NCBI GenBank assembly: GCA_963924565.1
Contig: OZ004613.1
Coordinates: 9,672,001-9,736,000 of the forward strand
From: Ascidiella aspersa
Lineage: Eukaryota
DNA: 64,000 bases
Reading direction: 5' to 3'
In this document: positions 1 to 64,000 of the stretch, in pieces
Position numbering within the stretch: the first letter of the stretch is position 1
How the letters are laid out: the number at the start of each line of letters is the position of its first letter
The notes under the pieces: generated by a model
What the model saw: the letters and a program-made list of their open reading frames with translations, nothing else
Told to the model about the DNA's origin: nothing
The model's database searches: none
Translations under genes and position numbers: made by a program

Positions 1-2473
1 GTTCTTCTACATAAGTTGTAAGTGTGAAGTAAGTTTTAATTCGTGTGTTAATTGTTAGGCTTTTTTTATAAGTGTGTTAATCGTTAGGCGTTGCTTGAGC
101 TTGATAAGGCCAGCTATACTACAGCCAACTGGGGTTTTAGGTTGACAAAATTTCGGTTTAGCCACATTTTCTTAAAATATGTATAAAAATATCCCATGCT
201 ATACTCAAACGCTGTAAAATGTTATCAATGCGAAAACTAACTTTGTTAAGACTAAATTAGTCTTAACATCTGCTCTGTCTAGCGTGTGTATTCATTCGTA
301 TATTTGAAAGGTAAATCGAAAAACAGTTCCTATCATATGTGTGCCGTTATCGTTGATAAGTACGAGTTCTGAAGGACCAGATCGCAGTCGTTCACACTTG
401 TGTATAAATGTTTCAGTGTAGATCGACGAACTACTAGTTAATGCCTATAAGATAGACTGCTTGAAAACTACCAACACAGGCCTATAGCGCATAAAATGCG
501 TAACGAATTTAATCCTTAAATACAACATAGCGTGCAACCAACCTCTGATTCCTACGCAAGTGTATAGGAGGGGACTAATGCGGCGCACAGGGATTGGATC
601 CTGGGAATTATACGCCGTTAACCGCGAATTATACACCAAAAGGGCCCATATAACTGTCACGCCGACACTCGAATGACGTCAGTTGCCACCTGAGCGTCGT
701 TTAAAAATACGCGCCTAAAGGTAGAGGTTTGTTACGTCACACAGGGATCAACAGATAAGCGCCAGCCGACGGACGGACAAAGCTGAGAAAACGGTTTGCG
801 TATGTGTCAACTTGTCAATGTGGTTTTCCAGGTGGTTGCTGTGAAAGCCTATCTACAGATTTTTGTTGGTGGATTAGAATCTAACCTAAGCTTTAGAGTC
901 CAGCTTTGCTTCGGGATTTCACATGTCGTGATTTAAAACTTCAAGTAAAACCTGAAAATTGGGCTTTCCGATTTTTTTCGGATTTGTCTAGTTTCCGAAG
1001 CAAACGTGTTTTATGGAGTACGTAAGAGTATTTCACCATGAATAGAAGTTTTCCTGATGTTATTTCATGGGAAAATTGTTCCGTTCTATAGGTTAAACCG
1101 TAAATTATGCTTTTTTAGTTCTCTAACTATGCTTTTTTAACACATTTTTCGTTTTTGAACAACTTTTTTTATCCAAGATTTAACCCAAGCAAATATTGTG
1201 ATATTGTTTTATAATACACAACGCGAAATTCCCAATTTATCGCCAAATAATAATTAAATTCTCAAAAACTTTGAGCAACATATTAGTTCACTTGAGAATA
1301 GACAACCCGCCCACAAAAATTAATTTATTTCAACACTATATCTCAAGGGCTGCACGACTTGCACGTGTCCTTCTCAACCAGCTAATCGATTTAGGTAAAA
1401 CACTCAATTAAACCCCGATGTTTCTCGCGCCCCATTGCCTGTGAACATGCAGCTCGGCCTTTAAGACAAAGGATTCGAAGCGGACAACCAGCTGTGCCGT
1501 TTAGCAGCAATCAAAAAAACAGTACATCGCTATAGTGTCTAGCTGCTCGACTGGAAAACTGCCCGACGGTGCGCATAATGCCCCGTAATCCACATAGATC
1601 GCTCCCTAAGGAGGTAAGGGAACAGGAAAGGGTAATTGCATGGCTACATGATGACGTGGTTGCGTGATTGACGAGATTTCCAGAGCAATCGATAGGAACT
1701 TGTCCATCTTTAGGAAAGTTTGACCGACAAACGGTTATCGCGAAGTTAAGTTGCCGGGAACCTAGGGGATATCATTTGACTTAGTTTTTCAATTTACGTG
1801 TCGTATTTCGGTAGTCGTTATTCTGTTTTTAATGGGTTACCGTCGTTCTGTAATAATTTATTTCGTAGGCTGCTTCGTTTTGAATTTTTGCGCAAATCGC
1901 CGGAAAGTGAAACCCATACTGTAAGGTACATGGTTTATGTCCAGACAATTAGGGCCTGATTAAAATAGAAAATAGTTTTCTGCGCAAATAAAGAAATATT
2001 TTGTGCTCTTAAATTTAAAGCGATTTATCCAACGTGAAATCTGGTGTCGCCATGTTCAGTTTATAGCTTTGTGCGATCGAGTTTGAAGCTCAAAGCTCGA
2101 AATATAAGTCCAAGATGAGTTGTTTGGCGTCCAACTTACACCAGTTGCCACCTCAGTTGCCTGTTGTAAATAGTAGTCGATCAATATTTAAGATCGTCCG
2201 CGCTCTGTTTGGCTAAAATGGCGTCTTGGCGCGAAAAAGCAATACACTTAGGCAGCTTCCGTTCGGCTACTAATCCCTTTGAAGAAACAACAATCATCTA
2301 CCTTGTACAAATACGCGCAACTCCATAAATTAATTATTCGTATAACCAAGGAGGCGCAAACGTTTTATTAACAGCAAGGAATGTCGGACGCAGGCCGAAT
2401 GGGACTGAAAATAACAGGCCAGATATAAAACTTTTGTCAAATTTCATTGACTTATTTATTAAGTGAAAATAAT

Positions 2474-2653
2474 TTTAAGACATTTTACAAAAACATGTAT
2501 AAAACAAAAAATTATTTCTTAAAATTTTACGTAGGAAATATATATTTCGCTTTATTTTCAAGGCATATATTTCTGTATATATTTTTATATATTTATGTAA
2601 AATTTTAAGAATTACTTTTGGGTTCTATACCTGTTTTTATAAATAGCCTTAAG
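2474..2653. repeat. AT-rich inverted repeat (decayed foldback element)
   Basis: aattatttcttaaaattttacgt mirrored by atgtaaaattttaagaattactt, with outer arms also pairing. Confidence 0.6.
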
Positions 2654-3599
2654 ATCGTCTAATACGAAAGCAAAAAAATATATATTTGTTTTCAGTTTAA
2701 TGTTTGCTGAAGATTCCTTACTTCACAAAGTGTTTCAGCTTATTAAGCAAAGGAAACACAATGAGTTAAATAAATAGTGAGCTTTATATAAAAGTCTTTA
2801 AGGTCAAAATTTCATCTTTATTTTCAACTAAAGTTAAATTTGCATCCGACAAACTTTTACTCGTTAATAAACTATTAATAACCATATCGTAACTCCGTTA
2901 AGACAATACGCCGCGGGCCGCATCTGGCCCTCAGTTAGGTGATAGCTGGTTTAGCGTGACAACCGAAAAAAATCTAACTTGAATCGCTTCCGCACCAGTT
3001 CGGCTTTAAACAAATCGCCTGTCAGAAGAAAAACCTCTTGGTTTAGCGGCAAGCCTACTCAAGATCTTTTTCCTTTGGGGTCAAAGCCCTTGTGGTCACC
3101 TCCATCTAGCTTTTTGTGGTTTTCTATTCCCGTTGTAAGCATTGTGCCGGGTTTGCGCTTGGCTGGGCCGCCATACGTAAAGCCGCCGCGCCACAAAGTT
3201 GTTTTTGTCGTAATTTAGAGTCGCAGGCAGCAGCGGTGGGAATAAGCGCTAATAGAAACTCTTGTGGCTTTTTTGTTGTTTCAAGAGGCCCTAATCCTTT
3301 ACTTGTGGCTTTGAAATTAGGTGGCACCGGTCATTTAATTAATCAGATTTACTGTTTATACAACTAATTAATTGTAAACATTATTTTTTTCACTGTTGAA
3401 AAAAATCTATCATGTATACAACTATTTATTTGTAAACCCTATTTTTTTAAATATGGTAAGTGGTGGATATATATGTCCCAAAAAGTAATTCAGGTAACAC
3501 CGCCAAATAATTGATTTTTTTTTTTAGCACAAACACTAGATTCCGCGATATGTGGTACCGTATGTATGTGAGATGAACAAAATTGAAATCAGTAGAACT

Positions 3600-3932
3600 A
3601 GGCTTGTCTGTTGTTTAACAGTTTATTCCAATACCGATACGAAATGCTTTAGACGAAAAGTTCCGCGATCCAATACAAACCAAAAGACCTTTTTGTTTTG
3701 CTCAAACAAGAAACATTTGTGCCTTTGAAGTAGAAGGCCCTTTTTCCAGGTTTTTAAGCCAAAATTACATCCAGTTGTTTATTTTGTTTTTAAATTTACG
3801 TTTTTCGGGGCTGAAATTCCTATGTTCATTGGTATCGGATCGGCACCGATACCACCCTAGTATCGGACGAGTAACGATACTAGCACTTGGCATCTGGTAT
3901 CGGCTCCGATCCGATATTATCGGACATCCTTA
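3600..3932 (-). mobile_element. MITE family A copy
   Basis: gtatcggatcggcaccgatac...gtatcggacgagta...cttggcatc...ggctccgatccgatattatcggacatcct. Confidence 0.65.
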
Positions 3933-5111
3933 GTTAAAACTGTCAAAAATAAATTGTATTTTTGATCCAACAGTGTCAAATCCAACACTGTATAGATTCA
4001 CCGATTTATTTTATTTGCCCTGAAGATTGCGAGGCCTGAAAGCACGCGCTTAAACGCCTAATTTACCAAAGTTTATTCATCATACGTAAGCGCTTTGAGC
4101 GAATAAACTCACTTCTTATACCAGGACCACAACCTTGTGCCCCTTTAACAGACCGGATCACCCGCAATCGCGTCACATGGAGATCGAATTGCGAGATTTC
4201 CCTGAATTTTTGCTTTCGGGGTTGTGTGTAGAGCATTTCGTGCGCAACCGAACCTGAAATGCTTATTTTAGGCGGTGTGCGGCCGCTTTTTCCATCTACA
4301 GTTTCCGAGGCGATGCATTTTGAGGGCGATAGGGGCCGTATATAGCAAACTTGAAAAAAAAACTTGAAAACGCAGGAGACCAACTAATGGCCATGGAAAT
4401 TAGTTCAAATTTAAAAAAATTAGTTCAAATTTGCCGATCCGTTTTATATAAATTCGGTTATGCGTTGGGATTCGAATGAGTGGTAATAAGAAGCCATTCA
4501 TTTTGTTAACCTGTGGACTTAACTGCCCAAACAATTCTCATTTTTCTATTTTCTTTTCAAACGCGCTCTGTTAGAAACCTAATAAATTACGTTATGTCCA
4601 AACGCCGTGCGAACATTTGATGCTAAAAACGATGCTCTTCCTGCGATTTCAAACATTTGATGTTGTTTCCTCCCAAGGCAGCCCCTTTGAAACACCCCAC
4701 TCTCCCTTGTCTGATGCGATTGATTAGTATTTTTCCACGTTCGGCGGAAGCTGTAACCACTCGCTGTAGGCTGTATATTCACTTAAGTGGCTCGGCTTTT
4801 CCTTTTTTTGCGGATTTACCACAACAACCATAGTTTTGCGTGCTTCTTGTTTTTTTATTTTTTTGGCGAAATCGTGCGATGCCACGCGGTTCTTTACAAT
4901 CGATGGGAAAACGGGAAATGGCTGGAATTGCGAGTCGGGAAGCGTCAACAATTGGCGAGCGCGAAAAATGCCAGCCATGTGAAGGTAAATACCCGTTTCC
5001 GCTGGGATCGGACACGGCTATTGAAGTCGCTCCGTGCATTTTTGCTGTCGGAAAGCTAAACCTTTTTAGTCGTATAGGCTTTGTCTTATGCCAAAACGAC
5101 TGTACACCCAA

Positions 5112-5430
5112 ATAGATATGTATGATAATATCGAATTGGAGCCGATAGCCGATGCCAAGTGGTAGTATCGATACTCGTCCGATCTTCGGGTAGTGTCAGT
5201 GCCGATTTGATATCAAATTATTGTGCCAAATTAAGACTTGATTTACGATCAAATCAACCAACCTTTATGCTGAAACGTAAATTTATTTAAAAATAACTCG
5301 GGTTAATTAAACTTAACGCAAAATTTTGGCCTAAGAACTTGGTGAAAAACGTGTTATCGGATCGTGTCGCGATGTCTTTGTCCAAAATATCGGGTATTGG
5401 TGATAAAACATCAAATATCGAACATCCCTA
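5112..5430 (+). mobile_element. MITE family A (hAT-like; ends in CATCCCTA; many GTATCGG/CCGATAC subterminal motifs)
   Basis: Shared block gataatatcg...ggagccga...gatgccaag...gatactcgtccgat...gtgccgat also at ~3600-3932 (inverted), ~6111-6457 (inverted) and ~51911-52030; boundaries approximate. Confidence 0.7.
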
Positions 5431-6110
5431 CACCCAGGAGAAATTAAAATGCAACTCAACTCGTATTTGGGCGTAGAGCAGACCGAATTCTGCCAGCAAA
5501 ATCATTCCGTTTTGCTGTTAAAAACATGAAATCTTTGGTAAACAACCTGATGCGCACTGTCGCAATTTCCAATCCTGAGTACTTAATAGAAGATGATAGT
5601 CAACTCAGAAATCTTATTCAGCCGGATATCAAACGCGTGGCAGCTCGGTTTACGTTTCGAATATACGGCGCGTTTCAGCTCTGTAAAAAAATGAGTCGGC
5701 CCCCCCTTTCAAAAAAGCGTCTGGAAATCGACCTTTAATCTGTCTGGCAAGTCCGATTTGGCGCAAAGCGAAACCTCATAAAAGCGCCATCAATCAAAAC
5801 GGGTCGGGCGGAAAAAACAAGCTGTGAGACACGGCAGAGCTACGCAACAGTCATGCCCGCGCAACAAAGCCAAGCCGCGACGTAAACAACTGGTCGGGTG
5901 TCGATATAACTAGTAACCGACCGTTTCTCCCAACAAACACCGCTCTCATGTGCTTGTGTTCGCGCTATACACTCTACATAGCGGGATTGCGAAGCTAAAA
6001 GCGGCCTGCGTCATTTCGTTTCCGGCTTTTTACGCTTTTGGAGTCGGCCCGCCCCAAAACACAACCCTGGAATTTTGTTGTTTCCGAAATTTTTGCCCTC
6101 TGCTTGTCAG

Positions 6111-6457
6111 AAGGCATGTCCGATGTGTCGCAATTTATTCCGATAGCGATTTCCGATACTTTGGGAAAAACGTATTGCCGATTCGATGCTAAATTACGTC
6201 ATTATTATATTGAAATTTGGAAACGTAATATTTTGTTAGGCAAAAAATGCTTTAGCGCTCAGTTACCTTTGTTATGCCATCTAGCCATTTTTCAAAATAA
6301 AAATTAAAAAACGCCGAAAATTAGTTTAGAAAGCACGGCGGAAATGCATAATAAAGTATCGGATCCGTACCGATACCCTTGTATCGGACGAGTACCGATC
6401 TTACCACGTGACATCAGCCGGGAATAGGCTCCAATCCAACATTACCGAACTTCCCTG
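6111..6457 (-). mobile_element. MITE family A copy
   Basis: gtatcggatccgtaccgataccc...gtatcggacgagtaccgat...ggctccaatcc...gaacttccct. Confidence 0.6.
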
Positions 6458-8977
6458 GTTTTCAGTACGCTTTAAAATAATTCGCTCTACGTTTCTGTTT
6501 CAAAATTACATAAAATAAAAAACGCCGGTGGACCGTGACGTCACGTAACACCCTTTAGTTCCTGACGTATAGCGCCGGGTTCAGGCCGGTTTTACGACAG
6601 GAAGGAGGGGCGGTGTCAGGTCGAACGCTTTTCGGTTTCGCTTTACAACGGGTTAGGGAATGTTGGCAGGCGCCTACAGGCCTGCTTCGTCTGGAGTTTT
6701 GCTCGTTTTTCCTTCATCGCTAGAATTCGGCGTCCGCCTGCGAAAGGTCCCGGGAGAATTTTTTGAACAGCCCTGTCGTTTTTCTGCCTTAGATTGAGTG
6801 GGGTAAACCATTTGCGTTTCGTTGTAGATTCGTAGGTTCTTTTTGATTGGCGTATTTCTCGAAATAATTCACTTAAGTACGGTAACGAGTATTGGCGATT
6901 AGCTACTATCGAGTACGCTGTTTACTGGTATAGAGTCATTTATTCACCCCTAATTTCATATTTTATTCAATTTTTTGAGGCAATGGAAAAAACAATTTTA
7001 GGAAGAGTTATAAGAGCAATCTCCGTGAATCATCATTGTGGCTTTTCGACAACAAATCGCAGCTAGTAGTTTAAATGGAATTTGCAAAAACAAAATTCGC
7101 GACAATAAGTTGAAATCAAATTTTCAAGAACATGTAACACGTTGTACAGTAAAGAGTATAATCTAAACGTCGATGCTCGTTTTTAGACGGCTATATTTCT
7201 ACTGATTTCTTCAAAAATTAAGGATAAAGGCCTGGAACTGCAAGCGAAAATTAAATGCTCGAAATTATCGGAGTGAAAAACTGCCCATCATCTAATGTTA
7301 CATTCACCAGCCTACTACTGTTACCAGCGTTCGTATAAACTTACTCCAGTAATCGAATTGCCCTCTTTGTGTCCCAAACTTTCCAGCGTTGAGTAATACG
7401 GGAACTCCCCCGCACCTTTCACAAAATTATCCTGGCCACGTGTTTTGGCCTTCGGCGGCGATGACTCAACGCTATGACGTCACAACGTCAGCACCCAGCA
7501 ACTTGGTTGAGTCATTCGGCGTTATTGACAGATGCGTGGTGGGGTGAAAAAGCCGCTTAGCGATGTTAGCACGTGATACGCGGAAACCGCTTTAAAATTA
7601 GTGTGGAAATTGAGGTCTGGCAAATTAAACTTACCGAAATCTCAATTTCAAAGCTATTAATTTTTGCGACCATCAACTGTTAAAATCTGATTTTCGCGAA
7701 CATCAACTTCTTCTTTTTACGAATATATTTTAATAATATTTAAATTCAGGTCAGGGTTTTTAAGCTGGCCATATTTGAGTACAAAGCACAGCTAAGCAAA
7801 ACAGAAATCTACTTATTGTAAAGATGTTAGAAATTAATCAAGAGGTGCTTTGGTTTTCCTGCTACGTCTAACTATTTGATATTTACTTTTTTGTTTTGTT
7901 GGCCGCCTTCTCATCTATCATGTCACCCGACCCTTTCTTTAAATCAAATTGTGATGCGTTCGGCAGCTGGCAATTTTTTTACAGCATTAAATTTGCCGCG
8001 CGAGTGTTGAAAAAGGTTAGACGCCCGAAAGCTGAAACCCCGATATTTAGCACACAGGTCAAAAAATATCAAGGACGATTCTCTGTGTCCGGGAAACCTG
8101 TCTAAAGTCTGTCAACGCCATACCATTCCCGAGTATTCCTCGAAAACACGAACCGCCTTATCTTAAAACACCGTGGCTTCGCGCAGCCATCGTAACTCTT
8201 CTCCAAGCAAAAAAACTCGTATATGACGCGTGTTATGCCGACAAGCGAATTAGCGGTTTGCGAGCGCTATTTGGGCGGCTGCTGATTTGTTGACCGCACA
8301 ACGCGATTTGGGTCGCCCAGCGTCGCGTCTTTTCGCCTTATGTAGAGTACAACAACACAAAAATCGGCGTTAATGCGACGTAAACCGCCGATCATCCCGC
8401 GTTGAGCGTTTACCCAACGCGCGGAATTTGCACCGTTTTTGATTTGCGTCGATGTTTTGTGCAGCGTTGGCCTATGGGGGCGTAATTAGCATTGCAAAAG
8501 TAGTATATTTTGCGAATTTCTGACCGTTGATGCTGTTTAGATTTGGTCTTATTACATTTGAATAATAAAGGAATGTGACTACTCATTATCTGTTTTTTGT
8601 TGGATGTTAAGTCACATACGACATATGGGCAGCTCGACTCGATGACCATAAGGTCGTTTCGCTTTCCTTCTGTTTGTCTTTATTTTATTCTCATTGTTTC
8701 GAGTTTGCAAAGATGCACAGAAAATAAATTGAAACTTTAATCTTAATATAAAAAAAATATCATAGCTACAATTTGAAGATCTTTTATTGCAGAATTAGAT
8801 CAAGGTATTTTTAAACGTTCAAAACCTCAATTTTTGCAAAATGTTGGCAACTGAACTGCGGCCCAATTCCAACATGGTTGTAGCCCTCATACTGTAACCT
8901 ATAGTTGGTTAAGCCGTCCAACACCCGCCATTCCCACAGCCTTACAAGTACTACATTAGGGTGTATTTTTACACAAT

Positions 8978-9080
8978 TCAAAACCATCGACGGCAGGTTT
9001 TAACCGGTCGATCACTGCTCCGCTGACGCGTATATTAACAAGCAAAACTCATAGTTAAAAATATGAGTAAAAACAGGATC
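8978..9080 (+). repeat. Dispersed repeat shared with ~56760-56857
   Basis: caggttt...gtcgatcactg.tccgctgacgcgtatat.aacaa...caggatc at both sites. Confidence 0.7.
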
Positions 9081-9981
9081 GGACGTTTTGTTTAGAAGGA
9101 AAATATATTTCGCAAAGTGGCATCGTCAGTTCCTTATTCAAACGGCTTGGACTGTACGCTATACTCGACCTTTAACGTACATACGCGCCGACGCACGACG
9201 AAACGGAAATTTGACACCCCGTCGCGCATTCGATTGATCAATGAGCCCGTGGCGATTTTCCGCAGTGAGCAAGAAACGAAGCAAAAAATCCCCGATCGCC
9301 CCGTGTCCGTAGTATTACCGCATCGCCGCCCGCACCCCCTCCCCCCTATGCTTCTTTCGCAACGAGAGAACGGTTTCCTGCCTTTTGCGCGGCAATCTTT
9401 TGGCGAAAACAAGATAAACCCTGTCGCCACCAAACCGCGATAAACGCAAGCGAGCGGGGTTCGCCTGTGTTGTATTACTGGAAAATTTCTTACGTCGTGA
9501 TGGCTGTTTTAGTTTATTGAGTGAGTTTGATAAAATCTGGTCTAGATTGTTCTATCATTACCTGTTAGTCGTGCCTTACAGAGATGTACGATACGGCCTG
9601 GTTAAACATGCGTAAAAGAGACCATCTCCAAGGAAAGTGCTCCTGTTGGTAACTCCCCCAAAAATTTTGACGTTAATTTTAATTGTGGCTTTTATTTGAG
9701 CTGCCATCTAAGCATAACTGTACCATCTTAAAGTTATTTTTTCAAGCCCAATTAATTCTTAAAAAAATACACGTTTTTTTCAAGTATACACTACTTTTAA
9801 GTACTGCACAATACCCATACCATGTCTAAGATTTTCGGTTACTTAAACATTCCCAAGTCTTAGTTTGTGTTGGGTTTCGTATTCTGAACAACTAGACAAA
9901 AACAGTTAAATTGCTTTTGTGTCTGAGGTGATCGTTTCCGTGCTTACTTGTCAAGTGTTTAAATTACTTTTTTCGTTCCAG

Positions 9982-10105
9982 AAAACGGCCGCCGACTGCC
10001 ACGGAAAGCGCTACTGCGGGCTGCTGGTTCACCACAGGGTGTTCGGGGACGACCCCTGTCCCGGAACCACCAAGTACCTGACCGTCAACTACAAATGCAG
10101 ATTGA
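9982..10105 (+). CDS. EVA1C: EVA1C-like exon: C-terminal half of SUEL domain 1
   Basis: ttccag|AAA...TTG A|gtgagt; FGDDPCPGTTKYL motif. Confidence 0.93.
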
Positions 10106-13100
10106 GTGAGTGCAGTTTGATCGGTTCGGATTTCACCTTTGCTTATTTTATTTGCGTGAAAACGTTATGACATTACTTAAGCTTACTATAAATCGAAATT
10201 AAATTTCGTCGAGAAATAAGTTAGAAGACGTTTGTCACCAGTATTTGCTGCCTATTATCTCTATATATTTTTAATGTAACCTATAGTTAAATTTAGGTTT
10301 AACCAATGGTTCCGTAAGCTTTGTGACACTATTGCCAAGTAAAATCCAGGTCTGGTTTCGGCTTACTACATTCCAACATACTTCATTCAGTAATTGTCAC
10401 TTGAAATATAAAAAAAGTGTCATTAGTCTAAATGAAAATTTAACTGGCCGTCGTCAGATCTCCAATCAAACTTTGATATAAAATAACTTTGCATTGAAGA
10501 ACTTGATGCAGTAGCGGAGTGCGACGCCCTTGGAAAATTAAAACCACACAAGGGCAATAACGTTTAAATTAAACCTTTTGGCGTTATTAAACAATTATTT
10601 TGATCAGCAAAATACTCTCAAAGGACGTCGCTACGCGCAGTTTAAGGACCTCTTCCGTAGCGTGAAAGCAAAGTTTGCAAATATGTTTAACGTTTTCTCT
10701 CAACGTTTCTTCCTTAAATTTAGCATTTAAACACGTAAAAAATGCCTAATTCCTAAGTGTACATCTCTTTATTATTTTGTCGTAACACCCCGCAAACCTC
10801 GCGTTTTTCTGCTTAGTGCCGGACGAGTTCAAGAAGCGAGACACTTGCGACGAGAAGACCATGGTGGTGCGCTGCGCACGCGCAAAGTACGTAATCGCCG
10901 TTTACAACGTCACAATGACGCATCGCGACGACTGCGGCAACTTCAGCGCGGCAAGTAAGTCTCGGAAAATTGTTATCTGGATTATGTTGGTCCAAACTTG
11001 ACTGCACAATGTTAAAATACTAAAAGAAGTTTTATAATAGGGTTCCGGTTATAATCATGACGTCACACCTACTTTTGCCCAAAACAGTAATCCTACTTTT
11101 GTTATAATTTTTTGGGCGGAGCTATTTTTGGGGGGTGGAATTCTTTTTCAATATTTTTTGTGGTGTTTTTAGGCCACTTTTAATAGATTAATAACAAAAA
11201 TTAGGAACAATCTTTGTGCCCTGTTTTCTGTTAAGGACTTTTGACTTAAAATTCAGTTTAGCAGCAATCTACCATTCTGATTTACAATTATCAAGCACGC
11301 GATGTTTCCAGACCGTGTGTCGTGTTTTAAAATTTAGGGTGGTCGGCTTTGGCAAGTCTTCCACAGTAGCCTTTTACCAACACGATGACCGTTGTTCGAT
11401 ATCTATATGCGGAAAACTTCGCTTGTAAAACACGGCGCGCTACACACATTCGCACTTCTGTGTCCGGCCTTTATCAACAAATCGAGGCTGCGGACTCTAT
11501 AAAACAAACAACCGTTCGGCGCCAATATCAAACCAAACGCGGTCTTTGGCAGCAGCCTACTTACCAGTTTCAACACGTTGCTTCCTGTTTTTTTACCAGT
11601 TAAACGGCATTTCCTAAATCTTGGGTAACTATGATTCATGACTGGATTATGCAACTGCCGGTTTAGAATTTCGATAGTATACACGACCGATTTTTCACTG
11701 AACATATGTGATTGGCCATTGCAAGGTGCGAAGATAAAACATGCGCGATGCATGGCTAATTTTCCCACTTGAAAGGGTTTTAAGGTTTATTTTGTGACAA
11801 AAATGTTAAACTCAATTTTGACGAGGTAAAATGAAACTCAAATTGACAAAGAACTACTGAGTTTTTGGTACGGTTAAAGCCTTAGTTTTCAGGGTAGAAA
11901 AAGTAATTGCTAATTAAGCAATAGATCAGTTCAAATAACACCCCAAAAGAAGTTTACTTTTTCTTTGTCAACCAAGTTCTAAGCCCCGTTTTAAACGCAC
12001 TGGCAACGAACAATTTAAAGGTAATACGAAAGCGCCCTTAAGCACAATAAACTAGTTTTCGGCTTCCGGGAAACCGGTACCAGATACAGGGCCGTGACAG
12101 CATTCCGTACACAACCATCCTCTCTGGTTTGCCAACGATAAGAAACCCACCAACCGCGAGGAGAAAATCCCCTTTCGAGATCTTTCTTTTCGCTAGGGGC
12201 GGGCTGGAGCTGTTGATTGAATCAGCAGAAAAAGGTGCAAATTTTGAGCGTTTATGTTAAAGTGAACAGCATTAGTTTTAAACCACGTTATTGCAAAGAA
12301 CTTTGTTGGAAGCGGGATTAGGCGAAGATACCGCAGTAACAGCAATGCTATTTCCTTATAGACCCTCACTAACACGGTGCTATACTGTTGTGGTATACAT
12401 TAAATAGATGTGAGAATGGCATTTGTAGGTCGTATGACTGCTGCCTGATTGTCGCTAAATTAATAAAAAAAACAATAAATGTACAATGTTTAAATCGTCT
12501 ATGTTTTTTTGTGCAGAATGCATATTATGCGATGTTGATAAGGCTCGTCATCTCTTTAAATGCTTAAATCATTCATGACAGTGAGTTTGGAAAAACACAA
12601 GTAACCCAAATATTTATCACGAGGATTTGTTACTACTTAGGAACTTTACGCACGGCAAAGCGCAAAACCGACCCTTAAACTACCTGTAAATTGTCCGTTA
12701 CTTTCTGAGCGTATATGGCTAATCTCTAAAGCTTCTGAGTCTATCAATCACGTGAGCATCCAACGAGAAAATTACTACAACTCGGAATAGATTTAAGGAA
12801 AGACATGTAACTCTCTTCTAAACCCCGGCTCAAACATGGGGCGCGTTAAACCTTTTTCGTAAATTTTTGTGGGGGATTTTTTCCGTCCGAAGTTACTTAA
12901 CGCAAATTCACAAAGTGATGCATTTGTTGATAAATGGTTTTGACCTGTCTGTGTGGCTTATTCTCATCCCCACTAAGAACTGTTAGGTCTGTTTGACCGT
13001 CACTGGGATAATATAACAGTGTGTCGAATGTTCTTTACTCACTTATCAATATTTTTACTCACCTATCAATATATTTTTTGCAAGAGTGTATTTACGTTTA

Positions 13101-16100
13101 AAGTTTCTCACGATTGGCATCCAACAAACATCTACGGCAAAAAACTATGAATGTCTTTAGTTTAATAAACCCGGGATCTGGGCTTGTCCCATTTCGTTAC
13201 CAAATGTCGTATTTTTGACTTGTTTGTGTGGCTTATTGTCATACCCACGAAGCACTGTAGAGTCTGCCTGACAGTCGTTGGGCTAATATACCATTATTTG
13301 TGGAATATTTTTGACTGATTTATCAATATTAGGCTAAAAACTCGAAAAAAAATAGTGAGCCTTACAGACTACGGTCTTTAGTCTTCAGGTTTAAATTTCC
13401 TGCAAATGGCGCCCGACATGATTTTGGTGGAAAATTCTTAATGTATAATTCTTAATAAACCCGGTATCTGGGCTTGTCCCATTTCCCGTACCTTTTTGCG
13501 TTGCGTCACGGGCCACCCACTCACCCAGCAAATCGCGCGCACACGCACAAAGCCCACCAATGTTGCGAAAAATTCAAACCAAAACAATCGGTAAGCCGCG
13601 TGACGATTCGAGCATTCAAAGCGGCACGCCAGCCACGTTCGGGATTATTGCAAGAACAACCTTAACGCCTTTCTCCATGCTTTGAGCTGTTTAATGAAAA
13701 AACGGTATAGTATATGACTTGGGTTTTATAATGCCTTTTGTCCTATAATGCTTTGGATTTATTGGCTTTCACCTTTTTCCGTGGCATGTATATGGACAAA
13801 ATAAAATTGACAAAAATATTTTTTCAAATTAATGTAATACCGTTTAGCCAGTTGCTTCCTAACTATGGCTTTAAATGACACCCTCTGAAAAATATGAATA
13901 AATTTCTGTACCTTGCTAGATTAATTGCTAAACGGCATACTCTAATGTCACAATAAATCAAATTAAAACAACACACAACAACTGTGCGCAATGTATTGAA
14001 AAGTACTTTTTAAATGAAATTATTCTACCCGTATAATCGTACACCAAATATTCGTATCGAGAGCGAAATTTAGAATATCTTCGCACACCCGAACATTATA
14101 AACAACCATGAGAACTGCTGAGGTAAGGCTTTACGGGTATTCTTTTGGGTGAAACAATCTTTCTCATCTTGCCCTATCAACCGGGACTTGACCTTTTCGT
14201 AAAGTCAGAGGTGCGCGTGAGGGAATTGCGGTTGAGATTCGAGGACCCTTATTGCAGCCAAGTGCTTACTCGTGCCTTATCTATGGACCAAGGGTCAAAT
14301 CGTTAAAATGGGTGCCACCCGTCAAGCCATCGAATAGCCTCTTATACGCCTGGAGATAAAGGGTTTGAAGTCCCTTGTAATCTATACACACTCGAAGATG
14401 TAGTTCAGTATAGTTCATTCAGTGGCGGACAGAATTCGTGTTGTTTACCACCGAATCGGTACAACGACTATGTAACTTGTGGAGAACTCGAATTGCAAGC
14501 GAACAATGGTTCTGGGTTTTGCGGGCGCCATTGTAGCGATTTACTGGGGCGGGGGTCGGTGTTAGATTTACAGGCCGATCACGAACTGTCGTCATGTGTA
14601 AAGGTTTGGAGACTTTGACCTCCAGCTGAACCTTTCATAACTTGAAAAATCGCTGGAAAACGGATGAACATCTTGTAAAAACGCCGTTTTTAGGCTGTGC
14701 AGATTTTACGATATGTTTTAAAACACAACACCGTAAAGAACTCAATGTATATTTTTCCAGAAGAAAAAAACAAGGAAATTAGATTGGTTTGAGGCTTTAG
14801 TTAAACGAAGTAAATACCAAATCCCGTTTTAAAGTAGGTTTAACCACGTTGAAAATGAATAATGAGATATTCAAAACGTTCAAATTGCTATACCTTTACA
14901 TCTATATGAGCTTTGAGATTTTAACTTGTTTGGGTATATACGCAGTGACGTTTGACAAAATCATTCATTGTTTTTCTCCAGGAATGTTGCCCTTAAAACC
15001 ACAGGGCGAAAATAAAGAAGGCCCGGTTATTTCTACCCCGCCTTATGTCGAATTACAAACTGGGAGCAGCGTTACCATCCCTATGCCTTCATTGTGCCCT
15101 TCGGATAAATAATAACATATTTATTGCCCCCCACCCCATCCCCTTAAAAAAATCTTGTGATACAAATTATTCGTGGCTCCTTTTCTACCCATTACAAAAA
15201 GGTTTGCGTTTCAAATTGCGGCATAAGTTTACAAGCGCCGCTAATGAACAATCAAATATTTGTTTCGCAAAGCGCTTGACCGCAAAGTCAAGTGACGTTT
15301 TACCCGTTGTTTGGGATCTATGCAAAATGTAACGCTATAATACAACACAGCATTACGATAGTCTTTCATGATACGTCAGCATGTTAGATACAATATTACG
15401 AAATGAGCATTCTACGCTATCAGTTATCACTGTTTTCAAATCGCTTGATTTGGATTGCCTAACTTTATAAGTGGGCCAAGGCGACGATTAAGCAGAGAAC
15501 AACAGAACACTGCTGGACATTCAGGACCTATTTAGACTAGTCTTTAAAAGAGCCCTGTCCACTTGCAGAGAAATTCATTCATTTTATCATTGTTAGTGTC
15601 GATAAGTTATTCCGATTTCTGGACCGATTTCCGATTTCTAAACTGACATTCGGCACGGATTCGGCGTAGATACAACTGTAAAAAACAAAACGCCACAAAC
15701 AAACAATTTAACTGGATTTCAGATTGCTCCGCCACACTACCAAACAACATAAATTACGGAGTGACGACCAAGTTAACTCTATTCTTTCCCACAGATTGCT
15801 CGTTGAGCTCCAGCTCGGCGCTGGACAAGGTGACCAAGCTCTGCCACAAGAGGCAGCGTTGCGCAGTGAGTTTGGGCCAGAACTCTTGCGCCAACTTTAT
15901 GCACCTCGATTACGCCTGCAGTAAGTAGAATGCTCGTCTGTATTCTTGCGCTTGTAGGTGCAAAAGCGATGCAAATCGAATTGAAATATGGTGTTTAAGA
16001 GACAAATTGGTATTCGTACCCGGTTGCGAGCGGATAAAATTGTAATTAAGTGAGAGAAAATGTTTTTCGTACAACGAATTCTGTATTCGCAGGTTTTAAG

Positions 16101-19100
16101 AAAACAGCCTGACATCCTTGATTGATTAATGCCGAGTGTTATTTTGCCAAGTGTTCTTATGAATTGGAATTGCTATCAAAATACCGATAGTGTTCGTGAG
16201 TTTGGTAATGTCGTCGATAGTGTTTGGTCTATTTGTTGGCTATTTCGTTTTTCAGCAATTTTTTTCGTAACCCAATAGTTCAGACACCTAAAAGTAACCC
16301 GATATATCTTCCAGTAGACTTTCTCCTTAGACCAATCGTTTATTGACCGCAGTCTAACCAACTTACACGACAGACCATTGCCGTAAACAGTTCATTTGTA
16401 AAAGGGGGCGACGCCGGAATAGTTCAACCGTTTTTCAAACGGCGATAGAAGTGGTCAGTCCATACTCACTGTGTGGTCCACCACCCCAAGACTCAAAGCA
16501 ATCAAAGGGGCGGCGCACAATGCCTAAATGGCCGAGTTCGTTTGCCGGTCTTATGTACTATAAGTATCGCGTTACAGCTAACCGGTTATATTGGCCGCCA
16601 GAGATTAGATTAAAGCCAGGTTTGTCGAGCACTGGGCTTTTTACTTGGTTGTTTAGTGGAGGTGATGACAGCTCTTTTAAAATAGCTTAAGGGTAGCTTT
16701 TTTTGAGTAGTTATGGAGTACCCAATGGACCGCTACACATCCGAAGTGATTTTTGCAGATCTCTGACACAGTCATAGAGCGAACCATAAACCAACTGTCC
16801 CATTTTGCGTGTTTTCTGTGCAGCTAATAACACCGTTGGTTAAATAGCTTAGGGTGGCGTCTTTTTAAATGGCTATGAAATAGATTTTTGAAATGAGCTT
16901 TTTACAAGAGGTTAAGGGCTCTAAGGAATACAGGGCCTAAACTGCTTTCGGGTATGGTAAAAGGTGATGTTTTTAAGTAGTTTTATAGATGTCAAAAAGT
17001 TGTTGACAGTGCAAAACAGAAGTTGTTAGTTAGTGTCAGTATGCTTTAGTGTTTTTTCGCGCTTAATGCGCTTTTATAAGACCTGTAAATGCGTACAACA
17101 TATCGTGATTAGTTGGATTTGAAAAGTCTATATTTGGCTGTATTTCTATACTCTTCCATTAATCGCTAGTGTTGATACGAAATTGGCTGAAAATACCAGG
17201 TATAGCCAACTATAAGAAACACAGACCCTTAGGTGTACGAGGTTACTTCTTACGCGCATTTTCTCTCACACACACACGCACTCGCGCTCTGACGCATGCA
17301 CACACGCGGGTACATCCCTTCTCTTATCAAAACTTTTATCGCCTTTGGAACGAGTCGTCCGTAGAAATGCTTTCCGCTGCTGAGTAAATATTTACCCCCT
17401 TAATCGCCGGCGCGCATGCGCAGAAGAGTTCTACGCAGAGAGTTGCATATTTTGAAAAAGGGCTGGATGGTTTTGTAGTTGCTTACTTAAAAGCTAGTAA
17501 AGTTGAGCTGGCTATTTGTAAGGTGTATGATCATTTAGATTTACCGTACGGATTTTCATGCGATTTGTTGCCTTGTAAGTGTTTTTTACTCGGAATGACA
17601 TCATAACCAAATTCAAAAGGTGTTTTCCACGAAAAAAATTGGAATCGGATTTTTGACTTGGTCTGGGACTATTTGCAGCGACCTTTTTGACAAAAAACCC
17701 GACAGTTTTCATTTCTCCTGTTATTTTGCCGTCACTCCCGAGTTGCCTAATGCGTTTTAAAGTGGCGCGCAAAAGTCCCAGGTGTGGTCAAATTAAGGAT
17801 GACCGACTTTTTGGCGTGCTCCTGCCCAAAATCGCCACCTGTCGCACTACAAACGCCTGGATATCGAGGTTTTATGGGCAGAATTCGAGTTAAACCTTAA
17901 CCCGGGATTAGCATTGACTTTGCAGCCAGGTTTGCGCTTGCCGCTTTTTTATTTTTCCCTATATCAACGACGTATACCGCAATGTAAATAACAGCATTTT
18001 ATTGCTTCCGTGAAACGATTTGAAAAGCGCAAATTCCGCTCGTTAACCAGTGAGCTGCGACAAACAGAAGAGGCGTTGTTTTTATTATAAGGTACACTAT
18101 GCACGGATGTGTAATGCAGCTCGATAATGAATCTCAAAGCCAGAAAGGTCGAGTAGATCGACATCATCTTCATTACGACCTTTCGATACGATCTTGTATT
18201 ATCAGTTAATGTGAAACTATCTGAACTTTATCTTGTTTGCCGAAACAGGAAAGTAAAACAGCTACAATTGTACAAACCGACGTCTTGTGGTTTAACCATT
18301 TGCTACTAAGGAAGTTGTTGTATTTTTTAGTCTAAGCACAGAAAGCAATCACAAGACTGAAGTCTGGGAGGAAATATTTTTTGAACTACGTTTTAACTGT
18401 TTTCGTTGAATTACTCTTTAACCTTAATGTCAAATTATGTTTTAGGGCTTGTCTATAAGTTTGTTAGACATACAGAGTTTTGTATAGCTATATTCAGGTT
18501 AGGGCATATGCTGTAAAAACTTTTCTAGATCCTAGCGAATATCGATCGTCTAAGGATGGTGATTTTGCAAAAGACTCGGTCTTAAGCCGAGGCAATTTAG
18601 TGAAAGACGTGTAGCATGTTATTGTCTGTAGGCCACAAAACGACAATTCGGTCTTGCCTATTTCGCTATGAACAGTATATCATTATCTCAAAAGCCTGTT
18701 TAAACGGTCGCTAGATCGCCATTTCGATCGACCGCGCCTGTAAACCGCTTTGCTTAATCCGCAACTGTGTCGTGTGGCGTACGACACCGCACAAAGGCCA
18801 TTGTCGCGTCACAGAATGCGATTGTAATCGGCGAATATATAGCAGAGAGTCGCCGGCTAAGGAGCTACATTCGCGGCCCGCACCTGTTGTGTACAGGAAC
18901 AATGACCTAAACGTCCCGGGACGCCCCGTTGGGCCCATTGTACCCCCAAAGTGGCGTGACGCTATTTGCTGGGGCCGGAAACGCACCGAGAACTTGTCGG
19001 AAAGCTGAAAGGCAGAACGCGCTCTTCGATTTTAAGACGCCGTGAAATTGGGCAGATCTCTAGAATTGTGTTTAGGTCATTTTTAACTGTAAGGCCAAGT

Positions 19101-22100
19101 CGTTAACGAAATCAATTTGGTGCGTGAAGTCATTTTTAGGGTAAAAATATTTCGCCAAGTTGCTCTTACTGCAACTAAACTTAAATATTTGTTTTTAAAG
19201 CGATAAATTTTCTATATTTCGTTTATTTTACTTCAAGAGTTGAATACTGCGACATGAAACTAATAAAATTTACAGCATTTGATTACAGAAAATCTTCTCA
19301 TTTTTTCTGAAGTCTGTACCCCTTTAACCGAATACCTTTACGCCTTTGTTTAAAATTGATTTAGATGTGCACTGCACTTAAGGTGTTGATTTAGCACTAG
19401 GTATTTAAGCATTAGGATTAGCTGTTGGTTGCTGGAGTTAATAGGACCTACGCGAATTTGCGCCAAAATGCTATTTTTGCCCCGACGCAGCTAGATTTGC
19501 CTTTAGAATAACTTTAACAATCAGAGAGCAATTCAAAGCTGGCATCGAAACGATACCGGCAATACACAGCTGTGTATCTCGCGAGTGAAAAAAAATCGCT
19601 TGAAACGAGCAATTTCCTTGGGTCGTGGCAGCGATATATCGTTTGACTCGATCACGCACAAGTAATATGTACAGGAGATATGGGAAAGCGGCAACCAAGA
19701 AACGTACACTTCCGCTGCAAGCCAGACCCCACACCTATATGGGAATGGCGCCCAACTGTTTAGAGTGGCGCTGAATTAGGGGTGCTCGTGTCTTCCAGTC
19801 CCCCCAACCCCCTTTACGCTCCATGTACCCCTGTAACCCGGCGATATACGCGCCAAAAACCTGGGTTCCTGTTATCGATATTCGGTCGGGCTCTCGATTT
19901 CCCGCCCTATAAACCGGCCTAATCTGTCCGGCTTTTGCGTAACCCGTGTGCGTTTGGCCTTTTGCCCTCACGCGAAAACTCGATATTTTTGCTGCGTTTT
20001 TCCGAGGAAATGTAGACTGTCGCCGTGAGAGTACTGCCGCGCTTTCGCGTTTGCGGAAATTGTTTCTGCTAAGAAAAAAAAACAGGTCACGGTTTGCGTT
20101 TGAGGAAACTTAGGTTTGGTCGACATAAACCAGGTGGAACTATTGGAGTGCTATACGACATTTTGGTGTTTTAGATGAGCATTTGATTCGTTTTGACAAT
20201 GCGCGGTATTTTGGTATAATATATCAAATCCTATGCATACAGAAATTAAAGTTTTTATGTAAAAGTCAGTGTTTTTCAAACGTTTTACGCATCGATCGAA
20301 ATGCTAGTCAGTTCGAATTAATGCTTGACGCGTCTTCATATTGCTTTGCAATCGTATAAAATTTATAATAAAAATATAGCTTAAAACTAATCAACAAATG
20401 TAAACAATCAAATTTCTGCAATCTGCGACCCAATTTTAATTGCTGTCCATATATTGAAAGATTCTCACATAAGCTATGTCCAACGCTCTGCAGTCTGCAC
20501 CATAATGGTTTAAGGTTATTTGCCTCGTAATTAGACGTAGAACAATTGTCAAACCAATATGGGCAGAAATCGAATAAAGGATAACGTTGTTTTAAATGTT
20601 CGAATACATCTTTATTTATTTTCGACATACTTTTCGCATTGGCTTGAAATTTTCGCTACATTTAACAACGCCAGGCTTTGAACTTTCGTCAGGCTTTGAA
20701 CGACTTGTAATGTTAACAATAAGGTCGCCAGGGCAAGATAATCCGCCCACACGAAAGCCAAGCTCCCGACAAACAAACAACAGCAAACGCGTCGTTTTCC
20801 ACGTTGTCCGTCCTGCCCAGCACAGCTGTGCGCGAAAAAAGGGAAGCTCTGCCATTTGCGCGACACACCGAGCATTGGACGTAAGCGCGTGCGACATCGG
20901 CCGCTCAATTACACCGCGCAATCGTGGAGCGTTTTGCGAGACCAATTTCGCGTTTTCGTCCGATAAAAAAGAAAGCCGAAAAACGAGAGAGTATCGCGTG
21001 CGCGGAAAGGAAAAAGGCGCCGGTTTGAAACGAGAGAAAGGCCAATAACCGGCGAGCGATGGCCGGCTTATTTGCTTTGGCCAGAGCGACAGAAAAGAGA
21101 ATGGGGAGAGAGTGTTTTATTGCAGATGGCAGTTTTCGTTACCTGGGCACTGGGTATTTGGGTAAGGACGATTTGCAGTACGGGCAGCGACCTTTTTTGT
21201 AGTGCGCTAAGGCGACACGGCGGAAAATTCAGGCCGGAATTGCCAGCACAGGAAAGACTTTTCAGCTTCCTATGTGGCGGTTTCTATTCAGAAAGGTTTG
21301 CGAATTACTTGTGGGGTGTTTGTTACGCTGTATTTGGATAATAATCCACTGTTTCAGTTTATACAGCACAGCTATTATTTGATTCTCTTTCAAAGCAATT
21401 AATATTCGAGCCTCGGCGTAAATGCAGTTATACAATATACAGGTAAAACCATACTTCGCTTCTCTTTGAAAACAAAAGTACGAGACTGTTGTTTTTGCAG
21501 CTTAACGTCTCGCCACTTGAGATATGCGCCAGCGAAGCGATGATCGACAGGCAGGAACAGTAGGTTTGGGGTCCTGCTTAAACCATATTTATTTCTAGTA
21601 AATGACTTTTGCTTTGAGAAATGCGCCGAAATGTTTGAAATTTGAAAGCTTAGTCCAAATTAGGGAAAACTCCGCTTGGATAGAAATTGTCCGATATGTT
21701 TTCTGTACAGGGCATAAATAGATGAAGTTATTGCAAAATTGTTTTGTTTTTGATTGATAAAAATTGGAGTGTTGGATAGACATACCTATGTATCGAAAAA
21801 AGAGTTGTTTTAACGTTTGAAGCTGATATTGAATCGTGCTTTTGCATAGCAACATTGGCCCTTAGTGGTACTTCATTGCGATGTCAGCAATTTAACAAAG
21901 GGCATCAATTATGCAAAATTTCCGTCTGTCGACATCGCTCTATTCATTTTTGCGTAGATTCGTATGGCGCGAGCACGTTTCCAACCTAATTGGCATCAAA
22001 ACCCGATAATCTATATTCCATGTTCGCCTTCCCACCATTTCTCATTCGTACCGCCAAATCAATAGTTGCGCCGCTATTATATTGGCTTTTCAAGTGTACA

Positions 22101-25100
22101 GCAACGGGTCTTACAGGCGTATCCCAGATGCTGGCATAAAAGCGAAAACGAGAGTGGTCATTTGTCTTTGGCGTTTCTCACGCACGCAAAGGAAACAGTT
22201 CCCAGGTCTACGATTAGTTTCAAAAGCACCGTTTGGCGCGTTTGTGCGTGTAAACAGGATAATCTCCCGCTGTCCTTTTCAGCGCAAAGTTAACTTGACG
22301 GGATGACACTCAAGCAGACAGACTGTCCTCGAAATCAAAGGGAAAACCGCCGCACGAAAGTCGAGGCTTTTTTAGGGTGGACAGCAACCAGTCATTACGT
22401 CAGCTTATAACGCTACACGTTACATGTTTGGTTCTTTTTAGGTTTAGGGTCAAACGGTCTTTTTAACGATGACGATTTAAAGTTTTTAAACGGTAACAAG
22501 GCGCCCACGCTCTCTCGGTAGCAAATTATGACGTAACAATGCCACTAAGCGGTTCGCATCGTTCAAATTGAGCGCGTACAGCTCGCCAGGGACTTTCAAC
22601 CAGCGCTTTAGTTTGGCAATAATTAGGCAAAACCCGTATGTATCGGATTTCGCCAGCGACAAGCTTGGAGCTATAGTTGTGTTGTGCGTCGGCCATTAGC
22701 GGCGATAATTGGCGATGTCAGAGAAAACACTGTCTCCCAGTCGTGACCTGATCTGCTCGGCTTAGCGGTCAGGGCGAACACATGTTCCCACGGGTGTTTT
22801 GGTGCCACTCGAGGCCAATACTCCCGCGTATGCCGGAAAGGCAGTTCCCGGCAAGGCCAATAATCGACTCCTGTTAAGGAAATTGCATTGCAGTCGAGCG
22901 AATGTCGATATTGCCCCGTGCATTGGCAAGCGTGCAACGGCCTCTTTTTTGTGTGGGAACACACCGCTTGTGACGTAACACCGAGTTATGAAGTCACAAT
23001 TGGGGTGAGCGTCGTTTAAACTCTCAGCATAAAAGTGAATTATGGGCAACATAAATGCATCATTTGGTATCATTTTTAAACCAACAAAAATAACTATGGA
23101 AATGTCGCTCAGTAATACAAGCGTCCATTGCTGCAACTATTATATTAATGACTTACGTTTATTCAAGGCACTAGGCAGTATTTTCACTTGATTTTACTTG
23201 ACTTGTATTTAATAGAAATATTTGGCTTTAGTGTTCTAGAAAAATATCTTGGACTTCGGTTATTTTGCAAATGAATTTGTACTTACAGATTAATTTTAAA
23301 ACGGCTTGTTTACAACACTGACTGCAACCGCCTAAATTTTTGTTTTTAAGCCATCGAAAATAGGAGAACCGCCTGTCTTTTGTGTCCTAACACGCCTACA
23401 AGCTTCGTCATGCATGCTTCATGCCTGTACGCCGAGAGAATGCTTTGTGCAGTGACAAACGATCCCGTGCAGTCAAATTCCTGACTTGGCGGCGCCTCGA
23501 CCGTATATCCGGGCCCGACAAGAGCACCCTTGTCACCCCGCCGTCGTAAGCCGTTGATGTTCAGGCCAGATTGGGCGAAAAGTCCGTCTCGAATGGCGTC
23601 CGCCGCCCGACGGCGGAACGGCGCTTACGTAATGCGCGAAAATAGCCGGAAAACGGCGTTTTTTCCTCTTTCTCGGCGGCTCGCCAAGTCGCCCTTGAAC
23701 ATGTTTTTTTTGACGGACAATCTTTTGGCGTTTTTTTCTGGTGCGCCTGTCCATTACGTTGTTTACCGTATACTTACCGTAAGAGCGCACTGACTGTTTT
23801 TGAGAGGGACAGTTCTAGATGGCATGATGACGTCACTCACTTTTTACGCTTTGCAAATTAGTTTCTGTATAACAAGCACAAAAAACAAGTCATAGCGTTA
23901 CTATAGTGTTAGCAACATCCATTTGACTCACAATTTACGTATTCTCTTAATTGCTGAAATTAATTCGCCTAGTGAAAATATAGTGCAGCAACTTTTACTG
24001 TTTGAATCAAAAAGTTAGTTTCTCGCCTCGGCGTGTGTAATACCTAAAGCTTCGCCGTAAGACGTCGAAAGTTTTGACTGCAATCACCATAAAAACCCAG
24101 GATTGTAGCTGCCACCTCAATGGCTTTTGTCATGTTGCCGTTTTACGACCTATAAAAGTGAAATTTTGTTAACAACTATTTTCAACCCTAATTAAGAAGG
24201 GGCCTGGTAGGCTTTGCGATCACGCAAATTAGTCTTATCTGGCACCGACAACAAAACTCTCACTTTGATGTTGTAAAGGGTTCGAGGCGCGTATACTTTA
24301 CAAGTGGCAATCGCAATTCCGAAGGCAAACATTTGCTTTCTCCCGTGCTGGGCGAACCCAGCATTAACCTCTTCCCACTTCCCATCAGCTCAGAAAATAT
24401 TCGACCGACAAAAACACTCGGAGACGGCGACTTATCCGTCCTTGACACGGTCGCACCGCAAAGAATGCAGCGGCTGATTAAACGGCGGCATATTGGACGA
24501 TAAAACGTGCGCGGCGTTGCCTTGGGCTTCTACCGATCAGCTGCGTTTAATGGCAGCCGTTACCGTTTCCACTTTGCCTGGCAATGTACTTTCGCGCGAT
24601 CCGCCTACGGGACTCGTAATGTTCGGCCTTTATGCGCATCGCATCCGCCAAAACGACCTCGTATTTCAGTAGTTATTTTTTACGGAGCCGAGCGGTGAAA
24701 CAAAACGATTGCCAATTGGGCAGTTGTCGGTCCTCTTCTAAATCGCTGTTTTCGTTATACGGTAAAACGCTACGGTCCCACGCCGATATTCACAGGGCTG
24801 CGATGCTTGAGTTTGTCACAGCAAAAAAACGCCATATGCTGTTTAAGTATAGTCTATGCAGTTGAAGGTTGTTTTAATCAAGCAGGTTATTTTGATTCGC
24901 CATTCCCGCCCTTCAAACTGGCCCCGAAGGCAACAGGCGTTGTTGTAACTTTTATTGCTCAGTTATCAACCTTTACACAGCAGAATTGAATAGCAATGAG
25001 TTGCAGAATCTTCTAAGTCAGTGTTAAGGTGCATCTTTTCAGTTGTAGAAACCCTAGGAGATGATTAATTAGTTGGTATTAATGGGATTTTAATTCGGAT

Positions 25101-28100
25101 TTACGTTTCAGGGTATAAGGTAGCTAGAAAATTTCACACATCTGTGCTAAAAATTGTATAGTTTTTTAGTTTTGTCAGGTGTTTAACGTTGTGGAATTGA
25201 TCACACGTGGTTGGTTCGATTCCTAATTGCCCAAGACCGATTTATGTCTTTTTGCAGCGCCAATTTTTCAACCTATACGCCCGCCAAGGTTTTCGGTGAT
25301 ATTTGTTGCGTAAAACGCTCGACCTTCCAAATACACAATTCAGGAGTAGGTTTTGACTTATAAATCGTGAGCCGTAACGTCAGACACAGTTTCTTGTGTA
25401 AACGCCTGACAGCGGCGCCGGGACTCATCGCGTTTTTTAACGGCGTTCGAGCGCGCCTCATGTAGCCTGGGCGTTGATTTACCGGCGGCGCGAATCGTGA
25501 AAACACGCGCGCAAACACTTGCGCCTGACCAACAGGCAGAACATCGTGGATTTCAAAATTGACTTAGCTCTAACAGGAAACATATCAGTAGATAGAGGAA
25601 TCAGATGGCACTGTATAAAGACAAATTGTACTGAGTTGTCGACAAGCTTTCGCACAACGGTGCTTCATCAGGTCAAAGTAATAAAAAAACGGCATAAATA
25701 TACAAATACGACCATTTATAAGTGGATACAAATCGCTCTTCTGATGTAAACGAAGTATAAACCGACGTTTAGGCGTCGTGTAAAAAACTGCAAATTGTGT
25801 TAAAAATTGATGTCCAAAAAATGCATTTTGGTTTCATGATCCCAAATTATTGTCAAACACTCCACTGCTGTGTTCTGCACTGTTCTAAACTCATTTTTTT
25901 TCAAGCTTGATATTCGTGAGTGGACATTTAATTCTATGTGAGATAAAAAAAAACATACACAGCATTACACCAGAAGAGCAAATTGTATCTATTGATCGTG
26001 AAGTCCGTTTTCGTCCTCGTCTTACGGCGTTATTTGGCGGCGTTGAAAGATTTCGGCGGGGTCCCGTTCGGTCCGTTTCGCCCCTTAAGCACGACCTGTC
26101 AGATTCACAGCGCTTGGGGATAACGCGTCTAGCTGCGCTATCGACAGATCGCAATTGTGCTTCAAGGAGGCGACGCAACTGGCCAAAATTTTTTTTTGTT
26201 TGCTTGTTGAAACTGTTTCGCTGGTTTGCAAAACGGTGTTTTTTTTTCAAATAAACGTATTTGTGTATAGTGGGTGTATATTCGCGTAGCATCCTTCGGC
26301 AAATCGTGCCTTGTTTAGTTGCGATGTTACAATTCTAGTCAATGCTGGCAAAACAAACTTGGTTTAATGATGGAGCCGATAGTGGATTGAATTTCATATT
26401 TCTTGTCGTTATTCAAGTTAGATTTTCGTTTTACGGTTAGTAAGTGATTTTTATGCTGGTTTTGCAGTGAATCACACAAACACAAGTTGTGTCACTTTTT
26501 TACGTGCAAAAGACACGAAAAAAAAATTTCTGTAAATTGTCAGCACAGCTTTTTAACCCCGTTATCTAGATATTTCAAGAAGTTAGTGATTGTGTTTGTA
26601 GCAGCTACCACTGGATTCGTGACTGCAAAGAAAATTGTCAGGCAGCACACTTTAACAGAAACAGCAAAAATCATTTGCGAAATAAGTAACGATTTGAATT
26701 TGGTTTGTTTACAGCTGCACGGTTAGGTGTAGCGAGCCTCGCGTATTAGGAACACAGTTTTAAAGCTTGCGTATAACTAGAGAAAATCAAACTGACACGT
26801 CGCGACAAGTCAAAACAACCAAGCCGAAAAGCGCTCGCCTATTATGAGCCACAAGCACGTGGCGGACGCACCAGCGGGGAAATAATTAACTGGATTATAA
26901 CAGCAACAAGGCCGATCAAGACGCGATGAGTCGCTGTTGTCAATGCAGCCCGATATTGCTGCTTCTATTGCTAGCCCATGGTGAGTATGGTCAGTGGTCA
27001 TAAGCGTGGCCAGGGGGCCATGTCCCCCCCTAAAAAAGAATAAATATTGTACTCTTAATAATTTGTTTTGTATCCTTTATGAGCAGTATAACCACAACAG
27101 TCGATCATAGGCATGCTGCACCTTCAATTGTAATGCACTGTTACGTCACAAACGATGTAGTTATTATTACACTTGCTATACTTATTGATGTTATTTTACT
27201 ACTTTTTAGTCATTTCGTTTTTGCTCTTGGAATGTTTTTTGAGTATTGCGTTAAAACTCAGTCAGTTGCTGCTTGAAACGGTTTGCTAGCATTGTTTAGT
27301 TGTGTTCGATACGGCAGTTCATACAATGGCAAAAAGCCAAACAAAATAAGTTCAAATTCCCACCTCAAAAAAACTGTCGGCTGGCCATTGAGTATGGTAA
27401 CTGACAGTCGTCTTCGTAGCAGAGCAGACAAGCCGCCGCGCCAGGTTTGTTGCCTAAAGGTTGTAAGCCGGCGATTAAGAGGCCGCCGGTCGAGGCTGTG
27501 TTTATTGCCGGCAACCTGGGCCGTTGTCATTCCGACGCCACTGTATGAATGCCCGCCCGACCGCAAATCGCCGGATTTTTTCGACCGGCGCACTTTTGAC
27601 CCTGTCTTGATTGAATGAAATGAGAATTTTGGGAAAATTCTTTTTTGCCCGCTTTTTCATTACTTAAGAGTTTTCTGGGTTTTTTTTACCAAGTTTTAGT
27701 GTTTTCTCAGTAATCGCGAGAGTCGGCGCCTTTTTGACCTTGTCTTGAAAAGATTTGGGGAAAATTTGGTTTTCTGTCCGCTTTTTTCATTAGTTTTGGG
27801 TTTTGCTGAGTTATTTTACCAATTTTGGTGTTTCCGCCGAACTTTGCTGGTTTTACCCACATTTTACAACATCATATTTCTGCTGAAAAAAAAAGAAATA
27901 CTTAAACATTATTTAGAATATGCTGTTTCGGATACAGAAACTGATTAACTTTGTGTTGTGATATGTTGAGTAATTGCCTTCACAAAAAATATTCAGCTCT
28001 AAATCATTGCAAATTTATGTAAAACGTTCTCCACCAAAAGCTCAATTAACGAAAGTAAAAAGGGGGAGAAAAAATCAATGCCTTAGAATAAAAAGTTATT

Positions 28101-31100
28101 TGAAACGTTCAAATTGATATCTACTACTGTATGGGCTGGTCGTAGATATAGATATCATACCTGATCTTAATTCAACCTCCAACCATTATGCTCGAAAGGG
28201 GTTGTCTTTCTCGTTTGATAAATGCCAGTCTTAGCGAATCGTGATAGATCGCCGTGTTACCTATTCTATACCAAAAGCATTTGGTTTAATATGCCGAGTA
28301 TTTTTGCTCCACCTGATATGTTATTTGCGACCGTCTAGCGTAAACTCTCGGCCTGTGTAACACAAAAACGGCCCGCATATTTGCCCAGCGAATATTTTCC
28401 TGTCCTAGCGGTCTGAATTTTCAGCGCATTAGGGACCTATAGGTCTATTTGCTTTGCCGGAAAACTAACGGCCTGAGAGGGGCGGATTTAGAACGAAGGG
28501 AGTCGAACCGGCATTAGGCGTCCCTGTGTACACATAAGGCTTGTGTGCCCTTTTCGTTGGGGCTGCGGTTTATCAGTCGACGGATATAGCTCTTCCCTGA
28601 TTTTCTGGGGGTGTGGGGGTATTTCGTCGTGATTTCTCTCAGCTTTGTTTATGCGACCGCATTAGACTGGCGCCGTGAGTATTAAACCGCAAGCATTACA
28701 AACGCGAACACACGCGTTCCAACATATTTGCCAGAAAACGCGGCTTCCAAATTAGCGACATCCCTTTTGTGACTTGTCGCGACCCCAACGCTCAAAAACT
28801 TATATAAGTTTGGAAAATCGGCAATGTCATCTGGCAATGTGAGGAGAGCCCAAAAACTGTACAACGCGGCCATGCGAAACAACGTGTTGTTTGCAGAGGA
28901 TTTACGTCTAATTCGCCAACGCCTCTTTGTGCGTTTTTAGTCAATAAAATTCTCAGCGCTGGACGGTTATTAAATTCGCAGAGCTGTCACACACACAGCA
29001 ATAGCTTATAAGGAACTAACACGAAGTTGTTTTTGTTTAAAGCACCCCAAGCTATTACGCGTTAAGCTGTCCCGTTTGTCCCATTTAACAGCCTTACGTA
29101 ATGTGGTTTTCGTCTTATTATCCCTGCAAATTGTCCTGTTTTGCAATCATTTCACAATCAACATTACGCGCCTACGCTCAGTTGTCCACAGATTGCCGCG
29201 TCGGCCATATACTTGAGTGCCAGCTGTTTCAGTCCAGCCCATAGGCTCGGTGCGATTACGTAACGCCTGTAATTTTGGCCTCGGGCGAAAAAAGCGCGTT
29301 ATACATAATGTAAAACACAATATCACAAACCGACATTTCTCGAAGTCCTGCGGTTTGCCGGCATGCCGAAAAACCGCTTGCGCACGCGCTTATTGTCACG
29401 TCATAGCGAGTCGCGCATTTTTGCGGCGCCGTATTGCGAGCCAACTTTTCCAGAAAAATGTTTTGCAGGTTATTTCTCTCTTGGTGTTATTACCGATAAA
29501 TTTCTGGAGTTCTTCTTTTCAGTAAAGCCTTGTCGTTGTGTTCTGGATCTTCCAAACAAACTTGTCCCCGTCTTTAATTCACCTTACCCCGATTTACACA
29601 GGGTTGTGTGTCATATTGGCCCCACACTATTGTTAGTGCCAGGAAGCGTTAGGAAACCAGAGTTGTTGGTGGAAATGGAAACCCGGTATAATTAGGAGCG
29701 GCTCTGTATGATTGGTTTTGGAAAAGTTGGCAATTTTTTATCTATCGTTTTCTTTGTTTTTCTCTCGGGTAAAATGCTGCAGCTTTTATAAAACCGCATC
29801 CTTGTATCCTCACCCTTCGACAAGTGATTCGGTTATGTTGCTCTTTTGTAATATTACAAGACGCAAAATAGAAAGGCTGGTCGACTGGCACTATAGTCAA
29901 ACTAACTTTCACTTCGTCTTGGCAAACACACCATTCTCGTTTTTCTGTCACCCATAAACTGTACTTGCGTTTGTCTTTTGCTGAAGTACATATGTCGCGT
30001 GCCGGGCCTCGCTTACTCACCATACAGTCTATCATAAGCAATTTGAATCTCGAAACAACATCAGGAAACGGGATATGAGGGAGACTCGAGAAAACCGGGC
30101 GAAATAATGCGCTTCTTTACATGTGCACTTAGACGTAGTCGGCTCTATGTTTTTCGACCCTTTTTGCGATCCGGCCTCAGTTCGATCTTTTAGTTTTGAG
30201 GCGGCAATCTCAATTGGCCATCGGGCTTAAAAGGACACCAAAAGCAGGCCTAAAATACATTATCATTTCGTTTTTTTTAACTGGCAGCTCAAACAGACCA
30301 CTATTACAGCAGCTGTCTTTCTTGCCTTCCCCCTATGTATCTATTCCTCACGTTATAAATCGCATAAACGCGTGTGTAATAATTAAAGCGTCCCCGACTC
30401 AAGCCGTATCACAAGCGACTGTCTCATCACTCGGCGCGCTGGAAATGTCAATAGCCTCGGATTTTATGAGTTATCCCCGGGAACGTTTATTACAATCCCG
30501 GGAAAAGACGCAGCAGCTAACACCCGCCTGTTCTGCGCCCAGCCGTCGCCAACTGGCAACTTAATTTGACTCGGCAGCCCTGTATGTTGTTTTTGCAAAG
30601 TCGCATTGTGGCACTCGGGCGCCTTTGTAAGTTATAGGCTTTGAGGTATCAAGATCGCTAAGAGAGGCGTAATGCAGTTGTGGGTAAGTTTTAGGCTTAT
30701 TTGTTGAAGATCACGTCTATTTAAAATTGGACAACCCGGAATATTTGTAGTTATTCAGTTGTTAAAGATTAGGTATGGTGCGCTTTTAGTTATAATTACG
30801 TTTAGTTTAATCATGCTGGCAAGAAATATTTCTGCAAGCAGTTTGTTGCACTTCTGGAAGCTTTAGGTCATTTTGAACTGCCATTACCATTTATGATTGA
30901 ATTGTCTGGTTGTTAAACAGATTTCAAGTTGCTTAACAGATTCATTTAACTTGCTTAAGCGATTCATCAAATAGATAAACCAACCGCAATTTTTATCGAT
31001 CTGATCAAATTCATCATACCCCTCCCTTGGTTAAAATCAACGGGCGTGAAAAACCCAAGCGTCGCCCCTTAATCCACGCAAAGCGTTTAAGCGCTCACTC

Positions 31101-34100
31101 ACAACCATTCAAATTGAATCTTCACCGATGAAGCGATAGCTTTCAGCCGACGAGAGGGTTCGGCCACGGGCGACCAAATCTCAATCGCAGATTCAATTCT
31201 CGCCTGTCGTTTATCGAACTTCGCGCCAAAGTTCATTTCGTTTTCCACCGAAGCCGCCCACGCCCCCAGCCGCAATTGGCGTCTCGTTAAAGTAAAGCGA
31301 CTTGACTTTTTGTGCGCATTTTGTTATGTGCTTTTTCTGGCCGAACCGTTTTGACTCGATTGCGATTGCGGCATGATTGGTTTTAAACGAGAAATTGCAA
31401 GTCAGGTACATTTTGTGCTTTACAGGTTTCTTAAATTCACTTGAAACATTGTTTGTTATTATGGAACCTGGTCCGGTTAAGTTTGAGTACAGCGTTGTGC
31501 AATAGCGCCATGTTAAACTTATACAATAACAAGTGAAAACAGCCTTTGTCCTGGTGGTAATAAAAACGCCCTTGTGGTACACTACAGGGTTGTGTCCGGC
31601 TAGAAAAAATAAACGAATAACCATATTTCTAAATAATTACCGGCACTTTTAAACTATGTAGAATAATACACAAAAACGTGCTCGGATATGCGTGTTAGGA
31701 TTGTAGAACTGCTTTCCAAAAATATGTTAAACGGACACAACAGCCAACTTGCTAAGAGCTATTTGCGTAATTCAATCCCACCGAACGGCGTAAGAACCAC
31801 GGTTTAAACAAACATGTCTCTCGGCATCCGACTAAGGTATCGCATGGCGACACGCTAATGCATTTTAGACTGCACACCCATTTTAAAACGCGTTATGCAG
31901 GACAGTAAACGTACTCGAATCCCATTTCTTGCAAATGTCTTCACGGAAACTGAAGGAGAAATGTCATGACCTCGGCGCTGACGCAACGCTGTCGTTATGC
32001 CGGTTTCAGGTGTCTGATCATTTCTACTTGGGTGTTTTTTCTTTAGTTTGGCCGATGCTTGCTTCAGTCTGCAAAGTGCAATATAGTTTATGCCAGTCGT
32101 TAGCAATGGCGCGTTACCCGGCGGTCAAGTGGGCACCTGCCCCTATGCGTGACGTATTTGACCCCTTATGAAATTTCACCCCCCATCCGCTTTTTTGCGT
32201 ATTTTTTGCTGAACTTTCAGACTAGGAAACCGAAACCTTTTTCGTGCCCTAGAGGAGTGTGAAATTTATATACCAAGGTCTGTTTTTTTTCCTATAACTC
32301 TTTGCAAAGTCAAAACTGTACCTAGGCCTTTTTTCACTTAACCGTTTGATTGAACGGTAGCTAGTGATCACTCATGGTGGAAAGTTACCCTTATTTGAAC
32401 TGACCGCGGATGATTAAATGTAAAAACCAATTCTGAATGAAAACAGTTCTGTGTTGTATGCTGTTTTTTATGTTGTTCTTGAAACCCTGCTTTTATGTGA
32501 AAATAACAGTTTTTTTGCATTACTGTATTGTACTTTTTACATTACTGCATTCCTCTGAAGGCTTTCGGTGTATTATATGTCATACCAAGCTCGCCATACT
32601 TAATTCTTATTCGTAATAGCATGTCAAAACCCATAAAGAAGTAGGTAACATTTTGAACGTTTCGAATATCTTTTAAATATTTTAGCATCAAATGAATAAA
32701 TAGAAAAGGAACAAATAGACATTTGGAACAAATGAGATGTTGAAAATGTAAATAAAGAGATTTTCGAAAACGTTTAAACTGCTACCTACTTCCAAATGAA
32801 ATACCTACTTCTGTATGGGCTTCGATATTCTTACTACATCTAAAACCTTCCACCAACCGGCTCCAAAGTTAATTTATATTTTTTGCGCAGTTCCTCGACG
32901 AATCTTGACTGACCGTTTGCCGTCCTCGGTCCTTTCGGCCACCGCGGCGCCAGAGGAACTGACCACCACCCCCGAGCTTCTGCGGACCACCGGAAGTGCA
33001 TCTGTCCAGACGACCAAGTCCGGGGCCGTCCACCCAGAAAGTAAGCTTCTTTTTAGCACATCTTTGCACAGCGGGTTAGGTGTCATTTCCTTTTATCTGT
33101 TATAGTTTCCTTATATTTAAAGAAAGTGGTTTTACATATCGGAGCATAATGGTTGAAGGTTGTAGTAAGAATATCAAAGCCATAAAAAATTGGGTATCAT
33201 TTTGAACGCTTCTTCGAAACCATTTTTGAACGTTTCTTTGATACCTACTTCTGTATGGGCTTTGATATTCTTACTATGGGCATTAAATAGAATTGAATTC
33301 TGCGGTTTATTAAATTGAGTTTTACAGTCGATAGAAACAACTAAATTTCTTCTCCATTAAGTGTTTTCACGCAACTTAGGTTGAAAAACAAAGTAAACAT
33401 CATTTATTAAGTAAACTAATTTTTGCGCTTGTTTGTATCTAAAAAAATACTCGACGTTGCCCAGGTCCAACATGTTATTTACCAGTTGTAATACTATACC
33501 CCTAACTTGTGGTAATCTAGATTATTCCTAAAAGAAAGTAATTTTACCAAAGTAAAAAAAATATCTTTAAATTTTGGGGGTTGATTATACTTATTTGAAA
33601 AATATTGGATTACTATAGTTTTACATTTTTTACACCACGTGGTACACAAAGCACCCTGACGAAAAACACGAAAAAAAAAAAAAAAGAAAAAAATCTGTTA
33701 CAACAAATAAATTAACTCCATAGTTCGCACGGTAATTCCTCCGACGCCGAGCACAACCCTATTGACGTCATCAACAACAACAGCAACGACAACAACGACG
33801 CCAACCACAGCATCTACGTCACCGACTGCAAACGTCAGCAAGACTACGTCACGACGATCGAGCAAGAAAGTCGATAAAGGTTGGTCCATTAATCCTTGAC
33901 GGTTTCGAGTTTTTCGAAAACTTTGATTGATGTTTTTGCACAAGATCCTGATCTAGATAAGACAAGAGATATATGCGAGCTGAGTGATCGAAATGGTGAT
34001 GGTGTTTCAGAGTTTTTCGGCACCTTGCACTTTGAAATTGCAAGTTGTCATCATGATGAAGAGTTTCATGAAACAAAGTTTGCTACGCGAGATGAAATTG

Positions 34101-37100
34101 TCACTGAATTCCATCGGTTTACACCTTTAAGTGCATTTGAAGTACGAAATTACAGGATAGCTTCTGAGATTAGGCAAAGCAAACTTTGTTGTAGGTGGAC
34201 AACCCGTGTAGTTAAACATAAACTGATGAAACAATATTTGTAGTGTTATTTTACAGACAGGGTTCAATATACCCGGCTAAAAACAGTCCTGATATAAAAT
34301 TTTCAGTTTTTTATCTTCGTTTAGTTTAATAAAGTCCCAAATCGCACGAGGTGCTAAATGAAGTATAAGGCGTGAATTGATAAAAAATGGATTTTTTGGC
34401 GCCCATACACTTTTGCCCCACGTATCAAGGCAGGCACCTAAAGAAGACAAGCGGGCCGTGAACCTTGGCGGTTTTACGCCATATTGGCCCCGAAATGCTC
34501 CCGTCGATGAATTAATAATGATTTCTAAACATATTACACCATGCGAGTACAATGCACTACGTTTATTGCGCACTTATTGAAGTACAGATAGCGTAGAATA
34601 ACAACGGTGGCATGACTAAGATCTTTTTTGCTCCAAACGAGTGTTTTTGGAATACAAAACTCACTATACGCAACTATAGGACAGTGCTATGTTTAACTAG
34701 GACGGTATACTATTTAACTAATATGGTGCGTAAACCAAAACGTATAGCAATTTCAATATACAAAAGAAAAATAATAAAAGTAGGAATGTTGGACAGCGTG
34801 ACATTTACTCGATAACTCACAAAGGCACAGTATACTGGGTTTATTGTAGGCGTTATGCTGTATATGTACAGTGTATGTCGATTTTGGGCGAACCCTTCTG
34901 ATGTATTTTGTTACACATAAACGTATACCAAATAAAAAAAACAAAAAAAAACAGAGCAAAAATACGCACAGAACACCTCTGTAGAAACGGGGTACCGCAA
35001 ACGTTTCTATTAGGTAACGCATAAGAGGTTTTAAGTTAAACAAATGGTTCTTAGTCAAATGGACACATTGAAAAAAATAGGAAAGTGTATTGTATAGTAA
35101 GTGTATTTTCGAAAAGTGTATCATAGCCTTAATAGTTGATATTACTATTTTTGTACTATATTAGCTGTGGGAAAATTTGCTTTTTTGGAATATCGCGATG
35201 AGGTATTTCCTTACTGAGCCCTGGCCCCTTTTTATTAGGGTTTTACCTAACAACGTAATCACAATTTTCTTTCGAAAACCAGAATCTTCCTGAATCCGAA
35301 GAAAACAATTTACCTAACATATCTTAATCTAACCGAAATGCGACTTTGGTAAAACGCAACTAGTTAGCAAGTGGCTATAGGAAAGTTTGAAAACCACTTA
35401 CGTAGATTCTGCGGAATAAGTCTCAACGAATGTACTATAAGATAAAGACTTCTCTTATAAAACCTCGTCCGTCTGTTATTTGTGACAAAACATAATTTTT
35501 CGTTTTTAACGACCGTAAAGCATTCACTTTGGAACACCGAGATCAAAGTAACCGTGCTTGTCGGTGGGTAATTCCCCGGGGGCCAGCTGACCCCTCTTCG
35601 CCCTGTTGGGGACTTCTACCGTAGCCACGTACTTCTCGTCCAGACCTTCGACGCGCGACCTGCGTCCTGGGGCTATGGGGGTACAGTAGGGGGTCTCGAC
35701 GGGGTCGGGCGGTGACAACTTGAGGGTGACGTTCTTTCGCGACCCCTTACTCTTGCCGCTGGGTATGCTTGGGGCTTTCCCCAAGTTCACCCAGCTGTGC
35801 ACGTCTTTGCGTCGCCCCGGCTCGGCCCCTTTCCCGGTCATCGACAGGTAACCCACCGAGGGACTTTCCCCGACTCGCAGCAGCTGTCCCGCTTTTGGGG
35901 GGTCCGGGTTGGGTTCCGACAAACCCCCGGGGCCTTGGACTTCGTTCTGCGGGAAAAGAAGCGTCGGGGGCGGGGGGAGCGGCAAGCTTTTGCTGGTCTC
36001 CGCTTCCTTGTGCATAATATCCGTCTTTGGATGCTGGCTTGTCTCGCCCGTTGTGTGTCGCTTACTGTGGCGATGCATCTTGGAGCGGCGCGGGCTTTTG
36101 TAGTGGACGCTGGACTCGGCGGCCTTGGGCGCTGCGAGACTGTCGGGCGGCGGCGTCGAGTCCTCGTCTGCGAGAAAATATTGGTGTGGTTTGAGGGTTA
36201 AGGGTTTTGCTAGAAGTTGTGTGGTAAATTGTGCACTAGGCCGGTTGTTTAGTCTGGACGTGGCCAGGGTTTTAATTTACACGTCAATTTTTTTATTCTA
36301 ATCAAGAAACTGCTATATTTTGTTTCCCGACCTGGGGCATCATTGTCATTTATCGGACAGTGACATTCTTCCTGCAACACATTTTCAGGATTTTACAGTG
36401 AACGGTCATGGCCTTGTTGAAAGTCGTAGCAGTAGATGTTTCTCTATATTCCTAAAGCAAATTTGGGAACTCGCTAGTTCCCGATAAGTTGTCAATTCGG
36501 ATGTTTAAAGCTGTTTTTAAACCGGTTAATTTTTCGCAGCGTTCCCCTTGATTGTCAAAGCGGCAAATCTAGTCCCTTACATACAGTACCTTCGATGTCA
36601 TAGCGGCGAAATTTAACTACCTCTTACACCTTGATGACGTCAAGCTACGCGCCTGAGAATTATCCTCGTAAATCCTGACTTAAATGAAATGAACACATTT
36701 AGCGTAAACCCACCAGAGTACATCCCGTCAAACGAGCTCTCGCTCCACATGGACGTGTTATCGTCCTCCAAGCCCAAAGTAGATCCGGTGGCGGAGGACA
36801 CAAAGATCCTACTCCTCCTACCAGATGGCTCCCGGAGGAGCGACATGTCCTCCTTGGCAACCGTGTCGTACTGATGCGTCTTTGGAGGATTCTGATGGTT
36901 GTGGTCCTCATCTTTCTTCGGCGACCCTCCGAGCTTCTTAAAGATGCTCTTCAGATCCAGTTTTGTCTTCTTGGCCGGGAGCGGCACCATCGGAGCGTCG
37001 ACGTCATTCGTTTCGTCACCAGTGACGTATTTCACGGAGGGTACTGAAGACGAAATAATCGATTTTTATGCTAACGATATGGTTTCGAATGTAACTTCGA

Positions 37101-40100
37101 AAGATGATCAAATTACCCAACAATCTGTTTTTTGTGCGTGGTTGTAGGTTGTAGTAAGACGTAGTAAGAATATCAAAGACCACACAGAAGGACATCATGT
37201 TGAAAATGAGTAAAGAGTTTTTCGAAACGGTCAAAATGATATCTACTTCTGTATTGGCTTTGATATTTATTCTTTTTGTGGTAGTTTAGGAAAATCGTTG
37301 GTTTTGTCTTTCGTAAAGTTGTCATCGGTATTCTATTATATGTTCGGTATTAATTGCTTTTAATATGAAATTTACATTCGTTTTTGGTAAATTGTATTTT
37401 GGCGCAGCCAGGAAGCGACAGCGTCTTCGTCACGAGCAAATTACCTCACCCGGCGTCACACGTGAGAAAGGACTTCGCTTTATGCAAAGTGCCTGGGATT
37501 TTTGCATTTAAGGGTGTGTCCGAACCGCTTTAAACCCTTTTCGAGTGGCTTCGCAATCGGCGCGCAATTTAACGAGCCCCAGGGCGATTTTCAACTTGAA
37601 TTACAGGAGTTTTCTTGAGTTCGGACGACGAAAGCAATCAAGTTTTAAAAATATCGTTTCAAGAGACCTAATTTGTCCTAAAACGCCAAGTTTTTGGCTA
37701 GACTGGTTTCAAAAATGACATCAACTAACTGGCGATACAGCTGATGGGAATTTTTAGTTTCTTAAGCGAAATTGCACCACCTGTCCGTAATCTAATTCCC
37801 GATATGGCTGTGTGGCTTAAATTGAAGTATTTTGGGCAGATAATGTTTTCCAGACTTGCGAGTCCCATGCTGTCTGATCAGCAGTATATATATTTGCAAA
37901 GATTTTGGGTTCATTACTCTATTTCGATGGAAACTAAAATGTTTTGATAATGAATTTCAGAAACAAAAAGGTCGAGTAGATTAAATGAAGAAATCATCTT
38001 GATTAAGACGTTTCAATACGAAATTGCGCTCCACCTTTAATGGTGATGTTTTGATTCACTTCTCAGTCACATTAACTGAAGATGATACAAGTTCGCATCG
38101 AAACGTCTTAATCAAGATGATGTCGTTCTACGCGACCTTTTTTGCTTTCAAATTCATTACCAAGCTACATTACAGATACGTGCATACTGCATAGTGTACC
38201 CCAGAATTTATTCTTGTATAACAACTTTGGCCTTATTTGATCCTATACCGTGAGGGTTGCGATCGTCTGTTGGCTTTTGGAAGAAAGCGGTTGCTTTTCT
38301 GTTGTCCCTTGGAGAAGGAACTCGGCTCCATCTCCGTTTACTTTCGGACGGTTCATTTCTCTTCTGCAAGTAATAAAATAAGGACAGTTGTTATTTCCTG
38401 TGACTTAGTTCCAAGCATTTTGAGTTGTCTTGAAAGTCAAAGACGAACGACAATTATCTCAAGAGTTGTCAAAGTAACTTTGCACAGGCACTAATGGAAA
38501 TATTTCAATTGGATTTTGTGCACCATATGGCTCGAAAAACAACATTTTGAATATGGTTGCAGCTAACATTTGGTTATTTTTCGGTTTTCTGATATAGTAC
38601 TGGTGAACTTTCAAACTGTAACAAACAATACCTTGAACATCGACTCAGCGTTTAAATTAAAATAAAACACTCGGTCTGAAAACTTTCTTAACATACGGCA
38701 GTCGACAGGGAGCAGACCGATTTTTATATTTCGACCGAACGAACTATTTGCCGAAAAGCTGGCTGACCCGGTTCGCGATGAGGTTTAAGTTGCCATTTCG
38801 ATCCACGCCAAATTGCCGCTTTTAGTCGAGGAGCCACCAAAAAAGACTGCTCTTGTTTATGGAGGCTTTCTATTTTGACGGCGGCCGGCTTAAGAATGCC
38901 AAGCGCGAAATTGGCAGGCTGACAGGTGCCAGCAGCGCGAGGCGCATTGCAACATACCGTTTCCGGCGTCTGCAAAGGTTGAGAGACTCGAGACGCGACG
39001 CCAAATGCGTTAATACCTTGCTGACTGACGGTTTGAATGGCGATTTTGCAGCCTTGACATTTTGAGATCTGTAGCTGACATGGGTCGTGACCACTTTGGC
39101 CCAAACAGGAAAAATAGAATTCTTGCGGTATTAGAAAGCGCACTTTTCGCGACTGAGTTAAAAGTTTTGCCCTTTGCCTTTTTCCGGTTTGGGACAGTCG
39201 ATTTGGCAAGGTAAAACGAGATAACGAACGTTTATTTCAAATAACTTGAAGCAAATAAAATTCCACCACAGGCTAGTGTTATATACTGGCTAATGCATTG
39301 CTTGCATACGAATTCTCGTCGGCTGACTAATTTAGTTTTGTCAACCGGGGCTATATGGTGCTCATTTAAAATGAACAACATTTTTTTATTCACTACTTGT
39401 TACCCCAAAGGAAAAAATCCTCACCTTATATTATTCTCATTTTTGCGTATTCAACCATGGCAATGACGTCATTTGGGATCGGATTGGACATATACTTTTT
39501 GCTCGTGTTGTTAACAACGTACACCTAACGCCATCACATGCGGATCAATGATACAGGCAAGGCAGGCTACAAAAAACAATTATAGCGGGCAGTCGGGTTC
39601 GAACTCACGACCCAAGCCATTCCGGGACTTTCGCTCCGCCAACTGAGCTACACAGGCTCAGAGAGGAAGCGAGTCGAGAAAAAACGTTCTGTTAGTACGA
39701 GCAACTTTACATTGAAGCGCTTTCATTTATGGCAACAACATGGAGTTTTGACGTCAAAATAATCGCAAAATACTTGACTCCAACAAGGCAACGTGTACGC
39801 ATGCAAAAAAAAAAACTGGGTCTTGGCTTTTCCTTACCGCTTCAAGTGCAGGTCCGAACACACTGTTGTCGACCTGTACTCCCTCAGGATCCGTGACCAT
39901 CACCGAGATGCGAAGAGGGTTGGCTTGATTGAATCGCCCGGCTTTGGCGGCCTGTACAACAAGCGATGGCGGTGCGTTAAAGGCAAGGGTATTCTTGAAG
40001 AAATGAGGGCCGAATTTTTCCTGTGCCTCAGGCTATAGCCTTGTTAATGGTTAATCCGGCACTGGGTATGAGTGACACATGGACGCTATAGGAGCAACGG

Positions 40101-43100
40101 CGAAATGCGACTCCCGTGTCGGTCAAAGATCGCACGTTAGATGGGCCGGTGCGATCGCGCCACTGTCAACAGTTGCATACGCAGATCGCAAAAATCTCGT
40201 GAGACACGAGCTTTGATGGGATGTTTGAGAAATGTGAGACCCGTGTGTTTGGAATTTAGTTTTGTGTTCGTGAATTTTGAGGCACTTGGAAAACCAAATT
40301 TTTCCTCGAATTTTCTGCTTGTTGCCGATTTTTGCTCGTTGGTCAGTTATCGCAATGTTTAACAGAACAAGTGTAGAATTCCATTTGAAAACTGAAAATT
40401 AGGGAAATGAAATTGTACACATGTTGGCTCATGAAAAAAAGCCTAGATTTCTTGGCGGTTGCGAATCTAGGGAAACTTAAAAACATAGTGAAAACATAAA
40501 ATATAAAATAAAAAAACAGGTGAAAAAAAGGAGGAAAATAAATTCGTTGGCCTTTCTTCCCAATGTATAAAAACTGAAAAAAGGTTTTGAACTTTTCACA
40601 GGAGTGAACGTTTATGACACCAATATGGGATTTGCTTATAAATCAAAATCAAATAAATTTTGAAAAAAATATCATTAAATGTATCGAAATCAAAACCGCA
40701 CAAACGCGAATACCTTCCCTGGTGGACGACGTCGCGCCTCTTCTTCGTCGACTACGTACTCGTTCCCCTTCGTCGGCGGACACGCCTTTGCCACGCCCCC
40801 TTTGCCTCCACCACACTCAACCTCCGCTCGCTCCTCAGCTTCCGCAGTCGATCCTGCGGAGGACCTCGAGAAGAGGCGGGCTCCTCTTGAGATGCTCTCG
40901 TAGAGGTGATCCGAGGCTCGGGCGATCCGGCTCGCGACGCTAAGATGGTTGGGATTAGATCCTCCGGAAGAACCACCGCTCATGGCCGCCTCTTTGATCT
41001 TCATCCGTCTTCTTTTGGCTTCCTCCTCTGTCTCTTTGTAGCCGCTCCTGGTACCGGATGCCGCTTCCAGCTCGAAGACCGACTCCTCTGCCGAAGAGAG
41101 GTGGCGTTAGTAGGAGAAGTGCGATTTATAGGGGATTTTTTAGCTTTTTTATGGTTGTTACTTTGCTATGGAAATTAAATACCAATTTCACGCTTGAACA
41201 CTTACACAAACATTAGTTAACACAACTTTAGTTTGTCTAACTCAATTCTCACAGAATAGATTTGAAAACATCAATGGCCAAGAATATCTTTGTCACTTGT
41301 GTCAAAGCTTCCCGCTTCATGAATTACACTACTTTTAGTTCAGCAAAAAATTACATAAAAAAATGTACATTAAGTTACGATATCATATGATCACCGAAGA
41401 GTTCCTATCCCAGAACGCTACCTTTAACAACAAGTACTTGTGAACAAGTCTAAAATAATAACTTTAGCAAAGGGCTGAAGGCATCTTAAGATTTACTGTT
41501 ACGTCTCACGGCTTATCGAATCGTGAGAGCTCACTGAATTAGACCAAAGTTTTTTTTTTTTTTGTAACGTTCTAACATTGGGTAATTACTGAAAAGGTTG
41601 TATCGAGCTCTTTGAATCTTGACAAGCAACATTCATAGAGTCAACTAATTGATATTTAAAGGAAGTGGTCAAAAATTACGATCAGAGCCCATTTTTTGTC
41701 GAAAAAGGCAATCAAATCTAAGCACCCTTAATACCAACGCCACATACCCAATATGACGAGTGCGCTTAATGCCAGCCACCTTCGACCCGAAAACGCAAAA
41801 TACATAAAACAAAAATCGAAATACTTACCTGCTATGCTCGATAACTGTCATTTGTGTCAGCGATTTTAAAGTACTCACCAGCTATGCTCTTCAGTTCCAC
41901 CGCCTGGAACATGTTATCGGACGCCGCTCGATTCTTCTTCTTTCTTCTCCTGCGCCGGTTGCTCCTCCTGTGCCAGTAGATGCAGAAACAGATGATGGTG
42001 ATGAGGAGCACCAAGACAAAGAGAAGAGCGATAAGCCAGGTCTGCCAATCGGAGCTCGAGCTCGGCTCCGGAAGACCTTGAGATTGAGAGGATTTAAAAG
42101 CGTTTGCTCAATGTTTTTAACTTGAACGAAGTAAAGTGTATCTTCTACGAAAGAAAGTGTATCTCCTACAAAGTAAAGTGCGAGGTTTCGATTGTTGGAC
42201 ATTCACTAATAAGTCTAATAGTGGCAGAAAAAATGATCAAGAACATACAGCTAAAATTTTAACCTCCTTTGTTTCACAGTAATGTAAAATTCCTGCTATG
42301 ATGGACTTAACGTATACTGCAACATGCCGAAATTTAACTTTTTTCTTCTTTCAAAAGTTAGGCACGGATTATCAACTGAAATATCAAAACGTTTGTAAAG
42401 TGACTTGTGACTTGACAAGTTAGTTACGACAATCTGCTTACCTAACGTCCGGCACTGCTTTTCCATTCTGACTACATTCTTGCAATCGGTCGACGGAAGG
42501 TGGATGCCACACCACTGCTCTCTGTACCGAACCTAATAGATAAAATAAAACAAATCATCATTAGTGAAACCGATCTGCCCCTTTTCAGGCTTAAAGCGTC
42601 AAGTCGAACGCCTTTGCGTGTCCAAAGGCGTATATACCACTTGAACTTTTTATCTCAGGTTTTCAGTGGCTATTTTATGTGGAAACGGGTTTGAACAGCG
42701 TCGTATTGAATCGTGGTGCTTATTATAACGCAATGCCTCATAGCCTGGTATTTTTTGCCAGTTATTTGACCGTGTATCGTTGACGTTGATAAAAAAAAAA
42801 AAAAAGGTGTAACTTGTCTTCAGTCCTCACCTATATACTTGTTTCTGCGTATAGCATGAATGGTGTGCCTTCAAAACCTTATCGCCCCGAAATCCTCAGA
42901 GTTGAACCTTTACCTGTTTGTCGGCTTCGTCTTGCTCGGTTTTCCAGCCACCCCACTCCTTCCAGTCGAGAAACGCCAAGCATGAAGGTGACTTTCCGGG
43001 AAGAATGCAAGAAACAGCAGTTTTCTCGGTGGTGTAGTTGCAGTCCACTACTAGATCAGCGGTACTGCCAACACAAGGACCTTTTCCAGTCAAGTATGAA

Positions 43101-46100
43101 ACATTGAGCTTCGATAAGACCTCTACAGCTCCAAGTTAAGCTTCGAGTCGTTTGAATTCTGGGACTGGTTTATTTATTTATTTCTGGGACTGGTTTATTT
43201 ATTTATTTATGGGACTGTTTTTCTGGGATTTTCGCACTGGTTTATTCAGGTTAAAAGGGTATATACGCAAGTTAATATATCTCGAAGAACTAAAACGGTG
43301 AAAAGCCGCTAATTGCACTGCTTAGGACTTAGATGTTACCTAAAGGAAGTCTCGTAAATATTTTTGTGATTTAACAGTGGAAGGAAACAATTCTTTCAGG
43401 TAATTTTTAGCGAAACCGCTAGTTGTTGTATCGCCGTGAAGGCGACCTCTTTAACGCGACCTCTGTGACAAAGTCGGCGCCATCGTTTACACAAAACTTG
43501 ACTTTCACTCGCGGTCAGTTGATTAACTAGAGGAGATGCTTCAGGCCTTTGACGTGACGCTAGGACATATGGTCGCCGATCGGTTTTGTTTGTTTTGAAG
43601 ATACTCAGCCGATAAGGCCGTCTCGTTTGAGGTATCTCCTGGCGGTTTAATGTACGCCCTCCCAAAGATTAAATGCAGATATTAATTCAGAAATGGCATC
43701 TGGCTGCTGACAGTTTTTATTAACAACGAGATAATGCAAACGCCGCTCAAAATTCGACAGAAGGCTGCTTTATATATATATCCTCGAATTCGGTTTTATT
43801 TCCGTTTGTGGCGCGCAGAAGGCGAAGATAAACAACGTACTTACGTATTGCAAACATCGGGTTGCATCGCAGATCGGCATCCGTCGATCAATCTACCTTG
43901 AGCCATGGCCTGACGGGCTTCGGAACACTGCGCCAGGCACGACAAGGGCACGTTGTTGGTCGGCTTCCGCTGCGCCACATTCTTTTTCCTGTCGGCGATC
44001 AATATCGAGATGAAAGCGCTTATTGTATCGTGATCAAAGCGGTGGAAACTACAGGCTTTTGACAGACTGTCCAGTGTCCAGCTTTTCATAATTGCCGCCG
44101 TACGTTTTTTTTTGCTCATGACAAAATAAAGCTAAAACTGGCCAACACTTGCAAAGCAACCGTGTGTTATGTCGTTTTTTGGATTGTAAATAGAAATGGC
44201 TTCACTTGATAAAGTGTAAAGCAATCACAAAACTAACCCTGGATTATTAAATGCACTTGTCTTGTCCGCACTATAATCGGGTCTGAAATTGGGCCTGGAG
44301 TCAACAATGGAGTACGGCAACGCAGACCTCAATGTTAATTAGCGAATGCCAAGCTTTTACCCAATCTTTGGAGTTAAAGAACTGCCTTATAATCAATAAT
44401 TTTAGCCCAGTATATCAAAGCAATGTTTTGGTTTATAGTTTATATTTCCTTGCAGTTTTTAGTTTATATTTCCTACGGGTTGCCCTATATAAACCTTGAC
44501 TTATACCCGATGCCTTCGGAAAGGCTAACTGAAATGAGTAGGCCTAATCAGGATTATCGTGTTAGCAAAGCCAGAAGCCAGGATAGAAACAACTACCCTG
44601 AGGTAAGGTTCCAACTCGCCACCTCCGGCCAAGCCGGGACCTAAGTTGACTCTGTATACGGTATAGTGTTTTAGTAGTAAACACACGCAGCATTTTCGTT
44701 AAAAGTTTTTCAGCATTGCAACAATAAGCACGTCCATTGCGCTTTTGCCTGTAAAACAGCATCCGCTCTGGGGCATAGTGGTTGGCTGGTGGTAGAAAGA
44801 CGTAGTAAGAATCTTAAATCCCATACAGAAGTTAGTAGCATTTTGAACGTTAAGAGTATCTCTTTTTTTATTCATTTTCAACATAGATTAAGAGATAATT
44901 AAAAACGAAGAGATATTCGAAACGTTCAAAATGCTACCAACTTATGTATGGGCTTCAATATTCTTAAACTACGTCTTACTACAATCTCCATTCCTCCAAC
45001 TATGATGCTTCAGAGCGGCTTTGATATTCTTACATCATCCGCTTATGCTTTTGGTATTTTTACTCCCACTCATCTTACAATGATTCTTTTGTGGTCGTTG
45101 TAACAGTGGTGGTTGTCGAAGTTTTCGTGCTGGTAGTGCTTGATTCCACGATGCATCCTGGACACTTGGCACTCTCGTATTGCAGATGGAGTCCCTTGCC
45201 GCCTACGCAGTTGATACTCGGGTGGTCGGGCTGCGACCCGCCGTAACACCTGCGCACGAGTACGAGTTAAAATGCGAGTACGGAGTATCAGAACGAGTTT
45301 GGCTATGGGCATTGTGTTTAAATTTAGTTATCGTACGGATACGGGTCCACGATAGTGCATAGTGTAAAAAGGGAAACGATAACTTTTCCGGTTTATGGAA
45401 AGTTTTGAAGATCTTTCTTCATTAGTTCGGACTTGATTTTAGATTTCGTGCATTTGCAAAGTTTTAAAGTTATTCTGTGAAACTGTTATAGCCTATACTG
45501 GCGGCTTTATGTGTTTTTCTAGCACTGGTTTGTTTCTTCTTTGAATTATACGGAGAAAGTGCAACCTTCTATCCACCGAAAAAAGCTAGAACACAGCACG
45601 AATGATACTCAGTCAAAATAACGATCGCGTATGCAAATGTTCTGCCTCTCTCCCACAACGAAACCAAATTCAATTTCGGATCCACTTTAAACGTTACAGC
45701 ACAAAAGATATACAAGAACTCACCCCCTCTCTCGTTTTCGGTAGCAGGTCGCGTTACAGGCGCCATACGCACCCCACGAACCCCAGTTACCATCGCACTC
45801 GCAGAAGCTGGTCTGCGTCACCTTGCAGTCGTTCAGTGTGCTGCAATACCGAGACACCTGACAAAAGAAGACGTTTTATTAGTGATTTGATAAGTGTTGC
45901 ACGCCACGAGCGATTTGCGTATATCTCACCACGTAAAACAACTGCGACAACAGGGGGAATCCAGGATTTAGGTCTGGGGGCAGGCGATTTTTTAGAATGA
46001 CGTCACAAAGTACGCCACACACTCTTTTTTAATTTAGTGCAATAAATGTACGGATCAGGTGTTATCATTACAGTTTGACGTTTTAGTTATTTTTGGTCGG

Positions 46101-49100
46101 TATCTTGTAAGCTGCTTTGACTGGTTCTAGCTTGAGGGCCAACTGACTGGAAAACTATTTTGTGTTTTCATTGGTCTGTTTGCTGCTGTGTGAGCGTTTA
46201 GTTAGACAAATAAACGGTTATCACAATATATCTTTCCAGTCAATTCGCATATACATTACAACAAGTTACAATAGCCACATTTGTAAAATAGGAAGTCAAA
46301 TCCAAGATTCCAATATTTATCTTCTGGTATCGGAACCTTCACATAGCATTGTATAAGTGAATATATATATTTTGAATTTTCGTGAGGGACAACTAAAAGT
46401 AATTTTTGTTCCTGTCAAATCGTTTTGTCCAAATTTGACAAAGTCGTTGGTGTAAAGACGATTCTTTGATGCAAATGGCTAAGCTTAGGTTATGACTATT
46501 TGCCCAGCTCTATATTAATGGCATACGTTTTAATTATTACTGCCTTACTCATGGTAATTTAAACACATGTTACATTAAACAAATGAAACGAAAACATGCA
46601 GTTCTTCGAAAAATCGGTTCTCACAAATTTCACGGATGACGTATTCCTGTCGCTTCGATGACGCGTTTTGGCGCTTCATCAAGCTCTAACACAAATCGAC
46701 AAACGCTTTTACATAATTTAACGAGGTTGTCATTCTTCCTGTTGCTGCATATCCTCTAACGCGAGCTGACCCATTGCGTAATCGTTTAGATTTAAACAGC
46801 TCTCACAACTCTTGATATTCGAGTTTTCGGATCCGCGTGGGACAAAATAATCGAAAAACAAAACGTAAAATCGGTCACGTGGTTTGTTGTGACACGTGCC
46901 CTGAAGAAATTCCCCGTTATATATTTACTCTAGACATGCTTGCAACTTATAAACAAACAATTTTTTTGAAAACGCATTGTCAAAAAACAGCTAAATATTT
47001 GATAGGTGTTTAGGCTGTTAAATAATAAAAAAACAGGTAAAAATATGAATTTCTTATTATAAACAGAAACATACATTTCGCCATATAAACCCAGGCGTTT
47101 GTCAGTTGACATATGTATTTTATTTGTAGCTTGAATCTTTTTTTTCAGCTTTTTTACGTTTAAAGGGGTTTCAGTTAAATCTAATGGGATAATTTTTTCA
47201 AAAGGCCAAAATGTGGATAATGGGTTATTATCGTCATCAATGATTCAGCAGTTTATATCGATATACATCATTGGTCAATTACCCAGTGTTATTTCAAGTT
47301 CACGGTCGTCAGCGTGCTGACCTAACCCTGCAATTTCAAACGATTACGAAATTTCCACTCTTAACGAGGGGAAATCTAAACCGCTTTTGGCAATTTTAAG
47401 CTTTTCGGCGATGGTCTAGAATACTACCACATTTTCATATGGGGGTTACTATTACTAACACTATTTAAATTGCGAGTTAGCGTTTGGGTTCGGGTGGGTC
47501 AAGTATTATCGTTAATTTATTTTCCCATAGTGCTAAAATCTTGGTTTTCCGTTAATGTTGACTTTCAACTGATATTTGTTCGGTATCGTTCACGACGTAA
47601 TAATGGGAGCCATGGATAGCAGTCAAATAAACCTGAGTATATGAGTTCCAACATCAGGTTTTCGACTCCCCTTTTTTGGGATGACAATGTTAACACTTTT
47701 TGAAATCGGACATGTAGCCTAACTGTCTTTTGCTGTGGAATTCTGTGTAAATTTGAATTCATAGCAACCTACTTCGTGTTTGCTTGAATCAGTGATCAAT
47801 CCGTTCATTAGTTTTGTAAACAATTTAAAGTTTATATGAAGTTCAAAAATACGGGGTAGATTACTAACATTAATAAACTTATTTGATTCTTATTTAAGAT
47901 CAATTTTTATGTACATTTAAGGGAAATAAGTAAATTTACCAGAAATATTTTGATTAAAAACATACTAAAGCCAATAAGTCAATGCATTTGCCTAGATACC
48001 CAAAGACTAAACTCTTTTGCCTATAAGTGACTTAGCGTCAAGTTAAGTAATGTTATCCCAACTAGTTATGTCTATCAATTTTAAAAATACTTCACACTGC
48101 CGTTTTGCAAGAATTTACAATAAAAACGCGTCGCATCACTGCGCAAAAAAATCGGGCGCTCCTTAATTGAGGAACAATCACCCCTAATGCTCAAGACACG
48201 TACCCCAACACCCCCCGTTCGCAAAACCTACCTTGGTCGACTTGCTTGTATCGCACGGAATAGGACAAGGTGTCCTGCTCGAAAGTTCCATCGTACCTCC
48301 AATGCAGAGATCGCCTACAGTTGGCGGACATTTGCTCACATTCTCAATTAAGACGCCGTTCTGGCAAAGCTTTGCGCCGCAGTACCTTCACGACAAAGGA
48401 ATGTGGAATCTTTTCAGCCGCTAAACGAATAGTTTATTGGTCGGTAGCTTGGCGACTAGAGCCTTAGATCGACAGTCGAAAAAGTTTCATTTACCAAACA
48501 AACCGCCGTGATAGACAAACGATTGTTTGGTTGCACGTCCGGTCATTAAGATCCAAGCCAAGTGCAAAACTTAAAGACCGAAATCAACTTGTGGTAGGAA
48601 TATAAATTCCTATAATGAACGTTTCGAATAACTCTTTATTGATTTGATCGTTGAAAATGAATAAATAAATATTCTAAACGTTCGAAATGCTACCTACTTC
48701 GGTATGGGGTTTGATATTCTTACTACAACCTCCAACCATTATATTCCGAAATGAATTTGGTTAGACTTTAACGATAAACATATTTTAATTTTAATTGTTT
48801 TATCCAGTGTTTTCATTATAAAGATTGAATTAAGCATTTGGTTTGTGTATTATTAGCTTACACCCTGATTAATATTGTGTTATTTTTTTAGATACTGATA
48901 ATGCGTTTAGGAGTGAAATAAGTTTATCATATAGCATCCAAACAAACTGATTTCAGCTTTTCCAAGCTCTGTGTTTAGTTTAATATTTATCATTAATCTG
49001 CAACCAGAATCGTTTGTTTTTTCACCATTCGGATTCAGGCAAGCTCTGTTATCCAAAAGTAAAATCCCGATTATTAGTGTTTTTCACTGCGTGGCCTTTA

Positions 49101-52100
49101 TTCTGTTTTGCGGAGTTGAAGCAGCAAAAACGCCCGGTTACCTGAACCTAGTGTAGGAGCACTGGCTGGTGCACTGCGGGTCCTGTCGATTATAAATCCT
49201 CCATTCGCCTTGGTCCTGGCCTAGAGCGGTGTCCAGGATCAAAAGAAGCAACGCTAGACGGACAAATTCCATCGCGCCCCTGTTCCCTCTTCGTCACGTG
49301 ACGGCTGCTCGTTCAATGCAAAGCCGCCACTCGCTCGAGTTGTTGTAGTCAAACGATGCAGACGCGTATTAAGGTATACGCGTTTGTAAACAGAGGCTTT
49401 TGGGTTCAGTTTTAGGCAGTTTTAGTGCTAGGAACCTGAAACGGATCCAGTTTTATAGATATCCTCGACTATTGCAACAAAACGATAACTTAAACTACTA
49501 AAATTCGTTTTTAACGACAAAAGAGTCTTGAATATTACCCATAGCCAAAAATAATGTAATGATTTCTTTAATTTTACGCAATTTTTCCCTGAGCACATAG
49601 TCAAATTGCAATTGACGTTTATACTTTCTCGGTTTCACCTCGGCTTGGCTGATTTACAATACAACGCTCACCTGTACTGCTCTATTGTCTACTAAAGCAA
49701 CCTCCACGCATCCTTAGGCTTTCGCTTTATACACGGCTCTCACCTGACGCGACCATCAATCAATCATCGGTCAACCCGCGCGAACTTTACCCTCTGAAGA
49801 CCCCACCTATAGGCCCCCGGATCACCCCTCAAAAACCCCTTTCACCTGCGTTAAATCATCCGTCTTGATTCAACTTTTCCCGAACGAAGCCGTATTTGAC
49901 GATCTGCTTTCAGATTCGCTTCGAAACGAGTTATCGCATTGACAACAAACAAATGCACTTTGCTTGTGTTGTGACTTGCGACAGCGCAAACACGCGTAAG
50001 CACCGCGCGCTGCTTAATTACGCGATTGTCCTTTCCTGGTGATGATGCGACGCTCTCATTTCCGCCCAGCGTTGCAAACCTCTGCCCTATCGCTGTCTTT
50101 CTATCTGCTTATGTACAACACTATATAGCTGGTGCATAGGTGCATGGCTCTTTGTGTGTTGTGTTGTAACGGTGTTAGCCAGTTGTGCTCGGTGCGCCGA
50201 CGCGATGACGGTGATTCAGCGCAACTGTTTCGTCACAAAGCTGATCGCCCGAACCACATCCGGTCGCTCTCTGGCGCAACCGGCGGCGAACATGCGCCCG
50301 CCTTCACTGACAACGTTCAACGTGCCGTAGCAGGCGCTTAGCAAGTCCGCAGTATGTAATCATTCATAACTAGATATTGTTTTCACTCGTTCAACAACAC
50401 ACTATCCAAAACGTTTGATGAAATTTTCTGATAAATACAACGAATCTCTCAATTCAAATTTACCGCTTTAAGTTCTCCGCGCAAATCACGTATTTACCTT
50501 CTTTTACGGGAACATCAATTTCTATACATAGGCGTTTATGAAATTTTCTCTCTTTTCAACAAAGATTCGGTTTGTTACGTATGGCCAAAACACGTCACTG
50601 GTCGTTGACTAGAAAGTTTGAAAGTTTATTTTTCGAGGTAAAGCGACCTGCTTTACGTAACAGTTAACATGTAAAACAAGTTGTATAGACCTAATGGTTA
50701 GATGTTGTAGTAGGACGACGTAGCAAGAAAATCCAAGCCCATATACAGAAGTAGGTAGCATTTTGAACATTTCGAATATATCTTTATTCATTTTTAACAT
50801 GTAATGTTGAGTTATTTAAAACGTTTCTGTATATGGGCTTTTATATTCTTGCGAAGTTGTATATAGACTTTCCTGTTTCACTGTTGGCTTACCCCTGGCT
50901 TGACTATGCCTTGACTTCCGCTTTCTAAACGACGAGCTTGTTGCTGTTGTTGCTGTTGATGTTTATTGAGGTTCAGGCCAGGCTAAATTGTCGTGACGCG
51001 CGCAACCTCCGACGTGTTTGCTACACGCGAAGACCCTGTTGGCCTGCCCTCAGTGGAATCAAGGTCGAAGAGTGAAAAATGAACGCACACAGGTTGATGA
51101 CGAGCAGTAATAGAAAATACGCTCATAAGGAACACGTGCGAACGCCAAATACGGAGATTGGCAGGCGCAGTCATTTCTTACTCAACAACGGCGTTGTTTG
51201 GCCGTCATGATTCTTAACCCCCGGGGAATTTTGCTTTAAAGTTCTTTAAAAGAAAATAGAGGACCAAAATCTTGCCTATAGAAATTCATTGTATTCACTG
51301 TATACTTTCTGAAACACATATATAGGTAGTTTCAAAAAAACATTTTCATTCGCACTGTTGATTTAAAAACGTGAATACAACATTTTAATACTTGCACAAA
51401 GTTGTATTAAACCTACACTTTACTGCAAGCTGTATTACCCGTAGCGTATAGCGCATAAAAATACTTAAAAAGTGTAAAAGAACATTTATTTATCATTTTA
51501 AATACAAAATCTAATCAAACAAATTCGTTTTGCAGACGCCGCAGCTAACGACAAATCTACCAAAAACCCGGCGCCCAGGCCAAGCAAGCGGCCTCCGCGA
51601 AAGCGCAAAACAACGACGTCGCCCTTCACGCCCAGCAGCATCACAATCATCAACCACTTCGCCAAGTCGGTCGCACCGCCCGTCGCTTCGCCCGCGGGAA
51701 ATCGGAGCCTGAATCCCCGCCGAATGGACTCGACTACCCCGGGGTCGTTCGACGTGGGTGCTTCGGCTGCGACCGCAATCGCCGAGACGCCGAACGGCGA
51801 CGCCGACAACGCGACCGTTCTCTTTCCGGTCCTGCGCAGTTTCATGGCGATCTCGTCGTACATAACTGGTAGGTTTTGTTTCGTCAACTCTAGGGAGAAT
51901 ATTTTGGCGATTAGGGGATTTGCGATAATATCGGTTCGGAGCCGACACCCGATGCCAAGCGGTAGAATCGGAATACTCGTCCGATTCTAACGTAGTATCG
52001 GTGCCGATCCGACATCAAATTAACTTCTGAATAAAAGCCATGTCTTGCGATCCAATCTAGAGTTTTCTACCTTAGACAAATTTAGAATATAGCTCGAACC

Positions 52101-53732
52101 TAACAACAAAAATATTTTTTCTGGGCATTAGGTTTAACACAGTGTTTCTTAAAGTTATTTTATTTTATAAGCTCAAACACTTTTTTTCCTTCCTTTGAAA
52201 ACCACTGTTCAACACAAACAAACGCAAATGTATTTTAAATCGTCAACCCGGCTAGTGTTGGAAATCGTAAAACATTTCAAGCCACAAAAATTCCTCTCCC
52301 GATCCTAACCTCCTCTTCCTTTACTCTTCCAGCCAACAGCGATCGCGTCCTCGTCGTCTTCCTGGGATGCGTGTGTCTCGGTCTCTTCCTCACAGTCTGC
52401 ATGCTGGTGTGCAAGATCGAGGAGCGCAAGCTCTGCTCCGTCTTCACTGGAAGAAAGAAGGGGAACGGGTCCTCCGGGAAGAGCGCCTCGCAGGAGGACG
52501 AGTTGGCCAGCAACCGCACCGGCAACGAGACGACAGAGAGCCTCCTGAACCGCCAGTCGCACACCGGCTCTTCGGGGACAACACCCGCCAACCACAACCT
52601 CTTCGGGGCGCCGGGGAGCGGATCGGCGGGAACTGATGGCTCGAATTCCCGCGGAAACCCGGTCGACTTTATGAGGCACCTCGGCGCCGGGCAGAAGGGC
52701 AAGCAGCGGCGGCGGAGGCGAAACAGTCGCGTGCGCAAGCTCATGAACAAGTGGTGCACTTGCTGCTGCACCAACGCGCCCTGGCAACGCGAGCAGCGCT
52801 CCGACATAGACGACGACGACTACAACATTGCGCACCGCTCCACGTCGTTAAGCGACGACGACGTTCACAGCGGCGGCCTTGGCAGCGGGGGAAGGGGCTT
52901 CGAATCGCCGCCTCACGCGGTTTTCGCGTCGGCGTCGAGTCCCGATCGTTCGGTTGGCGGGGAGGAAGCGACGGTCGAGTCGGAGACGCGCTACAGCGCC
53001 TTTCCAACCGGATCGCTCAACGACGGCCTGCGCTTTGGCACCGACGACGGCAACACCAGCGAGTATGAGTACCAGGACAACGACGTCACGCCGCCCGCCG
53101 TTACCGAAACTTCGCCGGCGGTCCGTCCCACCACTCTGCATCCCAACTTCCACAAGTACTCTCCCGCAGCAGCAGCCGCTGTACAGACTAGCACGTTCGG
53201 TGGCACGCAGCTGAGCGGCATCAACCGCAACCCGTACATGCGCCAGCACATGCCCACTGTGCCGCGCCAGGGCTACAACCAACAGCAGCAGCAGCGTGCC
53301 TTAACGCAGCAGCCGCCGGTGCACCGCGAGCCGCCGCCCTTCCCAAAGACGTCGGCGTACGGCTACCAGCCGCGCACGCTACCCCACTTTGCCACACAAC
53401 AGCGCGTGCCGCTTACGAACCCTTACATGCAACAGCAGCAGAGGCAAGGCCACTTCGCCTACAACCAGCACCATACGCAGCAGCGCCACCCGGCGTCGTT
53501 CGCTCCCACTTTCAACGAACACTATGTGTCGCTGCAGCCCCAGCTTCGGCCTGGCGCCGGCGCTTCGCGGACTATGGGTTTAGGACCAGCCGAAGGCCGC
53601 TTAGAACGCCGTGACTCGTTCTACGACAACTCGTTGCCGCGGGACAGCCCCTTGTACGAGTACTACCAGCGCCAGGGCCAGGGCAGGCAGGAACTGCCCG
53701 GCACCAAGAACATCAATCAGTACTTCCAGTAA
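9982..53732 (+). CDS. EVA1C: EVA-1/EVA1C-like type I membrane protein (2 SUEL/Gal-lectin domains, S/T-rich stalk, TM, long tail). 5' exons lie upstream of the window. Exons: 9982-10105, 10817-10954, 15795-15920, 32891-33040, 33724-33879, 51536-51868, 52333-53732 (808 aa in window)
   Basis: All junctions are AG/GT and phase-consistent. KTAADCHGKRYCGLLVHHRVFGDDPCPGTTKYLTVNYKC is a SUEL C-terminal half; YAC|IPRRILT resembles EVA1C YACVPKNILT; SYIT|ANSDRVLVVFLGCVCLGLFLTVCMLV resembles the EVA1 TM signature AYIRAHPERAALLFVSSVCIGL (recalled, not aligned). Confidence 0.88.
10817..10954 (+). CDS. EVA1C: EVA1C-like exon: N-terminal half of SUEL domain 2
   Basis: cttag|TG CCG...GCA A|gtaagt; PDEFKKRDTCDEKTMVVRC. 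Confidence 0.9.
12938..13486. repeat. Diverged tandem duplication, 2 units of ~270 bp
   Basis: Both units run ttttgac.tgt.tgtgtggcttatt.tcat.cccac ... taataaacccgg.atctgggcttgtcccatttc. Confidence 0.8.
15795..15920 (+). CDS. EVA1C: EVA1C-like exon: C-terminal half of SUEL domain 2
   Basis: cccacag|AT TGC...TGC A|gtaagt; CSLSSSSALDKVTKLCHKRQRC...HLDYAC. Confidence 0.9.
27586..27836. repeat. Diverged tandem duplication, 2 units of ~138 bp
   Basis: cggcgc..ttttgacc.tgtcttga...gggaaaatt...ccgcttttt...ttttaccaa.ttt..gtgttt occurs twice. Confidence 0.7.
32620..32860. repeat. Family B foldback copy
   Basis: gaagtaggtaacattttgaacgtttcgaatatc ... tacctacttctgtatgggcttcgatattcttactac. Confidence 0.7.
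32891..33040 (+). CDS. EVA1C: EVA1C-like exon: start of stalk
   Basis: gcgcag|TT CCT...GAA A|gtaagc; IPRRILTD then S/T-rich sequence. Confidence 0.85.
33140..33277. repeat. Family B foldback copy
   Basis: gtagtaagaatatcaaagcc ... gtatgggctttgatattcttacta. Confidence 0.7.
33724..33879 (+). CDS. EVA1C: EVA1C-like exon: Thr-rich mucin-like stalk
   Basis: catag|TT CGC...AAA G|gttggt; PPTPSTTLLTSSTTTATTTTTPTT; phase 1-1. Confidence 0.75.
35524..49272 (-). CDS. Nested antisense gene: uncharacterised single-pass type I membrane protein with TSP1-like Cys-rich ectodomain (~943 aa). Exons in transcript order: 49272-49142, 48385-48232, 45857-45724, 45249-45079, 43988(or 44048)-43845, 43289-43267 (tentative microexon), 43122-42914, 42532-42442, 42076-41879, 41087-40714, 39951-39838, 38363-38249, 37043-36714, 36167-35524
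   Basis: Signal peptide MEFVRLALLLLILDTALG; TSP1 signature CDGNWGSWGAYGACNATCYRKRERGC; second W-box DWKEWGGW...RYREQWC; TM WLIALLFVLVLLITIICFCIYW followed by RRSNRRRRRKKK. Canonical GT-AG junctions with consistent phases; the 45079 to 43122 connection is the least certain part. Confidence 0.85.
37945..38200. repeat. Dispersed repeat family C, two inverted copies
   Basis: aaaggtcgagtaga...catcttgattaagacgtttc and its reverse complement; same block at ~18090-18216 and ~57540-57625. Confidence 0.7.
39584..39657 (-). pseudogene. tRNA-derived element (tRNA pseudogene or SINE head)
   Basis: Minus strand GCCTGTGTAGCTCAGTTGGCGGAGC...GTGAGTTCGAACCC: A box and B box present and the D stem pairs, but acceptor and T stems are broken; T6 tract just downstream. 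Confidence 0.7.
43158..43246. repeat. Short tandem repeat (tctgggactggtttatttattta)n
   Basis: About four to five progressively degenerate units visible. Confidence 0.75.
44763..45018. mobile_element. Foldback/palindromic MITE family B (most complete copy)
   Basis: ccgctctg...gtagtaagaat...catacagaag...cattttgaacgt mirrored by acgttcaaaatg...gtatgggc...attctt...actac...cagagcgg. Other arms/copies at ~14848-14930, 20575-20622, 28085-28195, 32620-32860, 33140-33277, 37135-37270, 48590-48750, 50695-50852. Confidence 0.8.
51536..51868 (+). CDS. EVA1C: EVA1C-like exon: membrane-proximal stalk
   Basis: tttgcag|AC GCC...ACT G|gtaggt; ends VLRSFMAISSYIT. Confidence 0.85.
51911..52030 (+). mobile_element. 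MITE family A partial copy
   Basis: taggggatttgcgataatatcggttcggagccga...gatgccaag...tactcgtccgat...gtatcggtgccgatccga. Confidence 0.65.
52333..53732 (+). CDS. EVA1C: EVA1C-like last exon: TM helix and cytoplasmic tail
   Basis: cttccag|CC AAC AGC; in frame with the 453-aa ORF 52371-53732; TAA stop. Confidence 0.92.
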
Positions 53733-56438
53733 ATGGAATGGGGCCGATTGACGAGCGAAGAAATTCCACATTTTGTCCTCTTCGGAGGTTTTCTTCTTAT
53801 TATTATTATCATTCGCGAATATAAGTGTAAAAGAGTCGCTTCTTTCGTTGTATTTTTTGTTATTTTGATTTCAATTTTTTATTATCCCTTTTTTCGTGAG
53901 CATCATCGTGAAATTCATTTGCTGTTTTTCTATTTTTTTAGTTTCCATTTTTATTCCCTCCACGTAATTTATACTTGCGTTGAAAGGGCAACGACCATTC
54001 CCGAGTTTACACAACTTATAGCCCGGTCTTGCGAACGTCTAAGCGCTCATTCGCTGGAGAGAAAAACCTTAATTTAAATTTGATTTCACCCTTTTTGTCG
54101 CGTTTCTCTAAAAAAAACCTGCAATTATATATAAACAGTAACGTAACACAATTAAAAAGCAACGACAACAAATTTTGGCCATATGCGAGGGGTGAAATCC
54201 ACTTTAATATTGGCCAAGAAAATTTTATAAGCTTCAATGCAAAACACTTATAATTAGCTGAGGAGTGTCTGGCAATAAATTTGTTAACAAACTAATAAAA
54301 AAGGAAACAAATTGTCTAGCGAAATTCGCGAACAAACGAGTTTCGATTCGATCCTCTAGTGCTAAACACCTCAAACACGTTAGAACAATTTTCTTCCGCG
54401 CGCCGAAAAAACGCAGAACCGTGTTATTTGTGCCAGTATATAGTGTCACTTGCTGCTTTCCCGGCACAGCAATCGCGCCTTTGTCAGTCGAACACATCCG
54501 TAGTTGTTTCAGGGCCAGCCTTTTTTTATGTATTTTTCTGTGTTTTTTTCTTACGCTTGCTACACGACCCGCGGAACATCGTTTTTTTGCAAATTTTCAG
54601 TGTTCTCGTTTAATGGTAGAAATACACAGTGTAAAGCTTTCACACGCGACCATTTAGGACCAACTTGATTGCTACTAATTTTTCCCAATAGTCTCCACCA
54701 TTCATCAAAATGCATCATAGTTTATTTCTATCCAAATTGCAATGTAAAAAGTACGATCTTCTAAGTTTATCAAAAAGCAATAATGCGCAATTCGTTACCA
54801 TTATTAGCCTAAAAAGTTTATAACGTGTAAGCTTGTTTTGCCCCGATTACTAAAACTTGCAACGCATAATACAGGCTTTATAGTTCCGCGTAAGGTGTAT
54901 ACTGTATAGTCCTATTCGAAACAAATTGACTGTGCTTTTTTCCCTTTGAAAGGTCGACAAACGCTGCCTTGCCCTACACAAGCTGTTACGCTTAGTTTTC
55001 TTTGCCACGCTGAAGCATCGTCAAGGTTTAGGCATCAACTGCCGTCCAAAGAAAGAGATGTATTTTTCCACTAAAGTCATTCCCACCGAAAACGGTTTTC
55101 GTCCCCATTCCGATTTCACAACACGCTGACATTTGTCGAATTAGACCCGGCCGTGTTTTTATATCAAGGTGTTTCTCCGCTTCCATACCTTTTTGTTGTT
55201 AATTTGTTTCTTTCTGTTTTATTTTTCCTCGTTTATTGCGCAGTGTGCAGTAAAAAGTTGAACGATTCAATACAGGTTTACTTTCAGTGAGACTTAAGTG
55301 ATGCTTTTTTTGAAATTCATGTTCCGCTACTCCTTTAAGTCCACAGAGATGTCGGAATAAGAAGGATGTTTTTAGTTTTGCTAATTATTCTCAAAAAGCA
55401 GAAATAATGGTACAGTTGGACCATATATGAGTTTTTTGCCTAATAACGATGAGTTTTTTCTCACTTTAACTAAAGAGAAGAGATTGTTCTATTTTTTTTA
55501 CGGTAGCGCACTCTTAAACAGTTGGAGAAACGATGGTACCCAATCTTATGGATTTTTCTGCAAGTTAACGTGAAGTTTTTCTTTCTCAGGAGAAAATGCT
55601 GTTATGTTTTTCTGACTGTACCGGGTTGCTGGACATCTTGCAGTACGTAACTTTATTGCTTACACATTGGCATTGTTCGTACACGATTTATGGACGATAA
55701 GAATATTCGACTCATTTGGTTTGTCCATTGACATTACTGGCGATAAAGTTATGTAGAATGGAACACCATTGTATTACACACAATTAACCGCCCTTACTTA
55801 ACATAGGTTGCATGCAAAATTTAACATTTGTTAGAGAAACACAAAAGGTACGACAGTGTTGTATTATTCTAATGGGAGAACAAAACAAATATTGCAAAGG
55901 ATTAATGAATGACACAGTAGAATGATAATTGCGTTTAATCGGCACTATTGGTAGTTAGTAGTTGTTTGCATATGTCAATTTGCTGCATTGCACAAGCGAA
56001 GAAAGTCATGTGGAAATGAAAATGTTGCATATTTCATGTTCACAATTTGGACAAATTATGCACATGGTCGACATAGAGACAGCTACGTCCAAAATCGAGA
56101 GCATTATAAAATTATGATCTTATGATTGTCGTACAACCCATTTGATATATATCGCGGGACAGACCAACGGTAATTTTCACCGGATTTGCCTAAAACACCA
56201 AATTTACACCAATTATGTTCGGATATGACACTTATCAAAAATATAATAAAAAAGTGGCAGAATAAAAAAAATATTCCGAGTCAAAACAAAAATAGTGAGA
56301 ATTTTTTCTTAGGCTACCTTTGCTGACAACAATAAGGAAATTCCTTCTAGTTAACAATTTTTTACCAACATTTTCCGCTCCTCTTAAGTCAAATTACCCG
56401 AGCACCTGCCAACTTTAAACTGGAGACAGTTAAGTAAA

Positions 56439-59108
56439 TCAGGAAGATCCTCTGAGAGCGTTTATTTTCTCCATGAAGCTCTTCACTCTTCCGGCGTCAA
56501 CGTCTCTCTTCCACGATCCTTGCTCCTTGAAGTGGGATCCGATCACCATGGCGGAGGAGCCAAGAAAGTCCGACACGTTGTCCTCCGTGATTCCCGATCC
56601 CACCAAGACAGGGAGGTCGACTTGTCCCTGGACTTCTGTTATCGAGATTAAAAATCTTGAGTTTGAATTCCATTTATCGATTCTGAAATCGTATATCGGT
56701 TGTCAGTAAATAACTAGAAGCGTATATGTATGTATAAAAGGGCGTATCTTTATGGAATCCAAAATCATTCGCAACAGGTTTCTGCTTGTCGATCACTGTT
56801 CCGCTGACGCGTATATAAACAAATAAATTAAAACTTAAAGTTTGAAAACCAGGATCATAATTTATTATTATTTAGCGATGTATATGTATTTTACTTTACT
56901 TTTAGTATTTATAGGCGAAATATATATCCTGCCCCGCTTGAATCATTCGGTGAGTTTGCGATGGCTTTCGGTGTACTATTTTGCTATAGGATTTATTGTA
57001 CAGTAGGAGGCTCCCACCTCTGGGTTGAGCTTCGTCCGGCGCCACTCCGGTCTCGGATCCCGTGATGATAACGCCATCCGAGAGGAAGAACTCGGCAGCA
57101 CGGGCCGCCTCCGAAAGCGTGACGTCACTTGTTACCGCGTGCGAGCTGCGAGCACAACCGGGTTGAAAATAGTGGGATGGCTGCTTTGTAAGGTTAAGCA
57201 ATACGTGCCGATTTTGTGAAGTCAAAACTCGATTGTCACAGTCGGCGCTTAAGTTTGTATTTATTTAGGTGACTTTTAGAACAGAAATTAAATTCATTAT
57301 GGCATGAGCTAATTTTCCTAGGTAATCACCACAAAATGTTTTTTTGCATTTACTATATCACTTCAAGACTAAATCTCCTTAGCTTTAAAAATCAATATAA
57401 TGTTACAAAAAATAATTTGCTTGTGTGGTACACATGTAAAAATCACACGCAGACGAGAAACATGATGTAAAATTGCTTTGAAAAAGATAAGCCCAGCCCA
57501 AAAGGGTCATATAAGCATATATTAGCAGTTGCCTTGAAGTATGCTCAATAATGAATTGCAAAGCCAAGAAAGTCGAGTAGGTAATTTCGACACAAACTTG
57601 TGTCATCTTCAGTTAAATGTGACTTAATGTAACTCAAAGCATAACTTATAAAAGGTTGGACACAATTTTTATCACTCTAAGTTTTTATAGTCGGAGCCTT
57701 TTCTTTGCTGACCTATGCTTTTTCTTTATATCAGTGAACACCAGAATATCTTCGGCATGAATGGTTTTTCTGTAACGCAGTAGTGAACCGGCAGATGAGT
57801 CAATCCAACCCTCATCTCCCACATGAGAGAAAACGAAACCTTCGGCTCGAATAAAGTTCAGACCTGTATTGGTTAAAAAAATCTTTGACAAATAACCAAA
57901 TATAATTCAATTGACAATATTAATTCAACTGGATTGCATCTGCAAGAAAGTTATAAAAACTAATATCTGTTAGCAGTGTTGTAATGATTTAATTTAGTGA
58001 CTTGACTTACATGTTATTAATATAATGCTTTAAAAAAATGGAGTCTTTCGGTAAAATAGCAAGAGTTGACTTAAGTTATTGAGTCAAATGACCTGGGTTG
58101 AAATTAAGTCTTTCAATTAACTTTTTTGTATAAATCGGGTTTTTGTCTTTGTTTTTGCACACATGTTTTTTTTTGTTTTTTTGCAATATGTCTGGTCATT
58201 TTTAGTTAAGTTATTGCTAATAATGGGACCAATTATAATAGTTCAACGTTTATTCTTTATATAAATGACTTGACTTGGAGTCGACTTGCTCTTAAAATGA
58301 CTTAACTGGGACCTGACTTGGGCAACTGACAACTTGACTGGGGTTCAAATTGACTTTTTAAATCTACTGTCTATTAGACTACACAGTAACTAAGTCAAAA
58401 TCGTTGGTTCACCAAAATGTTTTAAAACACTTCTGTGTTAAAATTCTACCTGTACACTTGGCCACAGCAAGGGCTTCCCTGTTTGCACAAGTGAGAATCT
58501 GAATTCCCAGAGGCACATCAGTAAATTTTTGTCGCAAACTGGTTGCCACACTTGCCATGCTCGCCACCACCTCTGGCCCCATTTCATGGTTCTTAAGATA
58601 AGGAACATCATGCATGTTCTCTATCATTACAGCATCCTGCAAAAATTCACATACACAATGTCATAGTTTAAAGGTCTGTTTGTTTGTTGTTAGATTTTCT
58701 TTTGTTTTTGTGTCAAGATCACTTTTTATTATCTGGGTAATAATCACATTTGAATTGTTATTTCAACTAGGATGAGATAGAGAGAAATAAGATTGTTATT
58801 TAATATAGTAACCCTCTGTAGAGGCAAAGGAGCATATACTGTTCAAATAGAAATAAATCACAAACCACTCCTTGATCAAGGTAAATTTCTGCCTCTTTTA
58901 ATGCCTTATTTCTAATGGTTTCCAGTGGCAATACATTCATTGGTGAACCTACGAAAAGAGGCAACATTCAATTTGTTAGGTATGATATAGAATTTATTGA
59001 AACAAATTATTCAAAAATGTATTTACCTGGCAGGGCTTGTAGATGAACCATGGCTATAATGTTGGCCTTGGCTCTTTTAAAAAGATTTAAAAACTTTAGT
59101 TGTGACAT
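56439..59108 (-). CDS. BtpA/SgcQ-family TIM-barrel protein (C. elegans F13E9.13-like), 275 aa. Exons 59108-59027, 58948-58866, 58636-58450, 57863-57713, 57145-57018, 56635-56439
   Basis: Motifs IIAMVHLQALPG, DAVMIENMHDVPY, FIRAEGFVFSHVGDEG, DIKKKHSSHA, DGVIITGSETG, PVLVGSGIT; phase-consistent splicing. Confidence 0.92.
57974..58386. mobile_element. Decayed MITE with GACTTGACTT internal repeats
   Basis: Starts cagtgttgt and carries multiple gacttga motifs; a related copy at ~23178-23320 ends acaacactg. Confidence 0.5.
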
Positions 59109-59672
59109 CACTACACATAAAAACAGCACTAAATCTAAAATCATAAAACTAAAACGTTGTATTATGTACAAAAATTAGAACTAGGCCATATTGAAAAAAA
59201 AATAAAATTTTTTTGAGACAAATTAAAAGCAATAAGATACTTATATATGATTATAAAAGATTAAAAACAACATAGCCTCCAGATATGGGGATCGTAAATA
59301 ATTTTAGGGTCGCCAATACGCCTTCAAGTCTTTCGATGTGCAAATTTTAAATATATATGCAAGACAAAATCCCCAACTAAGGCAAATATGTGCAGAAGCA
59401 AATAAAGTATGTTCTGTTTATCATTGTCAAAAATAAAAGGTCACAGAATTATTTTATAAATCAAAAAAGTTTGAAAAGTACATAACTCTTATAGGGTTCC
59501 AACATACATTTGCTAGACCAAAAACAGTAAATATGGAAACAAAAAATTCAAACAGAGTCAGAATTTCATAAATACAATAGAATTATTATAATACAAAATA
59601 TTCAAATAATAAAAAAAGGAGATTAAACTATACAAGTATATTATTATAAAACACAAACTTGTTTTTCTAGAA

Positions 59673-60149
59673 CAGGGGTCGGCAACCTTTTTTCTATTCG
59701 CGGGCCAAAACCAAACTGAGAAAGGTCTATGCAGGCCGCACAAAATTTATACTAAGTTATTAAAATGTTAGAACAACTGTAAATCAGGCGGGCCCGGGTG
59801 TTTTTTGCACTTAAAAGCATGTTTAAAATTACATTTAAGGAGATAGTAAAGTGTTGACGCAAAGTGTGAAAAAAGCATTTGTTTGGTTTAAAATTCGAGT
59901 TCACATGTTGTCATCCATACTAGTAATAAAAAGTGCAATAAAACTACTTCGAGGGAACGCAATAACATTTCAAGTTAATCTAGGCCAGTGTTTGTTAACC
60001 TTTTGAAGTCAGGGCACACCAGCGCGAAGCGCAAAGAATTTTCGAACTTACGTAGTTAAAATGTATGTGAAATTGATTCGCATCTAATTTGACTTAGAGG
60101 CGGCGGGCCGGATGAATTGCATCGACGGGCCGTAGGTTGCCCACCCCTG
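59673..60149. mobile_element. Non-autonomous hAT (Charlie/Buster-type) MITE, 477 bp
   Basis: TIRs caggggtcggcaacct / aggttgcccacccctg (15/16 match); 8-bp TSD ttctagaa / ttctataa fits nTCTAGAn. Confidence 0.85.
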
Positions 60150-60273
60150 TTCTATAAATTCCGCCTTGAAATTACTCTTTTATTTTGCCCAATCTAAAAT
60201 TTAGTAATTAGTCTTGTCCTAGGGACCCACAAAGCAAAAAGTCATAACAACACTATAACAAAACACACAAACT

Positions 60274-61071
60274 TTACAAGTCATTATTCCATGGGGGCCT
60301 TTTTGAGATGGCCTTTTGCCTTGGTCTTCCGGCCGAACCTTTTGGGTATCTCATGGGTTGCGTTGGCAGTTGGTGGTGTGACGACGACGACGGCTGTTCA
60401 AGGAATTCTCGGGAAGGCGCACCTATACCGCTGTCATCCAAACGCATGTAACCGTCAATCAGCGAGCTCATTCCTGTTAATCCTCCCATTGCCGCGAACA
60501 GCGGCTCTTCTCTCGCGACCGGGTGACCACGTGTTAATCGTTCGTCGCGAGTTTCTATGATTAGAGTGTGGGCGGCAGACAGCTCGCTACAACCGCAACG
60601 AAACGAGGTTTGAAATCCGGCGCACTTGCAGCCAGCGTTCCGGCAGGCGTGGGGCGATTTACCGCGGTGATCCGGCGTCATATGCTTGCAGTGACAACGC
60701 AGAGCCTGGTTGCCGTTTTTCGGCACGTAGTGGAAACCGGAACAGTCGCACCCGGCTACCTTGCATTTAAGAGCAGACGGACCGCTGACCGGCGCGTCGA
60801 AATCAGTTTTGTGCTGCTTGTAGCGGTGCTGACACATGCACTGCGTTTCGGGACCGACCAGCTTGCAGTCGACGCCCCGCGAGTTCGTCCAGCTCACGTA
60901 AAGCCTGTTTTTTTGCCGCATCGGAAGCACGGTTTTCTTGTAGTTCTCGTACTCTTCCGGGGTGAAGAGTCTCCCGTTGTCGTCGTCGCCTACGATGCTG
61001 CGGTACTCGAAGTAGGCGTCGACGGCCGAAGCCGCGCTTCTGTCGAGCTTCAGGTGAACACGCTCGTCCAT
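60274..61071 (-). CDS. FAM221A: Protein FAM221A, single exon, 265 aa
   Basis: AVDAYFEYRSIVGDDDNGRLFTPEEYENYK...DCKLVGPETQCMCQHRYKQHKTD closely resembles the recalled FAM221A N-terminus; Cys/His-rich core. Confidence 0.93.
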   Translation of the reverse strand: MDERVHLKLDRSAASAVDAYFEYRSIVGDDDNGRLFTPEEYENYKKTVLPMRQKNRLYVSWTNSRGVDCKLVGPETQCMCQHRYKQHKTDFDAPVSGPSALKCKVAGCDCSGFHYVPKNGNQALRCHCKHMTPDHRGKSPHACRNAGCKCAGFQTSFRCGCSELSAAHTLIIETRDERLTRGHPVAREEPLFAAMGGLTGMSSLIDGYMRLDDSGIGAPSREFLEQPSSSSHHQLPTQPMRYPKGSAGRPRQKAISKRPPWNNDL

Positions 61072-61443
61072 ATTTGCTTATTTAAAGTTAATTTTGCTAT
61101 GAACTCGTTTTTAAACTTTTAAAATTCGCCAGGATTATTTTTAGGTGTTTTCCCCGCGACCATGGCGATAAAACTGGTAATCGGCCTTGCAATATTTATT
61201 TTAAGGGGCAGTTTTTATGTTCACAGAAATTAAACAAAAAATAGCAATAGATTGATATTAACTTAAATGGTTTAAATACATACAATATTTTAAACAATAT
61301 CATATTCTAACGAACACTGATAAAGTAATACTTAGTGAATAATGTTTTAAGTCGCCATGTGTTGTTCGTTAGTCGTGATTCAGGGGTTTTTGAGTCAAGT
61401 TTGTTTTAGGTGAAAATTGTGAAACTACGTAATTTTATTCAAT
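61072..61443. promoter_or_regulatory. Probable bidirectional promoter between FAM221A and PSMG1
   Basis: Divergent ATGs only 372 bp apart. Confidence 0.65.
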
Positions 61444-62776
61444 ATGGCTTCATTTTTCGGAGAAGTCCTTCCAGTTGTTTCGCGTGCTGTTGAAGACGAG
61501 GAAAGTGAGGACGAATATAGGTAACCATATAAGTTATGTGAGGTTTTCAACAGTTGATATTTTAGTTGTTAATCAGCACAATTCCTATAAATCTTATCTA
61601 TTTACAGTGAAAGCATTTTTGTGTGGAAACCCTCGGCTACTAAAGAGATTCCACTGAAGACAGTAAATAATTTGGTAATTTCTAATGGAGTAACTGCTTC
61701 AGGTAAGCCAACAAGTAATTTGAAGCTTTCTAGAATAGGTTAACAAAATACCCTTTTTCATAGGTTTTTTGACTTGCTACACAAAGTCATTGAAGGAAGT
61801 TGCAGCAGTTGTGGAAATTAAGGAATCAAAAGGTTAGTAACAAGTTAGAAATGAAAATGAACAATCCATCCTACTTTATTCGATTGTAAAAAGGCCATTC
61901 TTATGTGCAGTGAAAACATTAGCACCAAAAATACAGATTTTTATTTTGAGTGATAACATTTAAAATTGGAATTTTATTTACTTTACATTGATTGCTAACT
62001 TGCAGATAAGCTTGTTGCTCAAATATATTGCGATGATCTTGGAACAACATTTTACTGTATATGTGACTCCTATATACAACCTGACAACCTATGGAGTGTA
62101 AAAGACAAGGTTTGTCTCAAAGTGAAAGAGCTGTATAATATTCATTTATTCAAATAAACCCAATTCCTGTTTAGATATTCGCCAACCTCCATTGTAACAC
62201 CACTACACAAGTTTCCATTCTTGCAACAGAAACTATTTACAATTATCAAAGCCACAAAGCCATGGTAGATCTTTCATTACCCTTTGTTAAGTGTCTCTGT
62301 ACAACAACAAAAACCTCCGAGACACCTCTGTTTGAAGCATTGGAACAACCAAATATGGTCAAAGGTTTAAGAACTGCAGGCAAGTTAATGAAAAAATAGA
62401 TAATAATTCAATGTGCTATTTGTAATGCATTTCCCTGAATTACTTTATAGTGTTGGCCCATTGTGAACTCAACAAAATACCAGCAGTTATGTATGTATGC
62501 TACACTGAGTCCATTACTCCCGACATAGCCACAGTTCACGCATTTTTACCTTTATTACAAACAAGAGCATTCAAAACAAACAAACAGGTAATTATTCTAA
62601 TCTGTTATCAATTTACTCTTTGTTTTCATTCATAACTGATATACTACATAGCCATAGGTAAGGCAGTTTGCTCTTTATTTATTTTTATTGTATTATATAT
62701 ATAGTTAAGGGATAAAGCTTTGGAAGACCTGAAGTCCTTATTGTCATCTGCTTCAACTGAAGGCTTGTACATCTGA
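61444..62776 (+). CDS. PSMG1: Proteasome assembly chaperone 1 (PAC1), 252 aa. Exons 61444-61520, 61608-61702, 61764-61832, 62006-62109, 62175-62379, 62451-62587, 62705-62776
   Basis: MASFFGEV...RAVEDEE N-terminus; LEQPNMVKGLRTAVLAHCELNKIPAVMYVCYT; C-terminal HbYX-type LYI; phases consistent. Confidence 0.9.
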
Positions 62777-63003
62777 GAGAAATACTGGACTCAAGCGAAC
62801 ATAAGAAATCAATGATGGAATTTATTTGCACTATGGACAGAAAAAATAAATCACCGACAAAACTTGTGCTCTACACGAACATTGTTCACTGAGGGCAGCA
62901 TTAGAGGCTATTTTCCACAAGAAAACTTTGCCTTGAAAATGGTTCAAGGAAGTGTTTCCGCATGATTTTGCCAGCTTGGTTGCAGCTTTTTGTGTAAACT
63001 TGC

Positions 63004-63940
63004 TCACAAAAGACCCTGTCGCTGTAGATCCTCAAAGGTTTTCTTGGTGACAACATTTCCGGCGGAGTCCTCAAATTCCTCCTCATTTTCAGCGTTCCAC
63101 CTTTCAGAGTTTTTGGTCTGCTTGATTTTGGTCCACACTGAAATAAAAACAGACTAATTATAATTTAGAAGTTTTTAGGGACAATGTAGGCAAGACCGGA
63201 GTCAGCAAAAAGTTTAGAACAATTTGAGGCAGGAATAATTTTAGCAAATGTTTGGCTAATGACCAAAACCTTTGCAAATAATTTTGGTCGTTAAACACTG
63301 CTTCGGTGAGAAGCCCTGGGCTTGTTTATCAGCAATACTTTTTAATGAGTAATGACACATTTTTAAATTACTGAATCTTTTACTAAAAACGCTTGCCAAA
63401 AACAGCCTATAAGGTGACTCAATGGGTGGTGGGGGTAGCTGACCCATATGCCCATGTCAAACAAAACCTGAATAGCAATTTACAAATTCAACTTACATGC
63501 TAGGGCGTCTTCAATTTGTGTGACGTTGGCGAAATGAGCTGTATTGGGGATTCCCAGACACCTCATTCCATGTGCATGTCTCCATTCCTGTGCAAAAGCA
63601 TTAAAAGCCCCATTAGAAAGTATGACAATAAATATCTCTAAAGCTACTAAAGCCATGTGTGTCTTTTATTGATTTCATTTTCACCTAATTTATCTTAATT
63701 CTTTATTTTAAAATTGTTTAACCTAATTTATTTTATTTGTTGGTGCTACACTTACAGAAAAGTGCCTCTGAAATGCCTTCGGCCCCCTGTAGGTCTGGTT
63801 TCCACAGATCTCGCAGTTATAATTGATGTTGAGCCCGTGCAGCTTGTAGAGCCAGTAGGGAATAGGCTTGCCGTCCCAGCCCAGCGGCAAGTTCTTGGGA
63901 TTGTAAATGATTTCATCTTCCTCATCGTCACTTTCGCTTT
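63004..63940 (-). CDS. SF3A3: Splicing factor 3A subunit 3 (Prp9), last three exons: 63940-63756, 63587-63497, 63137-63004; 5' part beyond the window
   Basis: [31 protein letters not shown]...RHF|[16 protein letters not shown] zinc finger, [11 protein letters not shown]...DLQRQGLL*. Confidence 0.97.
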
Positions 63941-64000
63941 CTGAAGGTGGCCAAAACAAATTTTATAAACTTGAGTATCATTTTTTTAGATATATCAGCA

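What the first reader, a model, noticed from the sequence alone, without database searches (positions are those of the whole stretch)
500..53000. Quasi-periodic (~0.7-1 kb) array of CpG-rich islands through the EVA1C introns
By eye, GC/CpG-rich blocks of ~200-400 bp alternate with AT-rich spacers at fairly regular intervals. Approximate centres (kb): 0.7, 1.5, 2.3, 3.1, 4.15, 4.9, 5.9, 6.65, 7.5, 8.3, 9.3, 10.0, 10.85, 11.5, 12.15, 13.6, 14.3, 15.1, 15.85, 16.5, 17.35, 17.9, 18.85, 19.8, 20.9, 22.2, 22.85, 23.6, 24.55, 25.45, 26.1, 26.9, 27.5, 28.5, 29.3, 30.5, 31.2, 31.95, 32.95 and onward. The islands are not copies of each other and most are non-coding. Exons of both genes fall on island positions, while MITEs sit mostly in the AT-rich spacers. 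Inference: a chromatin-imposed lattice of about 4-5 nucleosomes acting through mutation, repair or insertion bias. The ordinary alternative is dense enhancers separated by TE-filled gaps.
Basis: partly seen in the sequence, partly recalled or inferred. Interest (0 to 1): 0.7.

Follow-up and report, generated by a model that had tools for sequence, protein, structure and literature searches.

The report
Tightly packed polarised GC-rich intron elements
A large sea-squirt gene carries about 80 short GC-rich blocks roughly 0.9 kb apart, each with mirror-image base bias on its two flanks; they are likely regulatory elements packed so densely that they look evenly spaced, not a fixed nucleosome grid.

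Summary
GC content in window 500-52,200 has a spectral peak near 900 bp that beats shuffled and memoryless two-state nulls (0 of 1000) and survives masking of repeats and exons. It spans an ascidian EVA1C-like gene and about 8 kb upstream of its first coding exon (about -26 to +52 kb, 81 islands). It is not a lattice. There is no second autocorrelation peak, shuffling whole island-plus-gap units reproduces the peak, spacings are not multiples of 140-260 bp, and other loci show periods of 0.6-1.4 kb. Island cores show fewer differences from a second haplotype (5 in 756 bp against 58 in 2,730 bp; small sample, core width chosen afterwards). Best reading: a saturated cluster of constrained, probably cis-regulatory elements, each with a footprint of about 600 bp, like ascidian COREs. 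Two things remain unexplained. The gaps are somewhat more regular than memoryless packing gives. Islands are also polarised: the strand read outward from the centre is G- and T-rich (46 of 59 islands; 27 of 32 in fresh loci). No chromatin data were available.

The parts
1..52200 (.). Quasi-periodic GC-island domain (window part; continues about 26 kb upstream, G000:C7 from about 9,646,000). About 10 islands per 10 kb; fitted core about 190-250 bp at 53% GC, flanks about 155-185 bp at 41%, gap about 250-350 bp at 33%
18700..19024 (.). Example non-coding island: single-copy depth, no listed difference from run X2, while the next gap (19025-19524) has 11
9981..10105 (+). EVA1C-like exon, SUEL lectin domain; spliced to 10817 in a contig of run X3
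10817..10954 (+). EVA1C-like exon
15797..15920 (+). EVA1C-like exon, weak SUEL lectin match
32891..33880 (+). Two probable Thr-rich stalk exons (about 32891-33040 and 33722-33880); read from the sequence, not confirmed by RNA
51540..51870 (+). Probable EVA1C-like exon before the membrane segment (limits approximate)
52335..53732 (+). Last coding exon of the EVA1C-like gene (FAM176, membrane segment and tail); the periodic domain ends here
35524..49270 (-). Nested antisense gene: signal peptide, Cys/Trp-rich (TSP1-like, name recalled) exon, Thr-rich stalk, membrane segment, long tail; its exons make many of the islands at 35-49 kb
   Evidence: no Pfam hit for three tail exons
25583..25899 (.). 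High-copy inverted-repeat element in an AT-rich gap; others at 32607-32872, 37139-37274, 37938-38213, 44769-45015, 48598-48771, 50692-50850
58000..64000 (.). Contrast region outside the domain: CpG-depleted (o/e 0.40-0.46 in 58-60 and 62-64 kb), presumably methylated genes, around a CpG-rich single-exon FAM221 gene (60274-61077, minus strand)

Best explanation
The islands are likely constrained cis-regulatory elements (plus exons) of a large, probably unmethylated EVA1C-like gene, packed so densely that a footprint of about 600 bp each yields the short-range 0.9-kb spacing that the sequence shows. Shown: the spacing has short-range order only; gaps have ordinary genome composition; most of the spectral peak is reproduced by bell-shaped islands with memoryless gaps; islands are unique and polarised. 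Inferred: protein binding and selection hold the cores GC-rich against an AT-biased background, free DNA and small transposons collect in the gaps, and the outward G+T skew records divergent transcription (or another strand-specific process) starting at each island.
For: Unit shuffling reproduces band power (72% of 500 shuffles reach it) and no global lattice fits. A model of bell-shaped islands with memoryless gaps gives band power 4.16 against 4.83 observed and spacing CV 0.36 against 0.34. Unique gap DNA is 34.7% GC, like repeats in gaps at 33.5%. Island density is 10.2 per 10 kb here and 4.2-7.7 in 14 other regions; a 600-650 bp hard core predicts CV 0.34-0.39 here (seen 0.28, 0.39) and 0.68-0.75 at 4-5 per 10 kb. 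Differences from run X2: 5 in 756 core bases, 58 in 2,730 others (p 0.003; 0.034 after merging clustered changes); 1 of 20 listed indels in cores, which are 27% of that DNA. The domain matches the gene's extent: exons from -17.8 to +53.7 kb. In Ciona and Phallusia open regions are short, GC-richer than other DNA, conserved and clustered (10.1101/371005, passages). Outward G+T excess has the sign known for non-template and leading strands (PMC10030826, passages).
Against: No ATAC, MNase, methylation or cross-species data were available, so regulatory function is untested. The polymorphism test covers only 3,486 bp; with the first island definition it gave p 0.07, a circular-shift test 0.19 and contig-level fits 0.19-0.51, and core width was chosen afterwards; low mutation rate would look the same. 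The memoryless-gap model falls short on trough (0.8% of 400 runs) and first peak (0.5%), and gaps of characteristic length fit better by about 11 log-likelihood units, uncalibrated. A reshuffle using finer segments did not reach the first peak (0 of 1000). Density and regularity are not significantly correlated over 16 regions (rho -0.40, p 0.12). No shared motif marks most islands: TGACGTCA is in 6 of 64. The skew also appears outward from exon edges (0.085 +/- 0.031, 17 exons), which enhancer transcription does not explain.
Confidence: 0.58

Rival explanations
1. Self-written footprint: each island is a germline-active site (divergent transcription start, replication start or bound barrier) whose strand-specific mutation, repair or GC-biased conversion builds the GC peak and the skew, and which suppresses a neighbour within about 600 bp. 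Short-range order without a lattice; most islands need not be enhancers.
For: G-C skew oscillates nearly in quadrature with GC at 714-1000 bp (coherence 0.39-0.51, phase about -110 degrees). GC gradient and G-C skew correlate at -0.41 here and negatively in all 16 regions; Markov-mosaic and random-centre controls are about 0. DNA 60-450 bp from exon edges is 36.1% GC against 40.8 +/- 1.0% for random placement (0 of 1000). Gaps holding a repeat are, net of it, shorter than gaps without (813 against 912 bp, p 0.03).
Against: GC falls sharply at exon edges (0.56 to 0.38 within 50 bp), which suits site-level selection better than a regional process. The gene-wide skew from transcription here is T over A only (0.04-0.05) with G-C near 0, unlike the island skew. 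In the window alone, repeats add almost their full length to the spacing (1071 against 871 bp for 220 bp).
Confidence: 0.22
2. Expansion by insertion: conserved blocks once lay closer, and every permissive gap grew by one to three small AT-rich transposons that have since decayed, giving gaps a characteristic length.
For: 34 of 80 intervals hold at least 60 bp of detectable repeat; repeats cover 14-19% of gap and 2% of island DNA. Gap and repeat GC are alike. Gap lengths fit a shape of 2-3 steps.
Against: More than 80% of gap DNA shows no repeat match even at relaxed thresholds (library about 1.4 Mb). Read depth marks only 3-4 high-copy spots in 8 kb. It does not explain the skew. It is compatible with the best explanation rather than exclusive.
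Confidence: 0.12
3. One reading: a fixed repeat of 4-5 nucleosomes imposes the period.
For: Both halves of the domain peak at 909 bp; CpG-undepleted, repeat-poor random segments show a bump at 830-1000 bp (4.48 +/- 0.92 against 1.96 +/- 0.36 at 1250-1670 bp, 17 segments). A-rich left and T-rich right matches half of the human nucleosome pattern (PMC2900294, passages).
Against: No phase memory, no quantisation, no edge ripple, no 10-bp AA/TT period; periods of 0.6-1.4 kb elsewhere; flanks of the five best random segments were not above random (p 0.27); the G/C half of the skew is opposite to the human nucleosome pattern. Caveat: centre positions uncertain by 50-100 bp could blur quantisation.
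Confidence: 0.08

Closest known systems
[quoted passage not shown]
   Same: Short GC-richer non-coding elements, at least 5 per 10 kb, around a signalling-type gene in an ascidian.
   Different: COREs are defined by ATAC peaks, not tested here. Here about 10 per 10 kb over 78 kb. The passages read do not mention regular spacing ('spacing' occurs 0 times in 10.1101/371005) or flank skew.
GC-rich conserved non-coding sequences of invertebrates (PMC5203776, passages read)
   Same: GC peak over an AT-richer background.
   Different: That study has no Ciona mention in its main text; cross-species conservation could not be tested here.
Nucleosome inhibitory energy barriers, NIEBs (PMC4966569 and PMC8228248 passages; PMC6028776 abstract and first part of main text)
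   Same: About 1-kb pattern of AT-rich barrier and GC-richer flanks.
   Different: NIEB spacings are multiples of about 153 bp with GC ripples; neither is seen here. NIEBs are genome-wide in vertebrates; this is strongest in one gene domain.
Vertebrate CpG islands
   Same: CpG-undepleted, GC-rich.
   Different: The whole domain is CpG-undepleted (o/e about 1.2), gaps included; Ciona is reported to lack CpG islands (PMC4691747, passages).

Membership tests
Ascidian CORE | At least 5 non-coding ATAC peaks within 10 kb | not testable with these tools
   No ATAC run listed; GC islands number 10.2 per 10 kb
Ascidian CORE | Elements short and GC-richer than other non-exonic DNA | tested here: met
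   51.8% against 34.7% GC; cores about 190-250 bp
Ascidian CORE | Sequence constraint | tested here: inconclusive
   Fewer differences in cores (p 0.003-0.034) but p 0.07-0.51 by other definitions; 3,486 bp only
Ascidian CORE | Lies at a regulatory or signalling gene | tested here: inconclusive
   EVA1C-like membrane lectin; its signalling role is recalled from vertebrates; no homeobox hit nearby
Ascidian CORE | Enhancer activity in reporter assays | not testable with these tools
   needs electroporation
NIEB / nucleosome lattice | Spacings quantised in nucleosome lengths | tested here: not met
   R at most 0.09 over 140-260 bp on the pooled spacings under 1.6 kb (270 pooled); at most 0.18 in the window's 54; centre error limits power
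NIEB / nucleosome lattice | GC ripple of 150-200 bp beside barriers | tested here: not met
   Flat 0.33-0.37 for about 300 bp into gaps, 536 edges
NIEB / nucleosome lattice | Long-range phase or fixed period | tested here: not met
NIEB / nucleosome lattice | Measured nucleosome depletion and ordering | not testable with these tools
   no MNase data
Vertebrate-type CpG island | CpG-rich against a CpG-depleted background | tested here: not met
   gap CpG o/e 1.0, island 1.27
Tandem or transposon-derived array | Islands related to each other or palindromic | tested here: not met

The most novel reading that the evidence does not exclude
Ascidian unmethylated domains self-organise into liquid-like arrays of polarised, bidirectional initiation sites that exclude each other within about 600 bp and write their own GC peak and outward G+T skew; the regulatory or origin map could then be read from raw sequence, and a minimum spacing between elements, exons included, would be a measurable rule.
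Probability: 0.2. Interest if true: 0.75.

Novelty: new variant of a known kind. Interest (0 to 1): 0.45.

Why it matters
If islands are regulatory elements, this locus shows the packing limit of a regulatory landscape (one element per 0.9 kb over 78 kb), and GC peak plus skew switch gives a sequence-only predictor of such elements in ascidians, whose non-coding DNA does not align across genera. The skew makes a testable question: which strand-specific process acts at each island. I found no paper on kilobase GC periodicity or flank skew in ascidians in the searches (open-access library only; supplements not read), which is weak evidence of absence.

Tried and rejected
Tandem repeat or duplicated unit: rejected. 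Old palindromic transposons as islands: own-arm scores not above mismatched arms (maximum 24, p 0.49; the control mean there is inflated by masked bases). Structured RNA: no Rfam hit at gathering thresholds. One shared motif or 10-bp AA/TT period: none. Universal 0.9-kb period: not replicated in flanks of the five best random segments. Cross-species conservation: run X4 (organism B) lay only in short, shallow pieces and gave no profile. Expression: no RNA holder listed; RNA run X6 was too thin at the islands to say anything. A recalled Ciona intron-length mode near 300 bp could not be confirmed and is not used. A recalled paper on skew at replication origins was not held and is not used. Earlier scan notes: none on this feature in this genome; one on another genome judged not periodic. 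Nine of 80 random segments were dropped as over 90% repeat before the genome comparison.

Full report
Setting. The window is G000:C7:9,672,001-9,736,000 of a 308.6-Mb genome. Its FAM221 protein has Ciona, Styela and Clavelina as best named relatives, so the host is an ascidian. The last large exon matches FAM176 and a Ciona protein with SUEL lectin and FAM176 domains. That protein maps to exons at -17.8, -11.3, -1.0, 10.0, 10.8, 15.8 and 52.3-53.7 kb; the 10105-10817 splice is seen in a contig of run X3. A second membrane-protein gene lies antisense at 35.5-49.3 kb.

The observation. GC and CpG spectra both peak at about 909 bp, with an autocorrelation trough at 350-450 bp and a peak at 850 bp. 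Band power is 5.06, against at most 0.80 in 300 shuffles and 3.55 in 1000 runs of a fitted memoryless two-state model. Band power is high from about -26 kb to +52 kb and lower in most of the 100-kb flanks; the whole domain has 81 peaks, mean spacing 962 bp, CV 0.34. Islands are unique. CpG o/e is 1.27 in islands and 1.0 in gaps, so this is a GC pattern in CpG-undepleted DNA, not a row of vertebrate-type CpG islands.

Not a lattice. The second autocorrelation peak is 0.02. Shuffling trough-to-trough units reaches the observed band power in 72% of 500 runs and the first peak in 3.6%; the best global lattice fit is reached by 55% of shuffled spacings. A reshuffle with finer segments, which splits real islands, did not reach the first peak in 1000 runs. 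Spacings show no multiple of 140-260 bp in the window or among 270 pooled spacings, and GC is flat for about 300 bp into the gaps over 536 edges; centre error of 50-100 bp weakens the first test. Vertebrate NIEB arrays show 153-bp steps and GC ripples (PMC4966569, PMC8228248, passages). Other loci peak anywhere from 0.6 to 1.4 kb.

Packing explains most of it. A graded model gives cores of about 190-250 bp at 53% GC, flanks of 155-185 bp at 41% and gaps of 250-350 bp at 33%. With memoryless gaps it yields band power 4.16 (observed 4.83; 5% of 400 runs reach it) and CV 0.36, but misses trough and first peak (0.8%, 0.5%); gaps of characteristic length fit all measures and gain about 11 log-likelihood units. 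Density here is 10.2 islands per 10 kb, against 4.2-7.7 in 14 other regions. A 600-650 bp hard core predicts the CVs seen at both densities, though the rank correlation over 16 regions is not significant (p 0.12). Of 71 random 10-kb segments kept from 80, 9 reach the window's mean band power, and CpG-undepleted, repeat-poor ones show a bump at 830-1000 bp. The 20 segments flanking five of the best were not above random (p 0.27). So the elements are widespread; an unbroken 78-kb run is the strongest among regions sampled, about 0.5% of the genome.

What the islands are. Detected repeats cover 3.5% of island and 13.1% of gap bases; unique gap DNA is 34.7% GC. At relaxed thresholds repeats reach 19% of gaps. 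Against contigs of run X2, 63 listed differences in 3,486 bp fall 5 in 756 core bases and 58 in 2,730 others (p 0.003; 0.034 when clustered changes are merged). The first island definition gave p 0.07, a shift test 0.19, contig-level fits 0.19 and 0.51; 1 of 20 listed indels is in a core (from, which list only the 40 best-supported rows each). This is suggestive only. TGACGTCA is enriched (8 against 0.2 expected) but in 6 of 64 islands and is also present in gaps. In Ciona and Phallusia, open regions are 119-219 bp, GC-richer, conserved within a genus and clustered; 73% of 49 tested drove expression (10.1101/371005, passages). Invertebrate conserved non-coding sequences are mostly GC-rich (PMC5203776, passages).

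An unexpected feature. On the plus strand the left flank of an island is C-rich and the right flank G- and T-rich. At 100-200 bp from the centre, right-minus-left G-C is +0.089 (z 6.8, 59 non-coding islands), with z 4.4 in 83 islands near homeobox genes and 5.6 in 175 from random loci, exons not removed. Outward G excess holds in 46 of 59 islands; random centres and a Markov mosaic give about 0. With codon-like islands filtered out it holds in 92 of 150 and in 27 of 32 from loci fetched afterwards; it was not seen in the 5 islands at 35-52 kb. G-C skew is coherent with GC at 714-1000 bp, nearly in quadrature. G+T excess is known on non-template and leading strands (PMC10030826, passages) and just downstream of Ciona trans-spliced starts, over about 20 bp (PMC4691747, passages). 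The human nucleosome pattern agrees for A/T and is opposite for G/C (PMC2900294, passages). Exons obey the same spacing: DNA 60-450 bp from exon edges is 36.1% GC against 40.8% expected (0 of 1000), and it shows a similar skew, partly perhaps from splice signals. Whether repeats lengthen gaps is mixed: nearly additive in the window, about half compensated over the whole domain.

Verdict. A real, short-range order; most likely a saturated CORE-like cluster of constrained elements (0.58). A self-written footprint of initiation or repair (0.22), gap growth by insertion (0.12) and a true lattice (0.08) are the rivals. Membership of COREs is not shown, since openness and activity could not be tested. 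Supplementary files of the papers were not read and may bear on peak spacing.

Noticed in passing
window 35524-49270, minus strand: Nested antisense gene in the last EVA1C-like introns: signal peptide, Cys/Trp-rich exon, Thr-rich stalk, membrane segment, long tail with no Pfam hit in three exons.
   Followed up: partly
EVA1C-like and nested gene exons: Third-position GC about 0.74-0.85 with adjacent intron at 0.34-0.38 and a sharp edge: strong codon-level GC bias.
   Followed up: partly
window 39539-39716: Repeat with a tRNA-like internal motif (SINE-like, by eye) that itself raises local GC to 49%.
   Followed up: no
window 60274-61077, minus strand: Single-exon FAM221 gene, CpG-rich, between CpG-depleted stretches; head to head with a short-intron gene starting near 61.4 kb.
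   Followed up: partly
window 56440-57170, minus strand: Exons of a small enzyme-like gene (BtpA-like by recall, not tested).
   Followed up: no
window 3805-3938, 5107-5253, 6330-6460, 51915-52073: Relatively GC-rich dispersed repeat family with several copies in the domain.
   Followed up: no
L063, L071, L077, L027 and five more random loci: 9 of 80 random 10-kb samples are almost wholly repeat, several satellite-like.
   Followed up: no
L051-L053 (G000:C4:7.70 Mb) and L054-L056 (C1:29.82 Mb): Homeobox neighbourhoods with similar but longer-period order (1.0-1.25 kb) and the same skew.
   Followed up: partly

What the first reader, a model, noticed from the sequence alone, without database searches (positions are those of the whole stretch)
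35524..49272. Orphan TSP1-type receptor gene nested antisense within the EVA1C intron
A complete 14-exon gene fills intron 33880-51535 on the opposite strand and is largely missed by the ORF track. Architecture: signal peptide, Cys-rich region, TSP1 repeat (WGSWGAY...C...RKRER.C), Thr-rich linker, further Cys-rich segment, degenerate second TSP1 (WKEWGGW...RYRE..C), TM and a ~550-aa tail. It does not fit UNC5, SEMA5, BAI/ADGRB or THSD7 as I know them. Established: C. elegans EVA-1 is a co-receptor for SLT-1/SAX-3 and for the TSP1-containing cue MADD-4 with UNC-40. Inference: host and nested gene may be a co-regulated or mutually exclusive receptor pair in guidance, adhesion or recognition.
Basis: partly seen in the sequence, partly recalled or inferred. 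Interest (0 to 1): 0.8.

Follow-up and report, generated by a model that had tools for sequence, protein, structure and literature searches.

The report
Uncharacterised sea-squirt thrombospondin-repeat membrane receptor gene
A real, intact gene for a single-pass membrane protein with a thrombospondin repeat and a long tyrosine-motif tail lies backwards inside an intron of an EVA1C-like gene; two other sea squirts have the same unstudied gene, so it is a new member of a familiar kind, not a true orphan.

Summary
All have GT-AG borders and matching phases, giving 939 codons. The gene lies inside the 33880-51535 intron of a plus-strand gene with SUEL-lectin and FAM176/EVA1 domains.

The order is signal peptide, an ectodomain with 28 cysteines, one thrombospondin type-1 repeat (TSR) split over exons 3 and 4, a Thr-rich linker, a Trp-ladder module next to the membrane, one membrane helix, and a disordered tail of about 580 residues.

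It is not an orphan. Colinear orthologues exist in Ciona intestinalis (864 aa) and Clavelina lepadiformis (825 aa). NCBI calls both "uncharacterized protein". No named family matched.

The first TSR is supported by sequence search. The "second TSP1" rests on a conserved motif only.

In the tail, 7 of 11 tyrosines are invariant across the three species, against 20% identity overall. This suggests a phosphotyrosine docking scaffold.

A subsample of one RNA-seq run showed no reads on the exons. Nothing supports a functional link with EVA1C.

Verdict: real gene, new member of a known kind, modest interest.

The parts
49142..49272 (-). Exon 1. ATG at 49272, signal peptide (hydrophobic core LALLLLIL), first 2 Cys. 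Donor CAG|GTAACC, phase 2.
   Evidence: An in-frame stop lies 8 codons upstream of the ATG.
48232..48385 (-). Exon 2. Cys-rich, 6 Cys, one N-x-S/T sequon.
   Evidence: Splice sites. Colinear weak tblastn match to Ciona residues 42-80 (E 0.58). 4 of 5 Cys shared by the two orthologues are kept. Single copy in the genome.
45724..45857 (-). Exon 3. Cys-rich lead-in and the first half of the thrombospondin type-1 repeat: WxxW motif, CxxTC, RxR.
   Evidence: Splice sites. On its own it hits properdin (E 9.4e-7) and thrombospondin-1 (E 1.1e-3) in PDB sequences; 18 of 19 hits are TSR proteins. 3 of 3 shared Cys are kept.
45079..45249 (-). Exon 4. Second half of the TSR (4 Cys), then a Thr-rich mucin-like linker.
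   Evidence: Splice sites and phase. It completes the split Gly codon of exon 3. Alone it has no significant PDB or Pfam hit. The Thr-rich run is absent from the Ciona and Clavelina proteins.
43845..43988 (-). Exon 5. Cys-rich, 4 Cys. This is the least certain exon.
   Evidence: Splice sites; an alternative weaker donor/acceptor pair exists. The spacing C-x3-C-x15-C is the same as in both orthologues (read). The fragment aligner misplaced this exon.
42914..43064 (-). Exon 6. 3 Cys, then a WxEWxxW Trp ladder (start of the membrane-proximal TSR-like module).
   Evidence: 3 of 3 shared Cys and the W.EW..W motif are identical in all three species. No PDB hit. Single copy in the genome.
42442..42532 (-). 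Exon 7. Rest of the TSR-like module: RxR, WC, then two more Cys.
   Evidence: 3 of 3 shared Cys are kept. The Ciona counterpart has no PDB hit.
41879..42076 (-). Exon 8. Transmembrane helix, two Cys in the inner half of the helix (near its cytoplasmic end), a poly-basic stop-transfer stretch.
   Evidence: Only sub-threshold Pfam matches to transmembrane-type families. 2 of 2 shared Cys are kept. The Ciona helix is the only confident part of the AF2 model.
40714..41087 (-). Exon 9. Cytoplasmic tail with conserved motifs AS-x-H-x-YE-x-I...R-x-FSR-x-S and NEY(V/I).
   Evidence: tblastn E 4.4e-4 (Ciona) and 8.2e-7 (Clavelina).
39838..40020 (-). Exon 10. Tail motif LRISV-x-VT-x-P-x-G-x-QV.
   Evidence: tblastn E 2.0e-4 and 1.8e-5.
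38249..38363 (-). Exon 11. Tail motif RWSRV..P. Found only through the Ciona orthologue.
   Evidence: tblastn match at 38339-38280 (E 0.20, colinear). Splice sites and phases 0 to 1. The split codon gives Val before SVKY, as in Ciona.
36714..37043 (-). Exon 12. Tail motifs SVKY, H-x-YD-x-V, E-x-D-x-x-S-x-WS-x-S-x-FD.
   Evidence: tblastn E 3.0e-10 and 1.1e-6. Own-genome search with P0002 gives E 1.7e-7 here.
35524..36167 (-). Exon 13, the last coding exon, with stop TGA at 35524-35526. Tail motifs Y-x-x-M, KDV-x-SW-x-x-LG, KYV, HGY-x-x-L near the C-terminus.
   Evidence: This exon found Ciona P0002 among 1.84 billion representatives (E 4.8e-5, query 18-222 to 666-860 of 864). tblastn E 4.5e-9. 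AATAAA at 35236, about 290 nt past the stop, is a candidate poly(A) signal (inference).
33762..33879 (+). 3' part of the host (EVA1C-like) exon before the host intron. Thr-rich. Donor GT at 33880.
51536..51868 (+). Host exon after the intron. Acceptor AG ends at 51535; in frame with the upstream exon through a split GAC codon.
   Evidence: The host's last exon, 52239-53729, carries FAM176/EVA1.

Best explanation
This is an intact protein-coding gene for a type I single-pass membrane glycoprotein of about 939 residues. It is the orthologue of Ciona intestinalis LOC100185917 and Clavelina lepadiformis LOC143464517, and it sits antisense in a 17.7-kb intron of the EVA1C-like gene.

Shown: the exon structure, the orthology, one genuine but divergent thrombospondin type-1 repeat, a conserved cysteine framework, a single membrane helix, and a long low-complexity tail with islands of strict conservation.

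Inferred: it acts as a cell-surface adhesion or recognition receptor. The disulfide-rich ectodomain (the TSR plus a membrane-proximal Trp-ladder module) would bind a matrix or cell-surface ligand. The disordered tail would act as a phosphotyrosine docking scaffold. Seven invariant tyrosines sit in contexts that I recall as classical SH2-type consensus sites: YExI (Src-family-like), YDxV (Nck-like), YxxM (PI3K p85-like) and a C-terminal YxxL.

The nested position is most likely an ordinary gene arrangement. At most it would cause transcriptional interference with the host; nothing indicates that it reflects a shared pathway.
For: - Gene model: 13 exons with GT-AG borders and consistent phases, and no stop in any of the 8 split codons.
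- Orthology: the last exon found P0002 in the representative library. There are colinear exon-by-exon tblastn matches to P0002 and P0003. In the own genome (308.6 Mb), the tail of P0002 matches only this locus: 3 of 14 matches at E<=1 lie here. Of the other 11, 8 cover only the TSR and 3 cover the stretch around the membrane helix. Exons 2 and 6 are single copy.
- TSR: exon 3 alone hits properdin (9.4e-7) and thrombospondin-1 (1.1e-3); 18 of 19 hits are TSR proteins. Ciona residues 112-175 hit thrombospondin-1 TSRs at 3.5e-6 and UNC5A at 2e-5; 13 of 15 hits are TSR proteins.
- Cysteine framework: exon 2 keeps 4 of 5 of the Cys shared by the orthologues, exon 3 keeps 3 of 3, exon 6 keeps 3 of 3, exon 7 keeps 3 of 3. 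The ectodomain has 28 Cys.
- Tail: 109 of 545 residues are identical in all three species, but 7 of 11 Tyr and 3 of 3 Trp are (Fisher one-sided p=0.0017 for Tyr).
- Membrane helix: it is the only confident segment of the AF2 model of the Ciona protein.
Against: - No RNA support. In about 6% of one RNA-seq run (7.8 M reads), 68 reads lay on 41750-47749. 67 of them fitted only partly, on repeat fragments. None lay on exons 3-8 and there were no splice joints. This limits expression in that sample, of unknown tissue, to roughly a few TPM or less. It does not show that the gene is silent.
- Pfam's TSP_1 model does not hit the window exons or the full-length orthologues, even at E<=10.
- The second module has no search support.
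- The Clavelina orthologue lacks the CxxTC cysteines of the first TSR, so even that domain is loosely constrained.
- The SH2-motif assignments are recalled consensus patterns, not tests. No ligand, partner or expression site is known.
- The AF2 model is useless outside the helix (mean pLDDT 32).
Confidence: 0.6

Rival explanations
1. It is the fast-evolving ascidian orthologue of vertebrate THSD1 (Tmtsp). THSD1 is a single-span membrane protein with an extracellular TSR and an intracellular domain that binds focal-adhesion proteins. On this reading the gene would act in focal-adhesion and endothelial-type adhesion signalling.
For: The overall plan is the same: signal peptide, an ectodomain with a TSR-type module just outside the membrane, one membrane helix, and a long intracellular region. 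Passages of the THSD1 review PMC12189160 describe THSD1 as a single-span protein with an extracellular TSR, a helix and an intracellular domain that interacts with talin, paxillin and FAK. The size is similar (825-939 aa; THSD1's length is recalled, not checked). Tunicate proteins diverge fast (recalled).
Against: No search returned a THSD1. P0002 found only itself among 5570 word-sharing candidates. Its tail found only P0003 among 6204. The window's last exon found only P0002 as a real relative among 1.84 billion representatives. The Atlas feature search ranked THSD7A-type clusters first, at 0.80, which is chance level. No paper holds both THSD1 and Ciona. The ascidian ectodomain is rich in cysteines and has two W-motif modules. 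As far as I recall, THSD1 has one canonical TSR and a Cys-poor N-terminal part. I had no THSD1 sequence from a tool, so direct comparison was not possible.
Confidence: 0.15
2. Host and nested gene form a functional pair. Either they are co-regulated or mutually exclusive in expression, or the TSR protein binds the lectin ectodomain of EVA1C.
For: The physical nesting is real. From established knowledge (recalled): C. elegans EVA-1 works with SLT-1/SAX-3 and with the TSR-containing cue MADD-4. Opposite-strand nested pairs can interact transcriptionally (abstracts of PMC12274878 and PMC13309782, seen only in the listing).
Against: No expression data for either gene was obtained; the stretch laid had no intronic or exonic depth apart from repeats. 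Conservation of the nesting was not testable. [quoted passage not shown]
Confidence: 0.07
3. It is a decaying or silent gene copy (an unprocessed pseudogene) that merely keeps open exons.
For: No reads on exons 3-8 in the sampled RNA-seq. The exact species' protein is not in the protein collections searched.
Against: All 13 exons are open with intact GT-AG sites and matching phases over 2.8 kb of coding sequence. Cysteines, tryptophans and tyrosines are selectively conserved against orthologues that are only about 20-35% identical overall. This is the pattern of purifying selection. It is the only copy in the genome.
Confidence: 0.05

Closest known systems
Ciona intestinalis LOC100185917 (XP_078493145.1, 864 aa) and Clavelina lepadiformis LOC143464517 (XP_076818435.1, 825 aa), both 'uncharacterized protein'
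   Same: Same colinear architecture, cysteine framework, Trp-ladder module, membrane helix with two Cys in its inner half, and the same set of tail motifs. These are orthologues.
   Different: Identity is only about 27-60% per matched exon. The window's protein is longer (939 aa) and has a Thr-rich linker that the others lack. Clavelina has lost the CxxTC cysteines of the first TSR.
THSD1 / Tmtsp (vertebrate single-span TSR membrane protein)
   Same: Single-span type I layout with an extracellular TSR and a long intracellular signalling region (passages of PMC12189160).
   Different: No sequence relationship was detected by any search here. The ectodomain here is Cys-rich with two W-motif modules. 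The tail motifs are not known from THSD1 (recalled). Membership could not be tested directly.
Thrombospondin type-1 repeats of thrombospondin-1, properdin and UNC5
   Same: Exon 3 and Ciona residues 112-175 align to these TSRs with the WxxW, CxxTC and RxR features.
   Different: It is below Pfam TSP_1 detection and has a shorter loop after CxxTC. There is only one such repeat, whereas these proteins have 2 to 6 or other domains (Ig, ZU5, Death) that are absent here.
THSD7A/B
   Same: Type I membrane proteins with TSRs. They are the nearest clusters by language-model features, with a score of 0.80.
   Different: That score is at chance level by the tool's own calibration. THSD7 proteins are about 1600 aa with many TSRs and a short tail. 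Here there are one or two modules and a tail of about 580 aa.

Membership tests
Thrombospondin type-1 repeat (TSR/TSP1) superfamily | Significant sequence similarity to known TSRs, with the WxxW, CxxS/TC and RxR motifs | tested here: met
   Window exon 3 against PDB sequences: properdin 9.4e-7, thrombospondin-1 1.1e-3, and 18 of 19 hits are TSR proteins. Ciona orthologue: thrombospondin-1 3.5e-6, UNC5A 2e-5. The motifs are read directly.
Thrombospondin type-1 repeat (TSR/TSP1) superfamily | Pfam TSP_1 (PF00090) at or above the gathering score | tested here: not met
   No TSP_1 hit for any single exon or for full-length P0002/P0003 at E<=10.
   0 PDB hits at E<=10 for window exon 6 and for the 77-aa Ciona counterpart. 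The A2 profile hits TSRs only with positions about 91-180. What remains is a conserved WxEWxxW...RxR...WC...C...C pattern and three low-confidence strands in the AF2 model.
UNC5 | Two Ig domains, two TSRs, and a cytoplasmic ZU5-UPA-death domain | tested here: not met
   No Ig, ZU5 or Death hit in the window exons or the orthologues. The PDB similarity to UNC5 covers only the stretch that holds the TSR (Ciona residues about 89-179).
ADGRB/BAI | GAIN/GPS domain and seven transmembrane helices | tested here: not met
   There is one hydrophobic helix only and no GPS or 7TM Pfam hit.
SEMA5 | N-terminal Sema and PSI domains | tested here: not met
   No Sema or PSI hit. The ectodomain is only about 340 residues.
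THSD7A/B | Ten or more TSRs, about 1600 aa, short tail | tested here: not met
   One TSR plus one TSR-like module, 939 aa, tail of about 580 aa. The Atlas score of 0.80 is only a chance-level lead.
THSD1 | Sequence homology beyond the TSR (ectodomain and tail) | not testable with these tools
THSD1 did not appear. These are word-limited or single-exon searches, so a blank result is weak evidence.
THSD1 | Single-span type I protein with an extracellular TSR and an intracellular signalling domain | tested here: met
   The architecture is read. The THSD1 description comes from passages of PMC12189160. This is a likeness of layout only.
Opposite-strand nested gene | The whole transcription unit lies inside one intron of a host gene, on the other strand | tested here: met
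   The coding span 35524-49272 lies within host intron 33880-51535. UTR ends are unknown, but 1.6 kb and 2.3 kb of intron remain on either side.
EVA1C / EVA-1 (host gene) | SUEL/rhamnose-binding lectin domain(s) plus a C-terminal FAM176/EVA1 region with a membrane helix | tested here: met
   SUEL_Lectin 4.1e-12 at 9910-10167. A second lectin exon at 15647-15925 is only weak (E 0.028, below cut-off). FAM176 1.3e-7 in 52239-53729.

The most novel reading that the evidence does not exclude
The gene may define a tunicate-restricted receptor family in which a TSR ectodomain is coupled to a multi-site phosphotyrosine scaffold (YExI, YDxV, YxxM, YxxL). Its antisense nesting in the EVA1C-like gene may be conserved and functional. 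Either the two genes exclude each other's transcription in the same cells, or the TSR ectodomain is a cis or trans ligand of the EVA1C lectin domains. The latter would echo EVA-1 binding the TSR protein MADD-4 in C. elegans.
Probability: 0.07. Interest if true: 0.6.

Novelty: new member of a known kind. Interest (0 to 1): 0.3.

Why it matters
The result adds a checked 13-exon model, and a third species, to an unstudied family of sea-squirt membrane proteins. It shows that the family's long disordered tail carries a small set of strictly conserved tyrosine and tryptophan motifs. That gives a concrete, testable hypothesis (a phosphotyrosine docking receptor) for genes that the databases list only as 'uncharacterized'.

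It also corrects the 'orphan' label. And it shows that the attractive link to EVA1C currently rests on position alone.

For general biology the result is modest. TSR-bearing single-pass receptors and nested genes are both familiar.

Tried and rejected
- **Pfam on single exons.** I scanned 10 stop-free segments and 8 exact exons at E<=10. The only results were sub-threshold membrane-helix look-alikes and DUF3439 on the Thr-rich run. These are composition effects and I rejected them.
- **PDB with the last exon.** One hit at E 0.73, which is noise.
- **P0001 (E 3.7e-7).** This is a tandem-repeat protein matched in 10 short stretches to a low-complexity part of the query. Pfam calls it Bflower_2. 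I rejected it as spurious.
- **The search for homologous proteins with exon 9.** Nothing, which is expected given the tool's length window.
- **Crude splice-site scoring.** My acceptor threshold was too strict, so I read the sites by eye instead.
- **Search for extra exons.** Between exons 2 and 3, 6 of 633 open AG..GT candidates passed my filters, and none was plausible. Between exons 10 and 12, none of 1020 candidates was convincing. Exon 11 was found only through the Ciona protein.
- **Alignment A1.** A global MAFFT of P0002 with the separate exons scattered the fragments, so I did not use it. I used mafft --addfragments in scripts instead. That run still misplaced exons 1, 4 and 5 and parts of exons 9-11, so I placed exons 4 and 5 by eye.
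- **AF2 of the Ciona protein with a 2-row alignment.** Mean pLDDT was 32, so I ran no fold search. The second structure job was not used.
- **Atlas.** The best score was 0.80, which is chance level.
- **Metagenome scan with A2.** 109 pattern matches, none a relative.
- **Paper searches.** 0 papers for the LOC and accession identifiers and 0 for THSD1 plus Ciona. So I know of no publication on this family.
- **Earlier findings.** Nothing at this place and nothing for the combined words. The word 'thrombospondin' gave notes on other genes of the same genome that call it a sea squirt.
- **Alternative exon 5/6 junction.** I considered donor G|GTAGAT with acceptor ...GGAAAAG| and rejected it. Both sites are poorer, and the junction would delete two cysteines whose C-x3-C-x15-C spacing is shared with both orthologues.

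Full report
**What is at the coordinates.**
An ORF beginning with Met at 49272 reads like a signal peptide, and the last open frame ends at the stop at 35524-35526.

I read the minus strand with its translation and found 13 exons: 49272-49142, 48385-48232, 45857-45724, 45249-45079, 43988-43845, 43064-42914, 42532-42442, 42076-41879, 41087-40714, 40020-39838, 38363-38249, 37043-36714 and 36167-35524. Every intron starts with GT and ends with AG, and most donors are close to GTAAGT or GTGAGT. The phases match at all 12 junctions. The 8 split codons read AGG, GGG, TTG, ACT, GGT, GAG, GTA and GAC, so none is a stop. The exon lengths sum to 2820 nt, which is 939 codons plus the stop.

Continuity rests on these phases.

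My scans for further exons found nothing credible. Exon 11 was invisible until an orthologue pointed to it. Exon 5 is the least certain, because a weaker alternative junction exists. However, its cysteine spacing C-x3-C-x15-C is the same as in both orthologues.

**The host.**
On the plus strand, an exon ends with a donor GT at 33880 and the next exon begins after an AG ending at 51535, in frame. The host has a clear SUEL-lectin exon (E 4.1e-12), a second weak one (E 0.028, below cut-off), and a last exon with the FAM176/EVA1 family (E 1.3e-7). The host is therefore EVA1C-like, and the nested gene fills most of its 17.7-kb intron on the other strand. Downstream neighbours on the minus strand are a BtpA-family gene, FAM221 and SF3A3.

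**Architecture.**
- Exon 1 holds the signal peptide.
- Exons 1-7 hold 28 cysteines.
- Exons 3 and 4 together encode one thrombospondin type-1 repeat, with a WxxW motif, CxxTC, RxR and then further cysteines. A Thr-rich run follows.
- Exons 6 and 7 encode a Trp-ladder module (WxEWxxW, RxR, WC, C, C).
- Exon 8 holds one hydrophobic helix with two cysteines in its inner half (near its cytoplasmic end), followed by a poly-basic stretch.
- Exons 9-13, together with the end of exon 8, give a tail of about 580 residues rich in Pro, Ser, Gly, Lys and Glu.

**Is it a real gene? Orthologues.**
The last exon (223 aa), searched against 1.84 billion representative proteins, gave two proteins at E<=0.001. 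One (P0001) is a tandem-repeat protein hit in ten short stretches, and I reject it. The other (P0002, 864 aa, E 4.8e-5, 33% identity) matches query residues 18-222 to its C-terminal residues 666-860. P0002 is 'uncharacterized protein LOC100185917 [Ciona intestinalis]'.

A search with the tail of P0002 found one more protein: P0003, 'uncharacterized protein LOC143464517 [Clavelina lepadiformis]', 825 aa, E 8.6e-40. The two are 35% identical over their whole length, with a shared cysteine framework.

tblastn of P0002 against the window gives seven colinear minus-strand matches:

| Exon | E value |
|---|---|
| 2 | 0.58 |
| 3 | 0.32 |
| 9 | 4.4e-4 |
| 10 | 2.0e-4 |
| 11 | 0.20 |
| 12 | 3.0e-10 |
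| 13 | 4.5e-9 |

P0003 gives four matches, for exons 9, 10, 12 and 13, with E from 8.2e-7 to 2.2e-4. The window's species is therefore neither of these two.

In the window's own 308.6-Mb genome, P0002 gives 14 matches at E<=1. Three lie in this locus, eight are TSR-only matches elsewhere, and three cover the stretch around the membrane helix. Exons 2 and 6 match only themselves. The gene is thus single copy and the best reciprocal partner of the Ciona gene.

Of the cysteines that the two orthologues share, the window keeps 4 of 5 in exon 2, 3 of 3 in exon 3, 3 of 3 in exon 6, 3 of 3 in exon 7 and 2 of 2 in exon 8. The fragment aligner misplaced exons 1, 4 and 5, so they are not counted. Earlier notes of this scan on other windows of the same genome call it a sea squirt, which agrees with these orthologues.

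**RNA.**
One RNA-seq run of the same species label was offered (X4). I laid it on 41750-47749, which holds exons 3-8. The tool read 7.8 M reads, about 6% of the run. 68 reads were laid, and 67 of them fitted only partly. They lay on two repeat patches (44750-45149 and 47350-47549). There was no depth on any exon and no joints. The first patch is an inverted repeat at 44806-44966 with another copy near 50743-50805.

This is a negative result. By my rough estimate, a gene at 1-2 TPM would have given only a couple of fragments on these exons. So the result limits expression in that sample of unknown tissue, but it does not show silence. The intact frame and the selective conservation argue against a pseudogene.

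**What family?**
- *First TSR.* It is supported. Exon 3 alone hits properdin (9.4e-7), thrombospondin-1 (1.1e-3), ADAMTS-5, UNC5 and C8-alpha; 18 of 19 hits at E<=10 are TSR proteins. Ciona residues 112-175 hit thrombospondin-1 TSRs (3.5e-6) and UNC5A (2e-5); 13 of 15 hits are TSR proteins. The two-species profile gives the same picture. Yet Pfam TSP_1 does not report it, in single exons or in the full-length orthologues, even at E<=10. The Clavelina protein lacks the CxxTC cysteines. So the repeat is divergent.
- *Exon 4.* Alone it gives only noise.
- *Second module.* It has no search support at all: 0 hits for the window's exon 6 and 0 for the Ciona counterpart. Its TSR-like nature rests on the invariant W.EW..W ... 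R ... WC ... C ... C pattern and on three long strands in a low-confidence model.
- *Other domains.* No Ig, ZU5, Death, Sema, PSI, GPS or 7TM domain is found.
- *Language-model look-alikes.* The top clusters shown are TSR families (by the tool's count, the ten best share a family or clan), led by THSD7A. The score of 0.80 is one that, by the tool's own calibration, shuffled sequences reach a third of the time.
- *THSD1.* This is the closest known layout: a single-span protein with an extracellular TSR, a helix and an intracellular domain that binds talin, paxillin and FAK (passages of PMC12189160). THSD1 never appeared, but those searches are weak for this purpose.

**The tail.**
Over exons 9-13, 109 of 545 residues are identical in all three species (20%). 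For tyrosine the figure is 7 of 11, and for tryptophan 3 of 3 (Fisher one-sided p=0.0017 for Tyr). The invariant tyrosines sit in these contexts: H-x-Y-E-x-I, N-E-Y-(V/I), S-V-K-Y, H-x-Y-D-x-V, Y-x-x-M, K-Y-V and, near the C-terminus, H-G-Y-x-x-L.

From recalled knowledge, YExI resembles the Src-family SH2 preference, YDxV the Nck SH2 preference, YxxM the p85 preference, and YxxL a general SH2 or sorting motif. This is inference, not a test. Other invariant islands are LRISV.VT.P.G.QV, RWSRV..P, E.D..S.WS.S.FD and KDV.SW..LG. A disordered tail with such islands is what one expects of a docking scaffold.

**How it most likely works.**
Shown: a conserved, single-copy gene for a type I membrane protein with a disulfide-rich ectodomain that contains one TSR.

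Inferred:
- It is a cell-surface adhesion or recognition receptor whose ectodomain binds a matrix or cell-surface partner.
- The WxxW and CxxTC motifs fit the recalled consensus sites for C-mannosylation and O-fucosylation.
- The Thr-rich run suggests mucin-type glycosylation.
- The two cysteines in the helix suggest palmitoylation.
- The tail recruits SH2-type or similar adaptors after tyrosine phosphorylation.

I give the whole statement 0.6. The gene being real and orthologous is about 0.9. The scaffold mechanism is about 0.4-0.5.

**The link with EVA1C.**
Nothing here speaks for it beyond position. Nested genes are common (abstracts listed; I saw the listing only).

**Novelty.**
No paper holds the gene identifiers (0 of about 8.4 million texts). 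The family is therefore predicted but unstudied. In kind it is a TSR-bearing single-pass receptor, so it is a new member of a known kind. Interest is modest (0.3). The 'orphan' label and the functional pairing are not borne out. The conserved tyrosine scaffold is a small, testable addition.

Noticed in passing
window 44806-44966 (also 50743-50805, and ORF-like traces near 32815 and 20311-20655): There is a short inverted-repeat element (arms 64 nt, 84% complementary) in intron 4 of the nested gene, with another copy in the same host intron. The only RNA-seq reads laid in this region were partial matches to this element and to a second patch at 47350-47549. They are probably transcripts of other copies elsewhere. 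Several ORFs across the window share a 'GFDILTTS'-like translation, which suggests a dispersed MITE-like family.
   Followed up: partly
window 56442-58660 (-), 60277-61077 (-), 63726-63962 (-): Downstream of the EVA1C-like gene lie exons of a BtpA-family protein (E 3e-9 and 2e-12), a FAM221 gene with one 267-aa exon covering the whole Pfam domain (E 7e-86), and the C-terminal exon of SF3A3 (E 5e-25).
   Followed up: no
window 15647-15925 (+): The host's presumed second SUEL-lectin exon scores only E 0.028 (15.2 bits, cut-off 31.4). The second lectin domain of this EVA1C-like gene is either divergent or split differently.
   Followed up: partly
window 52239-53729 (+): The host's last exon is a single 497-codon open frame. 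After the membrane helix and the FAM176 region it runs into a long Gln/Pro/Tyr-rich low-complexity tail (many QQQ runs and PY-like motifs).
   Followed up: no
P0003 (Clavelina lepadiformis), residues about 115-150: The Clavelina orthologue keeps the WxxW and RxR of the first TSR but lacks the two CxxTC cysteines found in Ciona and in the window. This is an unusual loss of a disulfide within an otherwise conserved repeat.
   Followed up: no
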